A stretch of DNA of 64,000 nucleotides from Alphaproteobacteria bacterium GM202ARS2 (GTDB lineage: Bacteria; Pseudomonadota; Alphaproteobacteria; GM7ARS4), in contig JACONH010000012.1 in assembly GCA_014323835.1 (NCBI GenBank), forward strand, positions 95,363 through 159,362. Reading direction: 5' to 3'. Shown one piece after another: positions 1 through 64,000 of the stretch. The notes beneath the pieces are model-generated. The model worked only from the letters and a program-made list of their open reading frames with translations. It had not been told where the DNA came from and searched no databases. The stretch's first letter is position 1, and each line of letters opens with the position of its first letter. The translations under genes were made by a program, and so were the position numbers.

Positions 1-213
1 GATAGCCGCCTGCCTAGCAGGGTTCTGCCCGCAAGCAGCCGTTAACACCTGTCCCATGATAACGTCGCCAACGTCCTCTTCCGAGAGTTGCGCACGAGCC
101 AACGACTCTTTGATAGCCACCGCACCGAGCGCGCTAGCGGACAGCGTCTTGAGCTGCCCAAGAAAAGAGCCAATAGGCGTGCGAACAGCCGATGTTAGAA
201 CAATATCAGTCAT
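1..213 (-). CDS. acetyl-CoA C-acetyltransferase (thiolase), N-terminal fragment; the 3' part lies beyond the window start
   Basis: Minus-strand translation from the ATG at 213..211 gives MTDIVLTSAVRTPIGSFLGQLKTLSASALGAVAIKESLARAQLSEEDVGDVIMGQVLTAACGQNPARQAAI. This is a classic thiolase N-terminus (VSAARTPIG...MGQVLTAGxGQNPARQAA). Same strand as etfBA immediately upstream. Confidence 0.8.
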   Translation of the reverse strand, partial: MTDIVLTSAVRTPIGSFLGQLKTLSASALGAVAIKESLARAQLSEEDVGDVIMGQVLTAACGQNPARQAAI

Positions 214-267
214 AGTGCCTTATAGCCTGTTTGGTGTCATACACGCAAGACTTACGAGTCATTGCCG

Positions 268-1209
268 TTACACTTTTTTGACGAGTTGCGGGAGCACCTC
301 GAACAAATCGCCGACCAGCCCATAATCAGCAAACTGGAAAATCGGGGCTTCCTCGTCCTTGTTAATAGCAACAACCACCTGTGCGTCCTTGATACCCGCA
401 AGATGCTGGATAGCCCCGCTGATGCCCACCGCCATATACAATTCAGGGGCAACAATCTTGCCGGTCTGCCCCACCTGCCAGTCATTCGGAGCATAGCCCG
501 CATCCACCGCGGCGCGGCTCGCACCAATGGCAGCCCCCAGCTTGTCAGCTAGAGACTCCAACAGCTTGAAGTTGTCGCTACTCTGTAAGCCCCGCCCGCC
601 AGAAATGACGACTCGCGCTGAAGTCAACTCAGGGCGGGTGCTCTCGCTGAGGGCTTGTTTGACAAACGTCGCCGCCGACTCTATGTCGGTAACATCGACA
701 GAGGCTATATCGGCAGGAGTGTTGCTTTCAGCTGCGGGTGCAAAAGCCGTTGTCCGCACAGTCAGCACTTTGATGGGGTCGTGGCACTGCACCGTCGCCA
801 GAGCATTGCCCGCATAGATGGGACGCTTAAAGGTGTCTTTGCCCTCGATGGCGATAATGTCGGAGATAGCATGACTATCGAGCAGGGCAGCCAGACGTGG
901 CACCATGTTTTTGCCTTCGGTGCTGGCAGGAGCCAGAATATAAGCATACCCTTGTGCCAGACCCTTAACCACATGCGCGGACGTCTCTGCCAAAGGATTT
1001 TTCAGCCACGCCTTTTCAGCACAAAGCACGCGGCTAATGCCCTCGAGGGCTGCCGCTTGCTTGGCGACCGCCGCGCACGAGTCACCCATGACCAGAACAT
1101 CCACAGACGATGCCAGCTGCGCCGCGGCGGTGACCACACGAGACACAGACGGTTTAAGCACGCCGCTGGCATGCTCCGCAACAACAAGGGCACGTAACGT
1201 ATCACTCAT
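268..1209 (-). CDS. etfA: electron transfer flavoprotein alpha subunit
   Basis: 313-aa ORF. C-terminal FAD-binding signature ...[56 protein letters not shown]... is typical of EtfA. 4-bp ATGA overlap with etfB. Confidence 0.9.
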
Positions 1210-1973
1210 GGGATAACCTTTGCCTCGTTGCGTAGTTTGTCCACGAGGTCGTCTACGTCGGCGACCATGACGCCGGCTTTGCGGGCGGGGGGCTCTTCGA
1301 CTTTTAAGGTGGTGGGTGGCTTGGGTAGCGCAATAGACAGTGACTCTAGGGGAATCTGCTCGATGGGCTTGCGTTTGGCTTGCATGATGTTGGGCAGAGA
1401 CGCAAAACGAGGCGTATTCAAACGCAAGTCAGTGGTAACCAGAGCGGGCAACGACAGACGCAACGTCTCGAGACCGCCGTCAATTTCTCGAGTCACCTCC
1501 AGATGCTTATCGCTGACACTCACCTCAGAGGCAAACGTCCCCTGCGGCCAATCGAGCAACGCGGCGAGCATCTGTCCGCACTGATTGTTGTCGCTATCGA
1601 TGGCTTGTTTACCCATGATGACCAGTTGGGGTTTTTCTTTGGCAACGAGTTGCTGCAAGATTTTGGCGATATGGAGCGCGGGCAACGAAGGATCATCGCA
1701 GACGACGTGGATGCCTCTGTCGGCGCCCATAGCCAGAGCCGTGCGCAAGGTCTCTTGGCAGGCAGCAGGCCCTATGGTCGCGGCAATCACCTGTTGGGCG
1801 TGCTTCTTTTCTTTGAGGCGCACCGCTTCCTCGACGGCAATCTCATCGAAGGGGTTCATCGACATTTTGACGTTTTGGGTTTCAACGCCGCTGTTGTCGC
1901 TTTTGACGCGGATGTGGATGGTATAGTCCACGACCCGTTTGACGGTAACAAGAATGGTTTCCAGCGCAGACAT
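1206..1973 (-). CDS. etfB: electron transfer flavoprotein beta subunit
   Basis: 255 aa. The N-terminus [18 protein letters not shown]....[22 protein letters not shown] matches the conserved EtfB start. Confidence 0.9.
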
Positions 1974-2089
1974 AACGTTCGTAACTCATAGGCAAAAATC
2001 AATAAGCATAAAATCGGCGGTATGGTGCCCGTGCATGTGCCGTTTATGCCCTGTGTATGCTCTGTGTTACGCTGTTTGAGGGTGTGTTG

Positions 2090-2677
2090 TCAATGCTCGG
2101 ATTCGGATGAACGTTGATTTTTGGCGGGCTGCCACAGCACGTCTGTGGCGCCGTTGTCGTTGGCTTGTCTTGCCAAGACAAAGAGCAAATCCGACAGACG
2201 ATTCAGGTAGGTTATAACGTGGGGGTTAATGGCGGTGCTTCGATGAAGGTCAATGACGTTGCGCTCGCATCGGCGCGCCACCGCTCGAGCTACGTGCAAC
2301 CAACTGGCAAGAGCACTGCCACCGGGCAGAATGAACGACCGCAACGGCTGTAAATCAGCGTTGGCTTTGTCGATGTGTGCCTCGAGGCGAGACGTGTAAT
2401 CTGCCGTAATGCGCTTGGGCGCATACTTTGTTTGCGAGTCGAGGGGCTGGCACAAATCAGCACCGATATCGAACAAGTCGTTTTGCAGCTCGGCAAGGAC
2501 GGCATCACAAGGCGCGCCTTTTCCGTGCAGACGCGCGATGCCAATAAAGCAGTTGGCTTCGTCAGCGTCACCGCACGCCCGTATGCGCGGGTGAGTCTTG
2601 CTGTGGCGTGAGCCATCGCCAAAGGAGGTGTCGCCGCTATCGCCGCCACGGGTGTAAATGGTATCGAGCTTGACCAT
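2090..2677 (-). CDS. ATP:cob(I)alamin adenosyltransferase, PduO type
   Basis: 195 aa. The N-terminal KLDTIYTRGGDSGDTSFGDGSRHSK matches the PduO-type ATR motif (KIYTRTGDxGxTSL). Confidence 0.85.
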   Translation of the reverse strand: MVKLDTIYTRGGDSGDTSFGDGSRHSKTHPRIRACGDADEANCFIGIARLHGKGAPCDAVLAELQNDLFDIGADLCQPLDSQTKYAPKRITADYTSRLEAHIDKANADLQPLRSFILPGGSALASWLHVARAVARRCERNVIDLHRSTAINPHVITYLNRLSDLLFVLARQANDNGATDVLWQPAKNQRSSESEH

Positions 2678-2678
2678 G

Positions 2679-2870
2679 TTAGTGGATAAGGAAAAGAGTC
2701 AACATCATCAAGATAGCCAGCAGCTGAAAGAAGACCCGCAGACGCATCAGCTTGTTGGATTGTTGGGCGTTGTCGGCACCCTTGCGGGCAAACTGGATAA
2801 GACCGATTGCCAGCACAATAACAACGGAAGCAAGAGCAAGACTAACAGGGATAATCGTCCAATGGGACAT
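2679..2870 (-). CDS. small twin-transmembrane-helix protein (hypothetical)
   Basis: 63-aa ORF with two hydrophobic helices (IIPVSLALASVVIVLAIGLI / VFFQLLAILMMLTLFLI). Its stop lies 1 nt upstream of the cobalamin adenosyltransferase start on the same strand, suggesting an operon. No homology check was possible. Confidence 0.5.
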   Translation of the reverse strand: MSHWTIIPVSLALASVVIVLAIGLIQFARKGADNAQQSNKLMRLRVFFQLLAILMMLTLFLIH

Positions 2871-3167
2871 AAGAGGCTACGAGAAAGCTATAAGGGTCGT
2901 TACGTATGCAACGTGGGGGTGCAACGTGGGGGGGGGTAAACCTATACGGGTGCTCTTGTTGACAACAACCACGTGACAGCCCGTGTGGCGGCGGGTGGCA
3001 GGCGGCGGTGGGGCGGGGAGAAGGGGTCCTGCAAGGAAAAGGAGGGCAACTGCCTAACAGGACGCCCCCCTCCCCATAAGACATAAACCTTGGGCTTATA
3101 ACAACCTGAGGTTTATGAGACGCAAAAGAACGTCTATGTAGTTATAGACGATATTTTATGTCATCGT

Positions 3168-3866
3168 CTAGTCTTTTTTATTGGTTTGTGCTTTTTTTGT
3201 GACGACAGCGAGGGGGCATAGAATTTTAATGACGAGAACAGTGGCTAGAATACTACCGAGCAGTTGAAAGACGATGAAGGGGACGGCATTTTCTGTTGCG
3301 ATGCCGACATTGGAGGTGGTAAACGTCCGTGCGAAGGTGGCTGCCGGGTTAATGTAGGCACCCGAGGATGACACTAGGACGGCAAGAGTGACGTAGGTCG
3401 AAACCAGCAGAGGCAACCGCTCGGGATGTTGGGCGGCGGCGATGAGGGCGACCATGACGAGTCCGAAGGTCATAAGGATTTCCGATAGCCACAAGCCACC
3501 TGTGGCGATGCTCGTGGGCGGAGGGGTTTGTAGGGCGGGCGTATCGAACATGGTGTGGACGGCAGCAACCGCAACGACGGCACCGAGCACCTGCGCGAGA
3601 ATATAGACGACTCCATCGTGCCAGTCAGTGTCACCGCTGAAGATGAAGGCAAGCGTAACCGCGGGGTTGAAATGCCCGCCTGAGAAAGGTTGGGCAAGGG
3701 TAATGCCCACGAACAGGGCGCCGCCGGTGGCAAGGGCGTTAATCAGCAAAGGCTGAGTGCGCAAGCCATCAGCAACAATGACAGAGCCGACAATGGCAAC
3801 GAGCAACAAGGCGGTGCCAAAAAATTCAGCAGCAAAACGAGCAGATAACGGTTGGGGCATATACAT
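3168..3866 (-). CDS. MIP family channel (aquaporin Z-like)
   Basis: 232 aa with six predicted TM segments and two NPA boxes (SGGHFNPAVT and NPAATFA). Confidence 0.85.
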   Translation of the reverse strand: MYMPQPLSARFAAEFFGTALLLVAIVGSVIVADGLRTQPLLINALATGGALFVGITLAQPFSGGHFNPAVTLAFIFSGDTDWHDGVVYILAQVLGAVVAVAAVHTMFDTPALQTPPPTSIATGGLWLSEILMTFGLVMVALIAAAQHPERLPLLVSTYVTLAVLVSSSGAYINPAATFARTFTTSNVGIATENAVPFIVFQLLGSILATVLVIKILCPLAVVTKKAQTNKKD

Positions 3867-3906
3867 GGGCGTATCTCAAACAGGTAGCAGGGCGACAGCT
3901 AAAGCC

Positions 3907-4260
3907 TTAGTGCTTATAGGCGGGTGTCGTGGTGAGGGGCGTATCGTTGAATCCCTCATCGATGTCGAAGGCACTTTTCATATATTTGCCGCTTTCTTTA
4001 TCGAGAAAGAGAATGGCTTTCCAGCCGGTATTCCAGACGATGTAGGCGCGCCCGTCCTGTTCGCTCCAGATACCGAAGGCATTTTGACTGCCGTGAGCAT
4101 GGGCTTGTCCGCCGCTCTCGAGGACGATATCGTATTCGCCGCCGCGGGTATCGGTGACGTGCCACGTGCCGACCCACGATTCTGCCAAGAGACCGCAAGC
4201 ACCAACAAAAGTAAGAACAACTGCAAGAACGCCCATACGCGCCGAATATCGAGAAAGCAT
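3907..4260 (-). CDS. putative lipoprotein / secreted protein of unknown function
   Basis: 117 aa. N-terminal signal-like segment MGVLAVVLTFVGACG with a lipobox-like VGAC. Preferred over the overlapping '+' ORF 3757..4269, which looks like low-complexity antisense. Confidence 0.45.
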   Translation of the reverse strand: MLSRYSARMGVLAVVLTFVGACGLLAESWVGTWHVTDTRGGEYDIVLESGGQAHAHGSQNAFGIWSEQDGRAYIVWNTGWKAILFLDKESGKYMKSAFDIDEGFNDTPLTTTPAYKH

Positions 4261-4354
4261 AACCCGTGACTCCTTGTTGTGTAAGGTTGATTGTCCCTAT
4301 ATGCTAGCAAAAGGCTTTGTTCCGTGCAAGAATTATTTAGAGGATAAAAAAACA

Positions 4355-5074
4355 ATGTCACACCCAGCAGTCATTTTTGATTTAGATGGCACCCTCGTGG
4401 ACACCGCAGAAGATCTAGGCATAGCGTTACAGTATACGTTGCGTCAGGCTGGTGTGAAGCCCTGTTCGCTGGAGTCCGCACGGCGGTGGGTGGGACACGG
4501 CGCGCTCGCTCTGTTGCGTCACGGCTTCGCGGCACAGGGCCAGACACCGACAGAGGACGAGCTCGCCAAACACTGCGACACCTTCCTTGCCTTTTATAGC
4601 GAGCACCTATCCGAGCATAGCCGTGCGTATCCCCATGCGGTCTCGACCCTTAAGACGCTCCAAGCACAAGGCTACGTTCTGGGCGTTTGCACCAACAAAC
4701 CACACGATTTTGCCGTGCGTCTCCTCGATGCGTTGGACGTGCGGAAACATTTTGCTTGTGTATGTGGCTACGCTGGCGATGGCGTGCGTAAGCCCGATAA
4801 AGAGCTCTTGCTCCGAGTCTTGCAACGTATGGATGTTGAAGCCACCCGCGCCAGCGTCATGGTGGGCGACAGTCTGGCAGACGCCCAAGCCGCACAAGGC
4901 TGTGGCTTGCGGTTTGTCGCTGTGTCCTTTGGCTATGGCTATGACTCCCTTATGGGAGGGGGGGCAGGGGGGGCAGAGAACAACAGCGATGTCGCTATAG
5001 ACGTTACGCTGGATGACTTAGCTGCGCTGCCGCCTTGGTTACAGAAAGATTCGAGCACCCCCCCGCCCCCCTGA
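4355..5074 (+). CDS. gph: HAD-IA family hydrolase, phosphoglycolate phosphatase-like
   Basis: Start moved to the ATG at 4355 (MSHPAVIFDLDGTLVDT...), preceded by AGGA. HAD motif I is DLDGTL and motif IV is VMVGDSLADAQAA, typical of Gph. Confidence 0.7.
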   Translation: MSHPAVIFDLDGTLVDTAEDLGIALQYTLRQAGVKPCSLESARRWVGHGALALLRHGFAAQGQTPTEDELAKHCDTFLAFYSEHLSEHSRAYPHAVSTLKTLQAQGYVLGVCTNKPHDFAVRLLDALDVRKHFACVCGYAGDGVRKPDKELLLRVLQRMDVEATRASVMVGDSLADAQAAQGCGLRFVAVSFGYGYDSLMGGGAGGAENNSDVAIDVTLDDLAALPPWLQKDSSTPPPP

Positions 5075-5286
5075 ATCCCTTTGACACTCCCCCTGAATCC
5101 CTTTAATCAACCCTGACAACTATAAGTAATGAAACTTTAAGTAAATAACCTTCTACGCACTGTCGCTGAAGAGGGGAATTGACGCAACACACTTTTCTGT
5201 CTGCCCTCTGAATCTCTCTTTTTGAACTTTAAGTAACGCAACTTTAAGTAAGCACGCCCGATACGTCAGCCCGCCCCTGCACAGCC

Positions 5287-5901
5287 TTACGCGCTGCCGC
5301 TGAAGGGTGAAATCTGTGCCAGATTGAAGTCGAGGCTATCTTTTGCTCGTTGCCACTTGTCGTTGTCATCGGGCGAGAAAATAAGGTTGCTGTCGCCGGG
5401 GATTTCAATCCACGCGGTGCTACTGAGTTCGCTTTCTAGTTGTCCTCGTCCCCAGCCGGCGTAGCCGAGGGCGAGCAGATAATCTTTTGGCCCCTTGAGG
5501 GTAGCGATATCGCGCACGATGTCGATGGTGGCGGTGAGGCAAATGTTGTCGTCAATGTTGACGGTGGCGTTATGGTTGTAGTCGTTAGAGTGCAAGACGA
5601 ATCCGCGGCGTGTCTCGACGGGCCCGCCGAAGTGGATGCGTTGCTTTTCGGTGATGGGGGCTGCTTTGATGCCGAGCTGTGATAGCAAAAACGGAAAGGT
5701 GAGGGACTCGACAACCTTATTGAAGATGATACCCATGGCTCCTTGCGTCGAGTGCGCGATAATATAAATGAGCGACCGCTCGAAACGCTCATCGCGGATC
5801 ATCGGAGTCGCAATCAGAATCTTGCCAGCAAGAGACTTTGCCGGCTTGCTACGACGAGAAGGAGTGCGTGGTTTCATCATGCTTATGGCTCTGTCGGTCA
5901 A
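5287..5901 (-). CDS. YqgE/AlgH family protein (UPF0301)
   Basis: 204 aa. Core ...LIATP...D..F.RSLIYI..H...GAMGIIFNK.......GGPV...RGFVLHS...NLIFS matches the YqgE/AlgH fold family. The exact start is uncertain. Confidence 0.75.
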   Translation of the reverse strand: MTDRAISMMKPRTPSRRSKPAKSLAGKILIATPMIRDERFERSLIYIIAHSTQGAMGIIFNKVVESLTFPFLLSQLGIKAAPITEKQRIHFGGPVETRRGFVLHSNDYNHNATVNIDDNICLTATIDIVRDIATLKGPKDYLLALGYAGWGRGQLESELSSTAWIEIPGDSNLIFSPDDNDKWQRAKDSLDFNLAQISPFSGSA

Positions 5902-6126
5902 GATAAGATTACGTGTATAAGACTACCACAGATGTGTCTTTTTTTGAAAGAGAGATAAGACACATATATACAGTGTTATAGTCTATCATACATCGTGGGG
6001 GTGGGGCGGGCGTGGGGTGTGGGTGTGACGGGGGTCGAACAGGGGTGCTTGCGGTTACACGTATATATAGTGCATATATATGTGGAGGGTTTGGTTTTTA
6101 TGTTTTGAATGATTTGAGGCGTATCG

Positions 6127-7434
6127 ATGATTCCGCGTTATAGTCGAGAGGCGATGGCAGCGCTCTGGTCGGACGACAAGAGGTTTTCTTTTTGGCTCGA
6201 GATTGAGCTGCTGGCATGTGAGGCTTGTGCGCATCACGGCTTGTTACCGCCTGAGGTGGCGCGTCGTATACGTAAGCGGGCGCGCTTTGACACAAAGCGG
6301 GTGCATGCTCTGGAAGCCGAAAGCAAGCACGATGTGTTGGCGTTTCTTGCTAGTGTTGGCGAGTCTTTGGGTGACGATTCGGCTTATTTGCATCGAGGCT
6401 TGACCTCCTCAGATGTCATCGATACCGCCTTCAGTCTGCAGTTGGTGGCGGCGGCGGATGTGTTGCTGGCTGGGCTGAAACGACTCTGTGATGGGCTGGA
6501 AAAACAGGCGTGGCGGTATAAAGACGTGCTGTGCATGGGACGCTCCCATGGTATGTGGGCAGAGCCAACCAGCTTCGGCTTGAAAATGGCGTATGCGTGG
6601 GCAGAATTCCAGCGTAACATCCAACGCTTGCAAACAGCACAAGAAGACGTGCGGGTGTGTGCCTTGTCAGGCCCTGTCGGGACGTATGCCCACCTTGCCC
6701 CTGAGATCGAAGCTTTTGTTGCGGAGCGTCTGAATCTACGTGTCGAGACGGTGTCCACACAGATTATCCCGCGGGATAGGCATGCGCTGTTTTTCTGTGT
6801 GTTGGGGGTTATTGCTGCGTCTGTTGACCGTCTGGCAACGGAGGTGCGTCACTTACAACGTAGCGAAGTTGCTGAAGCGGCTGAACCCTTCGCGCACGGG
6901 CAAAAAGGCTCCTCAGCCATGCCACACAAACGCAACCCGATTCTCAGCGAGAATGTCTCGGGGCTAGGACGGCTGGTGCGTTCCTATGTGCCAGCGGCTT
7001 TGGATAACGTGGTGCTGTGGCACGAGCGCGATATCAGTCACTCTTCTGTCGAGCGGGTGATTGCTCCTGATGCCACCATTGCCCTCGATTTTGCCGTGCA
7101 TCGACTGACGCACATTATAGAGGGCTTGGTGGTGGATGCCGACAAGATGGCACACCACATCGCGCAAAGCGGCGGGCTGTATGGCTCGTCTAAGGTGCTG
7201 GTTGCCCTGATGGAACAAGGTGTTGCCCGGGAACAAGCTTACAGCGCGGTGCAACAAGCAGCATTGAAATGCTATCAGGGCAAAACACCGTCTTTTATGC
7301 AGGGCTTGCAAGATGACTCTGTCGTCAATAAGGCACTGACTGCCGAGCAGCTGAAGGCTCTGCTTGAACCGCAAGATTACGTCAAGCACTTAGGGACAAT
7401 CTATCAGCGAGTCTTTAATAAAAAGATAGACTAA
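6127..7434 (+). CDS. purB: adenylosuccinate lyase
   Basis: 435 aa. N-terminal RYSREAMAALWSDDKRFSFWLEIELLACEA and the fumarate-lyase signature GSSAMPHKRNP. Confidence 0.9.
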   Translation: MIPRYSREAMAALWSDDKRFSFWLEIELLACEACAHHGLLPPEVARRIRKRARFDTKRVHALEAESKHDVLAFLASVGESLGDDSAYLHRGLTSSDVIDTAFSLQLVAAADVLLAGLKRLCDGLEKQAWRYKDVLCMGRSHGMWAEPTSFGLKMAYAWAEFQRNIQRLQTAQEDVRVCALSGPVGTYAHLAPEIEAFVAERLNLRVETVSTQIIPRDRHALFFCVLGVIAASVDRLATEVRHLQRSEVAEAAEPFAHGQKGSSAMPHKRNPILSENVSGLGRLVRSYVPAALDNVVLWHERDISHSSVERVIAPDATIALDFAVHRLTHIIEGLVVDADKMAHHIAQSGGLYGSSKVLVALMEQGVAREQAYSAVQQAALKCYQGKTPSFMQGLQDDSVVNKALTAEQLKALLEPQDYVKHLGTIYQRVFNKKID

Positions 7435-7533
7435 TGAATTGATAGTGAATAACACCTTTGTATACTCGTGTTTTTCTGTGGATAACTCTCTTTACTTTTG
7501 AGCGATGTCAGGCGATGATGTAACTTAAAGTTG

Positions 7534-7557
7534 CCATACTTAGAAGTATGGTTTTTT
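7534..7557 (+). terminator. putative rho-independent terminator (AT-rich hairpin + T6)
   Basis: CCATACT-TAGA-AGTATGG hairpin followed by TTTTTT, about 100 nt downstream of the purB stop. Confidence 0.3.
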
Positions 7558-7585
7558 ATCGTTGACACATAAGGAGGGTATAACG

Positions 7586-8752
7586 ATGAGACTTTTATTT
7601 TCTACAGTCGTGCTTTTTGGGTGCTTGGCTTTTGGTTTTGTGCCTGTGGTTTTGGCGGATGATGATGTTCAGCCGTCGCCGCCGTCTATTGGAGCGGATG
7701 TTCCTTTGACGTATTTTGGGCCTGCGCCGTCGGATGTTCAGCGTGAGTTGATAGGGCCTTATCAGTTATTGAAGTCGGGCCGTATTGATCATGAGCGTTC
7801 ATCGATTACGTTGCCGTTGTATCATGGTCGTATGCGTAATGGCGATGATGTTTGGTATATTGTTTTGGACACGACGGATTTTGGTAATGCGGAGGCTTTG
7901 GGGATTAACTATGCGCCGAAGTTATTTTATTCGAATGTTGATGGAGCGGTGCGCCGTGCTCGTTTGGGTAAGAACTTTGAGTTGGTTTTTGATTCGGGCG
8001 AGGTTGATTTTTCGCCCAAGCGGTCGGTTGTTGCGGGGGACAAGCCGAATTATTTTCCGCCCAAGAGTCACCAAGCGGGTTCCGTTGGCGATAGCGACTA
8101 CACCCCGCTGGTCGAGATTGTCAATGCGGGCGGTCATATTTACAATGCGCCGGTTTTGGCACAGGATGTATCGGCGGATGCGTTGAACAAGTTCTGTGAT
8201 GGTGGTGTTGATTATGATGTTGTCCATGACAAGGTGATGCGGATATGTCCTCGAGAGGCTGAGGTTGAGATATCGTTGACGGCGGGCTTTAGTTTTTCTC
8301 GGCCGGTTTTGTATATTTCCACGGAGGCGAACGATACGTTGGTTGCAGCGTTGGAGGGGGCTACGTATACGCCGGCGATGAAGAACATTGGCGTTGGTGG
8401 TGATGATAGTCTGTTTAGTCCTGTGGAGCGGATTTTTGTTTTTGTCAATGGGCCGTTGGGTCGGGGCAATCCGCAGCGTCAGGGTTTGAATAGTGCTTTG
8501 TCGGATGGGATGACTCCTTTGAATGTTTTGGGGGGTATTCCGACTGTAGCGACGGATTATAGCCCTTTGTGGGATTTGAATCCGGCGGTGTGGACGGACA
8601 AAGCCATTAAGCGTGGCTATCGCTCTCGTATGACGGAGGAGTTTGCCATTTTGGGTTTAGCGGAGAAAGGTTGGATTACGGGCTTGGGCGGTAAAGCCTT
8701 TGGCTCGTCGGGCTTCGTTGTCAATTGTCCGATTGTTTTCCGCTTCTTGTAA
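7586..8752 (+). CDS. secreted hypothetical protein
   Basis: Start set at ATG 7586 (MRLLFSTVVLFGCLAFGFVPVVLADDD..., a clear signal peptide), 8 nt after a strong SD AAGGAGGG. 388 aa with no recognisable catalytic motif. Confidence 0.6.
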   Translation: MRLLFSTVVLFGCLAFGFVPVVLADDDVQPSPPSIGADVPLTYFGPAPSDVQRELIGPYQLLKSGRIDHERSSITLPLYHGRMRNGDDVWYIVLDTTDFGNAEALGINYAPKLFYSNVDGAVRRARLGKNFELVFDSGEVDFSPKRSVVAGDKPNYFPPKSHQAGSVGDSDYTPLVEIVNAGGHIYNAPVLAQDVSADALNKFCDGGVDYDVVHDKVMRICPREAEVEISLTAGFSFSRPVLYISTEANDTLVAALEGATYTPAMKNIGVGGDDSLFSPVERIFVFVNGPLGRGNPQRQGLNSALSDGMTPLNVLGGIPTVATDYSPLWDLNPAVWTDKAIKRGYRSRMTEEFAILGLAEKGWITGLGGKAFGSSGFVVNCPIVFRFL

Positions 8753-8792
8753 GCAGTTGGGAGGGGTGTAGGGGCAGGTAAGGAGGGCTGGA

Positions 8793-8827
8793 GCGCGTCT
8801 GAGCTTGTCTCAGGCGCGTTCCTTTTT
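8793..8827 (+). terminator. rho-independent terminator
   Basis: GCGCGTCTGAG-CTTGT-CTCAGGCGCG hairpin (10 bp, one G.U) followed by TTCCTTTTT, 40 nt after the stop at 8752. Confidence 0.5.
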
Positions 8828-8881
8828 GCGGATGTGGTGACTTGATATTGTGGTGCTATTGTGGCTAGAGTGTGCTGGTGC

Positions 8882-8955
8882 GCGCCCGTAGCTCAATTGG
8901 ATAGAGCGTCTGACTACGGATCAGGAGGCTGGGAGTTCGAGTCTTCCCGGGCGCG
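8882..8955 (+). tRNA. tRNA-Arg (anticodon ACG)
   Basis: Hand-folded cloverleaf. Acceptor GCGCCCG/CGGGCGC, D-arm GCTC..GAGC, anticodon stem TCTGA/TCAGG with loop CTACGGA (ACG), T-arm GGGAG-TTCGAGT-CTTCC, discriminator G. No encoded CCA. Followed by a T-run. Confidence 0.85.
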
Positions 8956-8981
8956 CTTTTTTATTTTTTGCACGAGTCATG

Positions 8982-9010
8982 TTGACAAAATCGACTCGTT
9001 CTTTTATGCT
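8982..9010 (+). promoter_or_regulatory. sigma70-like promoter candidate for the giant gene (TTGACA - 17 bp - TATGCT)
   Basis: TTGACA at 8982..8987, a 17-bp spacer, TATGCT at 9005..9010. The RBS AAGGAG lies at 9036..9041, 9 nt before the GTG start at 9051. Confidence 0.35.
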
Positions 9011-9050
9011 TGGCTATCTGTTTTACTGTCACGTCAAAGGAGATTGACCG

Positions 9051-12000
9051 GTGCCGATACGTCTTGTTTTGCTTTTGAGTTTGTTTGTTTTGGGAGGGGT
9101 TTCATCATGTTCGTCGGGGGATTCGCCTTCCTCGAGTGCTTGGGTGCCGCCTCGTGTTGTTGTTGAGGGTCGGGCGGGGACTCGCCCTGACCCGGGCACG
9201 CGCCCGACTGACCCAGGTCCCACTGATCCAGGTCCCACTGACCCGGGTGTTGTGCCGCCGGGGGATCCGGATGGCACTGAGATACTGGTGTCCAATGATA
9301 GAGGGACGACTTTGCGTGGCACGCAGGATTTCCAGAGCGGTCAGCAATCGCCGGTGTTGATGGCGTTGCTCGAGGAAGTGGAGGAGGCTGATACTGAAGA
9401 GGAAGCCTCTATGAGCAGGCTCGAGAGTCTGTTTGGTTTTGGCAGTGGTGTGACCGAGCAACAGGAGCGCACTCGTTCCAGCTTTGAGTATGCCAATCAG
9501 CCGTCTTTCGACAAAGTCGGTGCGGGGTTTGCTTATTATGATCGGACGCGCACGCAGCCGTCCAGCGGTGGCTTGTCGGCTTTTCAGGACGATGGCGGGT
9601 TGTTGTATGACCGCACGGGTGCGGGGTCATCGATACGTTATTTGACCGACAGACGTTTTGGTAATTTTAATGGCACAACGGGACGTTTCACCGATACCAT
9701 CGGGTCACATCCCGAGTTGGCTTTGTCCGGTGGCGAGGCTCTGGTGCGGGCGTGGTCGGACGATATCACCAGTCGAGTGGCGGGTGCTTTGCTCTTTGAC
9801 CCCTATGTCAGACGCGAGGAACGCAAGCTACTGTATACGTATAACCGCTTAGGGACGTTACAGCACCACAGCAGTGCGGCGGTGCGGCAACCACGGGCTT
9901 TGGCTATTCCGTTTCTTAATCAAGGGGCGTCCACGACACCGCCGGCAGATATTGTAGCGGTTCTTTTCCATCCTGACCCTATCCCTACTCCTCCCCGTGT
10001 CAATGTTCACGGTGCTGACCCTAGCCCGTTAACTGTAGAGGACTCCCGTATCATTACGGCTTTCAATCGTGAAACCCTCAGCAGCATTTCTGCGGGTATC
10101 GATGACTCGGCTTATGTGGTGGCGCGTCGCTCGGTGTTGGCTCGGATAATCGATTCGGGCGTTCCGGGCTTCGATTTCTTGGTGGATGACAACGGCAACC
10201 CTGTTCTTGTGGATGAAAACGGCGATGTTGTGCCGACCGACAGTAGCGGCGACCCGCTGGATTCTAATATAGACATTAACACCCTTGATTTCGCCTACAC
10301 TGAGGACGTGGGGTATACCTATGGCGATGTTTTTGTTCAGACGGTGTTTGCCGCCTATGATCTTCCTTGGGGGGCTACCGCTGGTGACTTCCGTTCCGTT
10401 GGCGAGGAAGCCACGGCTGAGGATATTGGTCTGTTGGCGTTGATACGTGGTTTGGTCAATCCTGAGGATTCGATTAACTTGGCGGCGTTGCGGGTGTCGT
10501 CTCATGGTATTGCCCCGGGGGCGGAGTTGGGTGTGTTGACGACTCATGGTTTGCGGGAAGTGGGCGATTGTGTTTCGATCGCGCGTCCCACGAGTTCGGC
10601 TACCGCAGTGGGGACGTGTGACTCGACTGGTGGCAGTGATTATGGTGAAGTCAAAGCCGTGCGTGGCGGCGTTAATCTCTATGATGCGATTTTGCGAGCG
10701 GGCGCGCCTCGTGGTGTTGGGCGCGGCAACATTATTTTGTTCGATAATCGCTTGCAGGCATCGGGCTTGAGCATGGTTCTGGCAACGAGGGATATCACGC
10801 AGTTGCCCTTTGCCGACAACAACCTGTGGCACATTGAGAGTCAACGTGCGGGCGGTTTTTCTACCGATTTGGGTGATTATTACACACGGGTATCTGATGG
10901 CACGGTTGCGTTGCGTCCGACCCTTGCTGCTGACAATGGGGTGAAGGTCTACGAGCAAGACGGCTACAAGGCGAAGGGCACGGAGGTTACGACTTTTGAT
11001 GACACGACTCTCACGCCGCAGCAGATTGTCTTTGCGATTATTGATGGTCATTATGGTGCGAATACGATATTGCGTTCCCGTAATGATTTAGGCGCGGACG
11101 CTCAGCGGGCGTTGCGTCTGTTGTTGGGTATGCGTCATAGTTTGCAGCGGAATGATGACTCGGTGGTCGAGGATTATGATGCCTTGATTTTTGCCGCGCA
11201 GGAGCAAGGCGGTGATATTGGTTTGTTTGCGGGTCTGCCTCTTCAGGTTGATTTGCTGGTGGATGCTCGCCGTGCCGCGGCGGAGGCGGACTTTGCCCTT
11301 GCTTTGCGTGATGGTTTGAGCGAGCGCGATATTTTACAACGGGCATTTGCGGCAGGACACAGATATGACGCTGGTCGTCAGACTCTGCGGACTGAAATCA
11401 CCGTCGACAACGTCGATGGCGAGCCGATTGCTTTCCATAGACGTGTTTTCCATCGAGTGCCGCCGGCGTTGAATGACGATTTGAATAATTCGCAAGTGTC
11501 GCTTACGTCCTTTGAGTTTTTGGAAGGGAGCAATCAGCTACGTGTGGTTTTCAGCAATGGTAATTCGTATACCATTGAGCGCGGTTTGAATGAGCAAGGT
11601 GTTGCCAATGATTTCCCTGAGGGTCAGGGTCATTATTACTATGCGGCGGCTCGTGAGGTTCTGTTCAAGGTTGCAGGCGCGCGCACGTGGGTGTTTCATG
11701 CTGTCCCGCAGTGGCTTGTGGATGGTTTAGATTCGTCGGCTTCCTTTGAGTTTGTGGACAATCGTAACGAGGTGCGTGTGACTCTCAGTGATGGTCGTGT
11801 TCATGTGTTGGATGTGCCGACAGACCTTGAGACGCCGTTGCCGTATTATTTGGCGGTTGTTGCTGCCGAGAGTGGTGCTACGCCTTGTGGTGTTGTGGCA
11901 CAGGATTTCTGTTTGGCTGCTCCGGGGGCGTATACGTATCGCGATCCGGGTAGCGATGAAGCTTATGACGAAGATGATACGTTGGAGACAACGACCGCAA

Positions 12001-15000
12001 CTGCTCGAGCTGCCGCGTCGCTGGTTGCGGGTGGTTTTGCTCTGTTGCAAGAAGTCTTTGACGGGCAGTTGAATACTGCAGAGTTGGTTGCTCGTATCAA
12101 GCAGACGGCATCGCAGAACTTTGACTTGGATGGCGATGGTAATAATGACTATACCCAGATGGATGGCGGGGCTGAGCGGTATGGGCATGGTTTGCTCGAC
12201 TTGGAGTGTGCCACCAGAGCGAGTCTCGATAGATCCCGCTGTCGTCCAGCCACCACTGAAACCCGTGAATTCAGCCCGCAGGCGTGTTTGTTGCAGGGTA
12301 GAGGGGTGAATGTTGCGGGTGATGGCTGTGCGTCTGCATCGAGAAGTGCTTGTCGGGCGTTGGCGTTACAGGGCGCGGTGTTTGATAGCGCGAACAGCCG
12401 TTGCGTCAGCGAGACGGGATGTTTGGGCGTTCAGGGACGAGTCATCGACTTCGAAGTGGGCGAGTGTTTGACCGATGCGCGGGCGTGTCCTGCCGATAGA
12501 CCCAATGTTGCCGATGGACGTTGCTCGCAACGTATATCCGCAGAGATTTGTGCCAATTCGGGGCGTTTCTTGTTGGAGGAGTCGTCATCGGGGTCAGCTT
12601 TCCTCACTGAGGCTAATCGTGGCTTCCGCTGTGTCGATTCCTGTCCTGCTTTTCAGGGTGTGCGTGACGGCAATGTTTGCGTCGGCGATACGGCGCGGTG
12701 CGGTCCTGATGGTCGGGGGTCTCGAACTGTGCCTGGTGATGACCCTGGCGTTTCGCGTTGTGTCTCGTCTCTCGATGACTCTTTCACCGAGGATACGTGT
12801 TCGGCGGCGGGGCGGTTTGTTTCCTCTACGGGTGATGCTTGTGTAGCGCGCTGTGCTGCCGGTGAATTCGTTGGTGTTGCTATGGGCGGGACGTTGCCAG
12901 TGACGTGTATGTCCACGTGTCCGTCAAGGGGTGTTAGGGACTCGACCGATAATTGTATCTCGCGCTCGGCGTGTGTTGGCAGTGGTGTTGTCAGCTCGGA
13001 TAATCGTCAGTGTTTCACGGATGGCGATGATTGTCCCGCGGGCTATGGTGTTTATAAGAATCAATGCACCAGTCGGGTGATTAACGATGATAGCTGTTCG
13101 GAGGCGAGTCGTTTTGTTGGTGCAGACCGTCGGACGTGTGTTGCCAGTTGTGAGGGCGGGCAGTTTGTTGGGGCTGGCAGCTTAGGGGCGAATACGTGTT
13201 ATTCGGTTGATTTGTGTCAGGCGGCGGGTGGTGGTCGTGAAGCCATCAATTCGGGTGATTGTGTGACGGCAACGGCTTTGAGTTGTTACAATCTTGGTTC
13301 GGTTACGTACTTATATAACGGCATGCGTGGCGCGGAAGCTGCCTGTGTTGATACGTGTGCTAGCGGTGAAGTGCGGCAGATGTCAGGCTCGGCGAATCAG
13401 TGTTTGAGTCAGTTGGGTTGTCGGGAGTTGAGTTTGGTTGTGGGGCAGGGTGCCGAGCAAGATTTATGTGTTGCGGCGAGTGCTATAGGCTGTGCTCGAG
13501 ACGGAGGGCGAGGTTTTGAGAATGGTGCGTGCGTCGCGGCGTCAGCATCGACGTGTGATACGAAGGGTATTTCTTTTGTGGATGGTGAGTGTCGTTCTTG
13601 TTTGCGCTCGCAGGGTCTTGTGGGTAGCGAGTGTCGCAACATTGACACGTTACCAACAACGGCAGAGCAAATTACGGCGTGTGCGGCGTTGGATAGGTTG
13701 TATGACCCTGCCAGCACGGCGCGCTGTGTTGCGACAGCCTCGCAATGTAGCGATAACCGCGTGCAAGGTGTTTCGGGGTTGACGGTCAATGGTGTCGCGG
13801 CGGATACGCAGTGCGTTGCGGTGAGCGAATGTATCATGGGCGGTTTCGGGCTTGGCACCAACGTGTGTGCGCCAGCGGCGGCGGATACGTGTTACAGTGC
13901 CGATTCGGCTAGATATTTTTATGATGGCTCGAGCCGTTGTGTTACCGATTGTGGTGCGGGCAATGCTCGCCGCACGGTGGGGACGAGCAATGACTGCCCG
14001 TCAGAGATGATGTGTCGGGATACGTCATCGCGGGCGGTTAATAACGGAGTCTGTGTTGTTGCGGATAGCGATACCTGTCGAGCGGATGGCTCTCGGGTTT
14101 TCTCGACCAATAAATGTGTTGCCAATGCGCGGGCGTGTATCAATGAGACGGGCGACTTAGGCTATGATAGCACGACCAACAGCTGTGTTATGGCGACATC
14201 ACCGACAGAGTGTTTGGCTGCGGGCAATGCGTTCTTTGATGGCACCGATAGGTGTCTTGCCGAGTGTGCCGCGGGGCAGGGGTCTGATACCAATCGAGAG
14301 TGCATGGCGGTAACGGCGGCGAATGGTAATGTTGTTTGTGGCAATGCGTCGCGGCGTTTTGATGTTATGGCTGATGCCTGTAAGTCGAGCAACACGTGTG
14401 ACGTGGGCGAGTTCTTAGGGGATGCCAGTTTTGGGGCGAATAGTTGTTATACTGTGGAAGGGTGCGTCATGGCGAGCGGTGGTCGTAGTGTGTCAACCGG
14501 TGTCTGTGTGGGTGCGGCGGCGGATACGTGTCGTGCCGCGGGTGTGTCCACGTATTACTTTGATTCGGCGCGGGGCTGTGTGACGGCGTGTGACATGGGT
14601 GGCTTGACGGTCAGGCGTGCTTTGGGCTCGGGCAATAGATGTTTGACGCCAGCGGAGTGTCGTTCTCTGCCCCATACGGGCCCCGATAGGGGGGCGGTGC
14701 TTGCGGGTGATTGTGTTATTGCAACAGCGAATACGTGTGCCGGTGATGATAACGGCGGGCTTGGTTTTAGGAATGGCATTTGTATCGAAGCGAGTTCGAC
14801 GAGCTGTGATACGACTATGGGCATTCAGTTTTCGAATGGTCGGTGCATGGCTTGTAATGCGGGTCAGGGCTTTGTTTCGGGGTCGGGTTGCACGGATATT
14901 ACCACGTTGGGCACGGCGGCGGCACAAGTGGATGCCTGTGCGGCGGCGGCTCGTTTGTATGACCCTGCCAGCACGGTTACGTGCGTTGCGACAGCGAATG

Positions 15001-18000
15001 ATTGCACCCAGAACAGAATTCAGGGGCGTTCTGTTGTGATGGTGAATAACCGTCCTTCGAATAGCCAGTGCATTTCCATAGCCGAGTGTGGTGCGGGTAT
15101 GTCGGGTGTCGATACGGGGAGGAATAGATGTGTGGCGGGCACGGCAGTTACGTGTAAAGCGGTTACCAGTAGCACGCATTACTTCGATGGTGATGACGGG
15201 TGTGTTACGTCTTGTTCGGGTGTGGCAGATATGAGGACGGTGACTCGTGCGATAACGGGTGGCAACGAGTGTGTTACGGCAGATAATTGTCGTGGCATGG
15301 CACATACTGGCAGTGTCAGGGGTGCGGTGCAAAATAGCAATAATTGTGTTGTTGCGAATGGCAATAATTGTGCCTTCGATGACAGTCGTGCCTTTAACGG
15401 TGCGATGACGGGTTGTGTTGAGTCATGTATCGTTGATGATGGTGGGCGTGGTCGTTCTGCTTTGGGTCAATGTGAGGCTGCATCACCGGCTTCCTGTTAT
15501 AGAGATTTTCAATCATCCGCCGATGGCTTTTACGATGCCAATGCCAGTGGTGGGGCGCGTTGTATCGAGTTTCCCAATCAGTGTGCCAATGGTGCCTTCG
15601 GTAGTAGTCGTTCGCTTATGAATGAGTGTGTGGCGGATTGTCCGAGTAGCGGGCAGGGCGTGAATAGCAACAATATTTGTAGCGGTGTCGGTGGGCTCAA
15701 TGCTACCGAGCGGGTAACCAACTGTATACGTGCTGAGCGTATCGTGGAGGGCAACGCTTGCACCGAGACGTGTTCGAGTGGCACGCCCTATTATAATGGC
15801 ACCGATACGTGTGTGGACGCGGCGGGATGTGTTGCGATAAATCGGGGCGTTGCGACTAATGCGGCGAGTCGCTTTGGTCGCCAGATTGCCACAGCCGGTT
15901 CCTGTGCGACCGCCAGTGCCGCCAGTTGTCATACTGCGGGGTCTTCTACGTACTTCTTTAATTCGGGTGCACGTCGGTGCGTGTCGGATTGTGGCGCGGG
16001 CAATGCTCGCCGCACCGTTGGCACGAACAATACGTGCATTGCCGAGACCGCCTGTCGTAATGCCACCAATCGCGGTGCGGTTGTGGGTGGGATGTGTGTC
16101 GCGGCGAGTGCTGATACGTGTTTTGCCGATGGCGGAATGGGCTTTGGCAGTGGCCGTTGTGTGACGGCTTCCGCGACAACGTGCAATGAAGATTTGAACT
16201 ATGTGTTCGATGCGGACGATAGAGCGTGCGTGTTGGGCTCCTTTGTGGATGTTGCGTTGCCTGCCACCATAACGACTCGAGCGGATGCGTTGGCGTTGTT
16301 TACGGGCGACCCAGCTGAGGCAGCGGCGGCGGATGAGGTTAAGAACATCCGCACCGAGTATCAGGCACAGCCGTCTTTGGCTCAAGTGGGTGCCGCGCAG
16401 GCGTATGTCAGCCGAGTGCCGAACAGCGGGGCAACCATCAACAACCTGAGCCAGCTGACTATTGGCAAGGGAAGCCAAATCAGCGTGATTACCAATAGGC
16501 GTTTTGACCCGTCACACCCTGAGTTCTCGTCCGCAGTGACTGGCACGGATGCTGTCGACTACGAGACCCTGACGCGGTTTTACATAAGTGTTTCAGGCCG
16601 TTTACTTAATGACGATTTTAGTTCTGCGACGGCTGGTGCTCATGTATTTCTTAATCGCTATTTCAGTGGCGATAGCGGTGAGTCCCCTCGAACCGTTTTC
16701 TATACGAGCGGATATAGTCCGTTCGGAAATTTTGAAGCCTATTTCTCAGCAAGAATAGGGCAGATAACGAATATGAATTTCGATGCGATTTCTCGGACAG
16801 ATACAAGTTTTGATGGTACCACGAGCAATCCTGTTGGGGTGGGTTTGCTGGGGGTGTTTTCTCCGCTTCTTGGTGGTTCGGCTGTTGATGTAACACCGTC
16901 ATTCGATGGATTTGAGATTACTTATGATTCGAGTCAGAGGGTGATTATCGTTGATACTGCTTCCGACGATGACGAAAACTTCAACCACGTGGGGCGTATC
17001 TATGCGGAGGGCGAGGGCAATCTCGGCTCGTATCAAATTGTTGTGACCAGCGACACGGTGGTGCGTCAAGATAACAACACCTATGGCTCAGACGTGCCTG
17101 ATGAGGCGGACGCTGAGGAGATGGGCTTGTTGGTTTTGATTAACGGCATGTTGGATGGTGCAGGGGGTGCTACCAACACGCACGGCATTGCCCCGGGGGC
17201 GACTCTGAATGTGTTTACGTCACCGCGAGTAGGTGCCAACAGGCATAATTCTGTTGATTTGATTTATCGGGCGCGGGGCATCGATATTGCCCGTGATAGA
17301 GACAACAACGGCAATTTGATAGCCGACCCCGTCCGTAACATTGTGCTGATACAGAATACGCTTGCCCATAGTGAACGCAACAACGCTGTTACTGTTGCCA
17401 ATGTTAATGATGTGGTGGGTGCATCGGGTAGTAACATTGCTGATAGCTATAAGGAGATTTATGAAGCCTTGCAGTTGGGTGTCAAAGCACCGGTGCAGGG
17501 GTCTGTAACCGCTGACGAGAAACAACAAGACATTTACGTGTTTGCCGCGGCGGATAGTCGTAGCGCGCAAAATGGCGTAGGCTTGTTGGCTGCCTTGCCG
17601 GCATCGACGTCGGGAACATCGCTTATGCCCTATTCTGTTGCGGTGGTTGCCGCGGAAGATGCTGCCAGTGCTTTTTGTGGCGTGACCGCTAACGATTTCT
17701 GTTTGGCGGCACCGGGGGCGTATAAGTATCGTGATGATGGTGCGGATAACGCCTACGGCGGTAGCGATGACACCCTAGAGACCGCCAGTGCGACCTCCAA
17801 TGCGGCGGCGTCTTTGGTTGCGGGTGGCTTTGCTATCTTGGAAGAGCTGTTTGGCGACCAGCTGGGCAGTGACCAGTTGGTGGCTCGTATGCTGGCGACA
17901 GCATCGCAGTGCTTTAATATAAACGGCGGCGGTGCCGAGGCTTGGAACAGCGCGACTGGCAGATGTGAGAATGCTCGTAATGATTATGTTGGTGATAGAG

Positions 18001-21000
18001 GCACGCCGACGATGGACAACTTGAACCCGACTCGGTATGGGCATGGGCTTATGGACTTAGAGTGTGCCACTCGTGCCAGCTTAACGCAGGAGCGTTGCCG
18101 CACAGCATCAGACGCGCCGTCTGTGTGCTTGGCGAACGGTTTTGGGCATAATGGTTTTATTTGTGTGACCACAGGCATTACGACTGGCGATTGTGGTCGA
18201 GCAGGGGGCTTGCTGTCGGGCACTTCTTGTATTGCCGCGAGTGCCTGCACGGGTGGTATGGTGATTAACGTGGACAATGACGAGTGCGTTTCGTCATGTG
18301 AGACGACAGATGTTATTGGTGCTGGTGGTCGTTTTGCGACCAACAGGTGTTATACGGTGGATACGTGCATTATGGCGGGCGGGGGCTTGTCGGCTATGAG
18401 CAACGGCATGTGTGCCGCGGCGAATGCGCGGACGTGTCATAATGCTGGTGCGGATACGTATTTCTATGATGGCTCGAGCCGATGTGTTACGGATTGTGGC
18501 ATGAACAATGTGGGGCGGGTGAATGGCACGAGCAACTCGTGCATAACGCAGACTATGTGCCGTAGCAATAGTATCAGGGGTGCGGTTGTTGGTGGTGTGT
18601 GTGAGATGGCATCGGCGGACAATTGCTTTGCTGATGGTGGCTTGGGCTTTATGACCAATGAGTGTGTGACGGCATCTGAGGGGACGTGTAGTGAGGAAGC
18701 CAACTATGTCTACGATGGCTCGAGTGCTTGTGTGCCGGGTGCCAATATCAATGTTCGGGTATCGGGCATTGATACGCGGGTAAAGGCTTTGGCGTTGTTT
18801 ACGGGTGACAAGGCAGAGGCAACGGCGTCGGATGCGGTGAAGAACATCCGCACCGAGTATCAGGCACAGCCGTCTTTGGCTCATGTGCATGCCGCGCAAG
18901 CGTATGTCAGCCAAGTGGCAGAAACCGGTGAGACGGTGAGCAATCTGAGTCAGTTGGCTATTGGTAAGGATAGTTTGATTAACGTGATAACCAATCGGCG
19001 TTTTGACCCGACGCACCCTGAGTTCTCGTCCTCTGCCGACGGTGCCGAATACGAGACGTTGACTCGCTTTGAAATCGGCACGGATGATAACGAATTTACC
19101 AGCGATGCGAGGGATATCACTGAGGGAAGCAACAAGATTATCTCGGCAATTTTCAATCAAGATACGGGTGATAATCCGCGGGTTATTTCTTATGAGAACT
19201 GGTTCCAAGCGGGTCGCTCGTTCATATCGGTCAGAGTGCCGCAGATTGATGGTAGGAATTTCGATGAGATTTCTCGTAGTGGTGCGGGCTTTACATCGAC
19301 TGACACTAGCAATCAGGTTGGCTTGGACTTATTGGCGTTCTTCCAGACGATTCTCGGTGGGGACAGAGTTGGCTCTGTGACCTTTGACGGTGACGAAATT
19401 CTTTATAATAGTAACGAAGCCATAGACTTGGTATCGAATACCGACCATGGCACGGCGCGGCGGTTCAATCATATTGGGCGGGTGTATGCGCGCGGTAATG
19501 TTGGTTCGTATCGTGTTTTTGCCACAAGAGTCATCGATGGCGTGCGGCAGAATAATAACAACTATGCGAGCGGTATTCCCAATGAGGCGAATGCGGCTGA
19601 GATGGGCTTGTTAGTGTTGATTAACGGCTTGTTGGATGGTCAAGGGGGCGCGACAAACACGCATGGCATTGCACCGGGGGCGACGTTGAATGTCTTTGCG
19701 ACGCCGACTTTCAGTAGCGGTAATAATGTGGCTGATTGGACTCTGCGGGCCCGTGGCATCGATTTGGGACGTGATAGGGACGGTAGCGGCAATCTGATAG
19801 CGGATAAGACTCGTCATATTGTGTTGATTCAGAATGGCGTTGCCGATTCGGGCACGGGTAATGCGGTGAATCGCAATAGTGTTAATTCGGCAGGAAGAGG
19901 CAGTGGGGCTTATCGTGGTCTTTTGCCTAACTTGCAGTTGGGTGTCAAGGCGCCGGGCTCGGCAACCGCTGAGGAGCTCAGAGCACAAGATATTTATGTG
20001 TTTGCCGCGGCGGATAATCGTAATACGCACAAGGATGTGGGTATTCTTGCCGCGATGCCGTTGGCGACAGAGAATAGCATTAACATCAGTCCGTATTCGG
20101 TTGCGGTGGTGGCTGCTGAGAATGCGGCGAATGCTCATTGTGGTTCGGTGGCGCGTTCCTTCTGTCTGGCGGCACCGGGGTCGTATGCGTATCGCACGAA
20201 AACCGGCGGCTCGTATGGCGGTGGTGATGACACCATTGCGGTTGCCCGTGCGACCTCTAATGCTGCGGCGTCACTGGTTGCGGGTGGCTTTGCTATCCTC
20301 GAAGAGATATTTGGCGACCAGATGGGCAGTCATGATTTGGTGCAGCGGATGCGTTTGACCGCATCCACGTGCTTTAATGTGCAGGGTGCTGCGGGGGATC
20401 CGTGGAATAGTGATACGAACACCTGTGATAACAGCAAGAACGACTATGTTGGTGATTCGGCTAGTCAGCGTCTTGGCTCGGTGCCGGGGGAGAACCGCTT
20501 CGGGCATGGGCTTATGGACTTAGAATGTGCGACAAGAACGGCTCTTGAGCGTGATGGCTGTCGCATAGCGTCTACGGATACCGCGGCGGGTTGCTTGGCG
20601 AACAATCAAGGGTTCAACGGCGTGACTTGCACGGCGACCGGCATTACCGCCGCCGAATGTGTTGAAGCGGGCGGTATTAGGGAAGGCACCATGAATCGTT
20701 GTATTGCGCGCACGGCTTGCACCAGTCCAAGGTTGTTTAACCTTGACAACAATACGTGCGTTGATATGTGTGATCCTGGCGAGGGGCGGGCATCGGGTAG
20801 ACGCTGTGCCGCGGCGAGCGATGAAAACTGTAATAACTTGAGTGTTCGCTATGATGTTGGCAATGATACGTGTCGTGGCGACCAGAACTGTGGGAATAAT
20901 GAATTTCGTGGGGATAGTAACCTTGGGACGAACTCGTGTTATACGGTGGCTTCCTGTGGGAGCAATGGTGGCGGACGAGCCAACGCTGGCTCGGGTCTGT

Positions 21001-24000
21001 GTGTGCCAGCAACGGAAGCGACCTGCTACAATCTTGGTGCGACAACCCGTTACTTGCAGAATGGCGACTGCGTGACCAGTTGCACGGGTGGTGAATTGAC
21101 TCGTTCTATTGCGATGATGAATGTTTGTGTGTCTGATACGAACTGCCGTGGCTCTCGTCAGGGTGCGGTGTCTGGCACCACGTGCATTGCCCCCAGTGCG
21201 ATGGCGTGCAATGATGATGGCATGCGTGCCTTTAACAATGCGATGGATCGGTGTGTGGTTTCGTGCATTGCCAATGATAGCGGACGGGGTCGTGATTCCA
21301 GTCATAACTGTGTTGGGGCAACGGGTGCGTCTTGTCGTCTTGCTGGTGGCAATAGCAATACGATGGGTTTCTTTGATAACAGCGATAGTGCCAACCCCAC
21401 GTGTGTTGCCACTGCGGGCGATTGTAGCGGTAGTCAGTTTGGCGAGACGGATGGCAGTTCGAATACCTGTGTTACCAGCTGCACGAATCTGACGTATGGT
21501 GTCGATGATGATGAAATCTGTGTTATGCCCAGCAACCAAGATCAGTGTGGCAACGCCAATCGTTTCTTACAGGGCGGTATCTGTGTGGCTGCGTGTTCGG
21601 GGACGACCGACATTGTTGGCGGGGCATTGTCGGGCATGGATGCCACCTGTGTTGCTGTCACGGCGTGTATCGCTGGCAATTTGGGTGTTGAGAACGGCGA
21701 GTGTGCGACCGCGAATGCAGGGACGTGTCATGGTGCGGGCGAGAACACGTATTTCTATGATGGCTCGTCCATGTGTGTGTCCGATTGTGGCAACAACAAT
21801 GTTGGCTTGATTGATAGAACCGCTATGCAGAACACCTGTGTGACCGAGACGAATTGCCGCGACACACGTAATGATGCGATTATCGATGGTGTCTGTGTGG
21901 CGGCGAGTGCTCTGACGTGCTTCCAAGATGGCGGTAGGGGCTTTGATGGGACGAGCAGCTGTGTAGATGCGGCGGCGGATACGTGTCTCAGCACGAGTAA
22001 CCTGATGTTTATGAATGGTAGCTGTGTCTCGTCATGCACGGCGGGTCAAGGTTTCCGTGGTGGTAGCTGTGTGGCTTTGACGGGGTTGACGACAGGGCAA
22101 CAGATTGAAGCGTGTTCGAATATTGGGCGTTTGTATGACCCTGTGGATGGCACACCGACGTGTGTGGCGGCTGGCGCGAATTGCAGTGGTGACTTGGTGC
22201 AAGGACGCCGTGAGATTAACGTGAATGGTGTTGTCTCGAATACGCAGTGCATTACGGCAATGGCGTGTGGCGATGCTACGTATGGTGTTGCGAGTAAAGT
22301 GTGTGTCGATGCGGCGGCGGATACGTGTCGTGCTGCGGGTGATTCCACGTATTACTTTGATACGGATGGTGGCTGTGTGACCATGTGTTCTACGGACGAC
22401 CGTCTGTATACGTTGAATAGTGCGACGGCGGGTAACAGCTGTGCGACGGTGGCAGAGTGTCGTGCGGATACGGATACGGGCACTGCGTTGCGTGGGGCGT
22501 GCATGACAGCATCGGTAGAGAACTGCTTTATCGATGGGGGTAGAGGCTTTGATAGTGGTGAGTGTTTGACACCGACGCAGGCGAGTCATTGTGATTCGAA
22601 TGCCAACTTAGTGTGGAATAATGCTGACAACTGCGTCAGCATGGAGCGGGTTAATGTTGCCGTCAGTGGTATTACGTCTCGCCAGCTGGCAGAGGAGATG
22701 TTTACCGGCGATGTCGATGATACCTCAGCTGACATTGTTATCAGGAGCATCCGCCAAGAGTATCAAAATCAGCCGTCACTGGATATTGTGGGTGCCGCGC
22801 AAGCGTATGTTAGCAAAGTGGCAGAAAGCAACGCGGATATTATGAACCTCAGCGAGCTGTCTTTGGGTAAGGATAGTGAGATTAGCGTGATTACCAATGC
22901 TCGTTTTGATCCGAATCACCCTGAGTTTGCCTCTTCCCGTGGCTCGACCTTCGATACGTTGACGCGGGTGAGTGGATTTCGAACTAGTGTCGGTCTTCAG
23001 TTATCCAATATTGTCAATGAATTCTTTGGTGGCGATATGACGGCTACTGGCAGGCGGGCTACTGCTTATACGTTTAGTATAACTGGTCAACGATTTTACT
23101 TTACCCTACCGATAGGGGAAATCGACAGCATGCCTTTTGAAAATCTCGCACGAGATGACGTGACAGCTTCTGGGACGGCTAGAGCAAACCAGATACGTGA
23201 TATCTTGCGTCTGTTGACCGGGAATACAGAGGGCGAGTTTAGTGGTGACCTCAGTTTTAGCGATACGGGTTTCCCAACGGGGACGGCTAGTCGTTTTATT
23301 CAAATTTCTCGGATGGCAGCGGATGGGGTCAACCATGTCGGGCGTATTTATCAGAATAGTAACATTGGCTCGTATCAAATTGTTCTGGGCAGACAAAAAG
23401 TGCGTGAGGCAGACGATAAAGGCGAGTGCATCGGCAACAACAACTGTTATTCCTCATCCGGGGGTGTCCCGTCAGCGGCGAGCGATGCCCAGATGGGTGT
23501 GTTGGCTTTGATTAACGGCTTGTTGGATAGTCGCGGTGGGGCTGAAAACACGCATGGCATTGCTCCTGCGGCAACGTTGCATGTGTTCACCGCGCCTAAG
23601 GTGGGGGCGACAGGGCATAGCAGTGCTGATTTGATTTATCGCGCACGGAGCATCGACCCCGCCCGTGATTTAATGGATGGCACGAACACCATTATTGCCG
23701 ATGACGACCGCAACATTGTTCTTATCCAGAACACCATTGCGGTTACGGCTCGCACGGAAGCGGCGACTGTTGCCAATGTCGGTGATGTTGTTGGCTTGGC
23801 AGGAGCACCGACCACGTTGGATAATGACTACAAGGGGATTTATGATGCGTTGCTCGTGGGTGTTGATGCGGATTCGGCAACGCAGGATGCTTATGTCTTT
23901 GCGGCGGCGGATGGGGCTAGAAGCGATGTTGGTTTGTTGGCGGCGTTGCCGATAGCGACCAACTCGAAGCTGGCTGAGTATTCTATTATTGTGGTTGCGG

Positions 24001-26858
24001 TTGAAGATGGCGAGACCACCTGTGGCAGTGTTGTTGCGGTGCAAAATATATGTATCGCGGCACCGGGTGCATATAACTATCGCACCCGTGAGAACGATGG
24101 GACGTATACGTCCACCACGTTGGCGACAGCAACGACCGCGAATGCCGCCGCGTCATTGGTTGCGGGTGGCTTGGCTCTGTTGGAGTCTATCTTCCCGACT
24201 GAGACGACTGCCAAATTGGTTGACCGACTCTTGTTGACGGCATCGCAGAACTATGACCTCGATAACGACCTGAATATTGACTGGACGGCAGAAAAGCACG
24301 GGCAGGGCTTGTTAGACTTGGCGTGTGCGGTGCGTCCTGCCTTGAACAGCGTATCGTCTCGCACCCGCACGGGTTGCACCGATAGGTTTGGGGTTTCGGG
24401 GGCGGCGGCTTGTTTGGCGAATGGTCAGGGCTGGGATGGCGCGAATTGCGTGACCTCAAGCATTACGGCGATGCAGTGCGTTGCGGCCGGCGGTGTCTTG
24501 CAGGGGACGATGTGTATCAGACGTGATGCCTGTTCGACCTTCTTTAATACTGACGATGATGAGTGTGTCACGTCTTGTGCTACTGGGGAAGGGGCTACGT
24601 CCAGCAGGATGTGCACGGCAACGGGTAGTGTGGGTAATTGTGCCAATGCCTCGCGCTTACTCGATATGGGAACGACCACGTGCGTTACCAGCACTGTTTG
24701 CACCAGTGACCGCAGTAGGATGAATAGTTTTATCAGCTCGGGTTCGTGTGTCTCGATGTGTGCCGCCAATCAGGGCGTGGATAGTAACTTTATGTGCACC
24801 TCAACCAGCATCGATGGCGATGCGTGCGGCAGGGCGGGGCGTTTGCTCGATTTTGGCACGAGCAACTGTATCAGCAATACGATGTGCACCGATAGAAGCA
24901 GTGGTAATCAGTATGTCAATGCGGGTGCGAAGACCTGTAGCACGGGGCGGGATTGTGCCGAGGGACAGGGTATTATCAATGATGCTTGTGCGGATGTTTC
25001 TACTTTGAGTGGCAATGCTCTGACGATGGCTTGTGAAAGGGCGGGTAGAATTGTCGAGAGTGGGGCGTGCGCGGTGGGTGCTGTCGATGAGAATGCGATT
25101 ATCGAAGCCTTCCGTGGCACGGGTAACACTGCGGTGACCAGCGACCTTGCCAGCACCTCAGGCATTACCGATTCGAGTGACACCGATGCCAAACGCCGTT
25201 TGGAGTATGCCAATCAGCCGTCATTGGATATTGTTGGTGCGGCGTTTGCCTATGGTAAGGCGGGCGATGGTGCTGCTGGTATCGATGCCGCTATCGCCAA
25301 GGCTGGTGAGGGAAGCAATATCAGCGTCATTATGCCTCGACGCTTCGACACAACGCATCCTGAGTTCTCATCCTCTGCTACTGGTGTCACCTTCGAAACC
25401 TTGACGCGATTTCAGATTAGAGAATTAAACGACGGTAGTCGTATTATACCCACTCTTGTCTCGACTATCCCGACGTTCTTTACAGGTGATAGCGATGAGC
25501 AGGTGCTCGTTTATAATGACGGTTTTGCTGGTAATATTAGATTTCTGGCGGAGATACAGGTGCCGACCCTCGATGTGGGTGGCACCCCGACGGTGTTTGA
25601 AAGCTTTTCCCGCAATGATATCGACGGCAATAGCGATGCCCGTAACGCGTTGCTGACGTTCTTTAAGACCATCCTAGGCGGAACGGGAGTGCCTGATGTC
25701 GACGCGGTGATGCTTCAGGAGCGAAATAATGGGAAGTATCGCCTTGTGCTTGCACTGGCACAAAATGGTAGGCCTGCATATGTTATATCTTTTACTGATG
25801 ATAATAATTCTCAATTTAATTTCAATCATGTCGGACGTGTTTATGGCAGTGGCAGTAACATTGGCTCACACCGAGTTGTTGCAGATGCTTTACGTAGTAT
25901 TCGCAGTGATGCCGACAAGGGTGAATGTATAGATAAGGCTTGCTACGGTGGGGCACCTGTTTCGGCTAATGGTGCTGTGATGGGTGTGTTGGCTTTGATT
26001 AACGGCTTGATAGACCCGGATAAGGATGGGGTTGCCTACAACACGCACGGCATCGCCCCGGGGGCAACCTTGAATGTGTTCACCAGTAGTGACCGCGTTG
26101 GTGGAGAAGGTGGTTTAGACAATCCTGTTGACCTCGCTTATCAAGCCCGCAACATCGATGTGATACGGGATAGGGATAGTGGTGGCACCTTGGTTGCCGA
26201 TAGCCAGCGTGACATTGTCGTCCTCCATAATTATTTAGTAGATGATACGAGCAGTGAGGCAACCAGCACTGGCTTCAGTAGTGAATTCACTGGTAACGTG
26301 TTGAGTTTCCGCACCGCTCTGGCTTTGGGTGCAGGTGATAGTGTGATGCAAGATGCCTTCATCTTCGCCGCCCGAGATAGTGATGGTGTATCGAACGAAG
26401 GTGGCACTCAGCGGCAAGGTGATTTGGGCGTTGGTTTTGAGGATGATAATGGGGTAGTCACTGATGTTGGGGCATTCTCGGCTCTGCCGGTGTCGGATAC
26501 GGCTACCAAGACGGCTATCGGTGAATTCTCTATCATCGTTGTTGCTGTCGAGGACGGACAGACTCCATGCGGGAGCAACGCCGACGTGCAAGCAATTTGC
26601 ATCGCCGCCCCGGGTGAGTTCCGGTATCGCAACCGTATGAGCGACGGCAACTACGCCACAACCCTATCCACAGCAACCAGTGCCAACGCCGCGGCGTCAC
26701 TGGTGGCAGGTGGCTTGGCTCTGTTAGAGTCTATCTTCCCGACTGAGACCACCGCTCGTTTGATTGATAGGTTGTTGCTCACCGCCGCCAAGGTCTACGA
26801 CTTGGATGAGGATGGTGTCAACGACTACGGCACAGATGCCACCAAGCACGGTGGATGA
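9051..26858 (+). CDS. giant surface protein (5935-aa ORF). It has a lipoprotein-type signal, a Pro/Thr-Asp-Pro-Gly linker, five degenerate subtilase(S8)-like modules and cysteine-rich repeat arrays. The ORF ends prematurely inside a 49-bp tandem duplication.
   Basis: GTG start with an SD. N-terminus MPIRLVLLLSLFVLGGVSSC. Five modules repeat the motifs YANQPSLD-VGAAQAYVS, ISVITNRRFDPSHPEF, NTHGIAPGATLNVFT (like the subtilisin GVAPSASLYAVKV segment), CLAAPGAY-YR (APG box) and ATSNAAASLVAGGFALLEE (like GTSMAAPHVAGAAAL). The modules are separated by dozens of Cys-rich repeats (C..ADTC...YFYDGSSRCVTDCG.GNARRTVGTSN.C). The stop TGA at 26856..26858 lies inside the second copy of the duplication. Confidence 0.7.
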   Translation: MPIRLVLLLSLFVLGGVSSCSSGDSPSSSAWVPPRVVVEGRAGTRPDPGTRPTDPGPTDPGPTDPGVVPPGDPDGTEILVSNDRGTTLRGTQDFQSGQQSPVLMALLEEVEEADTEEEASMSRLESLFGFGSGVTEQQERTRSSFEYANQPSFDKVGAGFAYYDRTRTQPSSGGLSAFQDDGGLLYDRTGAGSSIRYLTDRRFGNFNGTTGRFTDTIGSHPELALSGGEALVRAWSDDITSRVAGALLFDPYVRREERKLLYTYNRLGTLQHHSSAAVRQPRALAIPFLNQGASTTPPADIVAVLFHPDPIPTPPRVNVHGADPSPLTVEDSRIITAFNRETLSSISAGIDDSAYVVARRSVLARIIDSGVPGFDFLVDDNGNPVLVDENGDVVPTDSSGDPLDSNIDINTLDFAYTEDVGYTYGDVFVQTVFAAYDLPWGATAGDFRSVGEEATAEDIGLLALIRGLVNPEDSINLAALRVSSHGIAPGAELGVLTTHGLREVGDCVSIARPTSSATAVGTCDSTGGSDYGEVKAVRGGVNLYDAILRAGAPRGVGRGNIILFDNRLQASGLSMVLATRDITQLPFADNNLWHIESQRAGGFSTDLGDYYTRVSDGTVALRPTLAADNGVKVYEQDGYKAKGTEVTTFDDTTLTPQQIVFAIIDGHYGANTILRSRNDLGADAQRALRLLLGMRHSLQRNDDSVVEDYDALIFAAQEQGGDIGLFAGLPLQVDLLVDARRAAAEADFALALRDGLSERDILQRAFAAGHRYDAGRQTLRTEITVDNVDGEPIAFHRRVFHRVPPALNDDLNNSQVSLTSFEFLEGSNQLRVVFSNGNSYTIERGLNEQGVANDFPEGQGHYYYAAAREVLFKVAGARTWVFHAVPQWLVDGLDSSASFEFVDNRNEVRVTLSDGRVHVLDVPTDLETPLPYYLAVVAAESGATPCGVVAQDFCLAAPGAYTYRDPGSDEAYDEDDTLETTTATARAAASLVAGGFALLQEVFDGQLNTAELVARIKQTASQNFDLDGDGNNDYTQMDGGAERYGHGLLDLECATRASLDRSRCRPATTETREFSPQACLLQGRGVNVAGDGCASASRSACRALALQGAVFDSANSRCVSETGCLGVQGRVIDFEVGECLTDARACPADRPNVADGRCSQRISAEICANSGRFLLEESSSGSAFLTEANRGFRCVDSCPAFQGVRDGNVCVGDTARCGPDGRGSRTVPGDDPGVSRCVSSLDDSFTEDTCSAAGRFVSSTGDACVARCAAGEFVGVAMGGTLPVTCMSTCPSRGVRDSTDNCISRSACVGSGVVSSDNRQCFTDGDDCPAGYGVYKNQCTSRVINDDSCSEASRFVGADRRTCVASCEGGQFVGAGSLGANTCYSVDLCQAAGGGREAINSGDCVTATALSCYNLGSVTYLYNGMRGAEAACVDTCASGEVRQMSGSANQCLSQLGCRELSLVVGQGAEQDLCVAASAIGCARDGGRGFENGACVAASASTCDTKGISFVDGECRSCLRSQGLVGSECRNIDTLPTTAEQITACAALDRLYDPASTARCVATASQCSDNRVQGVSGLTVNGVAADTQCVAVSECIMGGFGLGTNVCAPAAADTCYSADSARYFYDGSSRCVTDCGAGNARRTVGTSNDCPSEMMCRDTSSRAVNNGVCVVADSDTCRADGSRVFSTNKCVANARACINETGDLGYDSTTNSCVMATSPTECLAAGNAFFDGTDRCLAECAAGQGSDTNRECMAVTAANGNVVCGNASRRFDVMADACKSSNTCDVGEFLGDASFGANSCYTVEGCVMASGGRSVSTGVCVGAAADTCRAAGVSTYYFDSARGCVTACDMGGLTVRRALGSGNRCLTPAECRSLPHTGPDRGAVLAGDCVIATANTCAGDDNGGLGFRNGICIEASSTSCDTTMGIQFSNGRCMACNAGQGFVSGSGCTDITTLGTAAAQVDACAAAARLYDPASTVTCVATANDCTQNRIQGRSVVMVNNRPSNSQCISIAECGAGMSGVDTGRNRCVAGTAVTCKAVTSSTHYFDGDDGCVTSCSGVADMRTVTRAITGGNECVTADNCRGMAHTGSVRGAVQNSNNCVVANGNNCAFDDSRAFNGAMTGCVESCIVDDGGRGRSALGQCEAASPASCYRDFQSSADGFYDANASGGARCIEFPNQCANGAFGSSRSLMNECVADCPSSGQGVNSNNICSGVGGLNATERVTNCIRAERIVEGNACTETCSSGTPYYNGTDTCVDAAGCVAINRGVATNAASRFGRQIATAGSCATASAASCHTAGSSTYFFNSGARRCVSDCGAGNARRTVGTNNTCIAETACRNATNRGAVVGGMCVAASADTCFADGGMGFGSGRCVTASATTCNEDLNYVFDADDRACVLGSFVDVALPATITTRADALALFTGDPAEAAAADEVKNIRTEYQAQPSLAQVGAAQAYVSRVPNSGATINNLSQLTIGKGSQISVITNRRFDPSHPEFSSAVTGTDAVDYETLTRFYISVSGRLLNDDFSSATAGAHVFLNRYFSGDSGESPRTVFYTSGYSPFGNFEAYFSARIGQITNMNFDAISRTDTSFDGTTSNPVGVGLLGVFSPLLGGSAVDVTPSFDGFEITYDSSQRVIIVDTASDDDENFNHVGRIYAEGEGNLGSYQIVVTSDTVVRQDNNTYGSDVPDEADAEEMGLLVLINGMLDGAGGATNTHGIAPGATLNVFTSPRVGANRHNSVDLIYRARGIDIARDRDNNGNLIADPVRNIVLIQNTLAHSERNNAVTVANVNDVVGASGSNIADSYKEIYEALQLGVKAPVQGSVTADEKQQDIYVFAAADSRSAQNGVGLLAALPASTSGTSLMPYSVAVVAAEDAASAFCGVTANDFCLAAPGAYKYRDDGADNAYGGSDDTLETASATSNAAASLVAGGFAILEELFGDQLGSDQLVARMLATASQCFNINGGGAEAWNSATGRCENARNDYVGDRGTPTMDNLNPTRYGHGLMDLECATRASLTQERCRTASDAPSVCLANGFGHNGFICVTTGITTGDCGRAGGLLSGTSCIAASACTGGMVINVDNDECVSSCETTDVIGAGGRFATNRCYTVDTCIMAGGGLSAMSNGMCAAANARTCHNAGADTYFYDGSSRCVTDCGMNNVGRVNGTSNSCITQTMCRSNSIRGAVVGGVCEMASADNCFADGGLGFMTNECVTASEGTCSEEANYVYDGSSACVPGANINVRVSGIDTRVKALALFTGDKAEATASDAVKNIRTEYQAQPSLAHVHAAQAYVSQVAETGETVSNLSQLAIGKDSLINVITNRRFDPTHPEFSSSADGAEYETLTRFEIGTDDNEFTSDARDITEGSNKIISAIFNQDTGDNPRVISYENWFQAGRSFISVRVPQIDGRNFDEISRSGAGFTSTDTSNQVGLDLLAFFQTILGGDRVGSVTFDGDEILYNSNEAIDLVSNTDHGTARRFNHIGRVYARGNVGSYRVFATRVIDGVRQNNNNYASGIPNEANAAEMGLLVLINGLLDGQGGATNTHGIAPGATLNVFATPTFSSGNNVADWTLRARGIDLGRDRDGSGNLIADKTRHIVLIQNGVADSGTGNAVNRNSVNSAGRGSGAYRGLLPNLQLGVKAPGSATAEELRAQDIYVFAAADNRNTHKDVGILAAMPLATENSINISPYSVAVVAAENAANAHCGSVARSFCLAAPGSYAYRTKTGGSYGGGDDTIAVARATSNAAASLVAGGFAILEEIFGDQMGSHDLVQRMRLTASTCFNVQGAAGDPWNSDTNTCDNSKNDYVGDSASQRLGSVPGENRFGHGLMDLECATRTALERDGCRIASTDTAAGCLANNQGFNGVTCTATGITAAECVEAGGIREGTMNRCIARTACTSPRLFNLDNNTCVDMCDPGEGRASGRRCAAASDENCNNLSVRYDVGNDTCRGDQNCGNNEFRGDSNLGTNSCYTVASCGSNGGGRANAGSGLCVPATEATCYNLGATTRYLQNGDCVTSCTGGELTRSIAMMNVCVSDTNCRGSRQGAVSGTTCIAPSAMACNDDGMRAFNNAMDRCVVSCIANDSGRGRDSSHNCVGATGASCRLAGGNSNTMGFFDNSDSANPTCVATAGDCSGSQFGETDGSSNTCVTSCTNLTYGVDDDEICVMPSNQDQCGNANRFLQGGICVAACSGTTDIVGGALSGMDATCVAVTACIAGNLGVENGECATANAGTCHGAGENTYFYDGSSMCVSDCGNNNVGLIDRTAMQNTCVTETNCRDTRNDAIIDGVCVAASALTCFQDGGRGFDGTSSCVDAAADTCLSTSNLMFMNGSCVSSCTAGQGFRGGSCVALTGLTTGQQIEACSNIGRLYDPVDGTPTCVAAGANCSGDLVQGRREINVNGVVSNTQCITAMACGDATYGVASKVCVDAAADTCRAAGDSTYYFDTDGGCVTMCSTDDRLYTLNSATAGNSCATVAECRADTDTGTALRGACMTASVENCFIDGGRGFDSGECLTPTQASHCDSNANLVWNNADNCVSMERVNVAVSGITSRQLAEEMFTGDVDDTSADIVIRSIRQEYQNQPSLDIVGAAQAYVSKVAESNADIMNLSELSLGKDSEISVITNARFDPNHPEFASSRGSTFDTLTRVSGFRTSVGLQLSNIVNEFFGGDMTATGRRATAYTFSITGQRFYFTLPIGEIDSMPFENLARDDVTASGTARANQIRDILRLLTGNTEGEFSGDLSFSDTGFPTGTASRFIQISRMAADGVNHVGRIYQNSNIGSYQIVLGRQKVREADDKGECIGNNNCYSSSGGVPSAASDAQMGVLALINGLLDSRGGAENTHGIAPAATLHVFTAPKVGATGHSSADLIYRARSIDPARDLMDGTNTIIADDDRNIVLIQNTIAVTARTEAATVANVGDVVGLAGAPTTLDNDYKGIYDALLVGVDADSATQDAYVFAAADGARSDVGLLAALPIATNSKLAEYSIIVVAVEDGETTCGSVVAVQNICIAAPGAYNYRTRENDGTYTSTTLATATTANAAASLVAGGLALLESIFPTETTAKLVDRLLLTASQNYDLDNDLNIDWTAEKHGQGLLDLACAVRPALNSVSSRTRTGCTDRFGVSGAAACLANGQGWDGANCVTSSITAMQCVAAGGVLQGTMCIRRDACSTFFNTDDDECVTSCATGEGATSSRMCTATGSVGNCANASRLLDMGTTTCVTSTVCTSDRSRMNSFISSGSCVSMCAANQGVDSNFMCTSTSIDGDACGRAGRLLDFGTSNCISNTMCTDRSSGNQYVNAGAKTCSTGRDCAEGQGIINDACADVSTLSGNALTMACERAGRIVESGACAVGAVDENAIIEAFRGTGNTAVTSDLASTSGITDSSDTDAKRRLEYANQPSLDIVGAAFAYGKAGDGAAGIDAAIAKAGEGSNISVIMPRRFDTTHPEFSSSATGVTFETLTRFQIRELNDGSRIIPTLVSTIPTFFTGDSDEQVLVYNDGFAGNIRFLAEIQVPTLDVGGTPTVFESFSRNDIDGNSDARNALLTFFKTILGGTGVPDVDAVMLQERNNGKYRLVLALAQNGRPAYVISFTDDNNSQFNFNHVGRVYGSGSNIGSHRVVADALRSIRSDADKGECIDKACYGGAPVSANGAVMGVLALINGLIDPDKDGVAYNTHGIAPGATLNVFTSSDRVGGEGGLDNPVDLAYQARNIDVIRDRDSGGTLVADSQRDIVVLHNYLVDDTSSEATSTGFSSEFTGNVLSFRTALALGAGDSVMQDAFIFAARDSDGVSNEGGTQRQGDLGVGFEDDNGVVTDVGAFSALPVSDTATKTAIGEFSIIVVAVEDGQTPCGSNADVQAICIAAPGEFRYRNRMSDGNYATTLSTATSANAAASLVAGGLALLESIFPTETTARLIDRLLLTAAKVYDLDEDGVNDYGTDATKHGG

Positions 26859-26901
26859 GGATGGTGTCAACGACTACGGCACAGATGCCACCAAGCACGG
26901 A
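26804..26901 (+). repeat. perfect tandem duplication, 2 x 49 bp (TGGATGAGGATGGTGTCAACGACTACGGCACAGATGCCACCAAGCACGG)
   Basis: Read directly: 26804..26852 is identical to 26853..26901. 49 is not divisible by 3, so the second copy shifts the frame and provides the TGA stop of the upstream ORF. Confidence 0.95.
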
Positions 26902-28497
26902 CAAGGGCTGATGGACTTGGCGTGTGCCATACGCCCGACCCTCGCCACGGGCGACTTGGTGCGCACCGGTTGCACAGACCGTCATCCTCTCGTTTCCCAG
27001 AACGCGCCGCCCTCACAATCCTCAGGACAAAACGCCCCGCCCGCAGCCCAAGAGGAACAAGAACACAGCGAGGATGGGGAACGCACCGAAGCGACCCCCG
27101 CTGAGGTTAACACCGTGGACTACTGCGATATTGACGGCTTGCGGATTATCTTGTCGGGTGACTTGTGCTCAGATGATTACCTGACCCTCGTAGACAAAGA
27201 CGGCAACGTCAATGGCGCGCTGATTGGTAACTTGCGTTTTGGTATGGGCTTTGGCGACTCGTTGTTGCAGGGTATCGGTATCACCTTCTTCGATGCCTTC
27301 GATACCGCTTGGACGGTGGACAATCCCTATAACCCGTATGCGCATCTGTTGAACTTTGGCAATATTGTCATCGCCCCCGCCGAATCCCGCTTCGATGTTG
27401 AAGATAGGTTCTATGCTATGCGTTATGGCACGCGTCCGGGCACGCGCAAAACATGGAACAGCGATACGGCTCGTATCACTTTCGACTTTGCTACGCAAGG
27501 CATGGCGACCAAGCCTTATGCGGTCACCCGTGGGCAAATCCGCAACACCATTACGCACGACAACATTGGGGCTGACCCCTATGCCGATGTCCGCTTTATG
27601 CTCTCTGCTGAGGATTCGTTGGGTGTTGGGCTTGGACGCCTGAAAGTCATGACGTATTCGGGCATGGCGATGGGCTATGCGTTGGGCTTGCATGCACAGG
27701 GCGATGCCATGATGCCGAGTTACTTGCTGACGAATCGTGACTCGTTCCATGCCCCGTATCTGTCTCTGGCGAGCAGTGGCTTAGGTGGCGGTATGACCTA
27801 TCGCTTCCGTGATGGCGGGCATATTGGTTTTGTGATGGGCGAAGGCACGAGCTTAAACGCTGATGGCACACTGCCGTATCAGCAACAGACGTCTCGTCCG
27901 CGGGCTTTCGCGGGTATGATGGAATATGCCCCGCACCGTAACTTGATGTTCCATGCGGGTGCGTTGCAAGAACAGAGCACGCTGTTGGCATCGCAAGGCT
28001 CAGGCTTGTTTGATATTCAGGGTGGCACAACCACCTTCGTTGGCGTGCAAGCCAAACAGCCGTTGACTGATAACTGGCAGGCGTTGGTCAGTGGCTATGG
28101 CGGACGCACGCAGCTTGCGGGGTCGGGCGGTATTGTGTCGGGCTTGGATGTGATGACGTCTTCGTTTGATGTGGGCTTGCTTGGCTCGCATGTCTTGGAG
28201 AAAGGCGACCATCTGTTGTTCCGTGCGGGACAACCGATGAAGGTCGAGTCGGGCTCGCTGGACTTGTCTTATGTGTCGTTCCGCCGTCAGGATAGGTCGG
28301 CAGTCAGTCATACGCAGAGCTTCGATGTTGCCCCGTCCATGCGGTCGGTGGAGTTCGGGGTGGGCTATGGTATGCCCATTGGCTTGAATGGCAGACAAGG
28401 CCACATGCGTTTTGCTATAGACTACGTGCTGAATCCGGGACACCGACGGGTGCGTGATGAGGTCTTTGGCATCATGTCATTCCGCCGCGAATTTTAG
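26853..28497 (+). pseudogene. out-of-frame 3' continuation of the giant gene (linker + autotransporter-like beta-domain), separated from 9051..26858 by the 49-bp duplication frameshift
   Basis: A different frame from copy 2 onward reads DEDGVNDYGTDATKHGQGLMDLACAIRP...FRREF*, colinear with the C-terminus of the downstream paralog (...NQHGQGLMDLECAVRP...FRREF). The C-terminal aromatic residue and alternating beta-strand pattern suggest an outer-membrane beta-barrel. The ATG at 26764 in the ORF track is not a real start. Confidence 0.65.
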
Positions 28498-28508
28498 GGG
28501 AGGGCACC

Positions 28509-31500
28509 ATGAACACATCAACAACACACACTGCAACAACGCAAACTGGGAGAAAAACAACCATGACACTGCTTACTGGCTTTTGTAACACCCTTCGTAA
28601 CATAGGTATAGCCGTCTTTGTGCTTCTTGTTGGAGCCTGCGATTCAGGGACGGAATTCTCGCCGAGTCGAGAAGTCCCCTTCGCACGGTCAGGCGGTAGC
28701 GGCGGTGTCACGCCCACAGACCCGACAACGCCCACAGACCCGGGCACGACAGACCCGGGGACAGTAGACCCATCTCGGGGTGGTCTGGTTGCTGCGTCCA
28801 TTTGTGCGACACCGTATGAGGGCTTGCCGCAGGGCATGACCGAAGCCTCGCAGTGTGTGCGTTTGAACGCGCCAAGCCTCGATGAGAACGGCAACATTGT
28901 GACCAATAGAGATGGCACAGAAGTGCCGCGTTACCGTGATGATGGCATTAGTAGGGAATCGCTGTGCTATCGTGCGGGGCGTAATGACGAACCGCTGGTG
29001 TATGATCACAGCACGGTATCGTGTGTGCGTGCTTTTCAGGGCTGTCCTGATGGGCAGGGAGTCATCCAAGCCCTTGGCAATAACGAGCAAAGTGGCTTGG
29101 GTCGCCGTTGTAGTGGACAAACGCCTGAGAACATTCAGACAATCAGCACGGTGGTTGTGGGTATTGCCAGTGGCGATGATGCGGATGCTCGTCAAGGCAA
29201 GATAGACGCTGCCATTACGGCGGAGCGCATGGCTAATCCTGATGTTGATTTGATTAATGTTGTTGAGGTTTTTTATGACAGCACCGATGATGGCACTGCG
29301 CAAGCGAACAAGCTGCAGGCTGTAACCAACAAAGTCAATGGTGCTCCTCTTGTAGATGGTGAGGCTCGTTTTATCTTCCGCACTGTTGCGGTGGGCATCG
29401 AGCCGACCGACACGCCAGCAGAGCGACTTGCGAAAGTCAAAGCGGCAATCACGGCAGAGCGTGCAACGTTGCCAAGCGGCGGCGGGGGTGAGACGGCTCT
29501 TAATGCCAATTCGATTATTAATGTCATTGAGGTCTTTTACGATGACGGTGACAGCGATGCCGAGAAAGAACGCAAAGTGGCTGAGGCTATGCGGGACGAG
29601 GCACAAGGCAATCGATTCGAGCACCAGCTTTTGTTTGTGACGGTTGCGGTGGGCATCGAGCCTGATGACACGCAGGCGATGCGTGAGGACAAAATCAGGG
29701 ATGCGATTAATGCGCGCCGTGCCGAGGTGCCGAATGCTCTTGCGATTGTAGCGGTGCCGGTTTTCCACGAGGCGGACGACACCGATGACGAGAAAAATGC
29801 AGCTTTAGCTGCGGCTTTGGCGGAAGCGGTGCGGGGTGACAATCAAGAGGCGACTGCGTTGCGGAAAAAATATGGCTCGTATACGGCTGATATGTGTAGC
29901 GCGGGCGGGCGTTTGTTGACGGTGCGAGGCACGGGTGCGGATGCTTTGACGGGGACGGGTTGCACGAATTTGTGTGCGGACGGCACGTTTGTTGGTGATG
30001 GCGGCGGGTCGCGCAGTGCTGGTATTTGTTATAATGATGTTGCGTGCACCGCGAGTGGCGGCGGACGAGCCGAACGTGGCAGTGGTGCGTGCATCGCGGC
30101 ATCGCCTGAATCCTGTTATGGAGTTAGTCGTGCGGGCAGTGAAGGTGTTGCCGCTGTATCGTATTTCTTTACGAATAGTCGGTGTATCCACAATGGCTGT
30201 ATCGATGATATATCGTTGGTGCGGGCGACCAGTGCGACTCGTGGCACGAGTACGTGTACGACTGTGCGGGAATGTTATAATCAACATGGCAGAACGTTGA
30301 CGGGTAATCGTTGTGTTGCGAGTTCTCGGTTGTGTTTGCGGCGCGGTGGGCGGGGCTTTGATGGCGATAGGTGTGTGGCAGCGAGCGAAGACTCCTGTGG
30401 CGGTGGCTTGGCGTTCTATTATGAGGGGCAGTGCCTCAGGGCGACATGTGGCGAGAGGAATGAAATCCCTGATGCCAGACGTTTCGATAAGTGCATCAGC
30501 GAGGCGAACTGCACAAGTGACCGCAGCGCGGCGTTGGCACAAAGCGGTGAAATCTGTGTCAGCAAGCAACAGGGCTGTCCGACAGGGCAGGGTGTCAATG
30601 GGGAGAGATGCACCGAGACGGTGAATGCGGCGACGTGTGCGGATGCTGGGCGATTCGTTGATGTGCGTGGCGGTGGTGGGGCGCGCTGTTTTAATACGTG
30701 TGCGGGACGTGAGGTTATTGCGGGGAACGTCTGTTTGGTGGATACGTGTGCCGCGGATGAGGTGTATAGCCCAACGAGTTTCCAGTGTGTCGATATTGAT
30801 AGCGATGCTGATACCGCGGCGACGCAGTGTCAAGCGGTGGGGCTGGTGGCGAATGTCGCCAATAGCCGTTGTGTCGAGCGATGCTCGGGCAATACGAGAA
30901 TCGCCACGACTGGCACGCCGCGCTGTGTGACGGATGTGACCCGCAGCAGTTGTCTGTCTAATAATCAGGCTTTTGATAGGGCGACGGGTGAATGTGTTAC
31001 GGCAGACCTTGATACGTGTGCGGCGACGGGTGCGTTCTATGATGGCTCGGCTTGTGTTGAGTTTGGCAACAATGCGACGATGATAACCACGATACGTGGA
31101 ACGGATGACGCTGCCGCGGATGGCGTCGATGGCAAGCAATCAGCGGCTTTGGCGGCGTTGCGGGAGGCGATTGCCGCGGTTGATGATGCCGATATTGGTA
31201 GCACACAGGACGTAACCACAACAGTGGATGATGATGACGACCCTAATACGCCTGAAGTCCCTATGGATTTCTTTGGCAATGGGGCGGATTTGTTGTTGTT
31301 GCAGGCTTCCGCCAGCGATACCCCAACCCGAACCATGCTGTTGAATCGTTTGCGAGTGGCGTATGCCAATCAGCCGTCCCTCGACCAAGTGGGTGCGGTG
31401 TTCGCGCACCATGTGGGTGACTCGGGGCGGACGTATGGCTTTGGCTCGACGGTGTCGTATTTTGCCCCGATTCCGACAAGCGACCGAGAGGGTAGCGACC

Positions 31501-34500
31501 AAGGCTTACTCGACCTGATTAGCGGCGGCGGTGATGTCTCGGATGCGGCGGTGACCCTAGGAGAAAACTTTAACTTTGGTGGCATCAAGACCCTGCGTCA
31601 TTCTATCGCCCCAGAAGCAACCCTGAATGTTGTCAATACGGCAGGTATGGCATTACAACGGGATTCAAGTGGTCTCAGAGCTATTGTTAGCAGATCTGGG
31701 ACGAGAACGACAGCAGGAAGTGAAAGTTCCTTGAGATCGCTTATAGACAGGGATGAGTTTGTGGTTCAGCTACAGGATACTAACGTGTATCGTCATATTA
31801 CAGGTGCCGGGGCACCAGCATGGCAGACTCGCGGCAATGTCATTCTCTTCGATAACCGCATGGCTGCCGATAAAGATATACACACTGTCTTCGCGGCGCG
31901 GGCAGCCAACTATTTTGAAGGGTTGACGACCGATACCAATGCCGATGCCATCGACCCCATTGGTTTTAGGAATAGCGTCTGGCGTCTCGATGCTCGTGGT
32001 GGTGCTACTTTAGCGACTTCCAGCTTTACTCGTGACCTTGACGCCTACTTCTATGCACCGGGCACACAAAGCCCGGCTTTCGCCAATGTTAGATACGATA
32101 ATCTTTATATCGATCAGCCTAGGGGGAATAATGAGGTTTACACATTGCCCGGCGGCTTTTTCACTAGGCCCCCGCCCCTCGGCGGCACGTTTCCTCATCG
32201 TCCGCAGGGAGAGCAGTTAAGGAATCTCGTCATCGAAGGGCTGTATGGCACTGGCACACGGCTTTATCCGACTACTCGTGGGCGAGAGACGAGGCTCAGA
32301 TTAGTCGTTAATACCCTTAACGCCCGAACAGACACATACAAAATGGTGGACACATTTAGGCGTTTTGACAACAACGAGCTCAATGTGATTGATGCCATTA
32401 TTGACCTGATGAGACAGCGGGCGGCGACTCCCGATGTTGAGATGGATGCTTTGATTTTTGCTGCTGATGATGAAGCCAGCGATATTGGTTTGTTTGCGGG
32501 TTTACCGATTTATATCGACCGTATCCGTGCGACTCGCGATAGTGGCATTGACTCGCCGTTGCCTTACTATCTGGCGGTGGTGGCTGCTGAGGAAGGTGCG
32601 TGTGGGTGGACGGCGCGGGACTTCTGCATTACGGCACCGGGTTCGTATACGTATGCCGCCAGTGGTGCAACCTCGCTATCGACGGCGACCAGTGCCAACG
32701 CCGCGGCGGCGTTGGTGGCGGGTGGCGTTGCCCTGTTGCAAGAGATCTTTGACGGGCAGTTGGGGACGGCAGAAATCATTGCTCGTTTGAAGGCGACGGC
32801 TTCGCAGAACTTCGATGTGGACGACGATGGCAGTAATGACTATGTCGGCAATGAGGATATTCCCGATGCCGATGATGTCCGTGCCGGGCAGCGTCGTTTT
32901 GGGCATGGCTTGTTGGATTTGGCGTGTGCGACTCGTGCCAGTTTAACGCAGAGGCGTTGTCGCACCATTACGGTGAACAACGTGCTGTCGGATGACGCGC
33001 AAGCGTGTCTGAGGGCGAGGCAGGGCTTTGATGGCTCGGCTTGTATTACGTCTCCGGTCAGCCAAGCGGATTGTGACCTTTTGAATGCAACATTTTCCAA
33101 TGGTCAGTGCATGGCACCGAGAGCCCCTCGGGTTGTGCGTGGTAACCGTCAAACGTGTCTGTCGTCGGGGCGGGGCTTTGATGGCACGAACTGCATTGCT
33201 ATCCCTGTCGTGCAGGAGCATTGTGACCCGCTGAATGCGATATTGGCTAGGGGTAATCGTTGTGTTGCGCCGGGTGGTGCTCCTGCGGTTATTCTTGGCA
33301 ATCGCGACAGCGAAGCCGATGTTGTGGCTCTGTTCGAAACGTCCGCACCGTCCTTTAGTGCGGGGGTGACGAACGTACAGAGACTCGCACGGGAATATCA
33401 GAATCAGCCGAGTTTCCGCACCATTGGCGTTGCCGATGCTTATGCCCGCGGTTCCGAGCGCGTCACTTATGGTAGCAGAACCGACAGATTGATGTTGCAT
33501 GATTTGAATCTGGGACAGGGGGCGCGGATAAGTTATATCACCAACTCGCGCTTTGACCCGAGTCATCCTGAGTTCACCCGGGATGCTTATGTCACCGCTG
33601 AGAACAACCACGTCAGAACTGTGCAGGTGATAGACCCTGTTACGATGATGCCTATGATGGAGACGGTGATAGACCCGGATACGATGACGGAAGTGACACG
33701 AGTCGTAACTCGAGACATCATCACCGAGCTGAGCAAGACGTATGGGGCAGAAAGCAACATTGCTCACCATGGGATTCATATCGAAACTGCCTTTTTGACA
33801 CCGAGGGAAGGTGAGCCTGATATTAGCACGCTTATTGGTGGCATTGATGCGGCGGATATGGGTGTGATGGCGTTGATTAATGGGCTTGTCAATCCGTCGG
33901 GGAGCACCGATGCGGCGACTTATGCCAGCAATACCCATGGTGTTGCACCGGGGGCGCGCTTGGAGGTGTTTACGATACCGCACTTAGGCTTCTATTCGCA
34001 TGGCGCCTTCCGTGTGAATGAACAGACGTTGGTGCGTAGGGCTCGTGGTGCTGATCCTTCGGGTAATAACAATAATTTCCGTAACATTGTTGTGTTTAGT
34101 AACGAGATGATTAGAGAGGAGGCTGAGATTCATCCAGTGACCATGAGGAATCTTATTGAGGTGGTGGACGATAGAACAGACGGCAGGTTCGGTTCGACCG
34201 GGCATATTCCTCTTACAAACCCAGAAGGCGGAGACCCAAGAGATACAGTCGTCGGCTACGATACGACATTTAGAACTTTGGTTGAGAACGTCCGTGCCCC
34301 GCATCGAACTCGCAGTGACATACGGCAAGCCCAAGATATATACGTGTTTGCGGCGTTGGATGGTCGTGGCGATACTCGTGATAGTTCGGGTATCAAGGCG
34401 GGTTTCAATGATGCCGGTTTATTTGCCTCGCTGGTAGCGGCATCGCGTCCTAACAATGACGATGGCACGTTGGGTCGGGCGGTTTTTGCCGATTATAGTC

Positions 34501-37500
34501 TGGTTGTGGTGGCGGCGGAGCGTTATCAGACCTACGATAGTGCCAGCTCGTGGGCGGAGAACTCGCCTTGTGGTGGTTTGGTGCAGACCCTCTGTATCGC
34601 TGCCCCGGGTGTGTATCGTTATCGCGACCGTGATGATGATGGCAACTATGAGACAAGCCTAAGCACGGGCTCTAGTGCGAATGCCGCGGCGGCACTGGTT
34701 GCGGGCGGTGTTGCCTTGCTCGAGAGCTTGTTTGGCGACCAGCTTACGTCGGATAGGTTGGTGGTGCGTTTGCTTGCGACAGCCAGCCAAGACTTTGACT
34801 TGAGCGGACAGGGTGGCAATACGCTAGACGGCAATAACGACTATGTGGATGAGACAAACGGCTTAACGAAGGAAGAGCGTTTTGGCGTTGGCTTGCTCGA
34901 CCTCGAGTGTGCGACTCGTCCGATTGTATCGGGGGATACGCCTCGTTGTCGTGGTGGTGTGGCTCGTGGCACGCCTTCGTCTTGTTTGTCGGCGGGTCAG
35001 GGTTATCGTGATACGGGCGGAGGCTCGTGTGTATCGGGCGTGTCGTTGCGGGCTGAGGATTGCACGCGGGCGGGTGGTTTGTTTGATATCCGTCAATCCC
35101 CGCCGCGCTGTGTGACTCGAGTATCCTGTGGGGCGGACACGGACGAAATAACGGGTCGTTGTGTGATTCCTGAGCCCTCGCCGTTGGTGTGTGGCGCGCA
35201 GGGCGAATTCTACCACGCCAGCAGTGGCAGCTGTGTCACCAATTGTCGAGGCACCACCACGCCGCTGGTGAATGTGGCAGGCAATACGTGTGTGAATGCT
35301 TGTGTGGGCGGTGTCCGTGATAGGGTGACGAATACCTGTGTGGCGGCAACGATAGTGGATGTTGGGGTAACGGGTATCAGCACGCGGAATGCGGCTTTGA
35401 ACTTGTTTGTAGGCGACCCGAGCGAATCGAGCGCGGCGCAACAGGTCAAGGATATTCGTAGCGAGTATCAGGCACAGCCGTCACTAGGGATGGTGGGTGC
35501 CGCGCAGGCGTATGTCAGTCAGTTGGGTGCAAGTGACTCTATCGCGAACTTGGGTGAACTGGCGTTGGGACGCGGCAGTAACATTCGAGTTATAACCAAC
35601 GTGCGTTTTGACCCGAATCACCCTGAGTTTGCCTCGTCACTGCCGGGAGTGGACTTTAGAACGTTGACACGTTTTCTGGTGACACCCACCTCAGGCAATG
35701 AATTCACAGCCAACCGTCCGGATCTGGTTCGCTCCAGTGTCTTCCCTCGTGATAGTGGCAACACGGTCGAGTTCTATAGTGCTGGGGTGGGGACGGGCAA
35801 TGCTCGCTTTACCATTGCTATAGACCTGACGGGTGGTAATCCCGGCTCAACAGCAACAAGCCCGTTTGAAGACCTGTCACTGACGGAAGCTGCTGCTTTA
35901 GCGGCGTCGAATGTCGACTTAGTCGCCCTACAGACACTCTTTAGGAGTCTCTTTGCTGCTTCCCCGACGGTGGTCGACTTGACAATTCAAGGGGCGGCGT
36001 CGGCTAACTTACGCCTTGAGACTTTGCCGGGTCGCTACGTGATTAACTTGAACTCGGATGCCACGATGGGATTCCAGCATATCGGGCGAGTCTATGAGGA
36101 TGGCAGTAACATTGGCTCGTATCAAATTGTTATCGACCCAGCCACTGCGGTGCGGGATGCTGGTGATGAAGGCGAATGTGTCGTCAATGAAGATTGCTAT
36201 GCTTCAGGGGTGCCGGCTATTGCGAGCGGGGCAGAGATGGGTGTGTTGGCTCTGATTAACGGCTTATTGGATGGTCAAGGGGGTGCGGGTAACACCCATG
36301 GTATCGCGCCGGCGGCAACGTTGAATGTGTATACCGGCGCGCAAGTGGGTGCGACTGGCGATAACTATTTGGACTTGGTCTATCGTGCTCGGGGTATCGA
36401 TGTGGGACGGGATATCAACGCTGACGATGCCGTTGTAGGAGATGACGACCGCAACATTGTTATCATCCAGAGCGATATGTTGCGTAACTTGGCGAGCGGT
36501 GCCACCGTCCCTGATCCTTCTACGGGTATTACCAATCTCCGTAGCAATAATTCGGCAGTGGATAACTTCTACAAAGCCTTAGAGGTGGGTGCGGCGGATA
36601 CCGCAACGCAGGATGCCTTTATCTTTGTTGCTGATGATGCCCACCGAGCCGATGACGACCCGAACAAAGGCTATGCTGGCTACGTTGAGACACTTGGTGT
36701 GATTAATAGTATGCAGACCCTCTACAACTATAGCCTTCTGGTGGTGGCTGCCGAAGACGGACAGGTTGGCTGTGCCGCACCTCGTCTTGGGTCTGCCTTA
36801 GACGACCTTAGGCGTGCCTGCATCGCTGCCCCGGGGACGTATCGCTACCGCACCCGTAACTCTACCGATGGGACGTATAACGATGCACTAGCAACCGCTA
36901 TCAGTGGCGATGCCGCGGCATCGTTGGTTGCCGGTGGCTTGGCTCTGTTGGAGTCGATATTCCCGACCGAGAACACCTCTCGTTTGATTGATAGGTTGTT
37001 GATGACGGCATCGCAGAACTTCGATATCGATAATGACGACCTCAACGATTACGATGTTAACCAACACGGACAAGGGCTGATGGACTTAGAGTGTGCGGTG
37101 CGTCCCGCGCTTATGAGCGGCACGCTGGCTCGCACGGGTTGCACGGATAGGTTTGCGAGTGGTATTCCCGACCCGACTCCGCCGTCGCAGAATGCGCCGT
37201 TACCGCGCCCGCCTTCACAGAACGCTGAGCCTGTCGGTGAGTCGCAAGGGGAGCGCGCCGATACCGGCGGTGTCGAGTATTGTCATATTGATGGTTTGCG
37301 GATTATTTTGTCTGGTGATTTATGTTCGGACGATTATATATTGCTGGCGGACAGCGAGGGCGAGGTCAATCCTGATGCGATAGGTAACTTGCGGTTTGGC
37401 ATGGGCTTTGGCGATGCTTTATCGGGCAGTGCTTTTGGTGGCATTACGTTCTTTGATGCTTTTGATACGGCGTGGACGATAGACAATCCGTATAATCCGT

Positions 37501-38654
37501 ATGCGCAGCTGTTGGACTTTGGCAGTATTGTGATTGCGCCGATTGAGTCTCGTTTTGACATTGAGGATAGGTTCTATGCGATGCGTTATGGCACGCGTCC
37601 GGGCACGCGTAAGACGTGGAATAGTGATACGGCGAATATCACGATGGACTTTGCTACGCAGGGCATGGCGACCAAGCCTTATGCGGTCACTCGGGGTCAA
37701 ATCCGCAACACGATAACCCATGATAATGTGGGTGCTGACCCGTATGCGGATGTGCGCTTTATGTTGTCGGCGGAGGACAACGTGGGCATTGGCAGGCTGA
37801 AGGTTATGGCGTATTCGGGCATGGCGATGGGGTATGCTTTGGGCTTGCATGCGCAGGGCGATGCGATGATGCCGAGTTATTTGCTGACGAACCGTGATTC
37901 CTTCCATGCGCCGTATTTGTCGTTGGCGAGCAGTGGCTTAGGTGGTGGTATGACGTATCGATTCCGTGATGGTGGTCATATTGGTTTTGTGATGGGTGAG
38001 GGCACGAGTTTGAATGCGGATGGCACTTTGCCGTATCAGCAGCAGACGCGTCGTCCTAGGGCTTTTGCTGGCATGATGGAGTATGCCCCGCATGGCAATT
38101 TGATGTTCCATGTGGGTGTTTTGCAGGAGCAGAGCACGTTGTTGGCATCGCAGGGTTCGGGTTTGTTTGCGTTGCAGGGTGGCACAACGGCGTTCTTTGG
38201 CATGCAAGCCAAGCAGCCGTTGGGTGACAACTGGCAGGCGTTGGTGAGTGGTTATGGGGGTCGCACGCAGATGGCTCGCACGAGTGGCATTGTGTCAGGC
38301 TTGGATGTGGTGACGTCATCCTTTGATGTGGGCTTGTTGGGCTCGCATGTGTTAGAGAAGGGCGACCATGTGTTGTTCCGTGCGGGACAGCCTATGCGGG
38401 TAGAGTCGGGCACGTTGGACTTGTCCTATGTATCGTTCCGCAACAAAGCGCGGGGCTCGGTGGGCAATGTGCAGAGCTTGGATGTTGCACCAAGCATGCG
38501 CTCGGTGGAATTCGGCGTGGGCTATGGCTTACCCATAGGCACAAACGGAAGCACGGGACACATGCGATTCGCTATCGACTATGTCCTCAACCCGGGACAC
38601 CGCAACGTCCAAGACGAAGTCTTCGGTATCATGTCCTTCAGAAGAGAATTCTAG
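28509..38654 (+). CDS. giant surface protein paralog (3381 aa). It has a lipoprotein-type signal, three subtilase(S8)-like modules, Cys-rich repeats and a C-terminal autotransporter-like beta-domain.
   Basis: GGGGAGGG SD 6 nt before the ATG. The signal/lipobox is ...IAVFVLLVGACDSG, followed by TPTDPTTPTDPGTTDPG. Three modules carry the YANQPS / RFDPSHPEF / NTHGVAPGA / APG / SANAAAALVAGG motifs. The C-terminal ~520 aa are near-identical to 26900..28497 and end in GIMSFRREF. Confidence 0.75.
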   Translation: MNTSTTHTATTQTGRKTTMTLLTGFCNTLRNIGIAVFVLLVGACDSGTEFSPSREVPFARSGGSGGVTPTDPTTPTDPGTTDPGTVDPSRGGLVAASICATPYEGLPQGMTEASQCVRLNAPSLDENGNIVTNRDGTEVPRYRDDGISRESLCYRAGRNDEPLVYDHSTVSCVRAFQGCPDGQGVIQALGNNEQSGLGRRCSGQTPENIQTISTVVVGIASGDDADARQGKIDAAITAERMANPDVDLINVVEVFYDSTDDGTAQANKLQAVTNKVNGAPLVDGEARFIFRTVAVGIEPTDTPAERLAKVKAAITAERATLPSGGGGETALNANSIINVIEVFYDDGDSDAEKERKVAEAMRDEAQGNRFEHQLLFVTVAVGIEPDDTQAMREDKIRDAINARRAEVPNALAIVAVPVFHEADDTDDEKNAALAAALAEAVRGDNQEATALRKKYGSYTADMCSAGGRLLTVRGTGADALTGTGCTNLCADGTFVGDGGGSRSAGICYNDVACTASGGGRAERGSGACIAASPESCYGVSRAGSEGVAAVSYFFTNSRCIHNGCIDDISLVRATSATRGTSTCTTVRECYNQHGRTLTGNRCVASSRLCLRRGGRGFDGDRCVAASEDSCGGGLAFYYEGQCLRATCGERNEIPDARRFDKCISEANCTSDRSAALAQSGEICVSKQQGCPTGQGVNGERCTETVNAATCADAGRFVDVRGGGGARCFNTCAGREVIAGNVCLVDTCAADEVYSPTSFQCVDIDSDADTAATQCQAVGLVANVANSRCVERCSGNTRIATTGTPRCVTDVTRSSCLSNNQAFDRATGECVTADLDTCAATGAFYDGSACVEFGNNATMITTIRGTDDAAADGVDGKQSAALAALREAIAAVDDADIGSTQDVTTTVDDDDDPNTPEVPMDFFGNGADLLLLQASASDTPTRTMLLNRLRVAYANQPSLDQVGAVFAHHVGDSGRTYGFGSTVSYFAPIPTSDREGSDQGLLDLISGGGDVSDAAVTLGENFNFGGIKTLRHSIAPEATLNVVNTAGMALQRDSSGLRAIVSRSGTRTTAGSESSLRSLIDRDEFVVQLQDTNVYRHITGAGAPAWQTRGNVILFDNRMAADKDIHTVFAARAANYFEGLTTDTNADAIDPIGFRNSVWRLDARGGATLATSSFTRDLDAYFYAPGTQSPAFANVRYDNLYIDQPRGNNEVYTLPGGFFTRPPPLGGTFPHRPQGEQLRNLVIEGLYGTGTRLYPTTRGRETRLRLVVNTLNARTDTYKMVDTFRRFDNNELNVIDAIIDLMRQRAATPDVEMDALIFAADDEASDIGLFAGLPIYIDRIRATRDSGIDSPLPYYLAVVAAEEGACGWTARDFCITAPGSYTYAASGATSLSTATSANAAAALVAGGVALLQEIFDGQLGTAEIIARLKATASQNFDVDDDGSNDYVGNEDIPDADDVRAGQRRFGHGLLDLACATRASLTQRRCRTITVNNVLSDDAQACLRARQGFDGSACITSPVSQADCDLLNATFSNGQCMAPRAPRVVRGNRQTCLSSGRGFDGTNCIAIPVVQEHCDPLNAILARGNRCVAPGGAPAVILGNRDSEADVVALFETSAPSFSAGVTNVQRLAREYQNQPSFRTIGVADAYARGSERVTYGSRTDRLMLHDLNLGQGARISYITNSRFDPSHPEFTRDAYVTAENNHVRTVQVIDPVTMMPMMETVIDPDTMTEVTRVVTRDIITELSKTYGAESNIAHHGIHIETAFLTPREGEPDISTLIGGIDAADMGVMALINGLVNPSGSTDAATYASNTHGVAPGARLEVFTIPHLGFYSHGAFRVNEQTLVRRARGADPSGNNNNFRNIVVFSNEMIREEAEIHPVTMRNLIEVVDDRTDGRFGSTGHIPLTNPEGGDPRDTVVGYDTTFRTLVENVRAPHRTRSDIRQAQDIYVFAALDGRGDTRDSSGIKAGFNDAGLFASLVAASRPNNDDGTLGRAVFADYSLVVVAAERYQTYDSASSWAENSPCGGLVQTLCIAAPGVYRYRDRDDDGNYETSLSTGSSANAAAALVAGGVALLESLFGDQLTSDRLVVRLLATASQDFDLSGQGGNTLDGNNDYVDETNGLTKEERFGVGLLDLECATRPIVSGDTPRCRGGVARGTPSSCLSAGQGYRDTGGGSCVSGVSLRAEDCTRAGGLFDIRQSPPRCVTRVSCGADTDEITGRCVIPEPSPLVCGAQGEFYHASSGSCVTNCRGTTTPLVNVAGNTCVNACVGGVRDRVTNTCVAATIVDVGVTGISTRNAALNLFVGDPSESSAAQQVKDIRSEYQAQPSLGMVGAAQAYVSQLGASDSIANLGELALGRGSNIRVITNVRFDPNHPEFASSLPGVDFRTLTRFLVTPTSGNEFTANRPDLVRSSVFPRDSGNTVEFYSAGVGTGNARFTIAIDLTGGNPGSTATSPFEDLSLTEAAALAASNVDLVALQTLFRSLFAASPTVVDLTIQGAASANLRLETLPGRYVINLNSDATMGFQHIGRVYEDGSNIGSYQIVIDPATAVRDAGDEGECVVNEDCYASGVPAIASGAEMGVLALINGLLDGQGGAGNTHGIAPAATLNVYTGAQVGATGDNYLDLVYRARGIDVGRDINADDAVVGDDDRNIVIIQSDMLRNLASGATVPDPSTGITNLRSNNSAVDNFYKALEVGAADTATQDAFIFVADDAHRADDDPNKGYAGYVETLGVINSMQTLYNYSLLVVAAEDGQVGCAAPRLGSALDDLRRACIAAPGTYRYRTRNSTDGTYNDALATAISGDAAASLVAGGLALLESIFPTENTSRLIDRLLMTASQNFDIDNDDLNDYDVNQHGQGLMDLECAVRPALMSGTLARTGCTDRFASGIPDPTPPSQNAPLPRPPSQNAEPVGESQGERADTGGVEYCHIDGLRIILSGDLCSDDYILLADSEGEVNPDAIGNLRFGMGFGDALSGSAFGGITFFDAFDTAWTIDNPYNPYAQLLDFGSIVIAPIESRFDIEDRFYAMRYGTRPGTRKTWNSDTANITMDFATQGMATKPYAVTRGQIRNTITHDNVGADPYADVRFMLSAEDNVGIGRLKVMAYSGMAMGYALGLHAQGDAMMPSYLLTNRDSFHAPYLSLASSGLGGGMTYRFRDGGHIGFVMGEGTSLNADGTLPYQQQTRRPRAFAGMMEYAPHGNLMFHVGVLQEQSTLLASQGSGLFALQGGTTAFFGMQAKQPLGDNWQALVSGYGGRTQMARTSGIVSGLDVVTSSFDVGLLGSHVLEKGDHVLFRAGQPMRVESGTLDLSYVSFRNKARGSVGNVQSLDVAPSMRSVEFGVGYGLPIGTNGSTGHMRFAIDYVLNPGHRNVQDEVFGIMSFRREF

Positions 38655-38657
38655 GGT

Positions 38658-39404
38658 GTGAAGGCTCAAGATTATGCCAGAGAAGGAGAAAATATAGCCG
38701 AAGGTATAAGCTCAATCATCGATTCAAACTTTAAGGATCAGGAGTGGAACAAGACGTTCGCTCGTGTCCTACAGGCACAACTCAAGCAAGCACGCAAAAT
38801 AGGCGGAGAATTACGACTCCGCCTATACGGCTCGAACGAAAAAGAAAATAAAGAAGCACAATACGATATACAAAGTATGGCAAACCAGCTCATCCCTGCG
38901 GATTGGGTCAATAAAAGTAACGAGTGTGGAACGATACACACTCGTAGAATCAGGGGCAGACAATGGCACAGATTCATTAGACAAAACAGCACAATCAAAG
39001 TAGATGACTTGCAAAATCCTATCAACGTAACAGCTGGGGACTCGTTGATTTTTACCGCAGAAAATGAAATTTACGATACCATGCACGAATTCGTTCACAG
39101 ACTACAAAACGTCTTCCCTGACATTCAAGAGATGTTTCAAAGTATCCACGACCAGCGAACTGCTCACGAAGACATAGATTATCTTTATCACGACGGGCAT
39201 GAAGTTGGCAAAAAGGACGATTACATTAACGCATATTTTGGCAGAGTCTATCCACATGGGGGCGCGCTCGAACTTTGGCCTATGTGTTGCCAATCAATCA
39301 TGGGGCATTTATTAGATGACTTGTATTGCCAACGCTTTTTCCTTGAAAAAGACCCCGAATTAGCTTACATAACCATAGGCGTTCTTTTTTGTTTCGAAGG
39401 GTAA
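38658..39404 (+). CDS. hypothetical protein with an HExxH motif (possible zinc-dependent hydrolase)
   Basis: 248-aa ORF starting at GTG 4 nt after the giant-gene stop, in an AT-rich patch. It contains MHEFVHRLQ (HExxH) and several Cys/His downstream. No family could be assigned by eye. Confidence 0.45.
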   Translation: MKAQDYAREGENIAEGISSIIDSNFKDQEWNKTFARVLQAQLKQARKIGGELRLRLYGSNEKENKEAQYDIQSMANQLIPADWVNKSNECGTIHTRRIRGRQWHRFIRQNSTIKVDDLQNPINVTAGDSLIFTAENEIYDTMHEFVHRLQNVFPDIQEMFQSIHDQRTAHEDIDYLYHDGHEVGKKDDYINAYFGRVYPHGGALELWPMCCQSIMGHLLDDLYCQRFFLEKDPELAYITIGVLFCFEG

Positions 39405-39410
39405 AAAGAG

Positions 39411-39740
39411 ATGGCACAACATCAATTCAAAATCCAAAGAAACGGGCACGACTGGTCTGTCGTATGGGACGACAAAACCCAACGATTCACGGGCGACCAT
39501 CCCAAAATCGATACAATGAACCGCTTGCTCGATAATCCGCCAGGTGACTACTACGCGGGCGTCTTCCCGCCCATAGGGTGCTACCAACCAAAAACCGACA
39601 AAGCCGACCTCATGGGTCTGTTGTGCATCGCCCTCAACATTTACACAGAGAACCCCACAATCAATACACCGCCCGCCTTCAAAGACGTACGAACCCGCTA
39701 CCCAAAAAGCTTCAAATTCAACCCCAACGTCGAATACTAA
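39411..39740 (+). CDS. hypothetical protein
   Basis: 109-aa ORF 6 nt after the previous stop, in the same AT-rich cassette. No recognisable motif. Confidence 0.4.
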   Translation: MAQHQFKIQRNGHDWSVVWDDKTQRFTGDHPKIDTMNRLLDNPPGDYYAGVFPPIGCYQPKTDKADLMGLLCIALNIYTENPTINTPPAFKDVRTRYPKSFKFNPNVEY

Positions 39741-39821
39741 ACGTTTGTAAAAGGGTTGCCATCGTTGCGATAATCAACCATATTACACGTAGGGGGCAAC
39801 GTAACCTAGGGAGCTATCGAC

Positions 39822-40160
39822 ATGGCACTGACACCCCCCGCCGCTGACGCACACGACCGCATGATCGAAGAAAACTTCGATGCTCTGCAAAAAATGCTAC
39901 CGACCCTGATGCAAAAAGAAGCAGGAAGGTATGCCCTTATGCGCGACTGCAAGCTTGTCGAGACGTTCACAGGTGCCACTGACGCGCAAAAATATGCCTC
40001 CGTGATATATGACGATGACAACTACAGCGTGCACAAAATTACAGATGCTCCCGTAGTTGTTCCTACTGTGTGGCGTGTGAGCAACAAGCCAAAAAAAGTA
40101 AGAATTGTTATCACCCCCCCAGTTGGTCCCGTCGTTATTACTCGTATGTTGGGTGTGTAG
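39822..40160 (+). CDS. hypothetical protein
   Basis: 112 aa. GGGAG lies 9 nt upstream of the ATG. Its TAG stop is directly abutted by the ATG of the next ORF. Confidence 0.45.
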   Translation: MALTPPAADAHDRMIEENFDALQKMLPTLMQKEAGRYALMRDCKLVETFTGATDAQKYASVIYDDDNYSVHKITDAPVVVPTVWRVSNKPKKVRIVITPPVGPVVITRMLGV

Positions 40161-40556
40161 ATGCCTCTGCTAAAACTTAAATTTGACCCAAAAGTTGGTG
40201 CCATCATACCTGTTGTTTTAGAGTATAAGGATGAAGGTGAAAAAAAATCTCACAAGACACGCGCTTTGATTGATACGGGGGCGAGTTCGACATGTGTAAG
40301 CGGTCGTCTTATAAAAACATTAGGGTTGTCGCCTGATGAGGAGACGGTACCTATAACAGGGACGACGGGAAAGATGGAGTCTAGAACATTTTCTGTTGAT
40401 ATTGTTCTTGCTATTGATATTGAAGAATTTAGTTTCGGGTGCCAACTTGTTGAGTATAACGAAACATCGCCCACATACGATATTTTGTTAGGGCGAGATA
40501 TCCTACAGCACTTTCTACTCCAGACTCATGGAAGCGATGGGCTCATCGGCTATTAG
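40161..40556 (+). CDS. retropepsin-like (clan AA) aspartic protease domain protein
   Basis: 131 aa. ALIDTGASSTCVS carries the D-T-G-A active-site signature of the retroviral-type aspartyl protease fold. The C-terminal ILLGRDILQHF resembles the conserved ILGxDxL flap/dimer segment. Confidence 0.6.
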   Translation: MPLLKLKFDPKVGAIIPVVLEYKDEGEKKSHKTRALIDTGASSTCVSGRLIKTLGLSPDEETVPITGTTGKMESRTFSVDIVLAIDIEEFSFGCQLVEYNETSPTYDILLGRDILQHFLLQTHGSDGLIGY

Positions 40557-40572
40557 GCTACCCCCCCCCACC

Positions 40573-41760
40573 TTACGCCTGCATACGGCGTATTGCCTCG
40601 CCGTCGCCCAATTCTGCTGCTCGTTTATAATCATCCAACGCCTTGTCCTCGTTGCCCAACGTCTCATAAGCCTTCGCACGTTGACGATACACCGCGCCCT
40701 GATACGAATCTAAGGCAATCGCCCGTGTATAATCCTCGATGGCTCTTGGCAAATCGCCCCTGCCCGCATAAGCAAAGCCTCGATTGGCATACAACAACGC
40801 ATCCGAGCCATCGCTCAATTCTATTGCCTTGGTGTAATCCACAACCGCACGATGATGGTCGCCATGACGCACATAGGCATACGCCCGATTGTTATACGCC
40901 ACCGCATAATACGGCTGTAAATCAATCGCCTGCGTAAAGTCCTCTATCGCCTCGGCAAAGTCACCGCGGCTATAATACGTGTTCGCCCGATTGTTATAGA
41001 AAACCGCCTGCTGCGGGTTTAATTCTATCGCCTTGGTATAATCACTAATCGCCTGCAACCTATCGCCCTTATCGCCCTTCTTGGCATAAGCATTGCCCCG
41101 ACTATTATAATAGCCGGCATGCTTGGGTTTGAGTTCTATCGCCTGCGTGTAATCGCTAATGGCATCGTCCTTCTCGCCCAACAAGTGATAGGCATCGCCA
41201 CGATTGCCATAATACAAGGCATCCTGCCCATTCAAAGCAATCGCCTGCGTATAATCCTTAATCGCCTCAGCCAAGTCGCCGCGGCTATAATACGTCATGC
41301 CACGATTGTTATAGTGAATAGCGTTGTCCGACTCCAGTTCGATGGCTCGAGTAAAATCCTTAATCGCCCGTAACCTGTCGCCTTGGTCGCCCTTATGAAC
41401 ATAAGCATTGCCCCGACGAGTATAAAAATCGGCCCGCTTGGGCTCCAAGTCAATCGCCTTGTTGAAATCGGCAAGAGCCCGCTCCTTGTCGCCATTCTGA
41501 TGATAAATGTCGCCGCGGTTGTTATAGAAAACCGCCTGCTTAGGCTGCAAGGCGATGGCTTGCTCCATATCCGCCAAAGCCTCGTCATACGCCGCTGCCC
41601 GCTGATACAACAACGCCCGCTCGTTATGGACAATCGCCCGCTCAACAGGATCCTGTGCGGCTTGCAACGCCTTCGTTTTGTCCTCAATCAATGCGATAAG
41701 CTTGGCATCCATCGTCTGTGCTTGTGTCATGATTCGTCCCTTGATACTATGATACGGCAC
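40573..41760 (-). CDS. tetratricopeptide (TPR) repeat protein
   Basis: 395 aa with at least 9 tandem 34-aa TPR units (AI.L.P..A..YNNRG.AY...GD...AI.DYT.AIEL.P). Confidence 0.8.
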   Translation of the reverse strand: MPYHSIKGRIMTQAQTMDAKLIALIEDKTKALQAAQDPVERAIVHNERALLYQRAAAYDEALADMEQAIALQPKQAVFYNNRGDIYHQNGDKERALADFNKAIDLEPKRADFYTRRGNAYVHKGDQGDRLRAIKDFTRAIELESDNAIHYNNRGMTYYSRGDLAEAIKDYTQAIALNGQDALYYGNRGDAYHLLGEKDDAISDYTQAIELKPKHAGYYNSRGNAYAKKGDKGDRLQAISDYTKAIELNPQQAVFYNNRANTYYSRGDFAEAIEDFTQAIDLQPYYAVAYNNRAYAYVRHGDHHRAVVDYTKAIELSDGSDALLYANRGFAYAGRGDLPRAIEDYTRAIALDSYQGAVYRQRAKAYETLGNEDKALDDYKRAAELGDGEAIRRMQA

Positions 41761-41795
41761 CCCCGCAATTCACCCCACCCTAGCACATAATCACA

Positions 41796-42410
41796 ATGTT
41801 CTTCAAACGCTTGAACCAAGACCTCACCGCCTTCTGTAGCAGAGACCCCGCGGCAACATCGAAGTTGCACGTGCTTTTGCTTTATCCCGGGTTGCATGCG
41901 CTGCTGCTGCACCGCCTCGCGCACCGCCTCTGGCGGATGCACCTGCGATTCCCCGCGCTGTTCATCGCCTTTCTCAGCCGATTCCTCACCAACATCGAAA
42001 TACACCCCGCCGCAACCATCCAAGAAGGACTCGTCATCGACCACGGCAGCGGACTCGTCATCGGCGAAACCACCATCATCGGCAAACACTGCACCCTTTA
42101 CCAAAACGTAACCCTCGGCGGCATTGCGCCCTCCATCAACACCGCCTCACAAAAAAACCGCCAAAGACACCCGCACCTGCACGACTACGTCATCATCGGC
42201 GCCGGCGCACAAGTGCTAGGGGCTATCACCATCGGCACCGGTGCGCGCATCGGCGCCAACGCCGTCGTCACCAACAACGTCAAACCCCACACAACCGTTG
42301 TCGGCATACCGGCAAAACCCATCAAACACACGCCACAAAAAACCGCTCCCGATTTCCAACCCTACGCCCTCACCACCGATACACAAAAAGATGATAAAAA
42401 AGCTCGATAG
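41796..42410 (+). CDS. cysE: serine O-acetyltransferase
   Basis: 204 aa. N-terminal SAT helical region (LLYPGLHALLLHRLAHRLW) and hexapeptide repeats (IHPAATIQEGLVIDHGSGLVIGETTIIGKHCTLYQNVTLGG). Confidence 0.8.
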   Translation: MFFKRLNQDLTAFCSRDPAATSKLHVLLLYPGLHALLLHRLAHRLWRMHLRFPALFIAFLSRFLTNIEIHPAATIQEGLVIDHGSGLVIGETTIIGKHCTLYQNVTLGGIAPSINTASQKNRQRHPHLHDYVIIGAGAQVLGAITIGTGARIGANAVVTNNVKPHTTVVGIPAKPIKHTPQKTAPDFQPYALTTDTQKDDKKAR

Positions 42411-43554
42411 CCTTTACCTCGATTGTAACGCCAGTGCGCCCTTGTTGCCCTGCGCCCGCCAAGCCCTCCTTCAGCACCTCGATACCTACGGCAATCCCTC
42501 GTCGAGCCACGCGCTCGGACAACAAGCCCGCGCCACCATCGATAGCGCCCGACAAACCATCCAAGCAACCCTCAACGCGCAACACGGACGATTCGTCTTC
42601 ACCTCAGGAGCCAGCGAATCCAACGCCCTCGCCCTCACACAAGACTGGCAACACGTTCTGCTCGCCCCCACCGACCACGACTCGCTGGTCGTCCACGCCC
42701 AATACACGTATCCCCAAACGCTGACGTTGCTCCCTGTCACCAAGCACGGACTGCTCGATATCGATGCCCTAGACTCGCAGCTGCGCACCATACGGGCAAC
42801 GTCACAAGGCACAATCCTGCTGTGCTTAACGTGGGCACACAACGAAATCGGCACATACTACGATGACGCTACGTTGCAAGCGATTGTCCGCCTCAGCCGT
42901 GTCTACGACGCTGCCCTGCACATAGACGCCGCGCAAGCCGTGGGCAAAATCCCCGTCAACATCGATGGGTTGGCTCCGCAGCACCCCGCTTTGTCGGTTG
43001 CTCTTTCCGCTCACAAAGTCGGGGGACCCAAGGGTATTGGCGGATTCTACACGACTCGACAAGAAACTCGACCCCTGACATACGGCGGCGGACAAGAATA
43101 CGCCCTCAGACCCGGTAGCGAACACACGCCCGCCATCGCTGCTTTTGCCGCCGCTGTCGCCCACACCCACAACACCACAGCACAAAAACAATGGCAGAAG
43201 TGGCGCGATGCTTTCGAAGACAACCTGCAACAGAGCCTACCGCAAGCCGTCATCATCGCTCGGGACGCCCCGAGACTGCCGAATACCAGCTGTTTTGCTC
43301 TGCCGCCGGTGCTGGCGGAAACGATGCTGGTCGCTCTCGACCTCGATAACATCGCTATTGGTAAAGGCTCTGCCTGCGCCCAAGCCAAAAATGAACCGTC
43401 ACGAACCCTGAAAGCCATCGGACACGACAGCCTACAAAGCTACACCATGCGAGCCAGCTGCGGTATGCACAACAACAAAGACGACTTCGACAGATTGCTG
43501 GCAGCCCTGCAAAAAAATGTCGAAAATATGAGCCATGCTCGTGATAGGGCTTGA
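42391..43554 (+). CDS. cysteine desulfurase family protein (class V aminotransferase, NifS-like paralog)
   Basis: Start set at ATG 42391 ([20 protein letters not shown]...). Fold-type I PLP enzyme features: ...[11 protein letters not shown]...[13 protein letters not shown]...[15 protein letters not shown]... The upstream part of the 42241 ORF overlaps cysE. Confidence 0.7.
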
Positions 43555-43576
43555 CAACGGGCACGAGAAAACCTAT

Positions 43577-44812
43577 ATGGATAGCATGAGTGCGAAACAC
43601 GACCAGAAACCGATTTACCTCGATTATCAGGCAACGACGCCCACCGACCCGCGAGTGGTGGATGCGATGATGCCGTATTTTCACGAGCATTTTGGCAATC
43701 CTCATTCACGGAACCACCCGTATGGATGGGAAGCGGAAGAAGCCATCGAAAAAGCGAGGGAACAGGTCGCGCACATCATCAACGCTAACCCGAAAGAAAT
43801 CATCTTCACCTCGGGGGCAACGGAATCGAACAACATCGCTATCAAAGGTGTCGCCAAGTTCTACCAAGAACGGAAAAACCACATCATCACGTGCGTCACG
43901 GAACACAAGTGTGTGCTGGAATCATGCCGTCACCTGTCTCAAGATGGCTTCGATATCACCTACCTGCCGGTGCAAGAAAACGGTTTGATTGACCTAGACG
44001 AGTTGCGTAAAGCCATTACCGATAAGACGGCTCTGATTTCTATCATGGGCGTTCACAACGAGATTGGCGTGATTCAGCCTTTGAAGGAAATCGGTGCGTT
44101 GGCGCGGGAACACAAAGTCTTCTTCCATAGCGATTGCGCGCAAGCGGTGGGCAAAATCCCCCTCGACGTCCAAGAGATGAATATTGACCTGATGAGTATC
44201 TCGGGTCACAAAATCTACGGGCCCAAAGGTGTGGGTGCCCTGTTTGTGCGCCGTAAGCCACGGGTGCGGCTCGCCCCCATGATGAGCGGCGGCGGACAAG
44301 AAAGAGGCATGCGCTCAGGCACACTGCCAACGCCCCTCTGTGTCGGACTCGGCGAAGCATGCGCTATCTGCGAAAAAGAAATGGCAAAAGAAAACGAACG
44401 GCTCCATAGCCTACACAACCAGTTCATCGCAGATATCAAAAGTGAGCTCTCCGATGTTTACATCAACGGCGACACCACACACCGAATCCCCGGCAACATC
44501 AATATTAGCTTCGCCTACGTCGAAGGCGAGTCGCTGATGATGGGCATTAAAGACTTGTCGCTGTCCTCAGGGTCGGCATGCACGTCCGCATCGTTGGAAC
44601 CTTCTTATGTGTTGCGCGCTCTGGGCGTGGACGAGGAGTTGGCTCACACCAGCCTCAGAATCGGTTTGGGGCGATTCACAACCAAAGAGCAGCTGAAAAA
44701 AGCCGCTCAATCGATTGTCTCGAGCGTGCAAAAACTCAGGGAAATGAGCCCGCTATGGGAAATGGCTCAAGAAGGAATCGATATCAGCAAAATCGAGTGG
44801 GCCCATCACTAA
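43577..44812 (+). CDS. iscS: cysteine desulfurase IscS
   Basis: [53 protein letters not shown], the PLP-lysine motif [20 protein letters not shown] and the active-site loop [21 protein letters not shown]. The start could be 43577 or 43586. Confidence 0.85.
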
Positions 44813-44898
44813 TCAACAGACGTTCAGCTTTCATTCATGGCACAACGTGATATACTAGGTGACAACGTGACAACCAACCAACACACACAGGAGCAGTC

Positions 44899-45279
44899 AT
44901 GTCATACAGCGACCAACTCTTAGACCACTACGAAAAACCGCGCAATATCGGTTCTATGGACAAGCAAGACAAAAATGTCGGCACCGGCCTCGTCGGTGCA
45001 CCCGCTTGCGGCGACGTTATGAAACTGCAAATCAAAGTCAATGAAAAAGGTGTCATCGAAGACGCCAAATTCAAGACTTTTGGATGCGGTTCGGCAATTG
45101 CTTCTAGTTCGCTCGTCACCGAATGGGTGAAAGGCAAAACCATCGATGAAGCCATGGCTATCAAGAACACACAGATAGCGGAACATCTTGCTTTGCCGCC
45201 GGTGAAGATCCACTGCTCGATTCTTGCGGAAGATGCGGTTAAGGCTGCTATCAAAGATTACCAAGATAAAAACGCCTAA
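44899..45279 (+). CDS. iscU: Fe-S cluster assembly scaffold IscU
   Basis: 126 aa. LLDHYEKPRNIGSMD...GAPACGDVMKLQIKV...FKTFGCGSAIASSSL...LPPVKIHCSILAEDAVKAAI are hallmark IscU motifs. Confidence 0.9.
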   Translation: MSYSDQLLDHYEKPRNIGSMDKQDKNVGTGLVGAPACGDVMKLQIKVNEKGVIEDAKFKTFGCGSAIASSSLVTEWVKGKTIDEAMAIKNTQIAEHLALPPVKIHCSILAEDAVKAAIKDYQDKNA

Positions 45280-45419
45280 GCAGGTGCGGGTGCGGCAAGG
45301 GGTGCGGGGCGGTCGTGGCAACGGGTGCGGTGAGCGGCGGTTGTGGCAAAGGGAGCAGGCGTGGCACGGGAGCGGGTGCCGCGATAGGCGGGGGTTGTGA
45401 CGCGATAGGAGTGTAGTAA

Positions 45420-45755
45420 ATGGCGACACCGATGATGAACATCACGCCCGCTGCGGCGAAAAGGGTCAAAGAGCTTATTCATGCGCGCCAGAAGCCGACT
45501 GCTGGGTTGCGCCTCGCTATCAGTAGTCGGGGATGCTCGGGGCTGTCTTACGTGCTCGAGTACGCCAATCAGCCCGAGCCTAACGACGAAAGCATACAAG
45601 CAGATGGTGTGACGATTTACATCGACCCGAAAGCCATCATGTTTCTTATTGGAACGGAAATGGATTACGTGGAAGAAGAGTTGGAATCGGGATTCGTCTT
45701 CCGCAACCCCAATGAAAAGGGACGTTGCGGTTGCGGTGAGTCCTTTCACGTCTAG
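45420..45755 (+). CDS. iscA: iron-sulfur cluster insertion protein (IscA/HesB family)
   Basis: 111 aa. ...GLRLAISSRGCSGLSYVLEY... with the C-terminal CGCGESF motif. Confidence 0.85.
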   Translation: MATPMMNITPAAAKRVKELIHARQKPTAGLRLAISSRGCSGLSYVLEYANQPEPNDESIQADGVTIYIDPKAIMFLIGTEMDYVEEELESGFVFRNPNEKGRCGCGESFHV

Positions 45756-45770
45756 TGTCTTGTCTGGTAT

Positions 45771-46367
45771 ATGCGTGCGCAACAACAAGAAGCATGGTGT
45801 GCGTGTTGGTCATGCCAGCACCCCATACAGAAAGACAGCATGGTGCTTAGGTGTCCTGTGTGTAACGCTTTACAGCCGTATTACGACGATGATCCTTTTA
45901 CCGTTCTTGCGGTTGCTCCGAGTTACACGTTAGACTTTAAGCAAGTGGACGAGTCGTATATTCGTTTGCAAGCCGAAATGCACCCTGACCGGTTTCCTTT
46001 AGCGAGCGCTAAGGAGAAGCGCATTGCTGCGGCGAATACGGCGACTCTCAATGCGTGTTATGGGACGTTGCGGCATCCGTTGAAGCGGGCGGTTGCGTTG
46101 ATGGCTCATGCGGGTCAACGGGCAAGCACCAGCAACGAGCAGACGACCATCGATGACCCTGACCTTCTTATGGACATGATGACGTTGCGGGAACAGCTGG
46201 CGGACAGCGATGTTGCTGAAGCGAAGCGATGCTACCTTGAGCATCTTGCTGCTTGTGAGGGTGCTATCGATGGCGCGCACCGCCAACAAGATTGGGACGC
46301 GATGGATAGGCATGTGACTCGTTTGCGTTATCTTTTGCGTCTTGGCGAAGACGTTGTAGGGGGTTGA
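45771..46367 (+). CDS. hscB: Fe-S cluster co-chaperone HscB with an N-terminal tetracysteine zinc-finger-like extension
   Basis: J-domain segment [14 protein letters not shown]...L...[11 protein letters not shown]. The N-terminus carries CWSC...CPVCNALQ. Position in the isc operon fits. Confidence 0.75.
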
Positions 46368-48253
46368 GTGTTATGGCTCTTTTGCAGGTTCACGAGCCTG
46401 GTGCGACTCCGCATCCGCACCAAGAAGACGACAGCGATGCGGTTGCGGTTGGCATTGACTTGGGCACGACCCATTCTTTGGTGGCATATTATGGGGAGAG
46501 GGGTCATGGGGACAAAGGTGACGTGCAGGTCATAGCGGACGAGCAGGGGCGTTGCCTGTTGCCGTCAGCTCTTGCGATGCGGGGAGAAGAATGTGTTGCG
46601 GTGGGTTACGAAGCCCTTGCATGTGCGGCGCGGGACGTGCATGTTGTGACGTCTATCAAGCGTTTTATGGGACGAGGCATTGACGATGTGGCGGGGGAGG
46701 ACACGTTGTATCCCATCGAGAGCGGCGAAGGGGGTATGGTGCGTTTGCGTTTGGGGGATGTGACTCATTCGCCGGTGGCGTTATCGGCTTTGTTGTTGCG
46801 TGCTTTGCGTGAGCGTGCGGAGCGTGCTTTGGGTTTTGCGGTTACAAAGGCGGTTATTACGGTGCCGGCTTATTTTGATGATAGTGCTCGTTTGGCAACG
46901 AAGGATGCGGCGCGTTTGGCGGGTTTACAGGTGCTGCGTCTTGTCAACGAGCCGACGGCTGCTGCTTTGGCTTATGGCTTGGATAGTGGCAATGAGGGTT
47001 TATACGCTGTTTATGACTTTGGCGGGGGTACGTTTGATATGTCGTTGTTGCGGCTACGTAAGGGTGTGTTTCAAGTGCTGGCGACGGGGGGTGATTGTGC
47101 TCTTGGGGGTGATGACTTCGACCGGGACGTGCGGGCTGCTCTGCACAAGGAGGGGTGGACAGGCAGTGGCGACAAGGCACAAGATTTACGTCTGGTGCGG
47201 CAGCTAAGGGAAACGTTGAGCAGTAAGGAAAGTGTGAGTCTTGATGATGGGGTTGTGTTGACACGGGAAGCGATGGAAGAGGCGGTTATGCCTCTTGTTG
47301 AGCGTAGTCTGCAGATTTGTGGCAACGTTATGGGTGATGCGGAGGGCATATCGGTTGATGATATACGGGGGGTTGTTTTGGCGGGTGGCTTGACTCGCAC
47401 GCCGATTGTGCGTGAGCAGGTTGAGTCGTTTTTTCATCGTCCGCCGATTACGGGCATGGATCCTGACCAAGTTGTTGTTTGGGGTGCGGCACGGCAGGCG
47501 CGGGCTTTGACGACGGGGGCACAGACTCTTTTGCTTGATGTGTGTCCGTTGTCTTTGGGGCTAGAGACGATGGGGGGTCTTTTTGAGCGTATTATTGCGC
47601 GTAATTCGCCTATTCCGTCGCAGAAAACGCAGACGTTTACGACGTGGCAGGATGGGCAGGTGGCGATGTCTTTGCATGTGTTACAGGGCGAGCGAGAAAT
47701 GGCGAGTGACAATCGTTCTTTGGCTCGTTTTGTGTTGGATGACATTCCGCCTATGACGGCTGGTGCGGCGCGCATTGATGTGAGTTTTACGATTGATGCG
47801 GATGGCTTGTTGACTGTGCAGGCACAGGAGCAATCGACGGGTCACCAGCAGCGTATTGAGGTCAAGCCGTCTTATGGCTTGTCGGAGCAAGAGATGATAG
47901 CGATGTTACGGCAAAGTGCGGAGCATGGTAGGGACGATATGGTGAAGCGTTTGTTGTTGCAGGCTCGTGTTGAGGGTAGGCGTTTGTTGTCTGCGGTTGA
48001 TTCGGCTTTGGTTCAGGCGGGGCATTTGTGTTCGGTGTCGGAAAGAAAAAGCATCGATGAGGCAATAAGCATCTTGGCACGAGCGGTCCAACGCGATACA
48101 AAAGAGGACATAACGCGGGCGATGGATGCCTTGGAGAAGGCGACCGAGCCCTTCGCGCAGCGGCGCATGCAAGAAGCCATGCGTTCGGCTTTGAAGGGAC
48201 GCTCAACGCAGGATGTCGAAAGCGCCATGCAAGACAACAAAAACAAACCATAG
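46364..48253 (+). CDS. hscA: Fe-S cluster chaperone HscA (Hsp70 family)
   Basis: 629 aa. Hsp70 motifs [22 protein letters not shown] and a substrate-binding domain. GTGA overlap with the hscB stop. Confidence 0.9.
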
Positions 48254-48265
48254 GAGAGCCAAGCC

Positions 48266-48601
48266 ATGCCCAAAGTAACGTTCGTTGAACACAACGGAAA
48301 ACGCCATGAAATCGAAGCGGAAGCGGGGCAATCTCTGCTGGAAATTGCTCACCATAACCACATCGCTTTGGAAGGTGCCTGCGAGGGCTCGTTGGCGTGC
48401 TCGACATGCCATGTTATTGTCGATGAGGCTTTTTATGATAAACTGGATGAAGCCTCCGAAAACGAAGAAGATATGTTGGACTTGGCGTGGGGACTGACGG
48501 AAACGTCACGGCTGGGCTGCCAGATTATCTTGACGGATGAACTGGACGGATTGGTGGTAACGTTGCCGGCGGCAACCCGCAACATGCAGGTGGATGGCTG
48601 A
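48266..48601 (+). CDS. fdx: [2Fe-2S] ferredoxin (Fdx, isc-associated)
   Basis: 111 aa. [34 protein letters not shown]...[17 protein letters not shown] has the adrenodoxin-type cysteine spacing. Confidence 0.85.
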
Positions 48602-48602
48602 T

Positions 48603-48803
48603 ATGGGACTGCGCTGGAGTGACACCTACGATATTGCTATCGAACTGGAAGAACGCTATCCCAACGAGGATAACGTCAATCTGCGTTTTACGGACTTGCA
48701 CAAGTGGGTCACGAGCCTGCCCGACTTCGAAGACGACCCGCAAGGGTCTAATGAATCTATCCTCGAAGCCATACAGATGGCTTGGATCGAAGAAAGAGAA
48801 TGA
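48603..48803 (+). CDS. iscX: Fe-S assembly protein IscX
   Basis: MGLRWSDTYDIAIELEERYPNEDNVNLRFTDLHKWVTSLPDFEDDPQGSNESILEAIQMAWIEE is colinear with E. coli IscX (MGLKWTDSREIGEAL...). The in-frame ATG at 48594 would overlap fdx. Confidence 0.7.
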   Translation: MGLRWSDTYDIAIELEERYPNEDNVNLRFTDLHKWVTSLPDFEDDPQGSNESILEAIQMAWIEERE

Positions 48804-49837
48804 AAGCGATCGAACGTATCAAAATCAGTAACGTTGCAGCTTTTGAGGAATTCGATTGCGCACTGTCCCCGGGCATCAACGCGTTTATTGGCGTTAATGG
48901 CACAGGAAAAACACGCCTGCTGAAACTGCTGTATATTTTTTGTCATTGGGTCGAAAGGAAGTATTTTGATACAGGCAATTTAAATATTGAATATTTGAAT
49001 GAATATTTTTTACCTAGTGAAAATTCTATTGGCAGGTTAGTAAGAAAAGGGCAGCAGGACGCTGAAGTTAGGTTTTTTATAGATGGAAAGAGTAAATTTA
49101 TGTCTTTTAGTAGAAACATGACGCAAGGCTTGATTTTTGGTGGAAACATCAAAATTGAAGCGACAATAAAAGGTGTCTACATTCCGTCAAAGGACATTCT
49201 TGCCAATGCACCAGGTTTTAGGTCTCTTTATGAAAAAAGGGAAATTCATTTTGAGAAAGTCTTTAAGGATATTCTTGACCATGCGTATCTTCCTTCTCTT
49301 AAAAACATTGATAGCAGAAAGGCGATGCTGGATATTTTGCAACGGGAGATGGGGGGACAGGTCGTCATCAAGGGCGAGGAGTTTTTTTTGGTGACGGACA
49401 AAGGGGAAGAATTCGAATTTACCCTACTGGCAGAGGGCATGCGTAAGTTAGGGTTGTTGTGGCTGTTGATTAAGAATGGTTCTTTGATAGCTGATGATGA
49501 CAATACGTTGTCGGTTTTGTGTTGGGATGAGCCTGAGACGAATTTGAATCCGAGGATGTTTGAATCGGTGGTGGATGTTCTGTTAGCGTTGCAGCGTCAA
49601 GGAGTGCAAATATTCTTGGCGACTCACAGCTATCCTTTTTTGAAGTTCATCGACCTGAAACGTAATAAAGAAAGCGACAAGGTTTTGTTTCATGCTCTCG
49701 ATGTTGATACGTCCCATGGTGTTACGTGCGAAAGCACGAAGCATTACGAAGACCTTGCCCCCAATGCGTTGGTTGAAGCCTATGATACGCTATATGACTA
49801 TGAAATCAAACGTATGGTGGGGAGAAAAAGAACGTGA
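48800..49837 (+). CDS. ABC-type / AAA_21-like ATPase (defence-associated family candidate)
   Basis: Start set at ATG 48800 (ATGA overlap with the iscX stop): MKAIERIKISNVAAFEEF.. Walker A is GVNGTGKT, signature-like LAEGMRKLGLL, Walker B LSVLCWDEPETNLNP, H-loop IFLATHSYPF. GC content drops sharply after about 48930. Confidence 0.7.
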   Translation: MKAIERIKISNVAAFEEFDCALSPGINAFIGVNGTGKTRLLKLLYIFCHWVERKYFDTGNLNIEYLNEYFLPSENSIGRLVRKGQQDAEVRFFIDGKSKFMSFSRNMTQGLIFGGNIKIEATIKGVYIPSKDILANAPGFRSLYEKREIHFEKVFKDILDHAYLPSLKNIDSRKAMLDILQREMGGQVVIKGEEFFLVTDKGEEFEFTLLAEGMRKLGLLWLLIKNGSLIADDDNTLSVLCWDEPETNLNPRMFESVVDVLLALQRQGVQIFLATHSYPFLKFIDLKRNKESDKVLFHALDVDTSHGVTCESTKHYEDLAPNALVEAYDTLYDYEIKRMVGRKRT

Positions 49838-50337
49838 CCTATCTTGAAGAAGGTAATTTGCGCATTGCCAAAGGTGGTGCTCTTCGTTGTTATAAGTTCG
49901 ATGACGAGAGGCAAACTGCTCGTGGCATGAAAGCAGTGGACTTTATTTTTGAATTTGACGATTGCTATTGGTTTATTGAATTCAAAGATCCAGACGACCC
50001 TCGTGCGCGTAAAGAAAGTCGAGATAAATTTTTTGGAAAGGAAATTGACATTGAATTAGCAATAAAATTTAGGGATACTTTTTTGTACCGTTGGGCTGAA
50101 GGTGGAGACGAGGCTCAGGGTAAAAAAGCTATACGTTACCTCGTTTTGTTCACAGGGCTGGATAGTGGTCAACGCATAAGAAGGATGGAATCGTTAAGAA
50201 ATAAATTGCGTGATAGTGATTGTTGTCCAAAGTCGTGGAAGAATATACTTCTCGATGAGTGTGCTATCTTTGATATGGAAGAATGGAATAAAAGATTTCC
50301 CGACAATCCTGTATCTCGGCTGAGCGAGTCCGTATGA
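49834..50337 (+). CDS. small protein with a PD-(D/E)xK nuclease-like core motif (hypothetical partner of the ATPase)
   Basis: GTG start overlapping the ATPase stop (GTGA). 167 aa. ..AVDFIFEFDDCYWFIEFKD.. fits the beta-strand D ... E-x-K pattern of restriction-endonuclease-fold nucleases. AT-rich codon usage. Confidence 0.6.
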   Translation: MTYLEEGNLRIAKGGALRCYKFDDERQTARGMKAVDFIFEFDDCYWFIEFKDPDDPRARKESRDKFFGKEIDIELAIKFRDTFLYRWAEGGDEAQGKKAIRYLVLFTGLDSGQRIRRMESLRNKLRDSDCCPKSWKNILLDECAIFDMEEWNKRFPDNPVSRLSESV

Positions 50338-50375
50338 AAGCATAAGAATATAAGTTTTTGTCTTTTATGCTTTTT
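50338..50375 (+). terminator. putative terminator hairpin between convergent genes
   Basis: AAGCATAA - 19-nt loop - TTATGCTT followed by TTT, immediately after the stop at 50337. Confidence 0.35.
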
Positions 50376-50383
50376 AGGTTCTG

Positions 50384-51568
50384 TCATCGTTTCGGTGAGC
50401 GTGGGGTCGCCTTTACTGTGTCTTTTGTTTTGGTATATTGCTGGTGCAGGCTCTTATGTGTTTGGCGGATAGCCCGTGTTTCTTCCTGTAGGAAGGCTTT
50501 GACGGCTCGGTGCAACCCTTCGTGGTGCATCATGTGGCTACTATAGGTCAGGGTGGGCTCGTAGCCTCGTAGCAATTTGTGTCCGCCTTGTGCGCCAGCT
50601 TCGACGGCGTCTAATCCGTGCTCGATGGCATAGGCGATGGCTTGGTAATAGCACAACTCGAAGTGCACAAACGCGCAATGCCGCGCACAGCCCCAGTAAC
50701 GCCCATACAGACGCTTGCCGTCGCGCACATGTAACGCTCCTGCTTGTAACACGCCTTTGTTATCTCGAGCCGTTGCCATAAGGATGCGCTCAGGCATCGT
50801 CTCCGCCAACAGCGGAAACAGCTGCGCCGTCAAATAAGCATAGCTGCCGTGGTCATCGATGGTTTTGCGGTAAAAGGCATAGAACCGCCGCCAATCCTCG
50901 TCCGTCAGGCTAGCAGGCGACTCCATAGCGATGCGCAGCCCGTGGTTGTGTGCTTTCTCTCGCTCTTTTTTAATCGCCTTGCGCTTGCGAGACGGCAACC
51001 GAGCAAGAAAGTCATCGAAACAGGTATCATCGCGCCGATACCAGTGAAACTGGATGCCAAGCCGAGTCAAATAACCGCTGTTTTCCGCCTCTCGGGCTTG
51101 CTCGGGCGGCAGAAACGTCAGATGCAAGGACGATACCCGCGACGCACTGAAGTCAGCAAGACAACGCAAGATAGGCGCAACCTCGTGGGGCTGGCATGCC
51201 TCCGCCAGTAACAGCCGATTGCCCGCTACCGGCGTAAAGGGCGAAGCAACAAGCCCCTTCGGGTAATAGGCAATGCCCGCCTGATGAGCAGCATGCGCCC
51301 AAGCATGGTCAAAAACAAATTCCCCTTGCGAATGAGCCTTCAGATAAAAAGGAACGCAAGCCTTGAGAACAGGGGGCGTGCCGTGATAAATAAGAAGAGG
51401 ACGAGAACGCCAGCCACTCGTGTTGTCAAGGCAACCGCTCGCCTCCAGAGCACAAAGAAACCCATGACTCGTAAAAGGAGACAACTCACCACCGCACCGC
51501 CGCCACAACGCAGAAGGCACAGCACCCACACAAGAATAGTCACGGACAGTATACATGAGCACAAACAC
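50384..51568 (-). CDS. FemAB-like / BioF2-like GNAT-fold acetyltransferase family protein
   Basis: 394 aa. ...PLLIYHGTPPVLKACVPFYLKAHSQGEFVFDHAWAHAAHQAGIAYYPKGLVASPFTP...LHVRDGKRLYGRYWGC...FELCYYQAIAYAIEHGLDAVEAGAQGGHKL.RGY.P matches the DUF482/FemAB-like family pattern. The start may be the internal M at 51554 to avoid overlap with speE. Confidence 0.6.
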   Translation of the reverse strand: MFVLMYTVRDYSCVGAVPSALWRRCGGELSPFTSHGFLCALEASGCLDNTSGWRSRPLLIYHGTPPVLKACVPFYLKAHSQGEFVFDHAWAHAAHQAGIAYYPKGLVASPFTPVAGNRLLLAEACQPHEVAPILRCLADFSASRVSSLHLTFLPPEQAREAENSGYLTRLGIQFHWYRRDDTCFDDFLARLPSRKRKAIKKEREKAHNHGLRIAMESPASLTDEDWRRFYAFYRKTIDDHGSYAYLTAQLFPLLAETMPERILMATARDNKGVLQAGALHVRDGKRLYGRYWGCARHCAFVHFELCYYQAIAYAIEHGLDAVEAGAQGGHKLLRGYEPTLTYSSHMMHHEGLHRAVKAFLQEETRAIRQTHKSLHQQYTKTKDTVKATPRSPKR

Positions 51569-52442
51569 ACAAACATGGTTCGAAGAACGCCTACACAGCA
51601 GCTTAACGCTGCGCGTGCGTATCGATACGTTACTCTATCAGGAAGAGACCCAGCACCAAAAGATAATCATCTTCGATAATCAGGATATGGGGCGAGTCCT
51701 GGGGCTCGATAACGTGGTGCAGACAACATCAAAAGACGAATACATGTATCACGAAATGTTGGTTCATCCCGCCCTTCTTGCCCGCACATGCTGGCAGCAG
51801 CAACAGAACAACACCGATACGCTGGACGTGCTGATTATCGGCGGCGGCGATGGCGGCTGTGCCCGAGAAGTCCTCAAACACCCCCGCGCCCGAGTCACCA
51901 TGGTCGACATCGATAAACGAGTCATCGACCTGTGCGTCCGCTACCTGCCCGAGCACAGCAACGGCGCTTTCGATGACGAACGCCTAACCCTCATCATCGA
52001 TGACGGCGCCCGCTACGTGCGCGCAAGCCCCCAACAATTCGATGCGGTCATCATCGACTCCACCGACCCCATAGGGCCCGGCAAACAGCTGTTCACACAA
52101 GAGTTCTTCGCCACATGTCAAAGCGTCCTCAAGCAAGGCGGCATCCTTATCAATCAAAATGGCGTGCCTTTTCTGCAGCCCACCATCGCCCAGAGTCACA
52201 AAAATTTCCAAGCTGTTTTTCGCTCCCATACGTTCTATTTTACGTCTGTGCCCACATACGTAGGCGGCGTCATGGCATTCGGCTGGGCATGCGATGACAC
52301 CACCATGCACCAATGGAGCACCCAACACCTCGCCCAAGTCATGCGCACAAGCCAACTAACCACACGCTACTATACGCCAGATGTGGCACACGCCGCTTTC
52401 GTCATGCCACCAGATATCGCAGCAAGCCTAAAAGCTGTATAA
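51555..52442 (+). CDS. speE: polyamine aminopropyltransferase (spermidine synthase)
   Basis: 295 aa. MSTNTQTWFEE.LH......RVRIDTLLYQEETQHQKIIIFDN...G.VL.LD...Q....DE..YHEML.H and VLIIGGGDGGCAREVLKHP...VTMVDIDKRVIDLCVRYLP. Confidence 0.85.
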   Translation: MSTNTQTWFEERLHSSLTLRVRIDTLLYQEETQHQKIIIFDNQDMGRVLGLDNVVQTTSKDEYMYHEMLVHPALLARTCWQQQQNNTDTLDVLIIGGGDGGCAREVLKHPRARVTMVDIDKRVIDLCVRYLPEHSNGAFDDERLTLIIDDGARYVRASPQQFDAVIIDSTDPIGPGKQLFTQEFFATCQSVLKQGGILINQNGVPFLQPTIAQSHKNFQAVFRSHTFYFTSVPTYVGGVMAFGWACDDTTMHQWSTQHLAQVMRTSQLTTRYYTPDVAHAAFVMPPDIAASLKAV

Positions 52443-52463
52443 CACCCCACAAGGAGACCAACC

Positions 52464-52742
52464 ATGACCACCAACACACCCCCAACAGTCGCCCCCATCG
52501 TTGGCGACAAAGCCCAAACCATCGAAGCCGCGGTTTTCCGCCACCTGCTTAAACACTTGGATAGCCGCAAAGACGTCCAGAACATCGACTTGATGAATTT
52601 GGCAGGATTCTGTCGTAATTGTCTGGCAAAATGGTATGTAGAAGCCGCACAACAACAAGGCATCGACATCACATACGAACAAGCACGCACACACATCTAT
52701 GGCATGACGTATCAAGAATGGAAGCAAAACTATCAAAAATAA
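52464..52742 (+). CDS. DUF1244 family protein
   Basis: 92 aa. ...AAVFRHLLKHLDSRKDVQNIDLMNLAGFCRNCLAKWY... carries the conserved DUF1244 core, as recalled from alphaproteobacterial annotations. Confidence 0.7.
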   Translation: MTTNTPPTVAPIVGDKAQTIEAAVFRHLLKHLDSRKDVQNIDLMNLAGFCRNCLAKWYVEAAQQQGIDITYEQARTHIYGMTYQEWKQNYQK

Positions 52743-53644
52743 CAACGTCCCACAGCGACGGCTTAAGCTTCGTCAAAATGCACGGACTCGGTAATGACTT
52801 CGTCATTATGGATGGACGTGTGGGCCCCGGGGCGGCTGCCAGCACTCGCGCCTTGTTGCCGTCATTCGTCCGAGCCGTCGCCAATAGACGCTGGGGAGTC
52901 GGCTGCGACCAACTCATCGTCCTCAGAGACGGACAACCGGGCCTCGCCGACATCTTCATGGAAATTTACAATGCCGATGGTGGCAACGCCAAAATGTGCG
53001 GTAATGCCGCCCGCTGTGTCGGTGCACTGCTGTTCCAGCAAGACGGCAAACACCACCACGTCATTGAAACCGACAGCGGTCTACTAGACACCGAATACTT
53101 AGAGGATGGACGCGTGCGAGTCGATATGGGACGCGCCCGCTTCGATTGGCGAGACATCCCCCTACGGGACGCACACGACACCAACGCCGTGCCCGTCGCC
53201 GTCAACGGTCTCGACCTACCCACAGGAGTCGCCGTCAGTATGGGTAACCCCCACCTCATCCTTTTCGTTGAAGACTGCCAGCTGCTCCCCCTCGATGTCA
53301 TTGGTCGCAGCCTCGGTAGCAACCCCCTCTTTCCCGAAGGCATTAACATCGGCTTGGCACAATGCCTATCGAAGACGCACCTGCACCTACGCACATGGGA
53401 GCGCGGCAGCGGCGCAACCCTCGCATGCGGCACCAACGCCTGTGCCGCCGCCGTCGCCGCCTGCCGTAGAAACCTCACCGACCGCAACGTCCACGTCACC
53501 ATGGACGGCGGCACCCTCGACATCGAGTGGCTCGCTGACGACCACGTCATGATGACCGGCAACACCGCTATCAGCTACAAAGGTATCATCCCACAAGACC
53601 AAGCCCGCGCCTGGCAAGCCCCCCCATCCCCGCCCCCATCATGA
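52717..53644 (+). CDS. dapF: diaminopimelate epimerase
   Basis: LSFVKMHGLGNDFVIMDGR... (compare E. coli MQFSKMHGLGNDFMVVD) with active-site cysteines in ...NADGGNAKMCGNAARCVGAL... and ...GSGATLACGTNACAAA... Start ambiguous: the ATG at 52717 overlaps the DUF1244 gene by 26 nt, and the ATG at 52777 is the alternative. Confidence 0.85.
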
Positions 53645-54990
53645 CTCACCCGACCGACACCCCCCCCAACACCCCCGCTCCCCCCGTGGTTATTACGCTC
53701 GGTTGTCGCCTCAACTTTTACGAAAGCGCGCTCATCGACCAACACGCCCGCGACGCCAAGCTCACCGACCACGTCTTCGTCCATAGCTGTGCCGTGACCG
53801 CAGAAGCGGTGCGACAATCACGCCAAGCCGTCCGCCGAGCACGCAAACAATACCCGCACGCACGCCTGATTGTCACTGGCTGTGCCGCCCACATCCACAG
53901 CGAGACATTCGCCGCCATGGACGAAGTAGACGACGTTATCGACAACACCCTGAAACTCAACAAACAGGTCTATCAACGCCTCCAGCAACAACAAGAAACC
54001 TCCGCCTCAAAGCCCACACCCGCACACATCTGGCACGGCGACTCCCAAGAGCTAAGCACACCAGAGGATACGTCCCACCCTATATTGCGGGATTTCTTTG
54101 GCCGCACCCGCGGCTTCGTCTCGGTGCAGGAGGGATGCGACCACACCTGCACGTTTTGTATTATCCCGCAAGGGCGCGGCGCACACCGAAGCGTCAGCCC
54201 ACAAGAAGTCGCAAGACGCTGTCAAGGACTCATCGCCCAAGGCTGCCAAGAAATTGTCTTGAGCGGCGTCGATATCGCCTCGTGGGGACAAGAGTGGCAC
54301 GGCTCGCTGGGCGACCTCGTTGCCTTTTTGCTCCAGCACCTAAAAGACTTGCCCCTTCCCCGTCCCCTTCCTCGTCCCCTTCCTCGTCTACGTCTGTCGT
54401 CCCTCGATCCCGCCCGAGTCGATGACACCTTGCTCGATTGCTTCGCTGGCGATGAACGCATGATGCCCGTCATGCACCTCAGCGTGCAGTCGGGCGATGA
54501 TCTGATTCTCAAACGCATGAAACGCCGCCACAGTCGCGGCGATGTGTTACGCCTCTGCCAGCGACTACGCTCGCGCCGCCCCAACATGATCTTCGGCGCC
54601 GATATGATAGCCGGCTTTCCCACCGAAGACGACCAGATGCACCGCAATTCCTGTCGCCTGCTAGAAGAAGCCGGGCTGGTTCTCAATCACATTTTTCCCT
54701 ATTCGCCCCGCGAGGGCACGCCCGCAGCCCGTATGCCGATGGTGCCCCCTTCGACACGCAAAGCACGAGCCGCACGCCTACGCCGCTATAGCCAAGCCCT
54801 CCTGCACGACACCCTCGACTCCTTTATCAACAAACAAGTAGACGTTTTGGTCGAAGACGGACAAAAAGGTATCGGACGCAGCGAACACGCCTTGCCCGTC
54901 CACTTCCCGCCCAACCCACACTGGCACGGCAGACGACCCATGACCATCCTCAGCCACCAACAAGGTATACTCCAAGCGACAACACCATGA
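53641..54990 (+). CDS. mtaB: radical-SAM methylthiotransferase, MtaB-like (tRNA ms2t6A37)
   Basis: 449 aa. N-terminal MTTase domain (VVITLGCRLNFYES), radical-SAM CxxxCxxC (CDHTCTFCIIPQGRG) and a TRAM-like C-terminus. The dapF-mtaB adjacency is typical of alphaproteobacteria. Confidence 0.75.
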   Translation: MTHPTDTPPNTPAPPVVITLGCRLNFYESALIDQHARDAKLTDHVFVHSCAVTAEAVRQSRQAVRRARKQYPHARLIVTGCAAHIHSETFAAMDEVDDVIDNTLKLNKQVYQRLQQQQETSASKPTPAHIWHGDSQELSTPEDTSHPILRDFFGRTRGFVSVQEGCDHTCTFCIIPQGRGAHRSVSPQEVARRCQGLIAQGCQEIVLSGVDIASWGQEWHGSLGDLVAFLLQHLKDLPLPRPLPRPLPRLRLSSLDPARVDDTLLDCFAGDERMMPVMHLSVQSGDDLILKRMKRRHSRGDVLRLCQRLRSRRPNMIFGADMIAGFPTEDDQMHRNSCRLLEEAGLVLNHIFPYSPREGTPAARMPMVPPSTRKARAARLRRYSQALLHDTLDSFINKQVDVLVEDGQKGIGRSEHALPVHFPPNPHWHGRRPMTILSHQQGILQATTP

Positions 54991-55220
54991 TGAAACCCCA
55001 TCCCCACTCTTTACACGAATCGCCCTTCGATACGCAGTCCACCGCCCACGACAGTGTGCGTGAAGACATCGTCTACGTCGATGCCACCACCACGACAGTA
55101 TCCTGTGCTGGCGAAGGGGTGCGCAACGGCGGACACCCAAGAGTCTACTTGCCCCTAAAAAAAGACAAAGGCTACGTGATTTGCCCCTACTGCCACCGAC
55201 GCTTCGTCCTGAAAGACTGA
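54987..55220 (+). CDS. zinc-finger (zf-CHCC type) domain protein
   Basis: 77 aa ending ...GHPRVYLPLKKDKGYVICPYCHRRFVLKD, the CHCC zinc-finger signature. ATGA overlap with mtaB. Confidence 0.6.
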   Translation: MMKPHPHSLHESPFDTQSTAHDSVREDIVYVDATTTTVSCAGEGVRNGGHPRVYLPLKKDKGYVICPYCHRRFVLKD

Positions 55221-55233
55221 TAGAGATTGACGG

Positions 55234-57984
55234 ATGGATAAACTCATTCTCGTGGATGGCTCAGGCTACATTTTCAGAGCCTTCTATGCCCTGCCGATGA
55301 TGAATCGCAGCGATGGCTTGCCCGTCAATGCCATTTATGGCTTCACCCGTATGCTCCTCAACATTGTCGAAAACGAGCAATCCCTCCCCGGCAACGAAAA
55401 TATATCAGTGGGCATCGGCATCATCTTCGATTGCAAACGACAAAACTTCCGCAACGACATCTATGCCGACTATAAAGCCAACCGACAAGAACCACCAAAA
55501 GAACTGATACCGCAGTTCGACTGGATCAAAAAAGTGCCACAAGCCTTCAACCTTGTCGCTATGGAAAAAGAAGGATTCGAAGCGGACGACATCATCGCAA
55601 CCTACGCTCGCCTCGCCCGCAAACAAAACGTCCCCGTTACAGTCTACTCCTCCGATAAAGACCTCATGCAACTGGTGGGCGATGGACTCGTGCTGTTCGA
55701 CCCCGTCAAAAACCAAGAAGTCGGCGTGCAAGGAGTCATCAATAAATTTGGCGTTGTGCCAGAAAAAGTCCTCGATGTGATGGCGCTCGCCGGCGATAGC
55801 TCGGATAACATCCCGGGCGTGCCAGGTATCGGCGTCAAAACCGCCGCCCAACTCATCGATACCTTTGGAGACCTCGATACGCTGCTGGCTCAGGCAGGTG
55901 ACGCCATCAAACAACCCAAACGGCGAGAAGCCCTCGTTGACTATGCCGACCAAGCCCGCCTATCACGAGAACTGGCACGCCTGAAAGACGACGTGAAACT
56001 CGATAACGACCTGTCCACCTTCGCCTTTAAGCCCCTCGATGTGACACGCCTGCTCACATTCTTGCAGACCCTAGAATTCTCTCGCATCATCACCGAAGTG
56101 AAAGAACGCTTTCATAGCCCCCTAACGCAAGACAGTATCTTTCAGCAAGGACAACTGGACTTCCCCGCAGACACAGGCGAATCCGCCAACCCCAGCGACT
56201 CCTCCACCTTTAAGGTGGAAACCCTAGACGCCGACGCACCCGCACAAGCCCTACAGACGTGGGTCACACAAGCCCAAGCCCGCGGACTATGCAGCTTGTT
56301 ATGGGTCGAAGAGAACGATACCACACCAGCATCGCTGTTGTTGGGCTTGCCGCCCGCAGTAAACAACGGACAAGCAACATGTGTCCTTATGACCATACCA
56401 GCCGATAAGCCCCCCCATAATCTTAAATGGTGGTCGGCATTGCAGGCTTTATGGGTCGATAACACCGTGCGTAAAGTCGTCCACGATATCAAAGCATGGC
56501 ATAAAAGGCTCAACCTTAAAGTTGACGAGGAGGGAGGGCTTGGGGGGCTGGTTGCCTGTGAGGATATCATGTTGCTCGCCTATAGTGCTGAGGGCGGGCA
56601 TTTACAGCATGATTGGCTGTCTATATGGCGGCGGATGCACTTGTCCTTAGGGTTGGGCGATGTGTCTACGTCGGAAGAGCCTACGTATCAGGCGATGGCG
56701 TTGCTGAAGATTTACCAACATCTCTGTAGCCTAGCCATAGAGCGCGGCGTGTATGCCTTATACCGCACCGTCGAGCGTCCTCTTGTCGAAGTATTGGCGC
56801 GCATGGAACGCACCGGCATGGCGATTGACCGAGCCTACTTAGGCAAACTCAGCGATGATTTTGCCGAGCGTCAGCAGACAATCGAATCGTCCATTTTTGA
56901 AGATGTCGGTCACGAGTTTGCCATAGGGTCATCGCAACAGTTAGCACGAGTATTGTTCGAAGAGCTCAACCTTCCCGCTGGCAAGCGCGGCAAAAGTGGC
57001 GCGTATTCCACCGATTCCAGTGTCCTCGATGATTTATCGGCACAAGGGCATCTGTTGGCAGATAAAGTATTGGGGTGGCGGCGACTGGCGAAACTACGCA
57101 ACACGTATACGGAGGCTTTGCCGCGCTACGTGGATGACGAAGGGCGGGTGCATAGCCATTTTGCTCAAACAGTGGCGAACACCGGGCGTTTGTCGTCAGC
57201 AGAACCCAACGTGCAGAACATTCCCATACGCAGAGAAGAAGGGCAAGCCATCCGCCGCGCCTTTACGGCAGACAAAGGATGGTGTGTGCTCAGTGCCGAT
57301 TATTCCCAGATAGAGCTGCGGTTGTTGGCTCATATTGCCGATGTGACGGCACTGAAACAGGCGTTTGCCGATGGCGTGGACATTCACCGCCGCACTGCTG
57401 CTGACATTTTCGCTATGAAAGAAGCGGACGTGGACAAAGACAAAAGACGGCGGGCAAAAGCCATTAACTTTGGTATCATCTATGGCATCAGTGCTTTTGG
57501 CTTGGCGCGCCAGCTGAAAATCGACCAGAGCGACGCACAAGTCGCCATCGATGCCTTCTTTCGAGTCTACCCGCAAGTCAAAACCTATATGCACGACACC
57601 ATCGAGCAGTGTCGCCAGAACGGCTACGTGCAAACGCTTTTTGGTCGCCGTTGCTTTATGCCGTCCATCAAAGACCCGAATGCGGCGCGCCGCCACTTTG
57701 CCGAAAGAGCCGCCATCAACGCCCCCATCCAAGGCAGTGCCGCTGACCTGATGAAGCGCGCCATGATACGCATCGATGACAAACTACGCACGCCACAGAC
57801 AGACTGCCGTATGCTCTTGCAGGTGCATGATGAACTCGTCTTCGAAGTCAAACGCGCCGCCGTAGACGAATGGGCAAAGACCATCGCCACAATCATGGAA
57901 CAAGCCCACTTGCCCGCCAAACCGATGGATGTCGCTTTGGTGGTCGATACCGGTTGGGGCGACAACTGGGCGGAAGCACACTGA
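55234..57984 (+). CDS. polA: DNA polymerase I
   Basis: 916 aa. 5'-nuclease N-terminus MDKLILVDGSGYIFRAFYALP and polymerase motifs A (DYSQIELR), B (RRRAKAINFGIIYGIS) and C (QVHDELVFEV). Confidence 0.95.
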   Translation: MDKLILVDGSGYIFRAFYALPMMNRSDGLPVNAIYGFTRMLLNIVENEQSLPGNENISVGIGIIFDCKRQNFRNDIYADYKANRQEPPKELIPQFDWIKKVPQAFNLVAMEKEGFEADDIIATYARLARKQNVPVTVYSSDKDLMQLVGDGLVLFDPVKNQEVGVQGVINKFGVVPEKVLDVMALAGDSSDNIPGVPGIGVKTAAQLIDTFGDLDTLLAQAGDAIKQPKRREALVDYADQARLSRELARLKDDVKLDNDLSTFAFKPLDVTRLLTFLQTLEFSRIITEVKERFHSPLTQDSIFQQGQLDFPADTGESANPSDSSTFKVETLDADAPAQALQTWVTQAQARGLCSLLWVEENDTTPASLLLGLPPAVNNGQATCVLMTIPADKPPHNLKWWSALQALWVDNTVRKVVHDIKAWHKRLNLKVDEEGGLGGLVACEDIMLLAYSAEGGHLQHDWLSIWRRMHLSLGLGDVSTSEEPTYQAMALLKIYQHLCSLAIERGVYALYRTVERPLVEVLARMERTGMAIDRAYLGKLSDDFAERQQTIESSIFEDVGHEFAIGSSQQLARVLFEELNLPAGKRGKSGAYSTDSSVLDDLSAQGHLLADKVLGWRRLAKLRNTYTEALPRYVDDEGRVHSHFAQTVANTGRLSSAEPNVQNIPIRREEGQAIRRAFTADKGWCVLSADYSQIELRLLAHIADVTALKQAFADGVDIHRRTAADIFAMKEADVDKDKRRRAKAINFGIIYGISAFGLARQLKIDQSDAQVAIDAFFRVYPQVKTYMHDTIEQCRQNGYVQTLFGRRCFMPSIKDPNAARRHFAERAAINAPIQGSAADLMKRAMIRIDDKLRTPQTDCRMLLQVHDELVFEVKRAAVDEWAKTIATIMEQAHLPAKPMDVALVVDTGWGDNWAEAH

Positions 57985-58094
57985 AGCCCACTGAACCCAC
58001 GAAAAAAGGGACACACGTGGACGCGTTACGGGCATTGCTTTTATGGACGTTTGTTCTTAAATTAGAGGCGGGGCAATCTAGGGAGTTTAATGTG

Positions 58095-58814
58095 ATGAAA
58101 AAGCTATTCTGTTTGGCAGCCGTGTTTGCTGTGTTGCTGGGGGCGACTCCAGCTGCCGCGGCTGAGTCGATTTCTGTTGTGGAGCTGTTCACCTCGCAAG
58201 GCTGTAGCTCGTGTCCGCCCGCTGATAAGGTGTTACGGCAGCTGAGCAAACGCCGCGATGTGATTGCTCTTGCCCACCACGTGGATTACTGGAACTACAT
58301 TGGCTGGGAGGATCCCTTTTCGTCGAAAGAAGCCAGTGCCAGACAGAGACGCTATGCCCGTATCCTCTCCAACTGGAGCCCCTATACGCCACAAGTGGTG
58401 GTGGATGGGCGACACGATGTCGCGGGCTTCAAGCGTTCCGCCATTCTACAGCGTATCAGCAACTCGTTGCAGGAAGGGGACGTGCAGGTGCTGAAAGTGG
58501 AACACAGCAGCGATGGCTCGGAGTCCCGTGTGATGTTGCCCCCCCTCAGGGACGGCTACGTGATGTGGCGGATAGATTACGACCGCCGCCACGAAACCGA
58601 AGTGGAGCGGGGCGAAAATGCCGGCAGAAGCCTCATTAACGCCAACGTGGTGCGAGACATGGCACAAATCAGCGACAGCGACCGAGCCCTAGGCGAAGTC
58701 ATCATCGATAAAGACTCGCTACAAGCACAAGGACGCGGCGGCGCGGTGGTGCTCGTCCAGCAAGGACGCGTCGGCCCCATCATTGCCGCCGGCCACGTGC
58801 GAGTCACGCCGTAA
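58095..58814 (+). CDS. DUF1223 family secreted thioredoxin-like protein
   Basis: Start at ATG 58095 (MKKLFCLAAVFAVLLGATPAAAAE, a signal peptide), preceded by GGGAG. Conserved VVELFTSQGCSSCPPAD...HVDYWNYIGWEDPF motif. Confidence 0.7.
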   Translation: MKKLFCLAAVFAVLLGATPAAAAESISVVELFTSQGCSSCPPADKVLRQLSKRRDVIALAHHVDYWNYIGWEDPFSSKEASARQRRYARILSNWSPYTPQVVVDGRHDVAGFKRSAILQRISNSLQEGDVQVLKVEHSSDGSESRVMLPPLRDGYVMWRIDYDRRHETEVERGENAGRSLINANVVRDMAQISDSDRALGEVIIDKDSLQAQGRGGAVVLVQQGRVGPIIAAGHVRVTP

Positions 58815-58838
58815 ATATACGGGAATATACGGGGGATG

Positions 58839-58914
58839 TGGTGCCCAGGGGAGGAATCGAACCACCGACACGACGCTCTTCAGGCGACTGCTCTACCGAC
58901 TGAGCTACCTGGGC
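58839..58914 (-). tRNA. tRNA-Phe (anticodon GAA), CCA encoded
   Basis: Reverse complement folds as GCCCAGG-TA-GCTCAGTCGGTAGAGC-A-GTCGC-CTGAAGA-GCGTC-GTGTC-GGTGG-TTCGATT-CCTCC-CCTGGGC-A-CCA. The anticodon and T stems each contain one U.U mismatch. Confidence 0.8.
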
Positions 58915-58954
58915 ACAAAGACATCTCGTATATAACGGATACAAAGCCTCTTGT

Positions 58955-59572
58955 CTATCGTCTACGTTGTTTGTTGGGGGGGTGCGGGGTCAATAGCTCT
59001 TGCGGATCCACGCCGGCGGATATCAGCAGTTCCCTGGTATGCCAAAGGGGCAAGCCAAGAGCACTCGACCACGAGCCATTCATGGCACGGACAAAGACTC
59101 CTGCTGCCCCCGCCAAGTCCAGCCCCGCAGCCCTTTTCTGCCACGCATTGCTGGCAATATAGGCGGCACGTGCCTCCTCACCCAGTCGACCAAACTTCAG
59201 CCACGTGGTCTGGTGCGTTACCGACACCCTGTCGGGCATGATAAGGCACAATGCCGTTGTGATGGTGAATCGCCGTCCGTCAAAGCAGGCAAGCATCGAG
59301 GCTGCCTGTTCGGCAGTCTCAGGAGTCGTGAAGAGCTGTCTTTGCCGCGCCACAACCGTATCCGCCGCCAAAATAAACGCCCCCTTGCTGTCTTTCAGGC
59401 TAGCCACCGCATCCGCCTTACGCCGCGCCCACAAGCGCGCCACCTTCGACGCCGTGCCCACCTCAGGATACGACTCAACAACAGAAGGCACCACCACACG
59501 GAAATGCGGAATCACCTGCCTCAGCAGAGATGCCCGAGACGATGACGATGAAGCAAGAATAAAGTTACGCAC
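58955..59572 (-). CDS. maf: Maf-like nucleoside triphosphate pyrophosphatase (septum formation protein Maf)
   Basis: Conserved Maf core FILASSSSSRASLLRQ.GIPF.VV.S.V.E...ILAADTVV.....L.KP....A..ML...GR.H.V.T.....FVR..NGSWSSALGLPL. Start trimmed to the GTG at 59572 (VRNFILASS...). The 235-aa ORF-track version adds a W/G-rich leader with no support. Confidence 0.7.
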   Translation of the reverse strand: MRNFILASSSSSRASLLRQVIPHFRVVVPSVVESYPEVGTASKVARLWARRKADAVASLKDSKGAFILAADTVVARQRQLFTTPETAEQAASMLACFDGRRFTITTALCLIMPDRVSVTHQTTWLKFGRLGEEARAAYIASNAWQKRAAGLDLAGAAGVFVRAMNGSWSSALGLPLWHTRELLISAGVDPQELLTPHPPNKQRRR

Positions 59573-59671
59573 AGCAAATAACGCAGATAAAACCCTAGAC
59601 ACAAAAACTATAAACACACACCAGCACAAAAGCCACCCCCCCCATCCCCCCCACCGATACAAACCGATACA

Positions 59672-60030
59672 AATGTTTCTCGTGAAACATTGCTTTTTTT
59701 TCTATCCTCTTATTTTTTTCTTTTCTGTTAAAAATCATCGTGTTATAGCGTTTTACCCTGTTTCTTCCTCCCGCGATGTTTCACGTGAAACAATTCTTTT
59801 TTTTTGCATCGACTTGTTTTTTTCTTTTCTGTTGAAAATCATAGCGTTATAGCGTTTTACCCCGTTACCCTCGCGATGTTTCACGTGAAACAATTCCTTT
59901 TTTTTGCATCGACTTATTTTTTCTCTTTTTGTTAAAAAATCATAGCGTTATAGCGTTTTGCCCCGTTACCCTCGCGATGTTTCACGTGAAACAATTCCTA
60001 TCCTGTCGATGTTTCTCGTGAAACAATTCC
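59672..60030. repeat. intergenic tandem repeat array (about 100-bp unit, ~3.5 copies) carrying the 16-bp palindrome TGTTTCACGTGAAACA
   Basis: The palindrome or a 1-mismatch variant (TGTTTCtCGTGAAACA) starts at 59674, 59778, 59878, 59978 and 60010. Each unit also contains ATAGCGTTATAGCGTT and long T-runs. The array lies between the 3' end of infA and the 5' end of maf. Confidence 0.8.
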
Positions 60031-60087
60031 TTTTTTTATCGCAGGTATACTATGCTATCTCTTTGTTTTATCTCTCTATATTGGTGT

Positions 60088-60306
60088 TTATTTATGCCGA
60101 AAGATGATTCGTCCTTTGGTTAAGTCGTAGGGGGTCATTTCTACTGTGACTCTATCGCCGGCGAAGACGCGGATGTGGTGTTTGCGCATTTTGCCAGCGG
60201 TGTGGGCGAGAATCTCGTGGCCATTGTCCAGTTTGACTTTGAACATGGCGTTGGGCAGTGTATCGAGAACGATACCAGAAAATTCTATCAGTTCTTCTTT
60301 CGGCAC
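60088..60306 (-). CDS. infA: translation initiation factor IF-1
   Basis: 72 aa, [70 protein letters not shown], near-identical to bacterial IF-1. Confidence 0.95.
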
Positions 60307-60317
60307 GTCAGTTTCAC

Positions 60318-61622
60318 CTATGGTTTGTTGTGGTTGATGCGGACGCTGAGGGAACGTGCGTGGGCATCGAGTCCTTCGGCTTGGGCTAAGGTTATCGCAT
60401 CGTCAGCCAATTGACGCAACTGCTTTTCGTTGCACTGCATATAGGTGTTGCGCACGAGGAAATCGTATACGCTCAAGCCTGAGGAAAAGCGGGCTGCTCG
60501 TGAGGTCGGCAACACGTGATTAGGGCCTCCGATGTAATCGCCGATGGCTTCGGGCGTGTGATGGCCTAAAAAGATAGCCCCGGCGTAGCGTATTGTCTTC
60601 ATAAAGGCTTCAGGCTTATTCATAGCGAGTTCAAGGTGTTCGGGGGCGAGCGCGTCCACGATAGGCGGGGCTTGTTTGTAGAGGTCATCCACGACAATGA
60701 GCGCGCCGTGGTTCTTCCAGCTGGCGGCGGCGATGTCTGCCCGCGGTAGACTCTTTAAGTATTCAGCCACCGCGACACTGACTTCAGCTGCTAGTTGCTC
60801 GTTATCGGTGATAAGGATACTTTGTGCGTCGGTGTCGTGTTCCGCTTGTGCCAGTAAATCGATGGCGAGCCAATCCGCCCGCGCGCTGGCATCGGCGACA
60901 ATCAGCACTTCGCTGGGGCCCGCTATCATATCGATGCCACAGCTGCCGAAGACGTGTTTTTTGGCGGCGGTCACGTAGGCGTTACCGGGGCCGACGATTT
61001 TGTCCACTTTGGCGATGGTGTTGGTGCCGTAGGCGAGGGCAGCGATAGCTTGTGCACCGCCCACTTGGTAGATTTCTTCGATGCCCAATAGGGCGGCGGT
61101 GGCAAGCACCAGCGGATTGATGGTGCCGTCAGGGGCGGGCACCACCATGACCAGTCGTTGCACGCCGGCCACTTGTGCGGGGACGGCATTCATAATAACC
61201 GAGCTGGGGTAGGCGGCGGTGCCGCCGGGCACGTATAAGCCAACGGAGTCGATGGCTTGCCAGCGCATCCCTAGCGTGATGCCGTGTTCGTCATGGTCGT
61301 GTTGGTCGTTGGGGCGTTGTTTCTCGTGGAAGGCACGCACTCGCTTCGCCGCGTGTTTCAGCGCGCCACGTTGTGATTCTGTGAGGGACTGCCATGCTTG
61401 CTGGCATGCTTCTTGTGGCACGGCTAGGGATTCGAGGGTTAAAGATACGTCATCCCATTTGTGCGTATAGTGCAGGAGGGCTTCGTCACCTTGGGCGCGC
61501 ACCGCGGCGATGACGTCTTGCACGACACCATCGACGTTGTGTTGTTGCTCGCGCCGCTCGGTCACGAGGGCGTGGACGGAATCGGCAAAGTTGGGGTCGT
61601 GGTGGTGCAGACGCTTCGTCAT
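60318..61622 (-). CDS. hisD: histidinol dehydrogenase
   Basis: Core motifs ...[25 protein letters not shown]...VMV.P....[25 protein letters not shown]......[28 protein letters not shown].....DLLAQAEH. Start set at the internal ATG (MTKRL...), giving an ATGA overlap with hisG. Confidence 0.85.
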
Positions 61623-62269
61623 GGTTTGGCTGCGGTGGTGGCTTTTTCGAACTGCGAGATAAGCGGGGCTATGGCTTGCGGCATCGTCTTCCAAGCGGCG
61701 CGGTTAATAATCAGGCGTGAGCTGACATCGGCAATTTTTTCGACTTCGGTCAGCCCGTTGTTTTTCAGGGTGCGTCCGGTGGATACGAGGTCAACGATAC
61801 GCTCGCATAAGCCAAGAGATGTTGCCAGTTCCACCGCGCCGTTGAGCTTGATGCACTCGACTTGCACGCCCCGTTGGACGAAGTGACGTTGGGTGAGACG
61901 GGGGTATTTTGTTGCGACTCGCACGTGACTCCAGTGAATCGGGTCATCGCTACGGGCGACGGTGTGGGGTTCAGCGACAACGATACGGCATCGTCCCACG
62001 TTCAGGTCGAGGGGCACGTAAATTTCGGGGTAGTCGAATTCCATCAGCACGTCCAAGCCGACAATGCCCAAGTGGGCAACGCCAAAGGCAACAAAAGTCG
62101 CCACATCGAAGGCGCGCACACGGATAATATCCACGTCTGGCATGTTGGTGGTGAAACGCAACTGACGAGAATTTTCGTCATAGAAGGCGTCCTCGGGATG
62201 AATGTTGGCTCGGGGGAGGAGCGACGTGATATCCTCTAAGATACGCCCTTTCGGCAGGGCAAGAATCAT
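61619..62269 (-). CDS. hisG: ATP phosphoribosyltransferase (short form)
   Basis: [18 protein letters not shown].....[69 protein letters not shown] matches short-form HisG. Start at the ATG (MILALPKGR) rather than the upstream GTG. Confidence 0.85.
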
Positions 62270-62334
62270 TTTTTTCGATAAGGAAGGCACAGGCAGAGAA
62301 AAAACGTAAAGAATTAAAGATGGAAAAAGGAGCC

Positions 62335-63804
62335 TTACTTGGCAGGAGCGGGGCTCTTGTGGTGGACGGGGGGCACTTTCGTTTCGGTCTTGTGCGAGTC
62401 ACGTTGCTCGAGGGGAACAAAGGGGCGTTCTTTTTCGCCCAGATAGAGCTGACGGGGGCGATTAATTTTGTTGCTGGTATCTTCGGTCATTTCTTTCCAT
62501 TGGGCAATCCAGCCGACGGTGCGGGCAACGGCAAAAAACACAGTGAACATGGCGGTGGGAAAGCCTAAGGCACGCAGGAGAATACCGGAATAGAAATCAA
62601 CGTTGGGGAAGAGGTGACGCTCGATGAAGTAGCTGTCTTTGAGGGCGCGGGCTTCCAGTTCTTGCGCGAGCTCGAGGAGGGGGTCGGGTCGACCGCGGTT
62701 GCGTTCTTTTAGGACGTCCATGCAGATGTTACGGAGCACTTCGGCTCTGGGGTCGCGGTTTTTGTAGACTCGGTGACCGAAGCCCATGAGGCGGAAGGGG
62801 TCGTCTTTGTCTCGGGCTTTGGCGAGGAAGGTATCGATGTGTTCTTTGTTGCCGATTTCTTCTAGCATGGTGAGCACCGCTTCGTTGGCACCGCCGTGGG
62901 CTTTGCCCCACAGGGACGCTATGCCAGAGGCAATACAGGCAAAGGGATGTGCACCAGACGAACCCGCCAGACGCACTGTCGAGGTGGAGGCATTTTGCTC
63001 GTGGTCGGCATGCAGAATCAGCAGCTGATCCATGGCACGCACTTGGTTGTCGGATATTTTCCATGGCTCACAGGGAGTCGAGAACATCATATAGAGAAAA
63101 TTCTCGGCATAGCTGAGGTCGTTGCGGGGGTAGATGAAGGGTTGTCCGATGGCGTATTTGTATGCCATGGCGGCGATGGTGGGCATTTTAGCGAGCATAC
63201 GGCTGACTGCGACCCAGCGTCCGTCATCGGAGGAAAAGTCGTATTCTTTGTCGGTATAAAACGAGGCGATAGCACCGACAACACCGACCAAAATAGCCAT
63301 AGGGTGGGCGTCTCGGCGGAAGCCGCGGAAGAAGGAAATGACTTGCTCGTGCACCATGGTGTGATAGGTCAGGGCGCGTAGAAAGCGTTCTTTCTGGCGT
63401 TTGTTGGGTAATTCGCCAAACCACAGCAAGTAGCAGACTTCGGGGTAGTCGCTGTGGCGCGCCAGTTCCTCGATGCGGTAGCCGCGGTGCATCAGCAAGC
63501 CTTCATCGCCATCGATGAAGGTGAGGGCAGAGTGGCAGCTGGCGGTCGAGATATAGCCGGGGTCGTAGGTGAAGTAACCGCTATTCTTGTAGAGGTCGCC
63601 AATGTCGATGACGGGGGGGCCCTGTGTGCCGCGTAGCACGGGCAGAGACCATTCCTTGCCGCTGGTGTCGTCTCGGAGGGTCACGGAGGACGTGGCGTCC
63701 CGGGACGGACGCAAATGGGGCGGAAGGTGCAGCTGCTCGTTCGAATACGGCTCCGCACGGCGCATCGTGGAGAAAAGCTTGTGGCGTGTCTTGTAATCAG
63801 TCAT
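62335..63804 (-). CDS. gltA: citrate synthase
   Basis: Strong colinearity with type II citrate synthase ([76 protein letters not shown]). The first about 50 aa extend beyond the usual N-terminus, so the true start may be downstream. Confidence 0.9.
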
Positions 63805-63870
63805 GTCTCGGCTACTTTAGCAGGTCGGTTTCAGGTTTTCAATGCTGTCGTCCATCGCTTGCGACAGGTG

Positions 63871-64000
63871 GACGCTCCAAGAAGAGCCATCATCTCGAAC
63901 AGGGGCGGCGAAACAACATCACCGCTCAGGGCTGCCCGCAAAGGCTGAGCCAGCTGCTTCATCGGGATGTTGTTGTCCTCGGCATAGTGCCGTAGGCTCT
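63871..64000 (-). CDS. gltX: glutamate--tRNA ligase, C-terminal fragment (the 5' part lies beyond the window end)
   Basis: Minus-strand translation ending at the TGA (63871..63873) gives ...HYAEDNNIPMKQLAQPLRAALSGDVVSPPLFEMMALLGASTCRKRWTTALKT*, resembling the GltX C-terminal tail (...LFQPLRVALTG...P.L.E.L.LLGKE..L.RL). Only 43 codons are visible. Confidence 0.5.

What the first reader, a model, noticed from the sequence alone, without database searches (positions are those of the whole stretch)
9051..38654. Two adjacent giant genes encoding tandem subtilase-like modules, Cys-rich arrays and autotransporter-like beta-domains
Read directly: 29 kb is almost entirely two '+' ORFs. One would be about 6465 aa if the duplication frameshift were removed; the other is 3381 aa. 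Both start with a lipoprotein-type signal (…GGVSSC / …LLVGAC) followed by (P/T)DPG repeats. Both contain repeated 600-700-aa modules (5 + 3) sharing YANQPSLD, RFDPSHPEF, NTHGIAPGATLNVF, APG and ATSNAAASLVAGG blocks. These correspond in order to the subtilisin VAPSASLY / APG / GTSMAAPHVAGAAAL regions. The position of the catalytic Asp is occupied by T/N (VITNRRFD) and the His motif appears mis-spaced, so the modules look like pseudo-proteases. Between modules lie dozens of about 50-aa six-cysteine repeats (C..ADTC…YFYDGSSRCVTDCG.GNARRTVGTSN.C), an EGF/furin-like texture that is unusual in bacteria. Both proteins end with an aromatic-terminated (…FRREF) beta-barrel-like domain preceded by a Pro/Gln/Ser-rich linker. 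Multi-subtilase autotransporters of this size with eukaryote-like Cys repeats are not a described family as far as I can recall. They are plausible host-interaction or adhesion factors.
Basis: partly seen in the sequence, partly recalled or inferred. Interest (0 to 1): 0.8.

Follow-up and report, generated by a model that had tools for sequence, protein, structure and literature searches.

The report
Giant dead-protease surface lipoproteins, sponge symbiont
Two neighbouring genes of a small-genome sponge symbiont encode enormous (about 6465 and 3381 residue) probable outer-membrane lipoproteins built from catalytically dead subtilisin-like domains strung between disulfide-rich, furin-like rods and ending in a membrane beta-barrel; the architecture has close relatives only in a handful of metagenomes and probably serves host contact rather than proteolysis.

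Summary
Window 9051-38654 holds two tandem + strand genes. The 49-bp duplication that splits the first gene is an assembly-joining artefact: it begins exactly where one independent contig of the same population ends, and a second contig crosses the site with a single copy. Gene A is therefore very probably an intact 6465-aa ORF. Both proteins have lipoboxes, 5 + 3 subtilase-fold modules, arrays of about 20-aa two-cysteine units, and a roughly 510-aa C-terminal domain predicted with high confidence as a beta-barrel.

All four catalytic positions are replaced in the typical modules (Asp to Asn, His to Met, oxyanion Asn to Asp, Ser to Asn), so the modules are pseudoproteases. The Cys arrays fold confidently, and their only structural matches, all weak, are furin-like repeats.

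The barrel is homologous to the C-termini of hundreds of 750-1000-aa lipoprotein S8 proteases. It matches no Pfam or NCBIfam autotransporter model, and its fold resembles 16-strand porins rather than 12-strand autotransporter barrels.

The host is MAG GM202ARS2 (Ca. Methylospongiales, from the sponge Lamellodysidea). Multi-module relatives occur only in a few metagenomes and in the sister MAG. Verdict: a new variant of the lipidated subtilase-passenger/barrel theme. Its function as a host-contact surface fibre is inferred, not shown.

The parts
8983..9050 (+). Putative promoter and RBS of gene A: TTGACA at 8983-8988, and AAGGAG at 9037-9042, 8 nt before the GTG start. It lies just downstream of tRNA-Arg(ACG) at 8882-8956.
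   Evidence: Read from the sequence; tRNA. Consensus matches only; not tested.
9051..28497 (+). Gene A: a 6465-aa lipoprotein once the artefactual 49-bp copy is removed. In the window it reads as two ORFs, 9051-26858 and 26764-28497.
   Evidence: Independent contigs show a single copy.
9051..9110 (+). Gene A signal peptide with lipobox (VPIRLVLLLSLFVLGGVSS|C, Cys20).
   Evidence: Read from the translation. A lipobox is conserved in 23 of 37 full-length family members.
9180..9275 (+). Pro/Thr/Asp-rich (P/T)DPG linker that follows the lipidated Cys of gene A.
   Evidence: Translation.
9438..12245 (+). A module 1: a divergent, about 936-aa pseudo-subtilase module with large insertions. Triad positions read D / I / R, with E at the oxyanion position.
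   Evidence: (weak S8 hit, E 0.018). Triad residues were read by eye against module 2.
12246..16295 (+). A Cys array 1: 120 Cys, about 56 two-Cys units.
   Evidence: AF2 model of aa 1501-1720 has pLDDT 86.5. Furin-like matches only.
16296..18095 (+). A module 2: pseudo-subtilase with N / M / D / N at the Asp / His / oxyanion Asn / Ser positions.
18096..18794 (+). A Cys array 2.
18795..20555 (+). A module 3: pseudo-subtilase (N / M / D / N).
20556..22694 (+). A Cys array 3 (68 Cys).
22695..24350 (+). A module 4: pseudo-subtilase (N / M / D / N).
   Evidence: NCBIfam mycosin partial hit, E 1.9e-6.
24351..25145 (+). A Cys array 4 (24 Cys).
25146..26964 (+). A module 5: pseudo-subtilase (P / M / D / N). 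It contains the duplication site.
26852..26900 (.). Second copy of the perfect 49-bp tandem duplication: an assembly-joining artefact that creates the apparent frameshift.
   Evidence: JGI contig Ga0189853_1000050 ends at the equivalent of window 26851 (by arithmetic; 0 mismatches over the 17,434 nt fetched). The first 99 nt of contig Ga0189853_1000053 equal window 26753-26851, and the contig then continues at 26901.
26965..28497 (+). Gene A Pro/Gln/Ser-rich linker, conserved pre-barrel domain and C-terminal beta-barrel, ending ...FRREF.
   Evidence: 79% identical to the C-terminal domain of gene C; 492 homologues.
28509..38654 (+). Gene C: 3381-aa lipoprotein. The alternative start at 28563 gives 3363 aa, as called in the JGI assembly. 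The gene starts 11 nt after the stop of gene A, so the two are probably co-transcribed.
28563..28640 (+). Gene C signal peptide with lipobox (...IAVFVLLVGA|C, Cys44 counted from 28509).
   Evidence: Translation.
29139..29918 (+). Three roughly 86-aa repeats (VAVGIEPxD...AAIxAxR...VxEVFYDxxDxD...) in the N-terminal region of gene C.
   Evidence: Seen by eye in the translation. No Pfam hit, and BLAST self-comparison does not report them.
29895..31055 (+). C Cys array 1 (36 Cys).
31299..32963 (+). C module 1: a divergent pseudo-subtilase that lacks the roughly 190-aa insert. It has D at the oxyanion position and N at the Ser position; P at the Asp position and Q at the His position were read by eye, because MAFFT misaligns this stretch of this module.
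   Evidence: (S8, E 0.008).
32964..33323 (+). C Cys array 2 (10 Cys).
33324..34943 (+). C module 2: pseudo-subtilase (N / M / D / N). It gives the best Pfam S8 hit.
   Evidence: (42.3 bits).
34944..35402 (+). C Cys array 3 (14 Cys).
35403..37118 (+). C module 3: pseudo-subtilase (N / M / D / D). This module was modelled.
37119..37604 (+). Pro/Gln/Ser-rich linker, then the conserved pre-barrel domain (YCxIDGLRIILSGDLCSDD ... AFGD ... FFDAFD ... NPYNPY) and a short helix.
   Evidence: AF2 pLDDT is about 88-93 for model residues 625-715, with a helix at 720-729.
37605..38651 (+). Predicted beta-barrel of about 16 strands. The last 12 strands correspond to the part conserved across the wide family. 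The domain ends in an aromatic residue (F).

Best explanation
The locus is a two-gene operon in the reduced genome of the sponge symbiont 'Alphaproteobacteria bacterium GM202ARS2' (Ca. Methylospongiales). It encodes two giant paralogous envelope lipoproteins.

Each protein is exported by Sec and lipidated at the lipobox Cys. Its C-terminal beta-barrel, which ends in an aromatic residue, is inserted into the outer membrane by BAM. The part between these two anchors is a chain of subtilase-fold domains separated by rigid, disulfide-bonded rods of furin-like two-Cys hairpin units. In these domains the Asp, His, oxyanion Asn and Ser have been replaced by conserved non-catalytic residues.

The proteins evolved from an ordinary, widespread family of roughly 800-900-aa 'lipobox - S8 protease - C-terminal barrel' proteins. 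The steps were loss of catalysis, repeated module duplication and expansion of the Cys arrays.

The most likely role is a long, protease-resistant cell-surface fibre. The dead protease clefts would act as binding sites rather than cutting sites, and the eukaryote-like furin-type rods would serve as spacers or mimicry. The fibre would mediate attachment to sponge cells or matrix, or recognition or evasion by them.

Shown here: the architecture, the loss of the triad, homology of the barrel to that of the active S8 lipoprotein family, the fold predictions, the organism, and the artefactual nature of the frameshift.

Inferred: export route, surface exposure, disulfide bonding and the host-interaction function.
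For: - Gene structure and modules.
- Frameshift is an artefact: one JGI contig of the same population ends exactly at window 26851. The next contig overlaps it by 99 nt and carries one copy. The MAG was built from IDBA-UD/Celera short-read assemblies (PMC7313196).
- Dead active site: in a 63-sequence alignment the active relatives have D (35 of 36 aligned rows), H (35 of 36), N (38 of 38) and S (38 of 39). The window modules and their metagenomic orthologues have N/P, M, D and N/D.
- Ancestry: 492 homologues of the C-terminal domain. All seven single-module relatives tested (750-1000 aa) carry a full Peptidase_S8 domain, E 1e-26 to 1e-56. 23 of 37 full-length family members checked carry a lipobox.
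- Organism and lifestyle: PolA is 100% identical to that of GM202ARS2. The MAG is 1.83 Mb, carries a T3SS and is a proposed obligate sponge associate (PMC7313196). The two genes make up 1.6% of the MAG.
- Relatives with the same architecture, again as tandem giant genes, occur on metagenome contigs L001 and L002 and in the sister MAG GM7ARS4.
Against: - There are no expression, localisation or binding data.
- Surface exposure is only an analogy with the lipidated subtilase autotransporters NalP and SphB1. The barrel is not a recognisable autotransporter barrel, and its predicted size (about 16 strands) differs from the classical 12.
- Passengers rich in disulfides are generally poor autotransporter substrates. 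This rests on my own knowledge of Leyton et al. 2011, which I could cite only by title, from the reference list of PMC9769942.
- Gene C has Asp at position +2 after the lipobox Cys. In E. coli that residue signals inner-membrane retention; the rule may not apply in Alphaproteobacteria.
- I could not inspect model coordinates, so the strand count, the position of the helix relative to the barrel lumen and the disulfide pairing are not verified.
Confidence: 0.55

Rival explanations
1. Periplasmic scaffold. The barrel is a porin-type outer-membrane anchor, not a translocator. The lipidated N-terminus sits in the inner leaflet of the outer membrane (or in the inner membrane, for gene C with Asp at +2). 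The disulfide-rich chain stays in the periplasm as a structural or tethering element.
For: The barrel resembles 16-strand porins, and no autotransporter model matches. The very high Cys content would be oxidised by Dsb enzymes in the periplasm before any translocation. Gene C has 'CD' at +1/+2.
Against: A fibre with 2.6 kb-equivalent of rod-forming residues (2619 array residues in A) is far longer than a periplasm is wide. The ancestors are proteases with lipoboxes, like the surface-exposed NalP and SphB1 (PMC9977779). Eukaryote-like furin-type repeats and restriction to sponge symbionts fit an external role better.
Confidence: 0.15
2. Released, soluble host-directed effectors or decoys. The passenger is cleaved off the barrel and lipid anchor. 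It then acts at a distance, for example by binding host protease substrates, inhibitors or receptors without cleaving them.
For: Many subtilase autotransporters are released after secretion (PMC9977779). The Pro/Gln/Ser-rich linker before the barrel domain is a plausible cleavage region. S8 pseudoproteases that act as ligand sensors exist, such as CspC (hit 6mw4; NCBIfam name).
Against: No active protease domain is present in either protein to carry out self-release, and no partner protease was identified in the window. Two membrane anchors argue for retention.
Confidence: 0.15
3. Decaying or misassembled genes: the locus is a pseudogene or an assembly chimera of repeats with no function.
For: In the window gene A is split by a frameshift. 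The MAG comes from short reads.
Against: The frameshift coincides with a contig end and is absent from the overlapping independent contig. Apart from that, ORFs of 19.4 kb and 10.1 kb contain no stop codon. The repeats are diverged (at most 92% identical). The substituted catalytic residues are themselves conserved among paralogues and orthologues. The same architecture recurs in other metagenomes.
Confidence: 0.05
4. Active proteases that use a non-canonical catalytic set.
For: The S8 fold is retained. Module 2 of gene A has a Ser immediately before the Asn at the nucleophile position.
Against: Asp, His, oxyanion Asn and Ser are all replaced in the same way in nearly all modules, while close active relatives keep them. 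Met at the His position cannot act as a general base (established serine-protease chemistry).
Confidence: 0.03

Closest known systems
Lipidated subtilase autotransporters (Neisseria NalP/AspA, Bordetella SphB1; also Serratia Ssp, Pseudomonas EprS)
   Different: The barrel does not match PF03797 or the NCBIfam autotransporter models, nor any PDB sequence. It is predicted to have about 16 strands, not 12, and resembles porins. The passenger has 5 or 3 S8 modules instead of one, all catalytically dead, alternating with hundreds of Cys residues. There is no beta-helical stalk.
Unnamed family of roughly 750-1000-aa 'S8 family serine peptidase' lipoproteins with this C-terminal barrel (for example WP_236106331.1 from Zavarzinia, MGF1561453.1 from Geminicoccaceae, MBC6496887.1 from GM7ARS4)
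   Same: The C-terminal barrel is homologous (E 1e-10 to 1e-21 over the last roughly 270 aa). The family shares the lipobox, the S8 domain with the YG.GLLDL..A motif, the CG...C.AAPG disulfide pair and the terminal F.
   Different: These proteins have one module with an intact D/H/N/S set and no Cys arrays. The window proteins are the multi-module, inactivated, Cys-array-expanded offshoot.
S8 pseudoproteases CspC/CspA of Clostridioides difficile
   Different: They are unrelated in lineage, location (Gram-positive spore) and architecture, being single-domain proteins with no barrel, lipobox or Cys arrays.
Eukaryotic furin-like cysteine-rich repeats (insulin receptor/IGF1R/EGFR CR domains, R-spondin Fu1-Fu2)
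   Same: These are the only structural matches of the modelled Cys array. They share the rod of small disulfide-stapled beta-hairpins with alternating short and long inter-Cys loops.
   Different: There is no sequence similarity: no Pfam hit at E of 1 or less, and no homologue among 5.8 billion proteins for aa 1501-1900. The structural scores are below significance. The arrays are far longer (up to 120 Cys). Whether the resemblance reflects common origin or convergence is unknown.

Membership tests
Peptidase S8 (subtilase) fold | Sequence match to the Peptidase_S8 profile (PF00082) above the gathering score | tested here: met
   C module 2 scores 42.3 bits in the whole-protein scan and 23.0 bits alone, against a cut-off of 21.8. 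The other modules are sub-threshold (14.8-17.4 bits), and only the C-terminal half of the profile matches.
Peptidase S8 (subtilase) fold | Alpha/beta subtilase fold over the whole domain | tested here: met
Active S8 serine peptidase | Catalytic Asp-His-Ser triad plus the oxyanion Asn | tested here: not met
   The typical modules have N (P in A module 5), M, D and N (D in C module 3) at these four positions. Active relatives in the same alignment have D, H, N and S. The two divergent first modules were checked by eye only.
Classical (type Va) autotransporter | C-terminal beta-domain matching Pfam Autotransporter (PF03797) or an NCBIfam autotransporter model | tested here: not met
   There is no hit at E of 1 or less for the window domains or for 17 family barrels. 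The NCBIfam EprS and fusolisin hits of relatives cover only the protease part.
Classical (type Va) autotransporter | 12-stranded barrel with a linker helix in the lumen | tested here: inconclusive
Classical (type Va) autotransporter | Passenger translocated to the cell surface | not testable with these tools
   This needs fractionation, protease shaving or microscopy.
Bacterial lipoprotein | Signal peptide ending in a lipobox [LVI][ASTVIG][GAS]C | tested here: met
   The lipoboxes are VSS|C (gene A) and VGA|C (gene C), read. The PROSITE-style pattern is found in 23 of 37 full-length family members. No dedicated predictor such as LipoP or SignalP was available.
Outer-membrane beta-barrel protein (BAM substrate) | Closed antiparallel barrel with a C-terminal aromatic residue | tested here: met
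Furin-like repeat / growth-factor-receptor Cys-rich domain | Sequence match to Furin-like or GF_recep_IV profiles | tested here: not met
   There is no Pfam hit at E of 1 or less on a 1360-aa array.
Furin-like repeat / growth-factor-receptor Cys-rich domain | Structural similarity to solved FU/CR domains | tested here: inconclusive
EGF-like domain | Six-Cys EGF profile or fold | tested here: not met
   There is no Pfam EGF hit, and only one EGF structure appears (rank 25, E 2.3) in Foldseek.

The most novel reading that the evidence does not exclude
The C-terminal domain defines an undescribed, porin-sized (about 16-strand) barrel class. This class would export or anchor lipidated S8 passengers, a type-V-like system outside the current Va-Ve scheme, present in hundreds of Alphaproteobacteria-type proteins. 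In sponge-restricted Ca. Methylospongiales it has been turned into giant surface fibres of dead proteases and furin-like rods, which engage or mimic host receptors, with the pseudo-active-site clefts acting as ligand-binding sites.
Probability: 0.3. Interest if true: 0.8.

Novelty: new variant of a known kind. Interest (0 to 1): 0.62.

Why it matters
A symbiont with a genome of only about 1.8 Mb spends 1.6% of it on two proteins. Such proteins are prime candidates for the physical interface between bacterium and sponge.

The locus gives three testable leads:
1. A clean natural example of protease domains repurposed, eight times over, as non-catalytic modules.
2. Furin-like disulfide rods in a bacterium with no detectable sequence link to eukaryotic ones, which bears on mimicry versus convergence among the 'eukaryote-like proteins' of sponge symbionts.
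3. An unannotated barrel family attached to hundreds of S8 lipoproteins, whose relation to autotransport is unknown.

The locus also shows how a contig-joining artefact can turn an intact giant gene into an apparent pseudogene in a public MAG.

Tried and rejected
- Pfam and NCBIfam scans of whole proteins and single modules gave only partial S8 or mycosin hits. Nothing was found for the Cys arrays, the C-terminal domain or the N-terminal region of gene C.
- Sequence searches of PDB with the C-terminal domain, with a module and with a 17-sequence barrel profile found nothing meaningful.
- The word-indexed search of 5.8 billion proteins found only 5 fragments for module plus C-terminus and nothing for a 400-aa Cys array. 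Local phmmer showed that this array matches only other arrays of gene A. It does not match those of gene C or of the orthologues.
- The exact-product look-up of gene C from the first ATG failed. It succeeded from the second ATG.
- afdb50 was not available, so no comparison with predicted eukaryotic or bacterial Cys-rich proteins could be made.
- Literature searches for the sample accessions and for prior description of these genes found nothing. The paper by Leyton et al. on disulfide loops in autotransporters is not held.
- Rejected ideas: a collapsed or misassembled repeat (DNA repeats at most 92% identical); a horizontally acquired island (GC 0.52-0.57 across the genes, like the flanks); a functional link to the downstream 248-aa ORF (no family hit, and absent next to the relatives).
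Full report
**What is there.** The flagged interval holds three + strand ORFs: 9051-26858 (5935 aa), 26764-28497 (577 aa) and 28509-38654 (3381 aa). The first two are separated only by a perfect 49-bp tandem duplication at 26803-26851 / 26852-26900. Deleting one copy gives an uninterrupted 19,398-nt ORF of 6465 aa. An AAGGAG box lies 8 nt before the GTG start of gene A, and a TTGACA lies further upstream, just after a tRNA-Arg gene. Gene C starts 11 nt after the stop of gene A, behind a GGAGG box, so the two are probably one operon. GC content (0.52-0.57) is like that of the flanks. The flanks are housekeeping genes: purB, two IscS-like genes, hscA and polA.

**The frameshift is an artefact.** The window's PolA is 100% identical to that of the MAG 'Alphaproteobacteria bacterium GM202ARS2'. 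Two contigs of JGI metagenome 3300017829 come from the same population.
- Contig Ga0189853_1000050 is identical to the window over all 17,434 nt fetched. From its length and the position of purB, it ends at the equivalent of window 26851, which is exactly the last base of the first 49-bp copy.
- The first 99 nt of contig Ga0189853_1000053 equal window 26753-26851. The contig then continues directly at 26901, with one copy only, and is identical to the window for the remaining 21.7 kb fetched.

The two contigs therefore overlap by 99 nt. The window equals the first contig plus the second minus 50 nt. The MAG was made from IDBA-UD and Celera short-read assemblies (PMC7313196). A 99-nt overlap is what a de Bruijn assembler with k = 100 leaves between neighbouring contigs; that last point is my inference. 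Gene A is thus very probably intact at 6465 aa. Repeats between modules are at most 92% identical at the DNA level, so repeat collapse is not a concern.

**Anatomy.** Both proteins begin with a signal peptide ending in a lipobox (VSS|C in A, VGA|C in C), followed by a (P/T)DPG-rich linker.

Gene A has five modules and gene C three. They share the blocks YxxQPSL, VITNxRFDPxHPEF, (A/E)EMGxLxLINGL, NTHGIAPGATL, YVFAAxD, CIAAPG, NAAASLVAGG and GxGLMDLECA. Typical modules are 540-600 aa. The first module of A is about 936 aa. The first module of C lacks a roughly 190-aa insert.

Between the modules lie Cys arrays of 120, 24, 68 and 24 Cys in A, and 36, 10 and 14 Cys in C. Every array has an even Cys count. 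Each is built from units of about 20 aa with two Cys, with alternating short (2-9) and long (10-30) loops (88% alternation). The consensus is of the type C-V-x-A-x(3,4)-C-x(3,5)-G-x-x-F/Y-x(3,6). Excluding the lipobox and signal-peptide Cys, each mature protein also has an even number of Cys (256 and 78).

Both proteins end with a Pro/Gln/Ser-rich linker and a roughly 460-aa conserved domain. This domain is 79% identical between A and C and finishes ...FGIMSFRREF.

**Modules: subtilase fold, dead active site.** Pfam Peptidase_S8 matches the C-terminal half of the modules. C module 2 is above the gathering score (42.3 bits, E 7.5e-11), and the other modules fall below it. NCBIfam gives partial mycosin hits.

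In the alignment with active single-module relatives, the catalytic columns of the relatives read D (35 of 36 aligned rows), H (35 of 36), oxyanion N (38 of 38) and S (38 of 39). At the same columns the window's modules read as follows:
- Asn at the Asp position (Pro in A module 5).
- Met at the His position.
- Asp at the oxyanion Asn position.
- Asn at the Ser position (Asp in C module 3).

The placement of Asn at the Ser position agrees with the conserved spacing to the VAG motif: S-MAA-P-H-VAG against N-AAA-S-L-VAG. The same substitutions recur in metagenomic orthologues (P0001, P0004, P0018) and in a single-module relative (P0010). They are therefore conserved features and not decay. The two divergent first modules also lack the triad, as read by eye. 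The modules are pseudoproteases.

**C-terminal domain: a barrel, but not a recognisable autotransporter barrel.** Pfam, NCBIfam and PDB sequence searches find nothing. This holds even with a 17-sequence barrel profile. Family members give only weak OprB and OMP_b-brl hits.

An exhaustive HMMER search of 1.84 billion representative proteins found 492 homologues. A handful are giant or multi-module proteins. Most are 750-1000-aa proteins that match only the last roughly 270 aa. Of nine hits scanned, seven of that size carry a complete Peptidase_S8 domain, E 1e-26 to 1e-56; the other two, closer relatives of the window proteins, gave no Pfam hit. 23 of 37 full-length family members checked have a lipobox, often followed by poly-Gly, and nearly all end in F. 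The named ones are annotated simply as 'S8 family serine peptidase' from Zavarzinia, Geminicoccaceae and GM7ARS4.

The topology (lipobox, S8 passenger, C-terminal barrel) is that of the lipidated subtilase autotransporters NalP and SphB1 (PMC9977779). Membership of that family is not shown.

**Cys arrays: furin-like rods.** No Pfam family matches a 1360-aa array at E of 1 or less. A 400-aa array finds no homologue among 5.8 billion proteins. Locally it matches only other arrays of gene A, so the loops evolve fast around a fixed Cys framework.

**Organism and distribution.** GM202ARS2 is a 1.83-Mb, 53% GC MAG from the sponge Lamellodysidea herbacea. Together with GM7ARS4 it was placed in the proposed order Ca. 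Methylospongiales. Both MAGs carry a type III secretion system and were suggested to be obligate associates or pathogens (PMC7313196). The same order was found in Halisarca caerulea (PMC12391866). That paper does not mention these genes.

The two genes make up 1.6% of the MAG. Proteins with the same architecture occur in the following places:
- GM7ARS4: P0015, a partial protein with 99 Cys.
- ENA metagenome contigs: P0007 (3637 aa, 159 Cys), P0008, P0009, and a protein of more than 2861 aa on L001. On L001 and L002 they are again tandem giant genes.

The GTDB species representatives yielded nothing.

**Interpretation.** The evidence supports an evolutionary path from an ordinary lipoprotein S8 protease with a C-terminal barrel. 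The steps were loss of catalysis, module duplication and insertion and expansion of disulfide rods. The products are giant envelope proteins anchored by lipid at one end and by a barrel at the other.

I consider a cell-surface fibre for host contact the most likely function (confidence about 0.55). In this reading the pseudo-active-site clefts act as binding modules and the furin-like rods as rigid, protease-resistant, eukaryote-like spacers. The grounds are the analogy with NalP and SphB1, the restriction to sponge symbionts, the size of the proteins and the cost to a reduced genome.

The main uncertainty is whether the passenger crosses the outer membrane at all. The barrel is of an unclassified kind, and disulfide-rich passengers are poor substrates of classical autotransport (my own knowledge; only the title of Leyton et al. 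2011 was seen). The closely spaced Cys pairs might be tolerated, or might fold only after export.

Rival readings, with my estimates, are a periplasmic scaffold (0.15), a released decoy or effector (0.15), a pseudogene or artefact (0.05) and a non-canonical active protease (0.03).

**Verdict.** I class the locus as a new variant of a known kind, namely the lipidated subtilase-passenger/barrel theme. Two components lack any description in the libraries searched: the barrel family and the bacterial furin-like arrays. Interest 0.62.

Noticed in passing
window 8882-8956: A tRNA-Arg(ACG) gene lies 95 nt upstream of the gene A start, with a T-rich stretch and a TTGACA box between them. GC content does not suggest an island, so whether the giant genes sit at a tRNA-linked insertion site is open.
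   Followed up: partly
window 38658-39404: A 248-aa ORF starts 4 nt after the stop of gene C. It has no Pfam hit and no counterpart next to the related giant genes on L001 and L002. Its function is unknown.
   Followed up: partly
window 40161-40556: A 131-aa ORF is annotated in the JGI contig with retropepsin-like aspartic protease families (PF13650, PF13975). This small bacterial retropepsin-type protease sits next to a 395-aa TPR protein on the opposite strand (40573-41760).
   Followed up: no
window 48001-50337: A low-GC segment (0.459, against about 0.55 in the surroundings) lies directly after the isc/hsc genes. It holds an AAA_21/AAA_15 (AbiEii-like) ATPase ORF (48782-49837) and a 167-aa ORF, and may be a small inserted defence or mobile element.
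   Followed up: no
window 55234-57984: PolA of this organism and of its three closest relatives (including GM7ARS4) lacks the precomputed Pfam 3'-5' exonuclease domain (PF01612). Every other listed homologue has it, and the proteins are of similar length.
   Followed up: no
window 29139-29918 (gene C aa 211-470): There are three roughly 86-aa repeats with a VAVGIEPxD...AAIxAxR...EVFYDxxDxD pattern. They match no family and are absent from gene A.
   Followed up: partly
window 7562-8752: A 396-aa ORF with an N-terminal hydrophobic segment gives a weak DUF7482 hit. It lies between purB and the tRNA, directly upstream of the giant genes.
   Followed up: no
L001 1-14458 and L002 2233-14485: On the related metagenome contigs the giant genes are also arranged in tandem (a protein of more than 2861 aa followed by a 1485-aa fragment; a 750-aa fragment followed by 992-aa and over 3300-aa genes). 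Several are broken into fragments, possibly by sequencing frameshifts.
   Followed up: partly

What the first reader, a model, noticed from the sequence alone, without database searches (positions are those of the whole stretch)
26804..26901. Perfect 49-bp tandem duplication frameshifts the giant gene just before its beta-domain
Read directly: 26804..26852 and 26853..26901 are identical (TGGATGAGGATGGTGTCAACGACTACGGCACAGATGCCACCAAGCACGG). The second copy introduces the TGA at 26856..26858 and a +1 shift. Deleting one copy reads through as …LDEDGVNDYGTDATKHGQGLMDLACAIRP…, exactly as in the paralog (…NQHGQGLMDLECAVRP…). It would fuse the 5935-aa ORF to the 26853..28497 linker and beta-barrel. 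A passenger without its translocator domain could not be surface-displayed. This is either recent pseudogenisation, an ON/OFF switch by duplication and deletion of a 49-bp unit, or an assembly or sequencing artefact in a repetitive gene.
Basis: seen in the sequence. Interest (0 to 1): 0.75.

Follow-up and report, generated by a model that had tools for sequence, protein, structure and literature searches.

The report
49-bp duplication at an assembly join
The perfect 49-bp duplication that splits a giant surface-protein gene of a sponge symbiont sits exactly where two assembly contigs were joined, and another assembly of the same strain has only one copy, so it is most likely an assembly error and not biology.

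Summary
It places a TGA at 26856..26858. Removing one copy fuses the 5935-aa ORF to the downstream frame, giving 6465 aa that align with the paralog and with relatives.

The window is a metagenome-assembled genome, Alphaproteobacteria bacterium GM202ARS2, a sponge symbiont built from IDBA-UD scaffolds of short reads.

A second assembly of the same strain (JGI metagenome 3300017829) is 100% identical over the 43 kb read. It breaks exactly here:
- One contig ends at window 26851, the last base of copy 1.
- The next contig starts at 26753 and carries a single copy.
- The two overlap by 99 nt, which is k-1 for IDBA-UD's k=100.
- The window equals contig A plus contig B without its first 50 bases.

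So an intact single-copy allele exists. The two-copy form is seen only at a scaffold join, made by an assembler known for local errors at joins.

Best reading: a join artefact (about 0.7). The main rival is a real two-copy allele co-existing with the intact one (about 0.25). A fixed pseudogene is essentially excluded. Only reads can settle it.

The C-terminal domain is predicted with high confidence to be an outer-membrane beta-barrel. It resembles porins more than classical autotransporter barrels.

The parts
26803..26851 (+). copy 1 of the 49-bp unit; its last base is also the last base of JGI contig Ga0189853_1000050
   Evidence: contig end computed (record = window + 21883; contig length 48734 gives window 26851; last gene 5933 aa running off the end)
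26852..26900 (+). copy 2 of the 49-bp unit, the extra copy; absent from JGI contig Ga0189853_1000053
26856..26858 (+). TGA stop created in the passenger frame by copy 2
26753..26851 (+). 99-nt stretch shared by the end of JGI contig A and the start of JGI contig B (k-1 for k=100); the de Bruijn branch vertex
9051..26858 (+). 5935-aa ORF as deposited (NCBI MBC6444927.1, GDA50_05755). It has a lipoprotein-type signal (read by eye), five subtilase-like modules with substituted catalytic residues, and Cys-rich spacers
26812..28497 (+). 561-aa CDS as annotated by NCBI (MBC6444928.1, GDA50_05760). It is the shifted-frame remainder, holding the linker and the C-terminal barrel, and has no signal peptide of its own
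27589..28494 (+). predicted outer-membrane beta-barrel domain (302 aa modelled)
28509..38654 (+). intact tandem paralog (3381 aa; 3363 aa as called by JGI) with the same C-terminal architecture; used as the single-copy reference

Best explanation
The second 49-bp copy is most likely a scaffold-join error in the IDBA-UD assembly of this metagenome-assembled genome, and the organism most likely carries an intact 6465-aa gene. Shown: in another assembly of the same strain, the graph breaks immediately after window 26851. Contig A ends there. Contig B starts 99 nt upstream (26753) and continues with one copy of the unit into the right flank. The deposited scaffold equals A followed by B minus its first 50 bases, not minus its first 99. 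That leaves the last 49 bases of the overlap written twice. Inferred: the scaffolder joined the two overlapping contigs using a paired-end distance estimate of about -50 where the true overlap was -99. My recollection of IDBA's path-assembly code is that it trims by the estimated distance without checking the overlap. This was not verified here. If the reading is right, the frameshift, the stop codon and the two separate NCBI CDSs all follow from the error.
For: (1) Source: P0002 and P0017 are 100% matches to NCBI proteins of MAG 'Alphaproteobacteria bacterium GM202ARS2'. The paper and its supplement give Illumina 2x100/2x150 reads, IDBA-UD v1.1.1 and scaffolds. (2) JGI contig Ga0189853_1000053 starts at window 26753 and has one copy: L003[1..99] = window 26753..26851, and L003[100..] = window 26901..48654 at 100%. 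(3) JGI contig Ga0189853_1000050 ends at window 26851. Where it was read, it shows no mismatch to the window. (4) The overlap is exactly 99 nt, and the window after 26851 equals contig B from base 51. (5) A boundary landing on the exact last base of copy 1 by chance has odds of about 1 in 10^4-10^5. (6) An idealised de Bruijn simulation: dup-only reads never yield the single-copy path, so single-copy molecules exist. A full mixture would also break contig B at the unit start, which is not seen. A short two-copy dead end would normally be clipped. So the branch that caused the break is probably something other than the two-copy allele. (7) Chen et al. 2020 (PMC7111523) report local assembly errors as 'particularly prominent in IDBA-UD', including duplicate sequence at scaffold joins despite overlap. 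They counted 13 local errors in one 1.1-Mb genome. (8) Perfect identity and zero microhomology at the borders fit a blind join better than replication slippage. (9) It is the only perfect tandem duplication of period 20-120 in the window or in the JGI loci read (L002-L005), and it is at the only contig join inside the window.
Against: No reads were available, so the absence of reads across the novel junction CACGG|TGGATG is not shown. A pure single-copy population gives no break at k>=60 in the ideal simulation. Something in the reads therefore diverges right after 26851, and a real two-copy allele would explain that with one event. No exact repeat longer than 23 nt of this region exists elsewhere in the window to explain the break. 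I could not confirm that JGI 3300017829 is an IDBA-UD assembly of the same reads; it is not listed in the paper. I could not inspect other joins of the deposited scaffold to see whether they carry similar errors. The account of how IDBA trims negative distances is from memory.
Confidence: 0.7

Rival explanations
1. Real polymorphism. Part of the symbiont population carries a very recent 49-bp tandem duplication that separates the passenger from its barrel (OFF), alongside cells with the intact single-copy gene (ON). The mixture caused the graph branch after 26851. The first assembly kept the single-copy path, and the final scaffold took the two-copy path. A perfect tandem repeat is lost precisely at high frequency, so the allele would be reversible, as with the duplications in pneumococcal capsule genes.
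For: One event explains both the break and the deposited sequence. In the simulation, a mixture puts the upstream contig end at 26851 and the start of the single-copy branch at 26753, exactly as observed. De Bruijn assemblers cannot invent junction k-mers from single-copy reads. There is no other obvious cause for a k=100 branch here. The gene encodes a giant surface protein of a host-associated bacterium with a small genome (1.83 Mb), and it has an intact paralog directly downstream. Both features would make loss tolerable. A precedent exists: Waite et al. 2001 and 2003, cited in PMC4022640.
Against: Contig B runs unbroken from 26753 through the point where the two-copy path would have to rejoin. 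So in that assembly the two-copy path was absent or incomplete while the single-copy path was complete. For the final scaffold to carry two copies from the same reads, the relative support would have to invert. The borders show no microhomology, which is unusual for slippage-type duplications. The two-copy form is seen only in an IDBA-UD scaffold, exactly at a join.
Confidence: 0.25
2. Fixed recent pseudogenisation. All cells carry two copies and the gene is dead, as part of genome reduction in an obligate symbiont.
For: The deposited genome shows two copies, and NCBI annotates two separate CDSs. The genome is small and host-restricted. Both reading frames are otherwise intact, as expected for a very recent event.
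Against: The JGI contig contains the 100-mer made of left flank, one unit and right flank. Two-copy molecules cannot produce that at any k used. So single-copy molecules exist in a sample carrying the same strain at 100% identity.
Confidence: 0.03
3. Programmed recoding. The ribosome shifts frame within or before copy 2, so a full-length protein with a 16-residue insert is made from the two-copy gene.
For: The downstream frame is open from 26764, so a +1 shift anywhere in 26764..26855 would restore a full-length product.
Against: No slippery motif or stimulatory element was seen around GGT GGA TGA (read directly). Relatives and paralogs all encode the junction in one frame with one copy. Two perfectly identical copies do not look like an evolved recoding site.
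Confidence: 0.01

Closest known systems
Local assembly or scaffold-join errors in IDBA-UD metagenome assemblies (Chen, Anantharaman, Shaiber, Eren and Banfield 2020, Genome Res, PMC7111523)
   Same: IDBA-UD scaffolds from short reads. The anomaly sits exactly at a contig end where the neighbouring contigs overlap perfectly by k-1. Overlap sequence is written twice, and a protein-coding gene is corrupted as a result.
   Different: The case described in that paper has Ns between the duplicated ends. Here there are no Ns, and only 49 of the 99 overlapping bases are repeated. Lack of read support, the defining test, could not be run.
Phase variation by spontaneous tandem duplication and precise excision in Streptococcus pneumoniae capsule genes cap3A, cap8E and tts (Waite et al. 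2001 Mol Microbiol; 2003 Microbiology; cited in PMC4022640)
   Same: A perfect tandem duplication inside an ORF causes a frameshift and loss of a surface structure. The change is reversible in principle by loss of one copy.
   Different: In the pneumococcus, both states were isolated and switching was measured. Here the two-copy state is known only from one scaffold join. Organism and gene class also differ.
Lipoprotein subtilase autotransporters NalP (Neisseria meningitidis) and SphB1 (Bordetella pertussis), type Va secretion
   Same: An N-terminal lipoprotein-type signal (by eye), subtilase-fold passenger modules and a C-terminal outer-membrane beta-barrel ending in Phe. Distant homologues of 750-950 aa pair a complete Peptidase_S8 domain with this same C-terminal domain.

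Membership tests
Assembler join artefact (local assembly error) | The anomaly coincides with a contig end or overlap in the assembly graph | tested here: met
   JGI contig A ends at window 26851 and contig B starts at 26753. The overlap is 99 nt, and the window equals A plus B[51..].
Assembler join artefact (local assembly error) | Another assembly of the same strain lacks the anomaly | tested here: met
   L003 has one copy and is otherwise 100% identical over 21.8 kb.
Assembler join artefact (local assembly error) | No single read supports the junction sequence | not testable with these tools
The diagnostic junction 30-mer is TGCCACCAAGCACGGTGGATGAGGATGGTG.
Assembler join artefact (local assembly error) | Other joins of the same scaffold show similar small duplications or deletions | not testable with these tools
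   The deposited contig could not be retrieved outside the window. Only one join lies inside the window.
Tandem-duplication phase variation (pneumococcal capsule type) | A perfect in-ORF tandem duplication, not a multiple of 3, abolishes the product | tested here: met
   49 bp, +1 shift, TGA at 26856..26858. This holds for the deposited sequence only.
Tandem-duplication phase variation (pneumococcal capsule type) | Both states co-exist in one population | tested here: inconclusive
   The single-copy state is shown by the JGI contig. The two-copy state is seen only at a scaffold join. The simulation is compatible with a mixture only in part.
Tandem-duplication phase variation (pneumococcal capsule type) | Precise excision restores function at measurable frequency | not testable with these tools
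   This needs culture or time-series sequencing, and the organism is uncultured.
Classical autotransporter (type Va) beta-domain, PF03797 | Sequence match to the Autotransporter family model | tested here: not met
   No Pfam or NCBIfam hit for the C-terminal 531 aa, none in Pfam for the last 365 aa even at E<=10, and no PDB sequence hit.
Classical autotransporter (type Va) beta-domain, PF03797 | A 12-stranded barrel with the passenger linker helix in the pore | tested here: inconclusive
Outer-membrane beta-barrel protein | An all-beta closed barrel at the C-terminus, ending in an aromatic residue | tested here: met
   Searches returned only OM barrels as neighbours. The sequence ends ...GIMSFRREF.
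Peptidase S8 (active subtilase) | Asp-His-Ser catalytic triad plus oxyanion Asn | tested here: not met
   In six modules, the columns of BPN' D32/H64/N155/S221 hold N or P / Y or a gap (pM2) / D / N or D. Single-module homologues P0047, P0056, P0060, P0061 and P0083 keep D/H/N/S. Pfam S8 hits are only partial and weak.

The most novel reading that the evidence does not exclude
The two-copy allele is real and co-exists with the intact allele in the sponge. An uncultured symbiont would then switch surface display of a 6465-aa protein off and on by gain and precise loss of a 49-bp tandem unit. This would be a natural-population example of duplication-based phase variation outside the pneumococcus, and it would have been caught by the assembly-graph break it causes.
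Probability: 0.12. Interest if true: 0.5.

Novelty: not a real feature. Interest (0 to 1): 0.15.

Why it matters
If it is an artefact, the practical consequence is a correction. GenBank entries MBC6444927.1 (5935 aa) and MBC6444928.1 (561 aa) are two halves of one 6465-aa gene, and any pseudogene count or secretion inference for this genome should not use them as they stand. It also gives a simple check: compare a suspicious perfect duplication with contig ends in another assembly. If the allele is real, it would show reversible inactivation of a giant surface protein in a host-restricted symbiont. That would be of moderate interest and is already known in principle. Separately, the gene family deserves a look: a lipoprotein-type signal, arrays of catalytically dead subtilase modules, Cys-rich spacers and a porin-like C-terminal barrel that has no Pfam model but 566 relatives.

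Tried and rejected
- Two scans of genome contigs found nothing (peptide patterns from the fused C-terminus; an exact 37-mer from just beyond the window). The genome is not in that collection.
- Two scans of metagenome contigs found nothing (a 43-mer of the unit; peptide patterns), although the JGI contigs exist. They were reached through exact-protein look-ups instead.
- I tried to read the deposited scaffold at another JGI contig end, to see whether other joins carry errors. The chain was citrate synthase, then the alanine:cation symporter, then its cluster member P0022. Only the JGI contig is on record there, so the test could not be done.
- P0002 is not on record for a contig look-up. The 5933/5935-aa product exceeds the 5000-residue limit.
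- An internal repeat as the cause of the contig break is rejected. The longest exact match of 26500..27100 elsewhere in the window is 23 nt.
- Low-k loop collapse as the source of the single-copy contig is rejected. Dup-only input never yields a path of left flank, one unit and right flank.
- Programmed frameshifting is rejected. There is no slippery site, and relatives have a single copy.
- Pfam, NCBIfam and PDB sequence searches of the barrel and of an S8-like module gave nothing useful.
- Logan read-level assemblies of the sample did not appear among homologues.

Full report
**1. The observation**

The window contains a perfect head-to-tail duplication of the 49-bp unit TGGATGAGGATGGTGTCAACGACTACGGCACAGATGCCACCAAGCACGG. 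TRF reports 2.0 copies, 100% matches and score 196.

- Direct comparison gives 26803..26851 = 26852..26900.
- There is no further copy on either strand. No other perfect tandem duplication with a period of 20-120 exists in the window.
- The borders share no microhomology (…CTACGACT|unit|unit|ACAAGGG…).
- The 5935-aa ORF from 9051 ends at the TGA at 26856..26858, inside copy 2.
- Removing one copy gives a single ORF of 6465 aa ending at 28497.
- That fused protein aligns collinearly through the junction with the tandem paralog at 28509..38654: 61% identity over 1075 residues, near-identical in the last ~430.
- A third paralog (P0016) and relatives from other metagenomes (P0001, P0004, P0005) all read …KHGQGLMDLACA… with one copy.

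So single copy is the ancestral, functional state.

**2. Where the sequence comes from**

The downstream product and the 5935-aa product are exact matches to NCBI proteins MBC6444928.1 and MBC6444927.1. These belong to "MAG: Alphaproteobacteria bacterium GM202ARS2", on a 196,147-bp contig.

The source paper is Podell et al. 2020 (PMC7313196). It describes a 1.83-Mb, 49-scaffold, 85%-complete population genome of a candidate order (Ca. Methylospongiales) from the sponge Lamellodysidea herbacea. The data were Illumina 2x100 or 2x150 reads. A preliminary IDBA-UD assembly with default parameters was followed by a targeted re-assembly, and scaffolds were used. The supplement lists idba-ud v1.1.1 as the assembler for this genome.

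The window is chromosomal. It carries purB, the isc operon and polA.

**3. The decisive finding**

Exact-protein look-ups led to JGI metagenome 3300017829, which holds the same strain.

- **Contig B.** Ga0189853_1000053 (47,508 bp) starts at window 26753. Its first 99 bases equal window 26753..26851, which is 50 bases of left flank plus one unit. Base 100 onward equals window 26901..48654 with no mismatch. It therefore carries a single copy.
- **Contig A.** Ga0189853_1000050 (48,734 bp) carries purB at record position 28010, which is window 6127. The contig therefore ends at window 26851, the last base of copy 1. Its last gene is a 5933-residue product running off the end, which agrees. The 17.4 kb of it that overlap the window show no mismatch.
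- **Overlap.** The two contigs overlap by exactly 99 nt. That is k-1 for k=100, IDBA-UD's default maximum. The deposited sequence equals contig A followed by contig B from its base 51.

A contig boundary falling by chance on the exact end of copy 1 has odds of roughly 1 in 10^4-10^5. The duplication and the assembly break are therefore causally linked.

**4. Which way the causation runs**

I simulated error-free de Bruijn graphs for one-copy, two-copy and mixed input.

- For k>=60, neither pure population gives a break.
- Two-copy input never yields the path of left flank, one unit and right flank. The JGI contig therefore proves that single-copy molecules exist. This excludes a fixed pseudogene, unless the JGI sample is a different one.
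- A mixture puts the upstream contig end at 26851 and the start of the single-copy branch at 26753, as observed.
- A mixture also requires the downstream contig to start at the unit, because the two-copy path rejoins there. Contig B instead runs unbroken from 26753 for 47.5 kb.
- An incomplete two-copy branch would be a dead end under 200 nt, which assemblers normally clip. A and B would then merge.

Under idealised behaviour, then, the branch that caused the break is probably something other than the two-copy allele, for example a strain variant. For the final scaffold to carry two copies from the same reads, the support for the two paths would also have to invert between rounds.

The alternative is that the scaffolder joined A and B using a paired-end distance estimate of about -50 where the true overlap was -99. 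That explains the product exactly. It also explains the perfect identity and the absence of microhomology. My recollection that IDBA trims negative distances blindly is from memory and unverified.

The error class itself is documented. Chen et al. [quoted passage not shown] They describe duplicate sequence at scaffold joins despite overlap, and wrong repeat numbers. They found 13 such errors in one 1.1-Mb genome.

Points in favour of a real allele:
- A real two-copy allele explains the break and the sequence with one event.
- De Bruijn graphs cannot invent junction k-mers.
- No repeat longer than 23 nt elsewhere in the window explains the branch.

My weighting:

| Reading | Probability |
|---|---|
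| Join artefact | ~0.7 |
| Real allele co-existing with the intact one | ~0.25 |
| Fixed pseudogene or programmed recoding | a few percent together |

**5. What the gene is**

- **Signal.** The fused protein begins with a lipoprotein-type signal (…LGGVSSC; the paralog has …LVGAC; read by eye).
- **Modules.** It has five subtilase-like modules, each ending GxGL(L/M)DL at residues 1045, 2997, 3818, 5084 and 5934, separated by Cys-rich regions (257 Cys in all). The paralog has three modules.
- **Weak S8 signal.** Pfam sees only partial, weak Peptidase_S8 matches.
- **Catalytic residues.** They are probably inactive.
- **Barrel relatives.** The C-terminal ~270 residues have no Pfam, NCBIfam or PDB sequence match. 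They do have 566 relatives (E<=1e-3) in the 1.84-billion-protein library. These typically sit at the extreme C-terminus of 750-950-aa proteins. Seven of the ten relatives scanned with Pfam have a complete Peptidase_S8 domain in the N-terminal part.

Its role as translocator for the passenger is an inference by analogy with NalP and SphB1-type subtilase autotransporters. Membership in the classical autotransporter family was tested and not met.

**6. Consequence if the two-copy allele were real**

The 5935-aa product would keep its signal and be exported, but it would lack the barrel. The 561-aa remainder has no signal peptide. Surface display would be lost, if the barrel does work as in type V secretion. 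A perfect 49-bp tandem repeat is lost precisely at high frequency, so the state would be reversible. The known analogue is capsule phase variation in pneumococci by spontaneous in-ORF duplications (Waite et al. 2001, 2003; references seen in PMC4022640). Nothing suggests an evolved switch. There is no microhomology to promote re-duplication and no repeat tract.

**7. Verdict**

- The most likely explanation is a scaffold-join artefact, so the feature is probably not real and interest is low.
- At a minimum, an intact allele exists in the sample.
- Counting reads across the junction 30-mer TGCCACCAAGCACGGTGGATGAGGATGGTG would settle the matter.

Noticed in passing
window 9051..26851 and 28509..38654: The giant protein and its paralog carry five and three subtilase-like modules. 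In all six modules tested, the catalytic Asp/His/Asn/Ser positions are replaced by N or P / Y or a gap (pM2) / D / N or D. Single-module distant homologues keep the triad. The modules are separated by Cys-rich spacers (257 Cys in 6465 aa). This looks like an array of dead-protease modules used as a surface scaffold or adhesin.
   Followed up: partly
window 27589..28494 (also 37746..38651): The C-terminal ~270-aa domain has no Pfam, NCBIfam or PDB sequence match but has 566 relatives. These are typically the last domain of 750-950-aa proteins, and 7 of the 10 relatives scanned carry a complete Peptidase_S8 domain. It is predicted with pLDDT 89.8 to be an outer-membrane barrel closer to 14-16-stranded porins than to 12-stranded autotransporter barrels. 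It may be an undescribed type-V-like secretion domain family.
   Followed up: partly
window 59673..59999: A 101-bp unit repeated 3.2 times (89% matches), AT-rich, in the gene-free gap between maf and infA. Each unit contains the 16-bp perfect palindrome TGTTTCACGTGAAACA.
   Followed up: no
window 2907..2932: A second perfect tandem duplication, 13 bp x 2 (TGCAACGTGGGGG), lying between ORFs of 150 aa or more. Unlike the 49-bp one, it is inside JGI contig A and present there too (no mismatch), so it is reproducible between assemblies.
   Followed up: partly
window 38658..39404: A 248-aa ORF directly after the paralog contains an HExxH motif (MHEFVHRLQ). It has no NCBIfam match, and JGI records no Pfam hit for it. 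It may be an unknown metalloprotease associated with the giant proteins.
   Followed up: no
L001 (ENA ERZ25068803 ctg7488l) 1..13618; proteins P0004, P0005: In related organisms, the region upstream of the homologous gene (P0001) is called as a run of short ORFs (207, 198, 149, 184, 461, 244 and 1205 aa). P0004 and P0005 end in out-of-frame tails. This is either real decay of these genes in relatives or indel errors of a long-read assembly.
   Followed up: no
L006 1..24 (end of JGI contig Ga0189853_1000053, about 10.3 kb beyond the window end): The JGI contig ends in a 12-bp unit repeated twice (CCCCCACCTATG CCCCCACCTATG), 154 nt upstream of the alanine:cation symporter gene. A short tandem repeat probably caused that contig break.
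   Followed up: no
window 9207..9248: A 15-bp repeat x 2.8 encodes PTDPG repeats just after the lipoprotein-type signal of the giant protein. The paralog has a similar Pro/Thr/Asp-rich stretch. It is probably a flexible tether.
   Followed up: no
L002 10001..13861 (JGI Ga0189853_1000162; NCBI MBC6445175.1): A third paralog (P0016, 1286 aa) has one subtilase-like module and the same barrel. It lies on another contig of the same genome, next to a patatin-like gene.
   Followed up: no

Follow-up and report, generated by a model that had tools for sequence, protein, structure and literature searches.

The window analysed here, a 64,000-nt stretch of the Alphaproteobacteria bacterium GM202ARS2 genome, carries two giant genes arranged in tandem on the strand presented (Table 1). 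GM202ARS2 is a metagenome-assembled genome (MAG) of 1.83 Mb and 53.3% G+C in 49 scaffolds; its host is the sponge Lamellodysidea herbacea, and it has been placed in the new order 'Candidatus Methylospongiales', for which methylotrophy and a type III secretion system are described (PMC7313196). With ~30 kb, the two giant genes take up ~1.6% of this reduced genome. Both are preceded by good Shine-Dalgarno sequences and both encode predicted lipoproteins, with hydrophobic leaders that end in a lipobox-like motif (VSSC in gene 1, VGAC in gene 2). Gene 2 starts 11 nt past the stop of gene 1, and the two are probably co-transcribed. The 248-aa ORF that follows gene 2 shows no obvious signal peptide and may be co-transcribed with gene 2 in the same operon. 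The tRNA-Arg gene next to gene 1 raised the possibility of a foreign island, which was discarded because the G+C content of the giant genes (52-57%) is not anomalous but in line with that of the remaining window and with the MAG mean.

Table 1. Features of the giant-gene cluster; positions are counted from the first nucleotide of the window.
Feature	Position	Strand	Description
tRNA-Arg(ACG)	8882..8956	+	ARAGORN; 95 nt 5′ of giant gene 1
Giant gene 1 as deposited, 5935-aa ORF	9051..26858	+	GTG start, AGGAG Shine-Dalgarno, lipobox signal peptide (...FVLGGVSSC)
Cys arrays, gene 1	about 12200-16230, 18060-18730, 20520-22630, 24320-25070	+	
Out-of-frame 3′ ORF of gene 1 (predicted barrel), 577 aa from TTG	26764..28497	+	ORF calling; overlaps the end of the 5935-aa ORF
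Perfect tandem duplication, 2 x 49 nt	26803..26900	+	copies at 26803-26851 and 26852-26900
Pro/Gln/Glu-rich linker, gene 1	26901..27114	+	between last subtilase-like module and C-terminal domain
C-terminal domain of gene 1 (copy 1), 460 aa + stop	27115..28497	+	blastn, translation
Central segment of the shared domain	27399..28257	+	dS 0.85, 84% nt, 91.5% aa; gene 2 counterpart about 37562-38414
Giant gene 2, intact 3381-aa ORF	28509..38654	+	GGGGAGGG Shine-Dalgarno, lipobox (...LLVGAC)
Cys array, gene 2	about 29900-31050	+	
C-terminal domain of gene 2 (copy 2), 460 aa + stop	37272..38654	+	blastn, family search
Last 310 aa of gene 2, predicted outer-membrane beta-barrel	37722..38651	+	AlphaFold2 model, family search
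248-aa ORF	38658..39404	+	begins 4 nt after gene 2 stop; no Pfam family

As deposited, gene 1 comprises five subtilase-like modules with Cys-rich repeat arrays between them and ends at a premature TGA (26856-26858). This stop is due to a perfect tandem duplication of 49 nt (TGGATGAGGATGGTGTCAACGACTACGGCACAGATGCCACCAAGCACGG), since its second copy displaces the reading frame by +1 nt. Tandem Repeats Finder described it as 2.0 copies of period 49 with 100% matches and reported no other such repeat in the 64 kb. Deletion of one copy restored a single ORF from 9051 to 28497 (19,398 nt, 6465 codons), whose translation at the junction (...YDLDEDGVNDYGTDATKHGQGLMDLACAIRP...) is collinear with gene 2 (...FDIDNDDLNDYDVNQHGQGLMDLECAVRP...). 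Because gene 2 and all related sequences fetched carry a single copy of the 49-mer across the junction, the duplication is a lesion acquired by this sequence or introduced by its assembly. A programmed ribosomal frameshift at the junction was also considered and set aside, as the exact duplication fully accounts for the change of frame. The first-pass annotation had taken 26900-28497 for the end of the first giant ORF, overlooking the duplication that uncouples the passenger of gene 1 from the predicted barrel; the interval in fact lies in another frame, in the ORF that continues after the TGA. GenBank splits gene 1, owing to the duplication, into the 5935-aa ORF and a 561-aa 'hypothetical protein' that starts at the ATG at 26812 (GDA50_05760, identical to P0001).

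Since the 5935-aa lipoprotein is left without a barrel and the barrel ORF has no signal peptide of its own, gene 1 as written should be non-functional; it would be a pseudogene or be held in an OFF state, provided that the duplication does not stem from the assembly. A repeat this perfect could have arisen by mutation very recently, whether as pseudogenisation or as an OFF state that is unstable and can revert; it could equally reflect a heterogeneous population, or a fault in the assembly or consensus. That the duplication arose in short-read assembly or consensus building, the organism having an intact 6465-aa gene 1, is a real possibility, although we lean slightly against it. The reads behind the MAG were Illumina 2x100 or 2x150, and IDBA-UD and/or Celera Assembler were used to assemble them (PMC7313196). 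An artefact would also agree with the complete identity of the two copies, with the uniqueness of the repeat in the window and with the rest of the 19.4-kb reading frame, which is free of further lesions. However, 49 matches neither k nor k-1 in the default k series of IDBA-UD (20 to 100 in steps of 20), newly arisen tandem duplications should be perfect too, and pseudogenes are common in reduced symbiont genomes.

Motif mapping located the five subtilase-like modules of gene 1, which end near aa 988, 2919, 3739, 5033 and 5881, and three in gene 2 (ends near aa 1399, 2060 and 2803), where a Cys-rich array is followed by the modules, a linker and the C-terminal domain. Pfam PF00082 matched one of the eight modules, and that partially (gene 2 aa 1975-2104, E 7.5e-11, profile positions 146-274); homology of the other seven rests on their alignment with this module and with P0008-P0010. 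The latter are true single-module S8 relatives, against which all eight modules were aligned for the positions of the catalytic triad. The Asp position is occupied by Thr in the modules that align there (VITNRRFD), while g1m1 may keep a shifted Asp and g2m1 is gapped. At the His position, which belongs to the HGT motif, there is an AEEMG-type motif with no His (AEEMGLLVLING), and the Ser position is taken by Asn, Arg or Asp (NAAASLVAGG). All eight modules therefore appear to be pseudo-protease modules without the Asp/His/Ser triad.

The modules are separated by paired-cysteine arrays, built from units such as CVGAAADTCRAAGVSTYYFDSARGCVTAC, which bring 257 Cys to gene 1 and 80 to gene 2. These arrays matched no Pfam family; they are, in our reading, reminiscent of eukaryotic furin/VSP-like Cys repeats. 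As many as 257 cysteines would be unusual in a type V passenger, which counts against an autotransporter-like role. Repetition also occurs inside gene 1, where modules 2 and 3 share 82% identity over 246 nt (16287-16532 vs 18786-19031). Inside this repeat lies the 44-mer block that had been singled out as an intragenic repeat; it was recovered as an exact match at 16341 and 18840, and exceeds in length every exact match that the two 3′ segments share.

The C-terminal domains of the two genes contained no recognised domain when both 460-aa copies were searched against Pfam and NCBIfam, and for the giant proteins these searches yielded only the partial S8 match given above. Only ten relatives were found for the gene 2 domain among 5.8 billion proteins, and HMMER over 1.84 billion cluster representatives returned 533 proteins at E <= 1e-3. 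These include a few giant relatives (P0011, 3637 aa, 83%; P0012, 2107 aa; P0013, 2177 aa, 58%), but most are proteins of 700-950 aa whose last ~270 residues align to domain residues ~185-460. Many members of the family in the profile search are named 'S8 family peptidase' and come from Novosphingobium, Erythrobacter, Tsuneonella, Croceicoccus and other Sphingomonadales. Pfam identified a complete Peptidase_S8 in six of nine relatives and, in their tails, nothing except one weak OprB porin match. In P0010 (Parablastomonas), P0194 (Novosphingobium lentum) and P0227 (Croceicoccus marinus), the last ~270 aa are homologous to the same part of the window domain. Such single-module peptidases, which come from Sphingomonadales and other Alphaproteobacteria, have 700-800 aa, one full Pfam S8 domain and an intact triad, and with 20-30% identity to the window domain they share the QPLRVESG, PxGRE and PGH motifs and the terminal F. 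The last 310 aa of gene 2 are the portion common to hundreds of single-module S8 peptidases; the first ~185 aa of the window domain are restricted to giant-gene relatives.

Structure prediction pointed to a membrane barrel. The AlphaFold2 model of the 460-aa domain (40 sequences) had a pLDDT of 61, with 80-90 over residues 260-420, and that of the last 310 aa (115 sequences) reached a pLDDT of 74.7 and a pTM of 0.73, with 112 residues >90 and about 14-16 long predicted strands. Both copies end in ...GIMSFRREF and the relatives in ...WRREF or ...WRAAF; the N-terminal Sec signal and C-terminal aromatic residue (beta-signal) of type Va secretion are present, as judged from sequence patterns. PF03797 (Autotransporter beta-domain) matched none of the two window copies, nine relatives and 18 trimmed members at E<=1. 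Against PDB sequences, phmmer with the domain gave only a chance match (CdiA toxin, E 0.13), hits of the full family profile were dominated by the S8 part, and the barrel-trimmed profile matched nothing. The best structural matches of the modelled barrel were 16-strand barrels, namely chitoporin, OprP, PorB and Omp32, together with the PgaA, PelB and BcsC secretins; at 6-12% sequence identity the similarity may be only that of a generic barrel fold, and none of these barrels is fused to a large N-terminal passenger as in the window genes. The domain is thus predicted to be an outer-membrane barrel of a family present in no domain database and, in appearance, unlike the classical autotransporter barrel. 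Accordingly, the earlier label 'beta-domain' holds for the predicted fold; membership of the classical autotransporter translocator family fails by the sequence test.

NalP and SphB1 are lipidated subtilase autotransporters (PMC9977779), and the giant genes resemble NalP (N. meningitidis) and SphB1 (B. pertussis) in having a lipidated signal peptide, a subtilase-type domain and a C-terminal barrel, here a predicted one. The comparison, which also included the type Va subtilase autotransporter Ssp of S. marcescens, brought out several differences. The window barrels lack the PF03797 match of type Va and any sequence match to solved translocators; three and five subtilase-like modules, all without the triad, stand against one in NalP/SphB1; and the window proteins, of 3381 and 6465 aa against roughly 1000 aa, contain huge Cys-rich arrays.

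We then compared the two C-terminal copies. In blastn, 27115-28499 and 37272-38656 proved 79.3% identical across 1399 columns that included 9 gap openings (E=0), and global alignment of 26900-28497 with 37090-38654 gave 75.7% over aligned columns with 45 gap columns. The longest exact run between the segments was 29 nt and the best 180-nt window had 89% nt identity. The first-pass annotation was therefore right that the genes share a 3′ segment, with homology far beyond chance, but the copies are not near-identical, nor do they match almost base for base. Even the two 62-mers that it quoted as a matching example, located at 27409 and 37572, differ at 6 of 62 sites. At the protein level, 86.7% of residues are identical over 458 aligned codons of the core domain; a description as identical except for scattered substitutions suits the central part of the domain only, and not the core as a whole or the linker. 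The latter, the first ~215 nt of the aligned interval, with its gene 2 counterpart at about 37097-37271, is poorly conserved between the genes (52% nt, 47% aa). Upstream, an extra 38-nt match (26890-26927 / 37060-37096, 92%) codes for the HGQGLMDL end of the last subtilase-like module.

That the passenger modules are far more diverged was borne out, since the collinear last modules are identical at 55% of nt and 46% of aa, well below the 3′ domain. The best other long module pairs in the two genes reached 68-73% nt in blastn, so no other long pair in the giant genes is as similar as the two 3′ domains. Duplication or collapse of one sequence by the assembly was ruled out by the 21% of sites at which the copies differ, and a chimeric misassembly between them is unlikely with a longest shared exact word of only 29 nt.

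Codon analysis of the copies by the Nei-Gojobori method, the estimate of which is unreliable near saturation, gave a dN of 0.096, a dS of 1.16 and a dN/dS of 0.08 for the C-terminal domain, and values of 0.50, 2.4 and 0.2, respectively, for the last passenger module. Where residues are conserved, the four-fold sites of the C-terminal copies were 52% identical vs 31% expected from composition (distance about 0.8); the whole passenger module showed 38% vs 27% expected, and its best-conserved patch 52%. The excess similarity of the 3′ segments therefore consists mostly of fewer amino-acid changes. A dN/dS of 0.08 with synonymous sites close to saturation shows strong purifying selection on the predicted barrel, which accounts for most of the 3′ similarity. 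Moreover, synonymous sites have been hit about once each, which excludes recent or ongoing homogenisation and makes the copies a poor substrate for recombination.

To place the two copies among their relatives, nine related loci were taken from three ENA metagenome assemblies; a scan of the genome contigs of GTDB species representatives found no relative. The comparison loci lie on error-prone long-read metagenome contigs with mixed strains and many paralogues, most with frameshift noise, and orthology with them is therefore only positional. Three loci (L001, L002 and L004) have the order 'barrel, spacer, gene-2-like start' seen in the window, and in L003 the barrel of a gene-2-like copy is followed by a 246-aa ORF (5808-6548), as downstream of gene 2. 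Over the whole domain, the gene 1 copy (g1C) was 80.5% identical to L001 vs 79.5% to the gene 2 copy (g2C), while g2C had g1C as its nearest sequence (79.5%), the other copies being at 74-78%.

These data bear on the proposal that the 3′ ends encoding the translocator are homogenised by gene conversion, recent or still under way, and that the copies are an active recombination substrate, as concerted evolution of the translocator domain would have it. Such a process would agree with the rank of the 3′ domain as the most similar long pair and with the fact that in its centre the two window copies are mutual nearest relatives. However, with 79% nt identity, a dS of about 1.2, no long stretch of near-identity and a g1C that is slightly closer to the copies of another metagenome than to its neighbour g2C, we consider it highly improbable.

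An older event is a different matter. dS was 0.85 in the centre of the domain (0.86 kb) vs 2.6 in its flanks and 2.4 in the last module, the reduction in synonymous divergence expected of a converted tract; long near-identical tracts were not found, and the tract, if such, is old rather than recent. Site patterns changed at the same place: within 27399-28257, g1 = g2 at 95 sites vs g1 = L001 at 64, and outside it the numbers were 33 and 79. The max-chi-square permutation test supported a mosaic with all sites (p about 0.002-0.004) and weakly with third codon positions only (p 0.07, 0.014 and 0.23). In neighbour-joining (NJ) trees, the flanks grouped (g1C,L001,L002) at 88% bootstrap; in the centre, all relatives without g1C formed a 100% clade, and (g1C,g2C) were joined at only 60%. 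Because lower dS in the centre coincides with conflicting trees, we infer an old exchange there, one or more, among paralogues. With moderate support, the data suggest one old recombination or gene-conversion event over roughly the central 0.86 kb, although the lower central dS could in part reflect codon-level constraint or the unreliability of Nei-Gojobori estimates near saturation.

It is also conceivable, though we judge it unlikely, that no conversion ever took place, and that after a single divergence the regional differences came from uneven constraint along the barrel, from saturation, and from errors of alignment or of sequencing that affect the relatives. The nearly equal dN/dS of centre and flanks (0.066 vs 0.063), by which the centre would be 'slower' at both kinds of site, is consistent with this, as are the marginal third-position tests and the frameshifts in the relatives. 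Yet constraint acting at the protein level gives no reason to expect dS to be lower by a factor of three, and it is topology too, not rate alone, that differs between centre and flanks, with incompatible groupings at 88% and 100% bootstrap.

Lineage-specific duplication of whole genes or 3′ ends, in a birth-and-death process, would instead make the clustering copies young duplicates. The number of giant genes does vary: the 632-kb contig L009 has at least four within 31 kb (products of 7852, 3637, 2595 and 4244 aa) plus a barrel copy that is degraded, the barrel occurs three times in L006, and in L008 (1-13618) seven consecutive subtilase-like modules with about 1760-nt spacing precede the barrel. 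In addition, the copies of the relatives cluster by lineage, as for both copies on L009, which group with L008 (100%). Against it, the arrangement of barrel, short spacer and gene-2-like start is common to the window and three other loci, and the grouping of g1C with L001 and L002 in the flanks implies a duplication older than the split. On balance, we hold this process to be a rather improbable source of the pattern.

The window pair has a parallel in the babA/babB and homA/homB genes of H. pylori, likewise outer-membrane protein paralogues whose 3′ ends contrast with diverging 5′ or allelic regions. For the 3′ segments of those genes, concerted evolution with strong intrastrain similarity and frequent conversion has been reported (PMC3960876). 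Unlike them, the window copies differ at about a fifth of their sites with synonymous sites close to saturation, and only in the centre do they show affinity within the genome, with weak support.

Taken together, the explanation we favour, and regard as likely as a whole, is that the 3′ segments are old paralogous copies coding for the C-terminal outer-membrane beta-barrel of two giant lipoprotein genes. As in NalP and SphB1, this barrel would presumably anchor, and perhaps export, the huge N-terminal part in the outer membrane. Strong purifying selection on the barrel is the main reason why the 3′ segments are more alike than the passengers, nothing holds the two copies identical at present, and one old exchange over roughly the central 0.86 kb would have lowered dS there. 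In the deposited sequence, the 49-nt duplication uncouples gene 1 from its barrel. Near-identity of the 3′ ends through conversion is thus not upheld, and the pattern is mostly an ordinary one, in which a constrained membrane domain outlasts fast-evolving passengers.

Three new facts stand out as the most useful, namely the frameshifting duplication, the non-canonical predicted barrel and the architecture of dead subtilases and Cys repeats. The barrel family comprises several hundred S8 peptidases and is described by no domain database. Both giant genes encode predicted surface lipoproteins, whose family is represented on about a dozen metagenome contigs; these proteins are candidates for interaction with the sponge host or its matrix. 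A bolder proposal, to which we attach little probability, would see here an undescribed class of passenger-linked outer-membrane barrel, larger than the 12-strand translocator of type Va and widespread on alphaproteobacterial S8 peptidases. In the Methylospongiales symbionts of sponges it would display multi-kilodalton dead-subtilase and eukaryote-like Cys arrays, its centre would be exchanged among paralogues, and the 49-nt duplication would be no error but a reversible switch of gene 1.

Some further observations were made in the relatives and in the window. In L007 (9267-12287), a barrel copy precedes a Fic-domain ORF, beyond which comes a match to the start region of gene 1 (window 9017-9164). 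The contig, ctg9786c, is 45.5 kb long and the suffix of its name suggests a circular assembly; the genes may be ordered differently there, or the layout may be extrachromosomal or tandem. In the window, an AT-rich 101-nt tandem repeat (59673-59999; 3.2 copies, 89% matches) occupies an intergenic position near a tRNA-Phe gene (58839-58914). Lastly, 1.2 kb 3′ of the giant-gene cluster, the minus strand encodes a 395-aa protein (40573-41760) made up almost throughout of TPR repeats, a class common among the 'eukaryote-like' proteins of sponge symbionts.

Follow-up and report, generated by a model that had tools for sequence, protein, structure and literature searches.

The analyzed stretch of 64,000 nucleotides (the window) carries four ORFs between the end of a giant gene and a TPR gene, and their positions and assignments are summarized in Table 1. 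The tight packing on the + strand that had been claimed for them was found exactly, with gaps of 6, 81 and 0 nt from ORF1 to ORF4, and a distance of 3 nt separates ORF1 from the giant gene's stop codon. The GC content of positions 38658-40556 is 0.454, compared with 0.541 for the window as a whole, and is the second-lowest value among the 1.9-kb stretches of the window (1.7th percentile), so that the AT-rich segment of about 1.9 kb described in the original prediction is real; its low GC content identifies it as foreign. The decrease is not uniform across the ORFs (ORF1, 0.427; ORF4, 0.422; ORF2, 0.506; ORF3, 0.499). A candidate defence pair located elsewhere in the window (HEC-02) is likewise low in GC.

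Table 1. Genes and other features at the locus (positions in the window)
Feature	Position	Strand	Description
Giant gene	28509-38654	same strand as ORF1	3381 aa; adjoins ORF1 on its 5' side
ORF1	38658-39404	+	248 aa, GTG start; predicted stand-alone zincin-like metallopeptidase
ORF2	39411-39740	+	109 aa; small partner of the MuF-type zincin
Spacer ORF2/ORF3 (between the pairs)	39741-39821	+	81 nt; two overlapping sigma-70-like sites
ORF3	39822-40160	+	112 aa; small partner of the retropepsin
ORF4	40161-40556	+	131 aa; predicted single-lobe retropepsin-like aspartic protease
Spacer + ORF3-ORF4 segment	39741-40572		832 bp; absent from the syntenic relative L008 (19 nt there)
TPR gene	40573-41760	-	next gene past ORF4

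Comparison of ORF1 and ORF2 with their counterparts in a relative gave dN/dS values of 0.09 and 0.23, respectively (rough values, as dS is saturated), indicating that these are real genes and not chance ORFs. ORF3 and ORF4 are also considered to be real, because their families are conserved across phyla. Signal peptides and hydrophobic segments are absent from all four products. The overlapping sigma-70-like sites ahead of ORF3 are found at 39745-39784; the number of promoter-like sites in the region is no higher than expected by chance, and it is their position alone that is suggestive. As for the surroundings, the giant protein of 3381 aa has a subtilase-like region and an outer-membrane-protein-like C-terminus (ending in SFRREF). 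Of the two giant proteins that had been described as pseudo-proteases, the second has a partial Pfam match to Peptidase_S8; the scanned C-terminal 3935 aa of the first had no Pfam match. A tRNA-Arg gene was considered as the site of a genomic island spanning the giant genes and ORF1-ORF4.

The HExxH motif reported for ORF1 is present in MHEFVHRLQ (residues 142-150), with H143, E144 and H147 encoded within nt 39084-39098, and E205 (nt 39270-39272) is the putative third ligand. The first three residues are conserved in 148-149 of the 149 homologues and E205 in 146 of 147. The predicted structure places the motif within a helix (residues 138-152) and E205 at the start of another (206-215), and its fold is a zincin fold nearest to those of Pro-Pro endopeptidase and anthrax lethal factor. 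ORF1 is thus modeled as a zincin-like enzyme (gluzincin) with an intact active site and putative metal binding, in line with the assignment made from the motif. At the sequence level, ORF1 matched no peptidase family of Pfam or NCBIfam at E values up to 1 and none of their M34 models, and its profile gave just a non-significant match to an M3 active site among PDB sequences (E 0.21). Matches to ChapFlgA/FlgA were below the cut-off and were dismissed as chance. A word-indexed protein search had left ORF1 and ORF3 as orphan genes, a result overturned by phmmer and by neighbourhood-based collection.

Loci related to ORF1 were also sought with a degenerate DNA pattern. The homologues of ORF1 are C-terminal domains of Phage_Mu_F proteins, and ORF1 itself has no Phage_Mu_F match. 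A Bacillus phage was the single match among isolated phages, and few relatives occur outside phages. ORF2 belongs to no Pfam family and has the residues conserved in its own family (W19-D20, G28 and P60). It is homologous to the ORFs located 3' of the zincin gene in two Mu-like head modules, of which one (L010) has the order portal_Mu, MuF-zincin and ORF2-like gene, and the other (L009) the order stand-alone zincin, ORF2-like gene, Mu protease and capsid genes. In 30 of the 33 viral (IMG/VR) loci, the zincin gene is followed by an ORF of 97-138 aa that lies at its stop codon or, in most cases, overlaps it. These viral ORFs were not reached by jackhmmer from ORF2 but were reached by profile-profile comparison (hhalign, ORF2 group against the IMG/VR post-zincin ORFs; probability 94%, E 1.4e-7), and a search for ORF2 among isolated phages gave no match. 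Judged from these homologies, ORF1-ORF2 derive from the head module of a Mu-like phage. The ORF2-like genes might have a role in head assembly instead of immunity; the persistence of the pair outside the phage argues that an ORF2-type partner works with the protease and not with the capsid.

The original prediction treated the four ORFs as a single cassette, and this was not borne out by comparison with a syntenic relative (L008), in which homologues of ORF1 and ORF2 (57% identity for each) are flanked by the giant gene on one side and by the TPR gene (82% identity) on the other. Alignment of the two sequences by blastn matched 38850-39738 with 5178-6060 and 40573-44000 with 6082-9505, and no alignment was obtained between these blocks. 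The relative has 19 nt in place of the spacer and the ORF3-ORF4 segment, and carries two different small ORFs on the upstream side. The spacer contains the 5' boundary of the missing segment, and around ORF3-ORF4 we found neither notable flanking direct repeats nor inverted repeats as an insertion scar. These observations, which come from one relative on a single contig, indicate that the spacer together with ORF3-ORF4 is a unit of gain or loss. Metagenome scans for close relatives yielded no further relatives of ORF1. Since the relative has ORF1-ORF2 without ORF3-ORF4, and since the two pairs have wholly separate distributions in other genomes, the four ORFs form two unrelated, horizontally acquired pairs lying side by side and not a single cassette. 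Conservation elsewhere, which had been set as a test, was therefore found for each of the pairs and not for the four-gene order.

ORF4 carries the motifs ALIDTGAS (DTGA at nt 40272-40283) and LLGRDIL (GRD at nt 40491-40499) expected from the original prediction. It scored above the Pfam cut-offs for gag-asp_proteas (PF13975; 40.9 bits, cut-off 28.2), Asp_protease_2 (PF13650; 38.3 bits, cut-off 24.3) and PF00077 (27.6, cut-off 20.7), and below the NCBIfam cut-offs for TIGR03698 (clan_AA_DTGF; 26.3 against 57.35) and TIGR02281 (clan_AA_DTGA; 22.5 against 57.95). The residues D38, T39, G40, A41, G111, R112 and D113 show no variation among 24 relatives, and the profile of ORF4 matched the solved, dimeric DDI1 (4.6e-5) and HTLV-1 protease (1.2e-4), in support of the proposed identity. 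ORF4 is accordingly predicted, from its sequence, to be a true retropepsin-like protease of clan AA. It has no N-terminal hydrophobic segment, and its maximum 19-residue Kyte-Doolittle mean is 1.31.

ORF3 was modeled with family relatives collected by cluster look-up. The predicted core (residues 7-75) has an alpha-beta-beta-alpha-beta arrangement, and residues 82-112 form a C-terminal tail predicted to be disordered. No match to another fold was obtained with the model, the profile search against the PDB gave chance hits only, and no recognisable DNA-binding fold was found. The pairing of ORF3 and ORF4 was upheld, as a gene of the ORF3 family lies directly upstream of the retropepsin gene on the same strand in all 31 assessable loci, which come from many phyla. 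The distances among the ORF3-type proteins co-vary with those among their retropepsin partners (Mantel r 0.71, a value that none of 2000 permutations attained), and the genes flanking the pair are diverse: the 106 proteins encoded beside it represent 95 Pfam families, none of which was seen more than once. One genome has two copies of the bare pair as a 639-bp unit. Several copies are truncated or frameshifted, as is expected of dispensable selfish modules. ORF3-ORF4 thus belongs to a widespread and strictly linked kind of pair, about 0.7 kb in size, that moves as a unit and has no fixed neighbours.

Taken as a whole, the account that we favour, and consider fairly probable, is that the locus is a variable spot holding two unrelated, autonomous modules, each consisting of a protease and a partner that inhibits it, and that neither of them serves the giant gene. 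The spot between the giant outer-membrane-type gene and the conserved TPR gene would have collected these two modules. As regards the first, in Mu-like phages the zincin domain forms the 'cargo' at the C-terminus of the MuF head protein, and an ORF2-like gene, usually translationally coupled, comes next; in this genome the MuF part is missing, and purifying selection has maintained ORF1-ORF2 in two lineages or more. For each module, we infer that the protease is bound and restrained by its small partner in the manner of an immunity protein or antitoxin, and in ORF3 the disordered C-terminal tail may be the inhibiting part. Loss of the partner, or an infection-type trigger, would free the protease, which could then cut proteins of the cell or of an invader. 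Both proteases are predicted to be small and cytoplasmic. Both pairs look like toxin-immunity or toxin-antitoxin systems, and the alternative raised in the original prediction, a horizontally acquired element of toxin-immunity or defence type, is supported to this extent, with its mechanism being as conjectured here.

Several other explanations were considered. It is unlikely that ORF3-ORF4 is an anti-phage defence system related to the candidate system PDC-M08 of PADLOC, in which the retropepsin is an effector activated by infection, rather than a toxin-antitoxin addiction module. ORF4 does match PADLOC PDC-M08B weakly (1.5e-6), but at 26 bits this is no better than general retropepsin similarity, and ORF3 with four of its relatives had no match to PDC-M08A at E values up to 10 and no meaningful PADLOC match. 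In one genome (L007), the pair adjoins a restriction-modification gene and a DUF4160/DUF2442 pair, and both the patchy, mobile distribution and the occurrence of HEC-02 in the same window would suit a defence function; in most genomes, however, the neighbours are housekeeping genes, and neither enrichment of defence genes nor defence islands were seen. It is more doubtful still that ORF1-ORF2 are the last, functionless remnant of a decayed Mu-like prophage. Their origin in a phage head module, the low GC content of ORF1, the scarcity of relatives outside phages and the lack of other phage genes nearby (none was found in the window or in L001) are consistent with such decay, but both ORFs are intact in two lineages at 57% protein identity with the dN/dS values given above, every invariant active-site residue is kept, and the MuF part is cleanly gone while the partner gene has been retained.

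We regard as very improbable the explanation that ORF4 is a regulatory protease of housekeeping type and ORF3 its substrate or adaptor, for which RimB of Pseudomonas would be the model. Regulatory roles are known for some retropepsin-like proteases of bacteria (PMC11957791, PMC11957051), RimB acting within the RimABK ribosome-modification system, and most of the genes around the pair have ordinary metabolic functions; on the other hand, the pair is missing from the closest relative, is scattered over phyla in no conserved context, has been duplicated as a bare unit in one genome and is often truncated or frameshifted, and such absence, scatter, duplication and decay are not features of a core function. 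Finally, the processing or maturation role put forward in the original prediction, in which one four-gene operon encodes proteases that process, mature or release the giant surface proteins, is not supported and is likewise very improbable: the close spacing and shared strand of the giant gene and ORF1, the subtilase-like region and C-terminus of the giant protein, and the precedent of Rickettsia APRc, a retropepsin-like enzyme reported to cut autotransporters in an alphaproteobacterium (PMC4140852), speak for it, but L008 keeps the giant gene without ORF3-ORF4, the retropepsin pair has unrelated neighbours in 31 genomes, ORF1-ORF2 are phage-derived, APRc is membrane-embedded whereas ORF4 has neither a hydrophobic segment nor a signal peptide, and promoter-like sites are present in the spacer ahead of ORF3.

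Within the favoured reading of two protease-partner modules, a more specific version is possible, although we hold it only tentatively: ORF3-ORF4 would represent a new phylum-spanning family of toxin-antitoxin or defence type with a retropepsin effector, the tail of ORF3 possibly occupying the substrate cleft, and ORF1-ORF2 would be a phage-injected zincin and its inhibitor captured by the chromosome without the phage. No aspartic protease toxin was found in any described toxin-antitoxin family, and our literature searches on retropepsin toxin-antitoxin pairs, DUF5678 and PDC-M08 returned nothing relevant and no description of the retropepsin pair. If the reading is correct, ORF3-ORF4 would be, as far as we could find, the first such module in bacteria to be based on an aspartic protease, and if the protease is a held-back effector, aspartic proteases would join the enzymes of toxin-antitoxin and defence modules. 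Free-standing bacterial retropepsins are poorly understood, and the strict pairing gives a testable handle on one large subfamily of them. ORF1-ORF2, for its part, defines a conserved partner for a common and unannotated zincin cargo domain of Mu-like head proteins. In terms of annotation, four genes that were 'hypothetical' or loosely named become members of two defined families, and the idea of giant-protein maturation may be dropped.

Among known systems, the first pair is closest to the MuF polymorphic toxins and the phage 'polyvalent' proteins, in which an HExxH domain homologous to ORF1 is located at the C-terminus of MuF-type head proteins. Zincin domains are the commonest cargo of the polyvalent proteins, and the C-terminal domain of Mu F itself has been described as a predicted RNase (Iyer et al. 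2017, PMC5512222); the Ct_MAD domain (Jamet et al. 2017, PMC5576092), which matches the C-terminal part of COG2369, is not equated here with ORF1. In 89.4% of MuF toxin genes, the next ORF encodes fewer than 150 aa and has been proposed to confer immunity (Jamet et al. 2017, PMC5576092), and ORF2, with 109 aa and located 6 nt past ORF1, corresponds to this small ORF directly 3' of the toxin gene. ORF1 differs from the MuF toxins in having no MuF domain, no prophage or packaging module and no adjoining portal gene; the packaging-module location of MuF toxins is seen in L010 and L009 but not at ORF1 in the window. The family of ORF2 is also conserved, whereas classical polymorphic immunity genes are hypervariable, and our literature search found no report of toxicity for an ORF1-type zincin domain. 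The lethal factor/Pro-Pro endopeptidase (M34) group has been tied to phage and toxin metallopeptidases (PMC5576092, PMC5512222; Zhang et al. 2012, PMC3482391). ORF1 shares 9-13% sequence identity with PPEP-2, PPEP-3 and anthrax lethal factor (MEROPS M34), and unlike these secreted proteins it has no signal peptide; it also has an extra N-terminal helical subdomain, which is common to the MuF-fused forms.

ORF4 shares with DDI1, retroviral proteases, APRc, RimB and the Rlo enzymes the features of clan AA (single lobe, DTGA, GRD), but constitutes a distinct subfamily with the pattern LIDTGASSTC ... LxGRDIL ... F-x-L-x-F/Y and with an ORF3-family gene always upstream. It lacks the membrane anchor of APRc, the UBL and UBA domains of DDI1 and the RimA/RimK neighbours of RimB, and is also free of a signal peptide. 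Type II antitoxins usually have a folded domain at the N-terminus and a disordered tail at the C-terminus, which is the layout predicted for ORF3; no recognisable DNA-binding fold was found in the model of ORF3. In type II modules, as in ORF3-ORF4, two small genes on the same strand abut or overlap, the smaller one first, and the retropepsin pair resembles toxin-antitoxin modules also in its autonomy, mobility, varied neighbours, frequent decay and presence in multiple copies in one genome.

The proteins of the four ORFs match MBC6444930-33 of the metagenome-assembled genome 'Alphaproteobacteria bacterium GM202ARS2' exactly, and three of them are annotated as hypothetical proteins and one as a 'retroviral-like aspartic protease'. 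The ORF layout, the gaps of 6, 81 and 0 nt and the motifs were all as given in the original prediction. The GC content of the region (0.454, compared with the window mean of 0.541) is the second lowest for a 1.9-kb stretch in the window, and ORF1 (0.427) and ORF4 (0.422) are the main carriers of the dip. Our analysis showed that the region consists of two pairs, ORF1-ORF2 and ORF3-ORF4, in each of which a protease is strictly linked to a small protein, and that the pairs differ in origin and distribution.

The separation of the pairs was seen in the comparison with L008, an independent contig carrying the closest homologue of ORF1 (59% identity, exhaustive phmmer search); another contig, L001 from JGI, is from the same organism as the window and added no information. 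L008 has the same flanking genes as the window, namely the giant gene (its C-terminal end), cysE, the isc genes and a TPR gene whose protein is 82% identical, and contains homologues of ORF1 and ORF2 (57% identity each). In the DNA alignment, however, positions 39741-40572 of the window, comprising the spacer and ORF3-ORF4, correspond to just 19 nt in L008, and the 3 nt between the giant gene and ORF1 are replaced in L008 by two tandem 86-aa ORFs, indicating that the site gains and loses small modules. Since L008 has ORF1-ORF2 without ORF3-ORF4, the two pairs are separate units, and the proposal of one four-gene cassette was not borne out, although the foreign, toxin-immunity-like character proposed for the region was. 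The dN/dS values between the window and L008 (ORF1, 0.09; ORF2, 0.23; TPR gene, 0.09) clearly indicate purifying selection on these genes, although dS is saturated and the values are rough. The two 86-aa ORFs (L008, 4300-4963) are paralogues without a Pfam family, each having a nearly identical upstream leader with the palindrome CTCGTGCATTATAATTACGAG, and are a third type of small cargo at the variable site.

A word-indexed search with ORF1 found no relatives, whereas a full phmmer search found 268. In 99 of the best 150 of these, the match covers the C-terminal part (about 170-240 residues) of proteins of 400-1050 aa; Pfam detected Phage_Mu_F in the N-terminal part of eight of the 14 such long proteins scanned, and no Pfam family over the ORF1-like part. 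Residues H143, E144, H147, Q150, Y198 and E205 are essentially invariant among about 149 ORF1 homologues. ORF2 homologues also occur in Mu-like phage head modules, as the small ORF after a Mu-type portal and a MuF-zincin gene (L010), and as a 112-aa ORF between a stand-alone 248-aa zincin gene and the genes for a Mu-like protease and the major capsid protein (L009). Searching IMG/VR with a degenerate DNA pattern of the zincin active-site region gave 33 contigs. In 30 of these, the zincin gene is followed by an ORF of 97-138 aa that begins at its stop codon or overlaps it, most commonly by 11 nt. This viral family has no Pfam assignment, and profile-profile comparison related it to the ORF2 group (probability 94%, E = 1.4e-7), with W-D, G and P positions in common. 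In the window and L008, the MuF part and all other phage genes are gone and the ORF2 partner is still with the protease, which argues that the functional partner of ORF2 is the zincin and not the capsid. The ORF1-ORF2 pair is of phage origin, a free-standing relative of a known type of phage cargo.

ORF4 scored above the Pfam cut-offs of three retropepsin families and below those of both NCBIfam clan AA subfamilies. The relatives of ORF4 make up a subfamily of their own, in which LIDTGASSTC and LxGRDIL are invariant, and their profile matched the solved structures of DDI1 and HTLV-1 protease. Both predicted protease folds were supported, and the catalytic residues of both ORF1 and ORF4 are intact. 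All of the first four metagenomic contexts of ORF4 relatives had an unannotated ORF of 79-100 aa just 5' of the protease gene, overlapping or abutting it. A wider scan with one genome per species gave 37 loci, including ones from Alpha- and Gammaproteobacteria, Myxococcales, Chloroflexota, Planctomycetota, Verrucomicrobiota, Nitrospirae, Acidobacteriota, Bacteroidota, Gemmatimonadota, Latescibacteria, Ignavibacteriae, Saccharimonadales, Fimbriimonadales (Armatimonadota), Binatia and Clostridiales. A jackhmmer search started from ORF3 recruited 31 of the 32 extracted upstream ORFs, and in a six-frame HMM scan all 31 loci with both a strong match to the protease and upstream sequence to search had an ORF3-family region immediately 5' of the protease gene in the same orientation. 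Of the remaining loci, one is at the end of a contig, and five gave weak matches (four in Flavobacteriaceae) that we take to be a different subfamily. The 106 flanking proteins contained 95 Pfam families, each only once. Sequence distances among the small proteins were correlated with those among the proteases (Mantel r = 0.71, equalled by none of 2000 permutations), and the pair is evidently inherited as a unit. The small proteins are annotated as hypothetical in public records, and our literature search found no paper describing the pair, which is very widespread and apparently undescribed so far.

The retropepsin pair is apparently copied on its own. In the Acetobacteraceae MAG OZ255620.1, a 639-bp unit occurs twice with 99.5% identity (L060 and L061; 4.49 Mb and 3.28 Mb). 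This unit consists of an ORF3-family gene and a retropepsin gene truncated to 88 aa, and another repeat, of 338 bp, is found nearby. Several copies of the pair are truncated or frameshifted. In three loci (L065, L075 and L080) the retropepsin gene is in two HMM fragments, apparently by frameshifts, which could represent decay or assembly errors. Several carriers (L044, L056/L007 and further cluster members) are MAGs named in the same locus-tag and isolate-name style as the source genome, such as Ekhidna sp. GM202BCY1 and Hyphomonadaceae SP12AHP1, which suggests a gene pool common to one host-associated or marine community. The window copy is only 32-38% identical to any of those in such carriers, giving no sign of recent transfer.

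Features of the window around the two pairs
Feature	Position	Strand	Remark
tRNA-Arg(ACG) gene	8882-8956	+	immediately upstream of the giant-gene run
Giant genes (5935 aa, 577 aa, 3381 aa)	9051-38654	+	
Overlap of the 5935-aa and 577-aa ORFs	26764-26858		95 nt, different frames
ORF1	38658-39404	+	zincin-like metallopeptidase
ORF2	39411-39740	+	small partner
ORF3	39822-40160	+	small partner
ORF4	40161-40556	+	retropepsin
HEC-02 match	48782-50337	+	overlapping genes of 351 aa and 167 aa that directly follow the isc operon

The 30-kb giant-gene block and the four ORFs might be a tRNA-associated island. The overlap within this block may be genuine or may result from a mis-set start or an assembly frameshift; the 577-aa protein had no match in a Pfam search. 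The match to HEC-02, a candidate defence system of PADLOC (component A, 9.7e-105; component B, 1.1e-40), falls in the 1.9-kb stretch with the lowest GC content in the window (0.421), and the gene pair is therefore probably another acquired module.

Maturation of the giant surface protein, a role suggested by the original prediction and having a precedent in Rickettsia APRc (PMC4140852), did not fit these data, and the region is not linked to the giant genes: ORF3-ORF4 are missing from L008, which keeps the giant gene, the retropepsin pair has unrelated neighbours elsewhere, ORF1-ORF2 are of phage origin, and signals for membrane insertion or export are missing from all four proteins. A hydrophobic segment or signal-like N-terminus was found in none of them, and they are predicted to be cytoplasmic.

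In each pair, the small protein would be an immunity protein or antitoxin that inhibits its cognate protease. We infer this role for ORF2 towards the zincin from the published model of MuF polymorphic toxins, in which an ORF of <150 aa follows 89.4% of the toxin-bearing MuF genes and is proposed to confer immunity (PMC5576092); the arrangement of the zincin and the downstream small ORF is the same. It also fits the prevalence of zincin-like peptidases as the commonest domain of the phage polyvalent proteins injected with DNA (PMC5512222). The retropepsin pair would be of greater interest if it is a true protease-based toxin-antitoxin or defence module. Inhibition of the retropepsin by ORF3 is suggested by an anatomy like that of type II toxin-antitoxin systems: the small gene precedes the protease gene, which it abuts or overlaps; its product is predicted to have a folded domain together with a disordered tail; and the pair is a mobile, autonomous unit that tends to decay.
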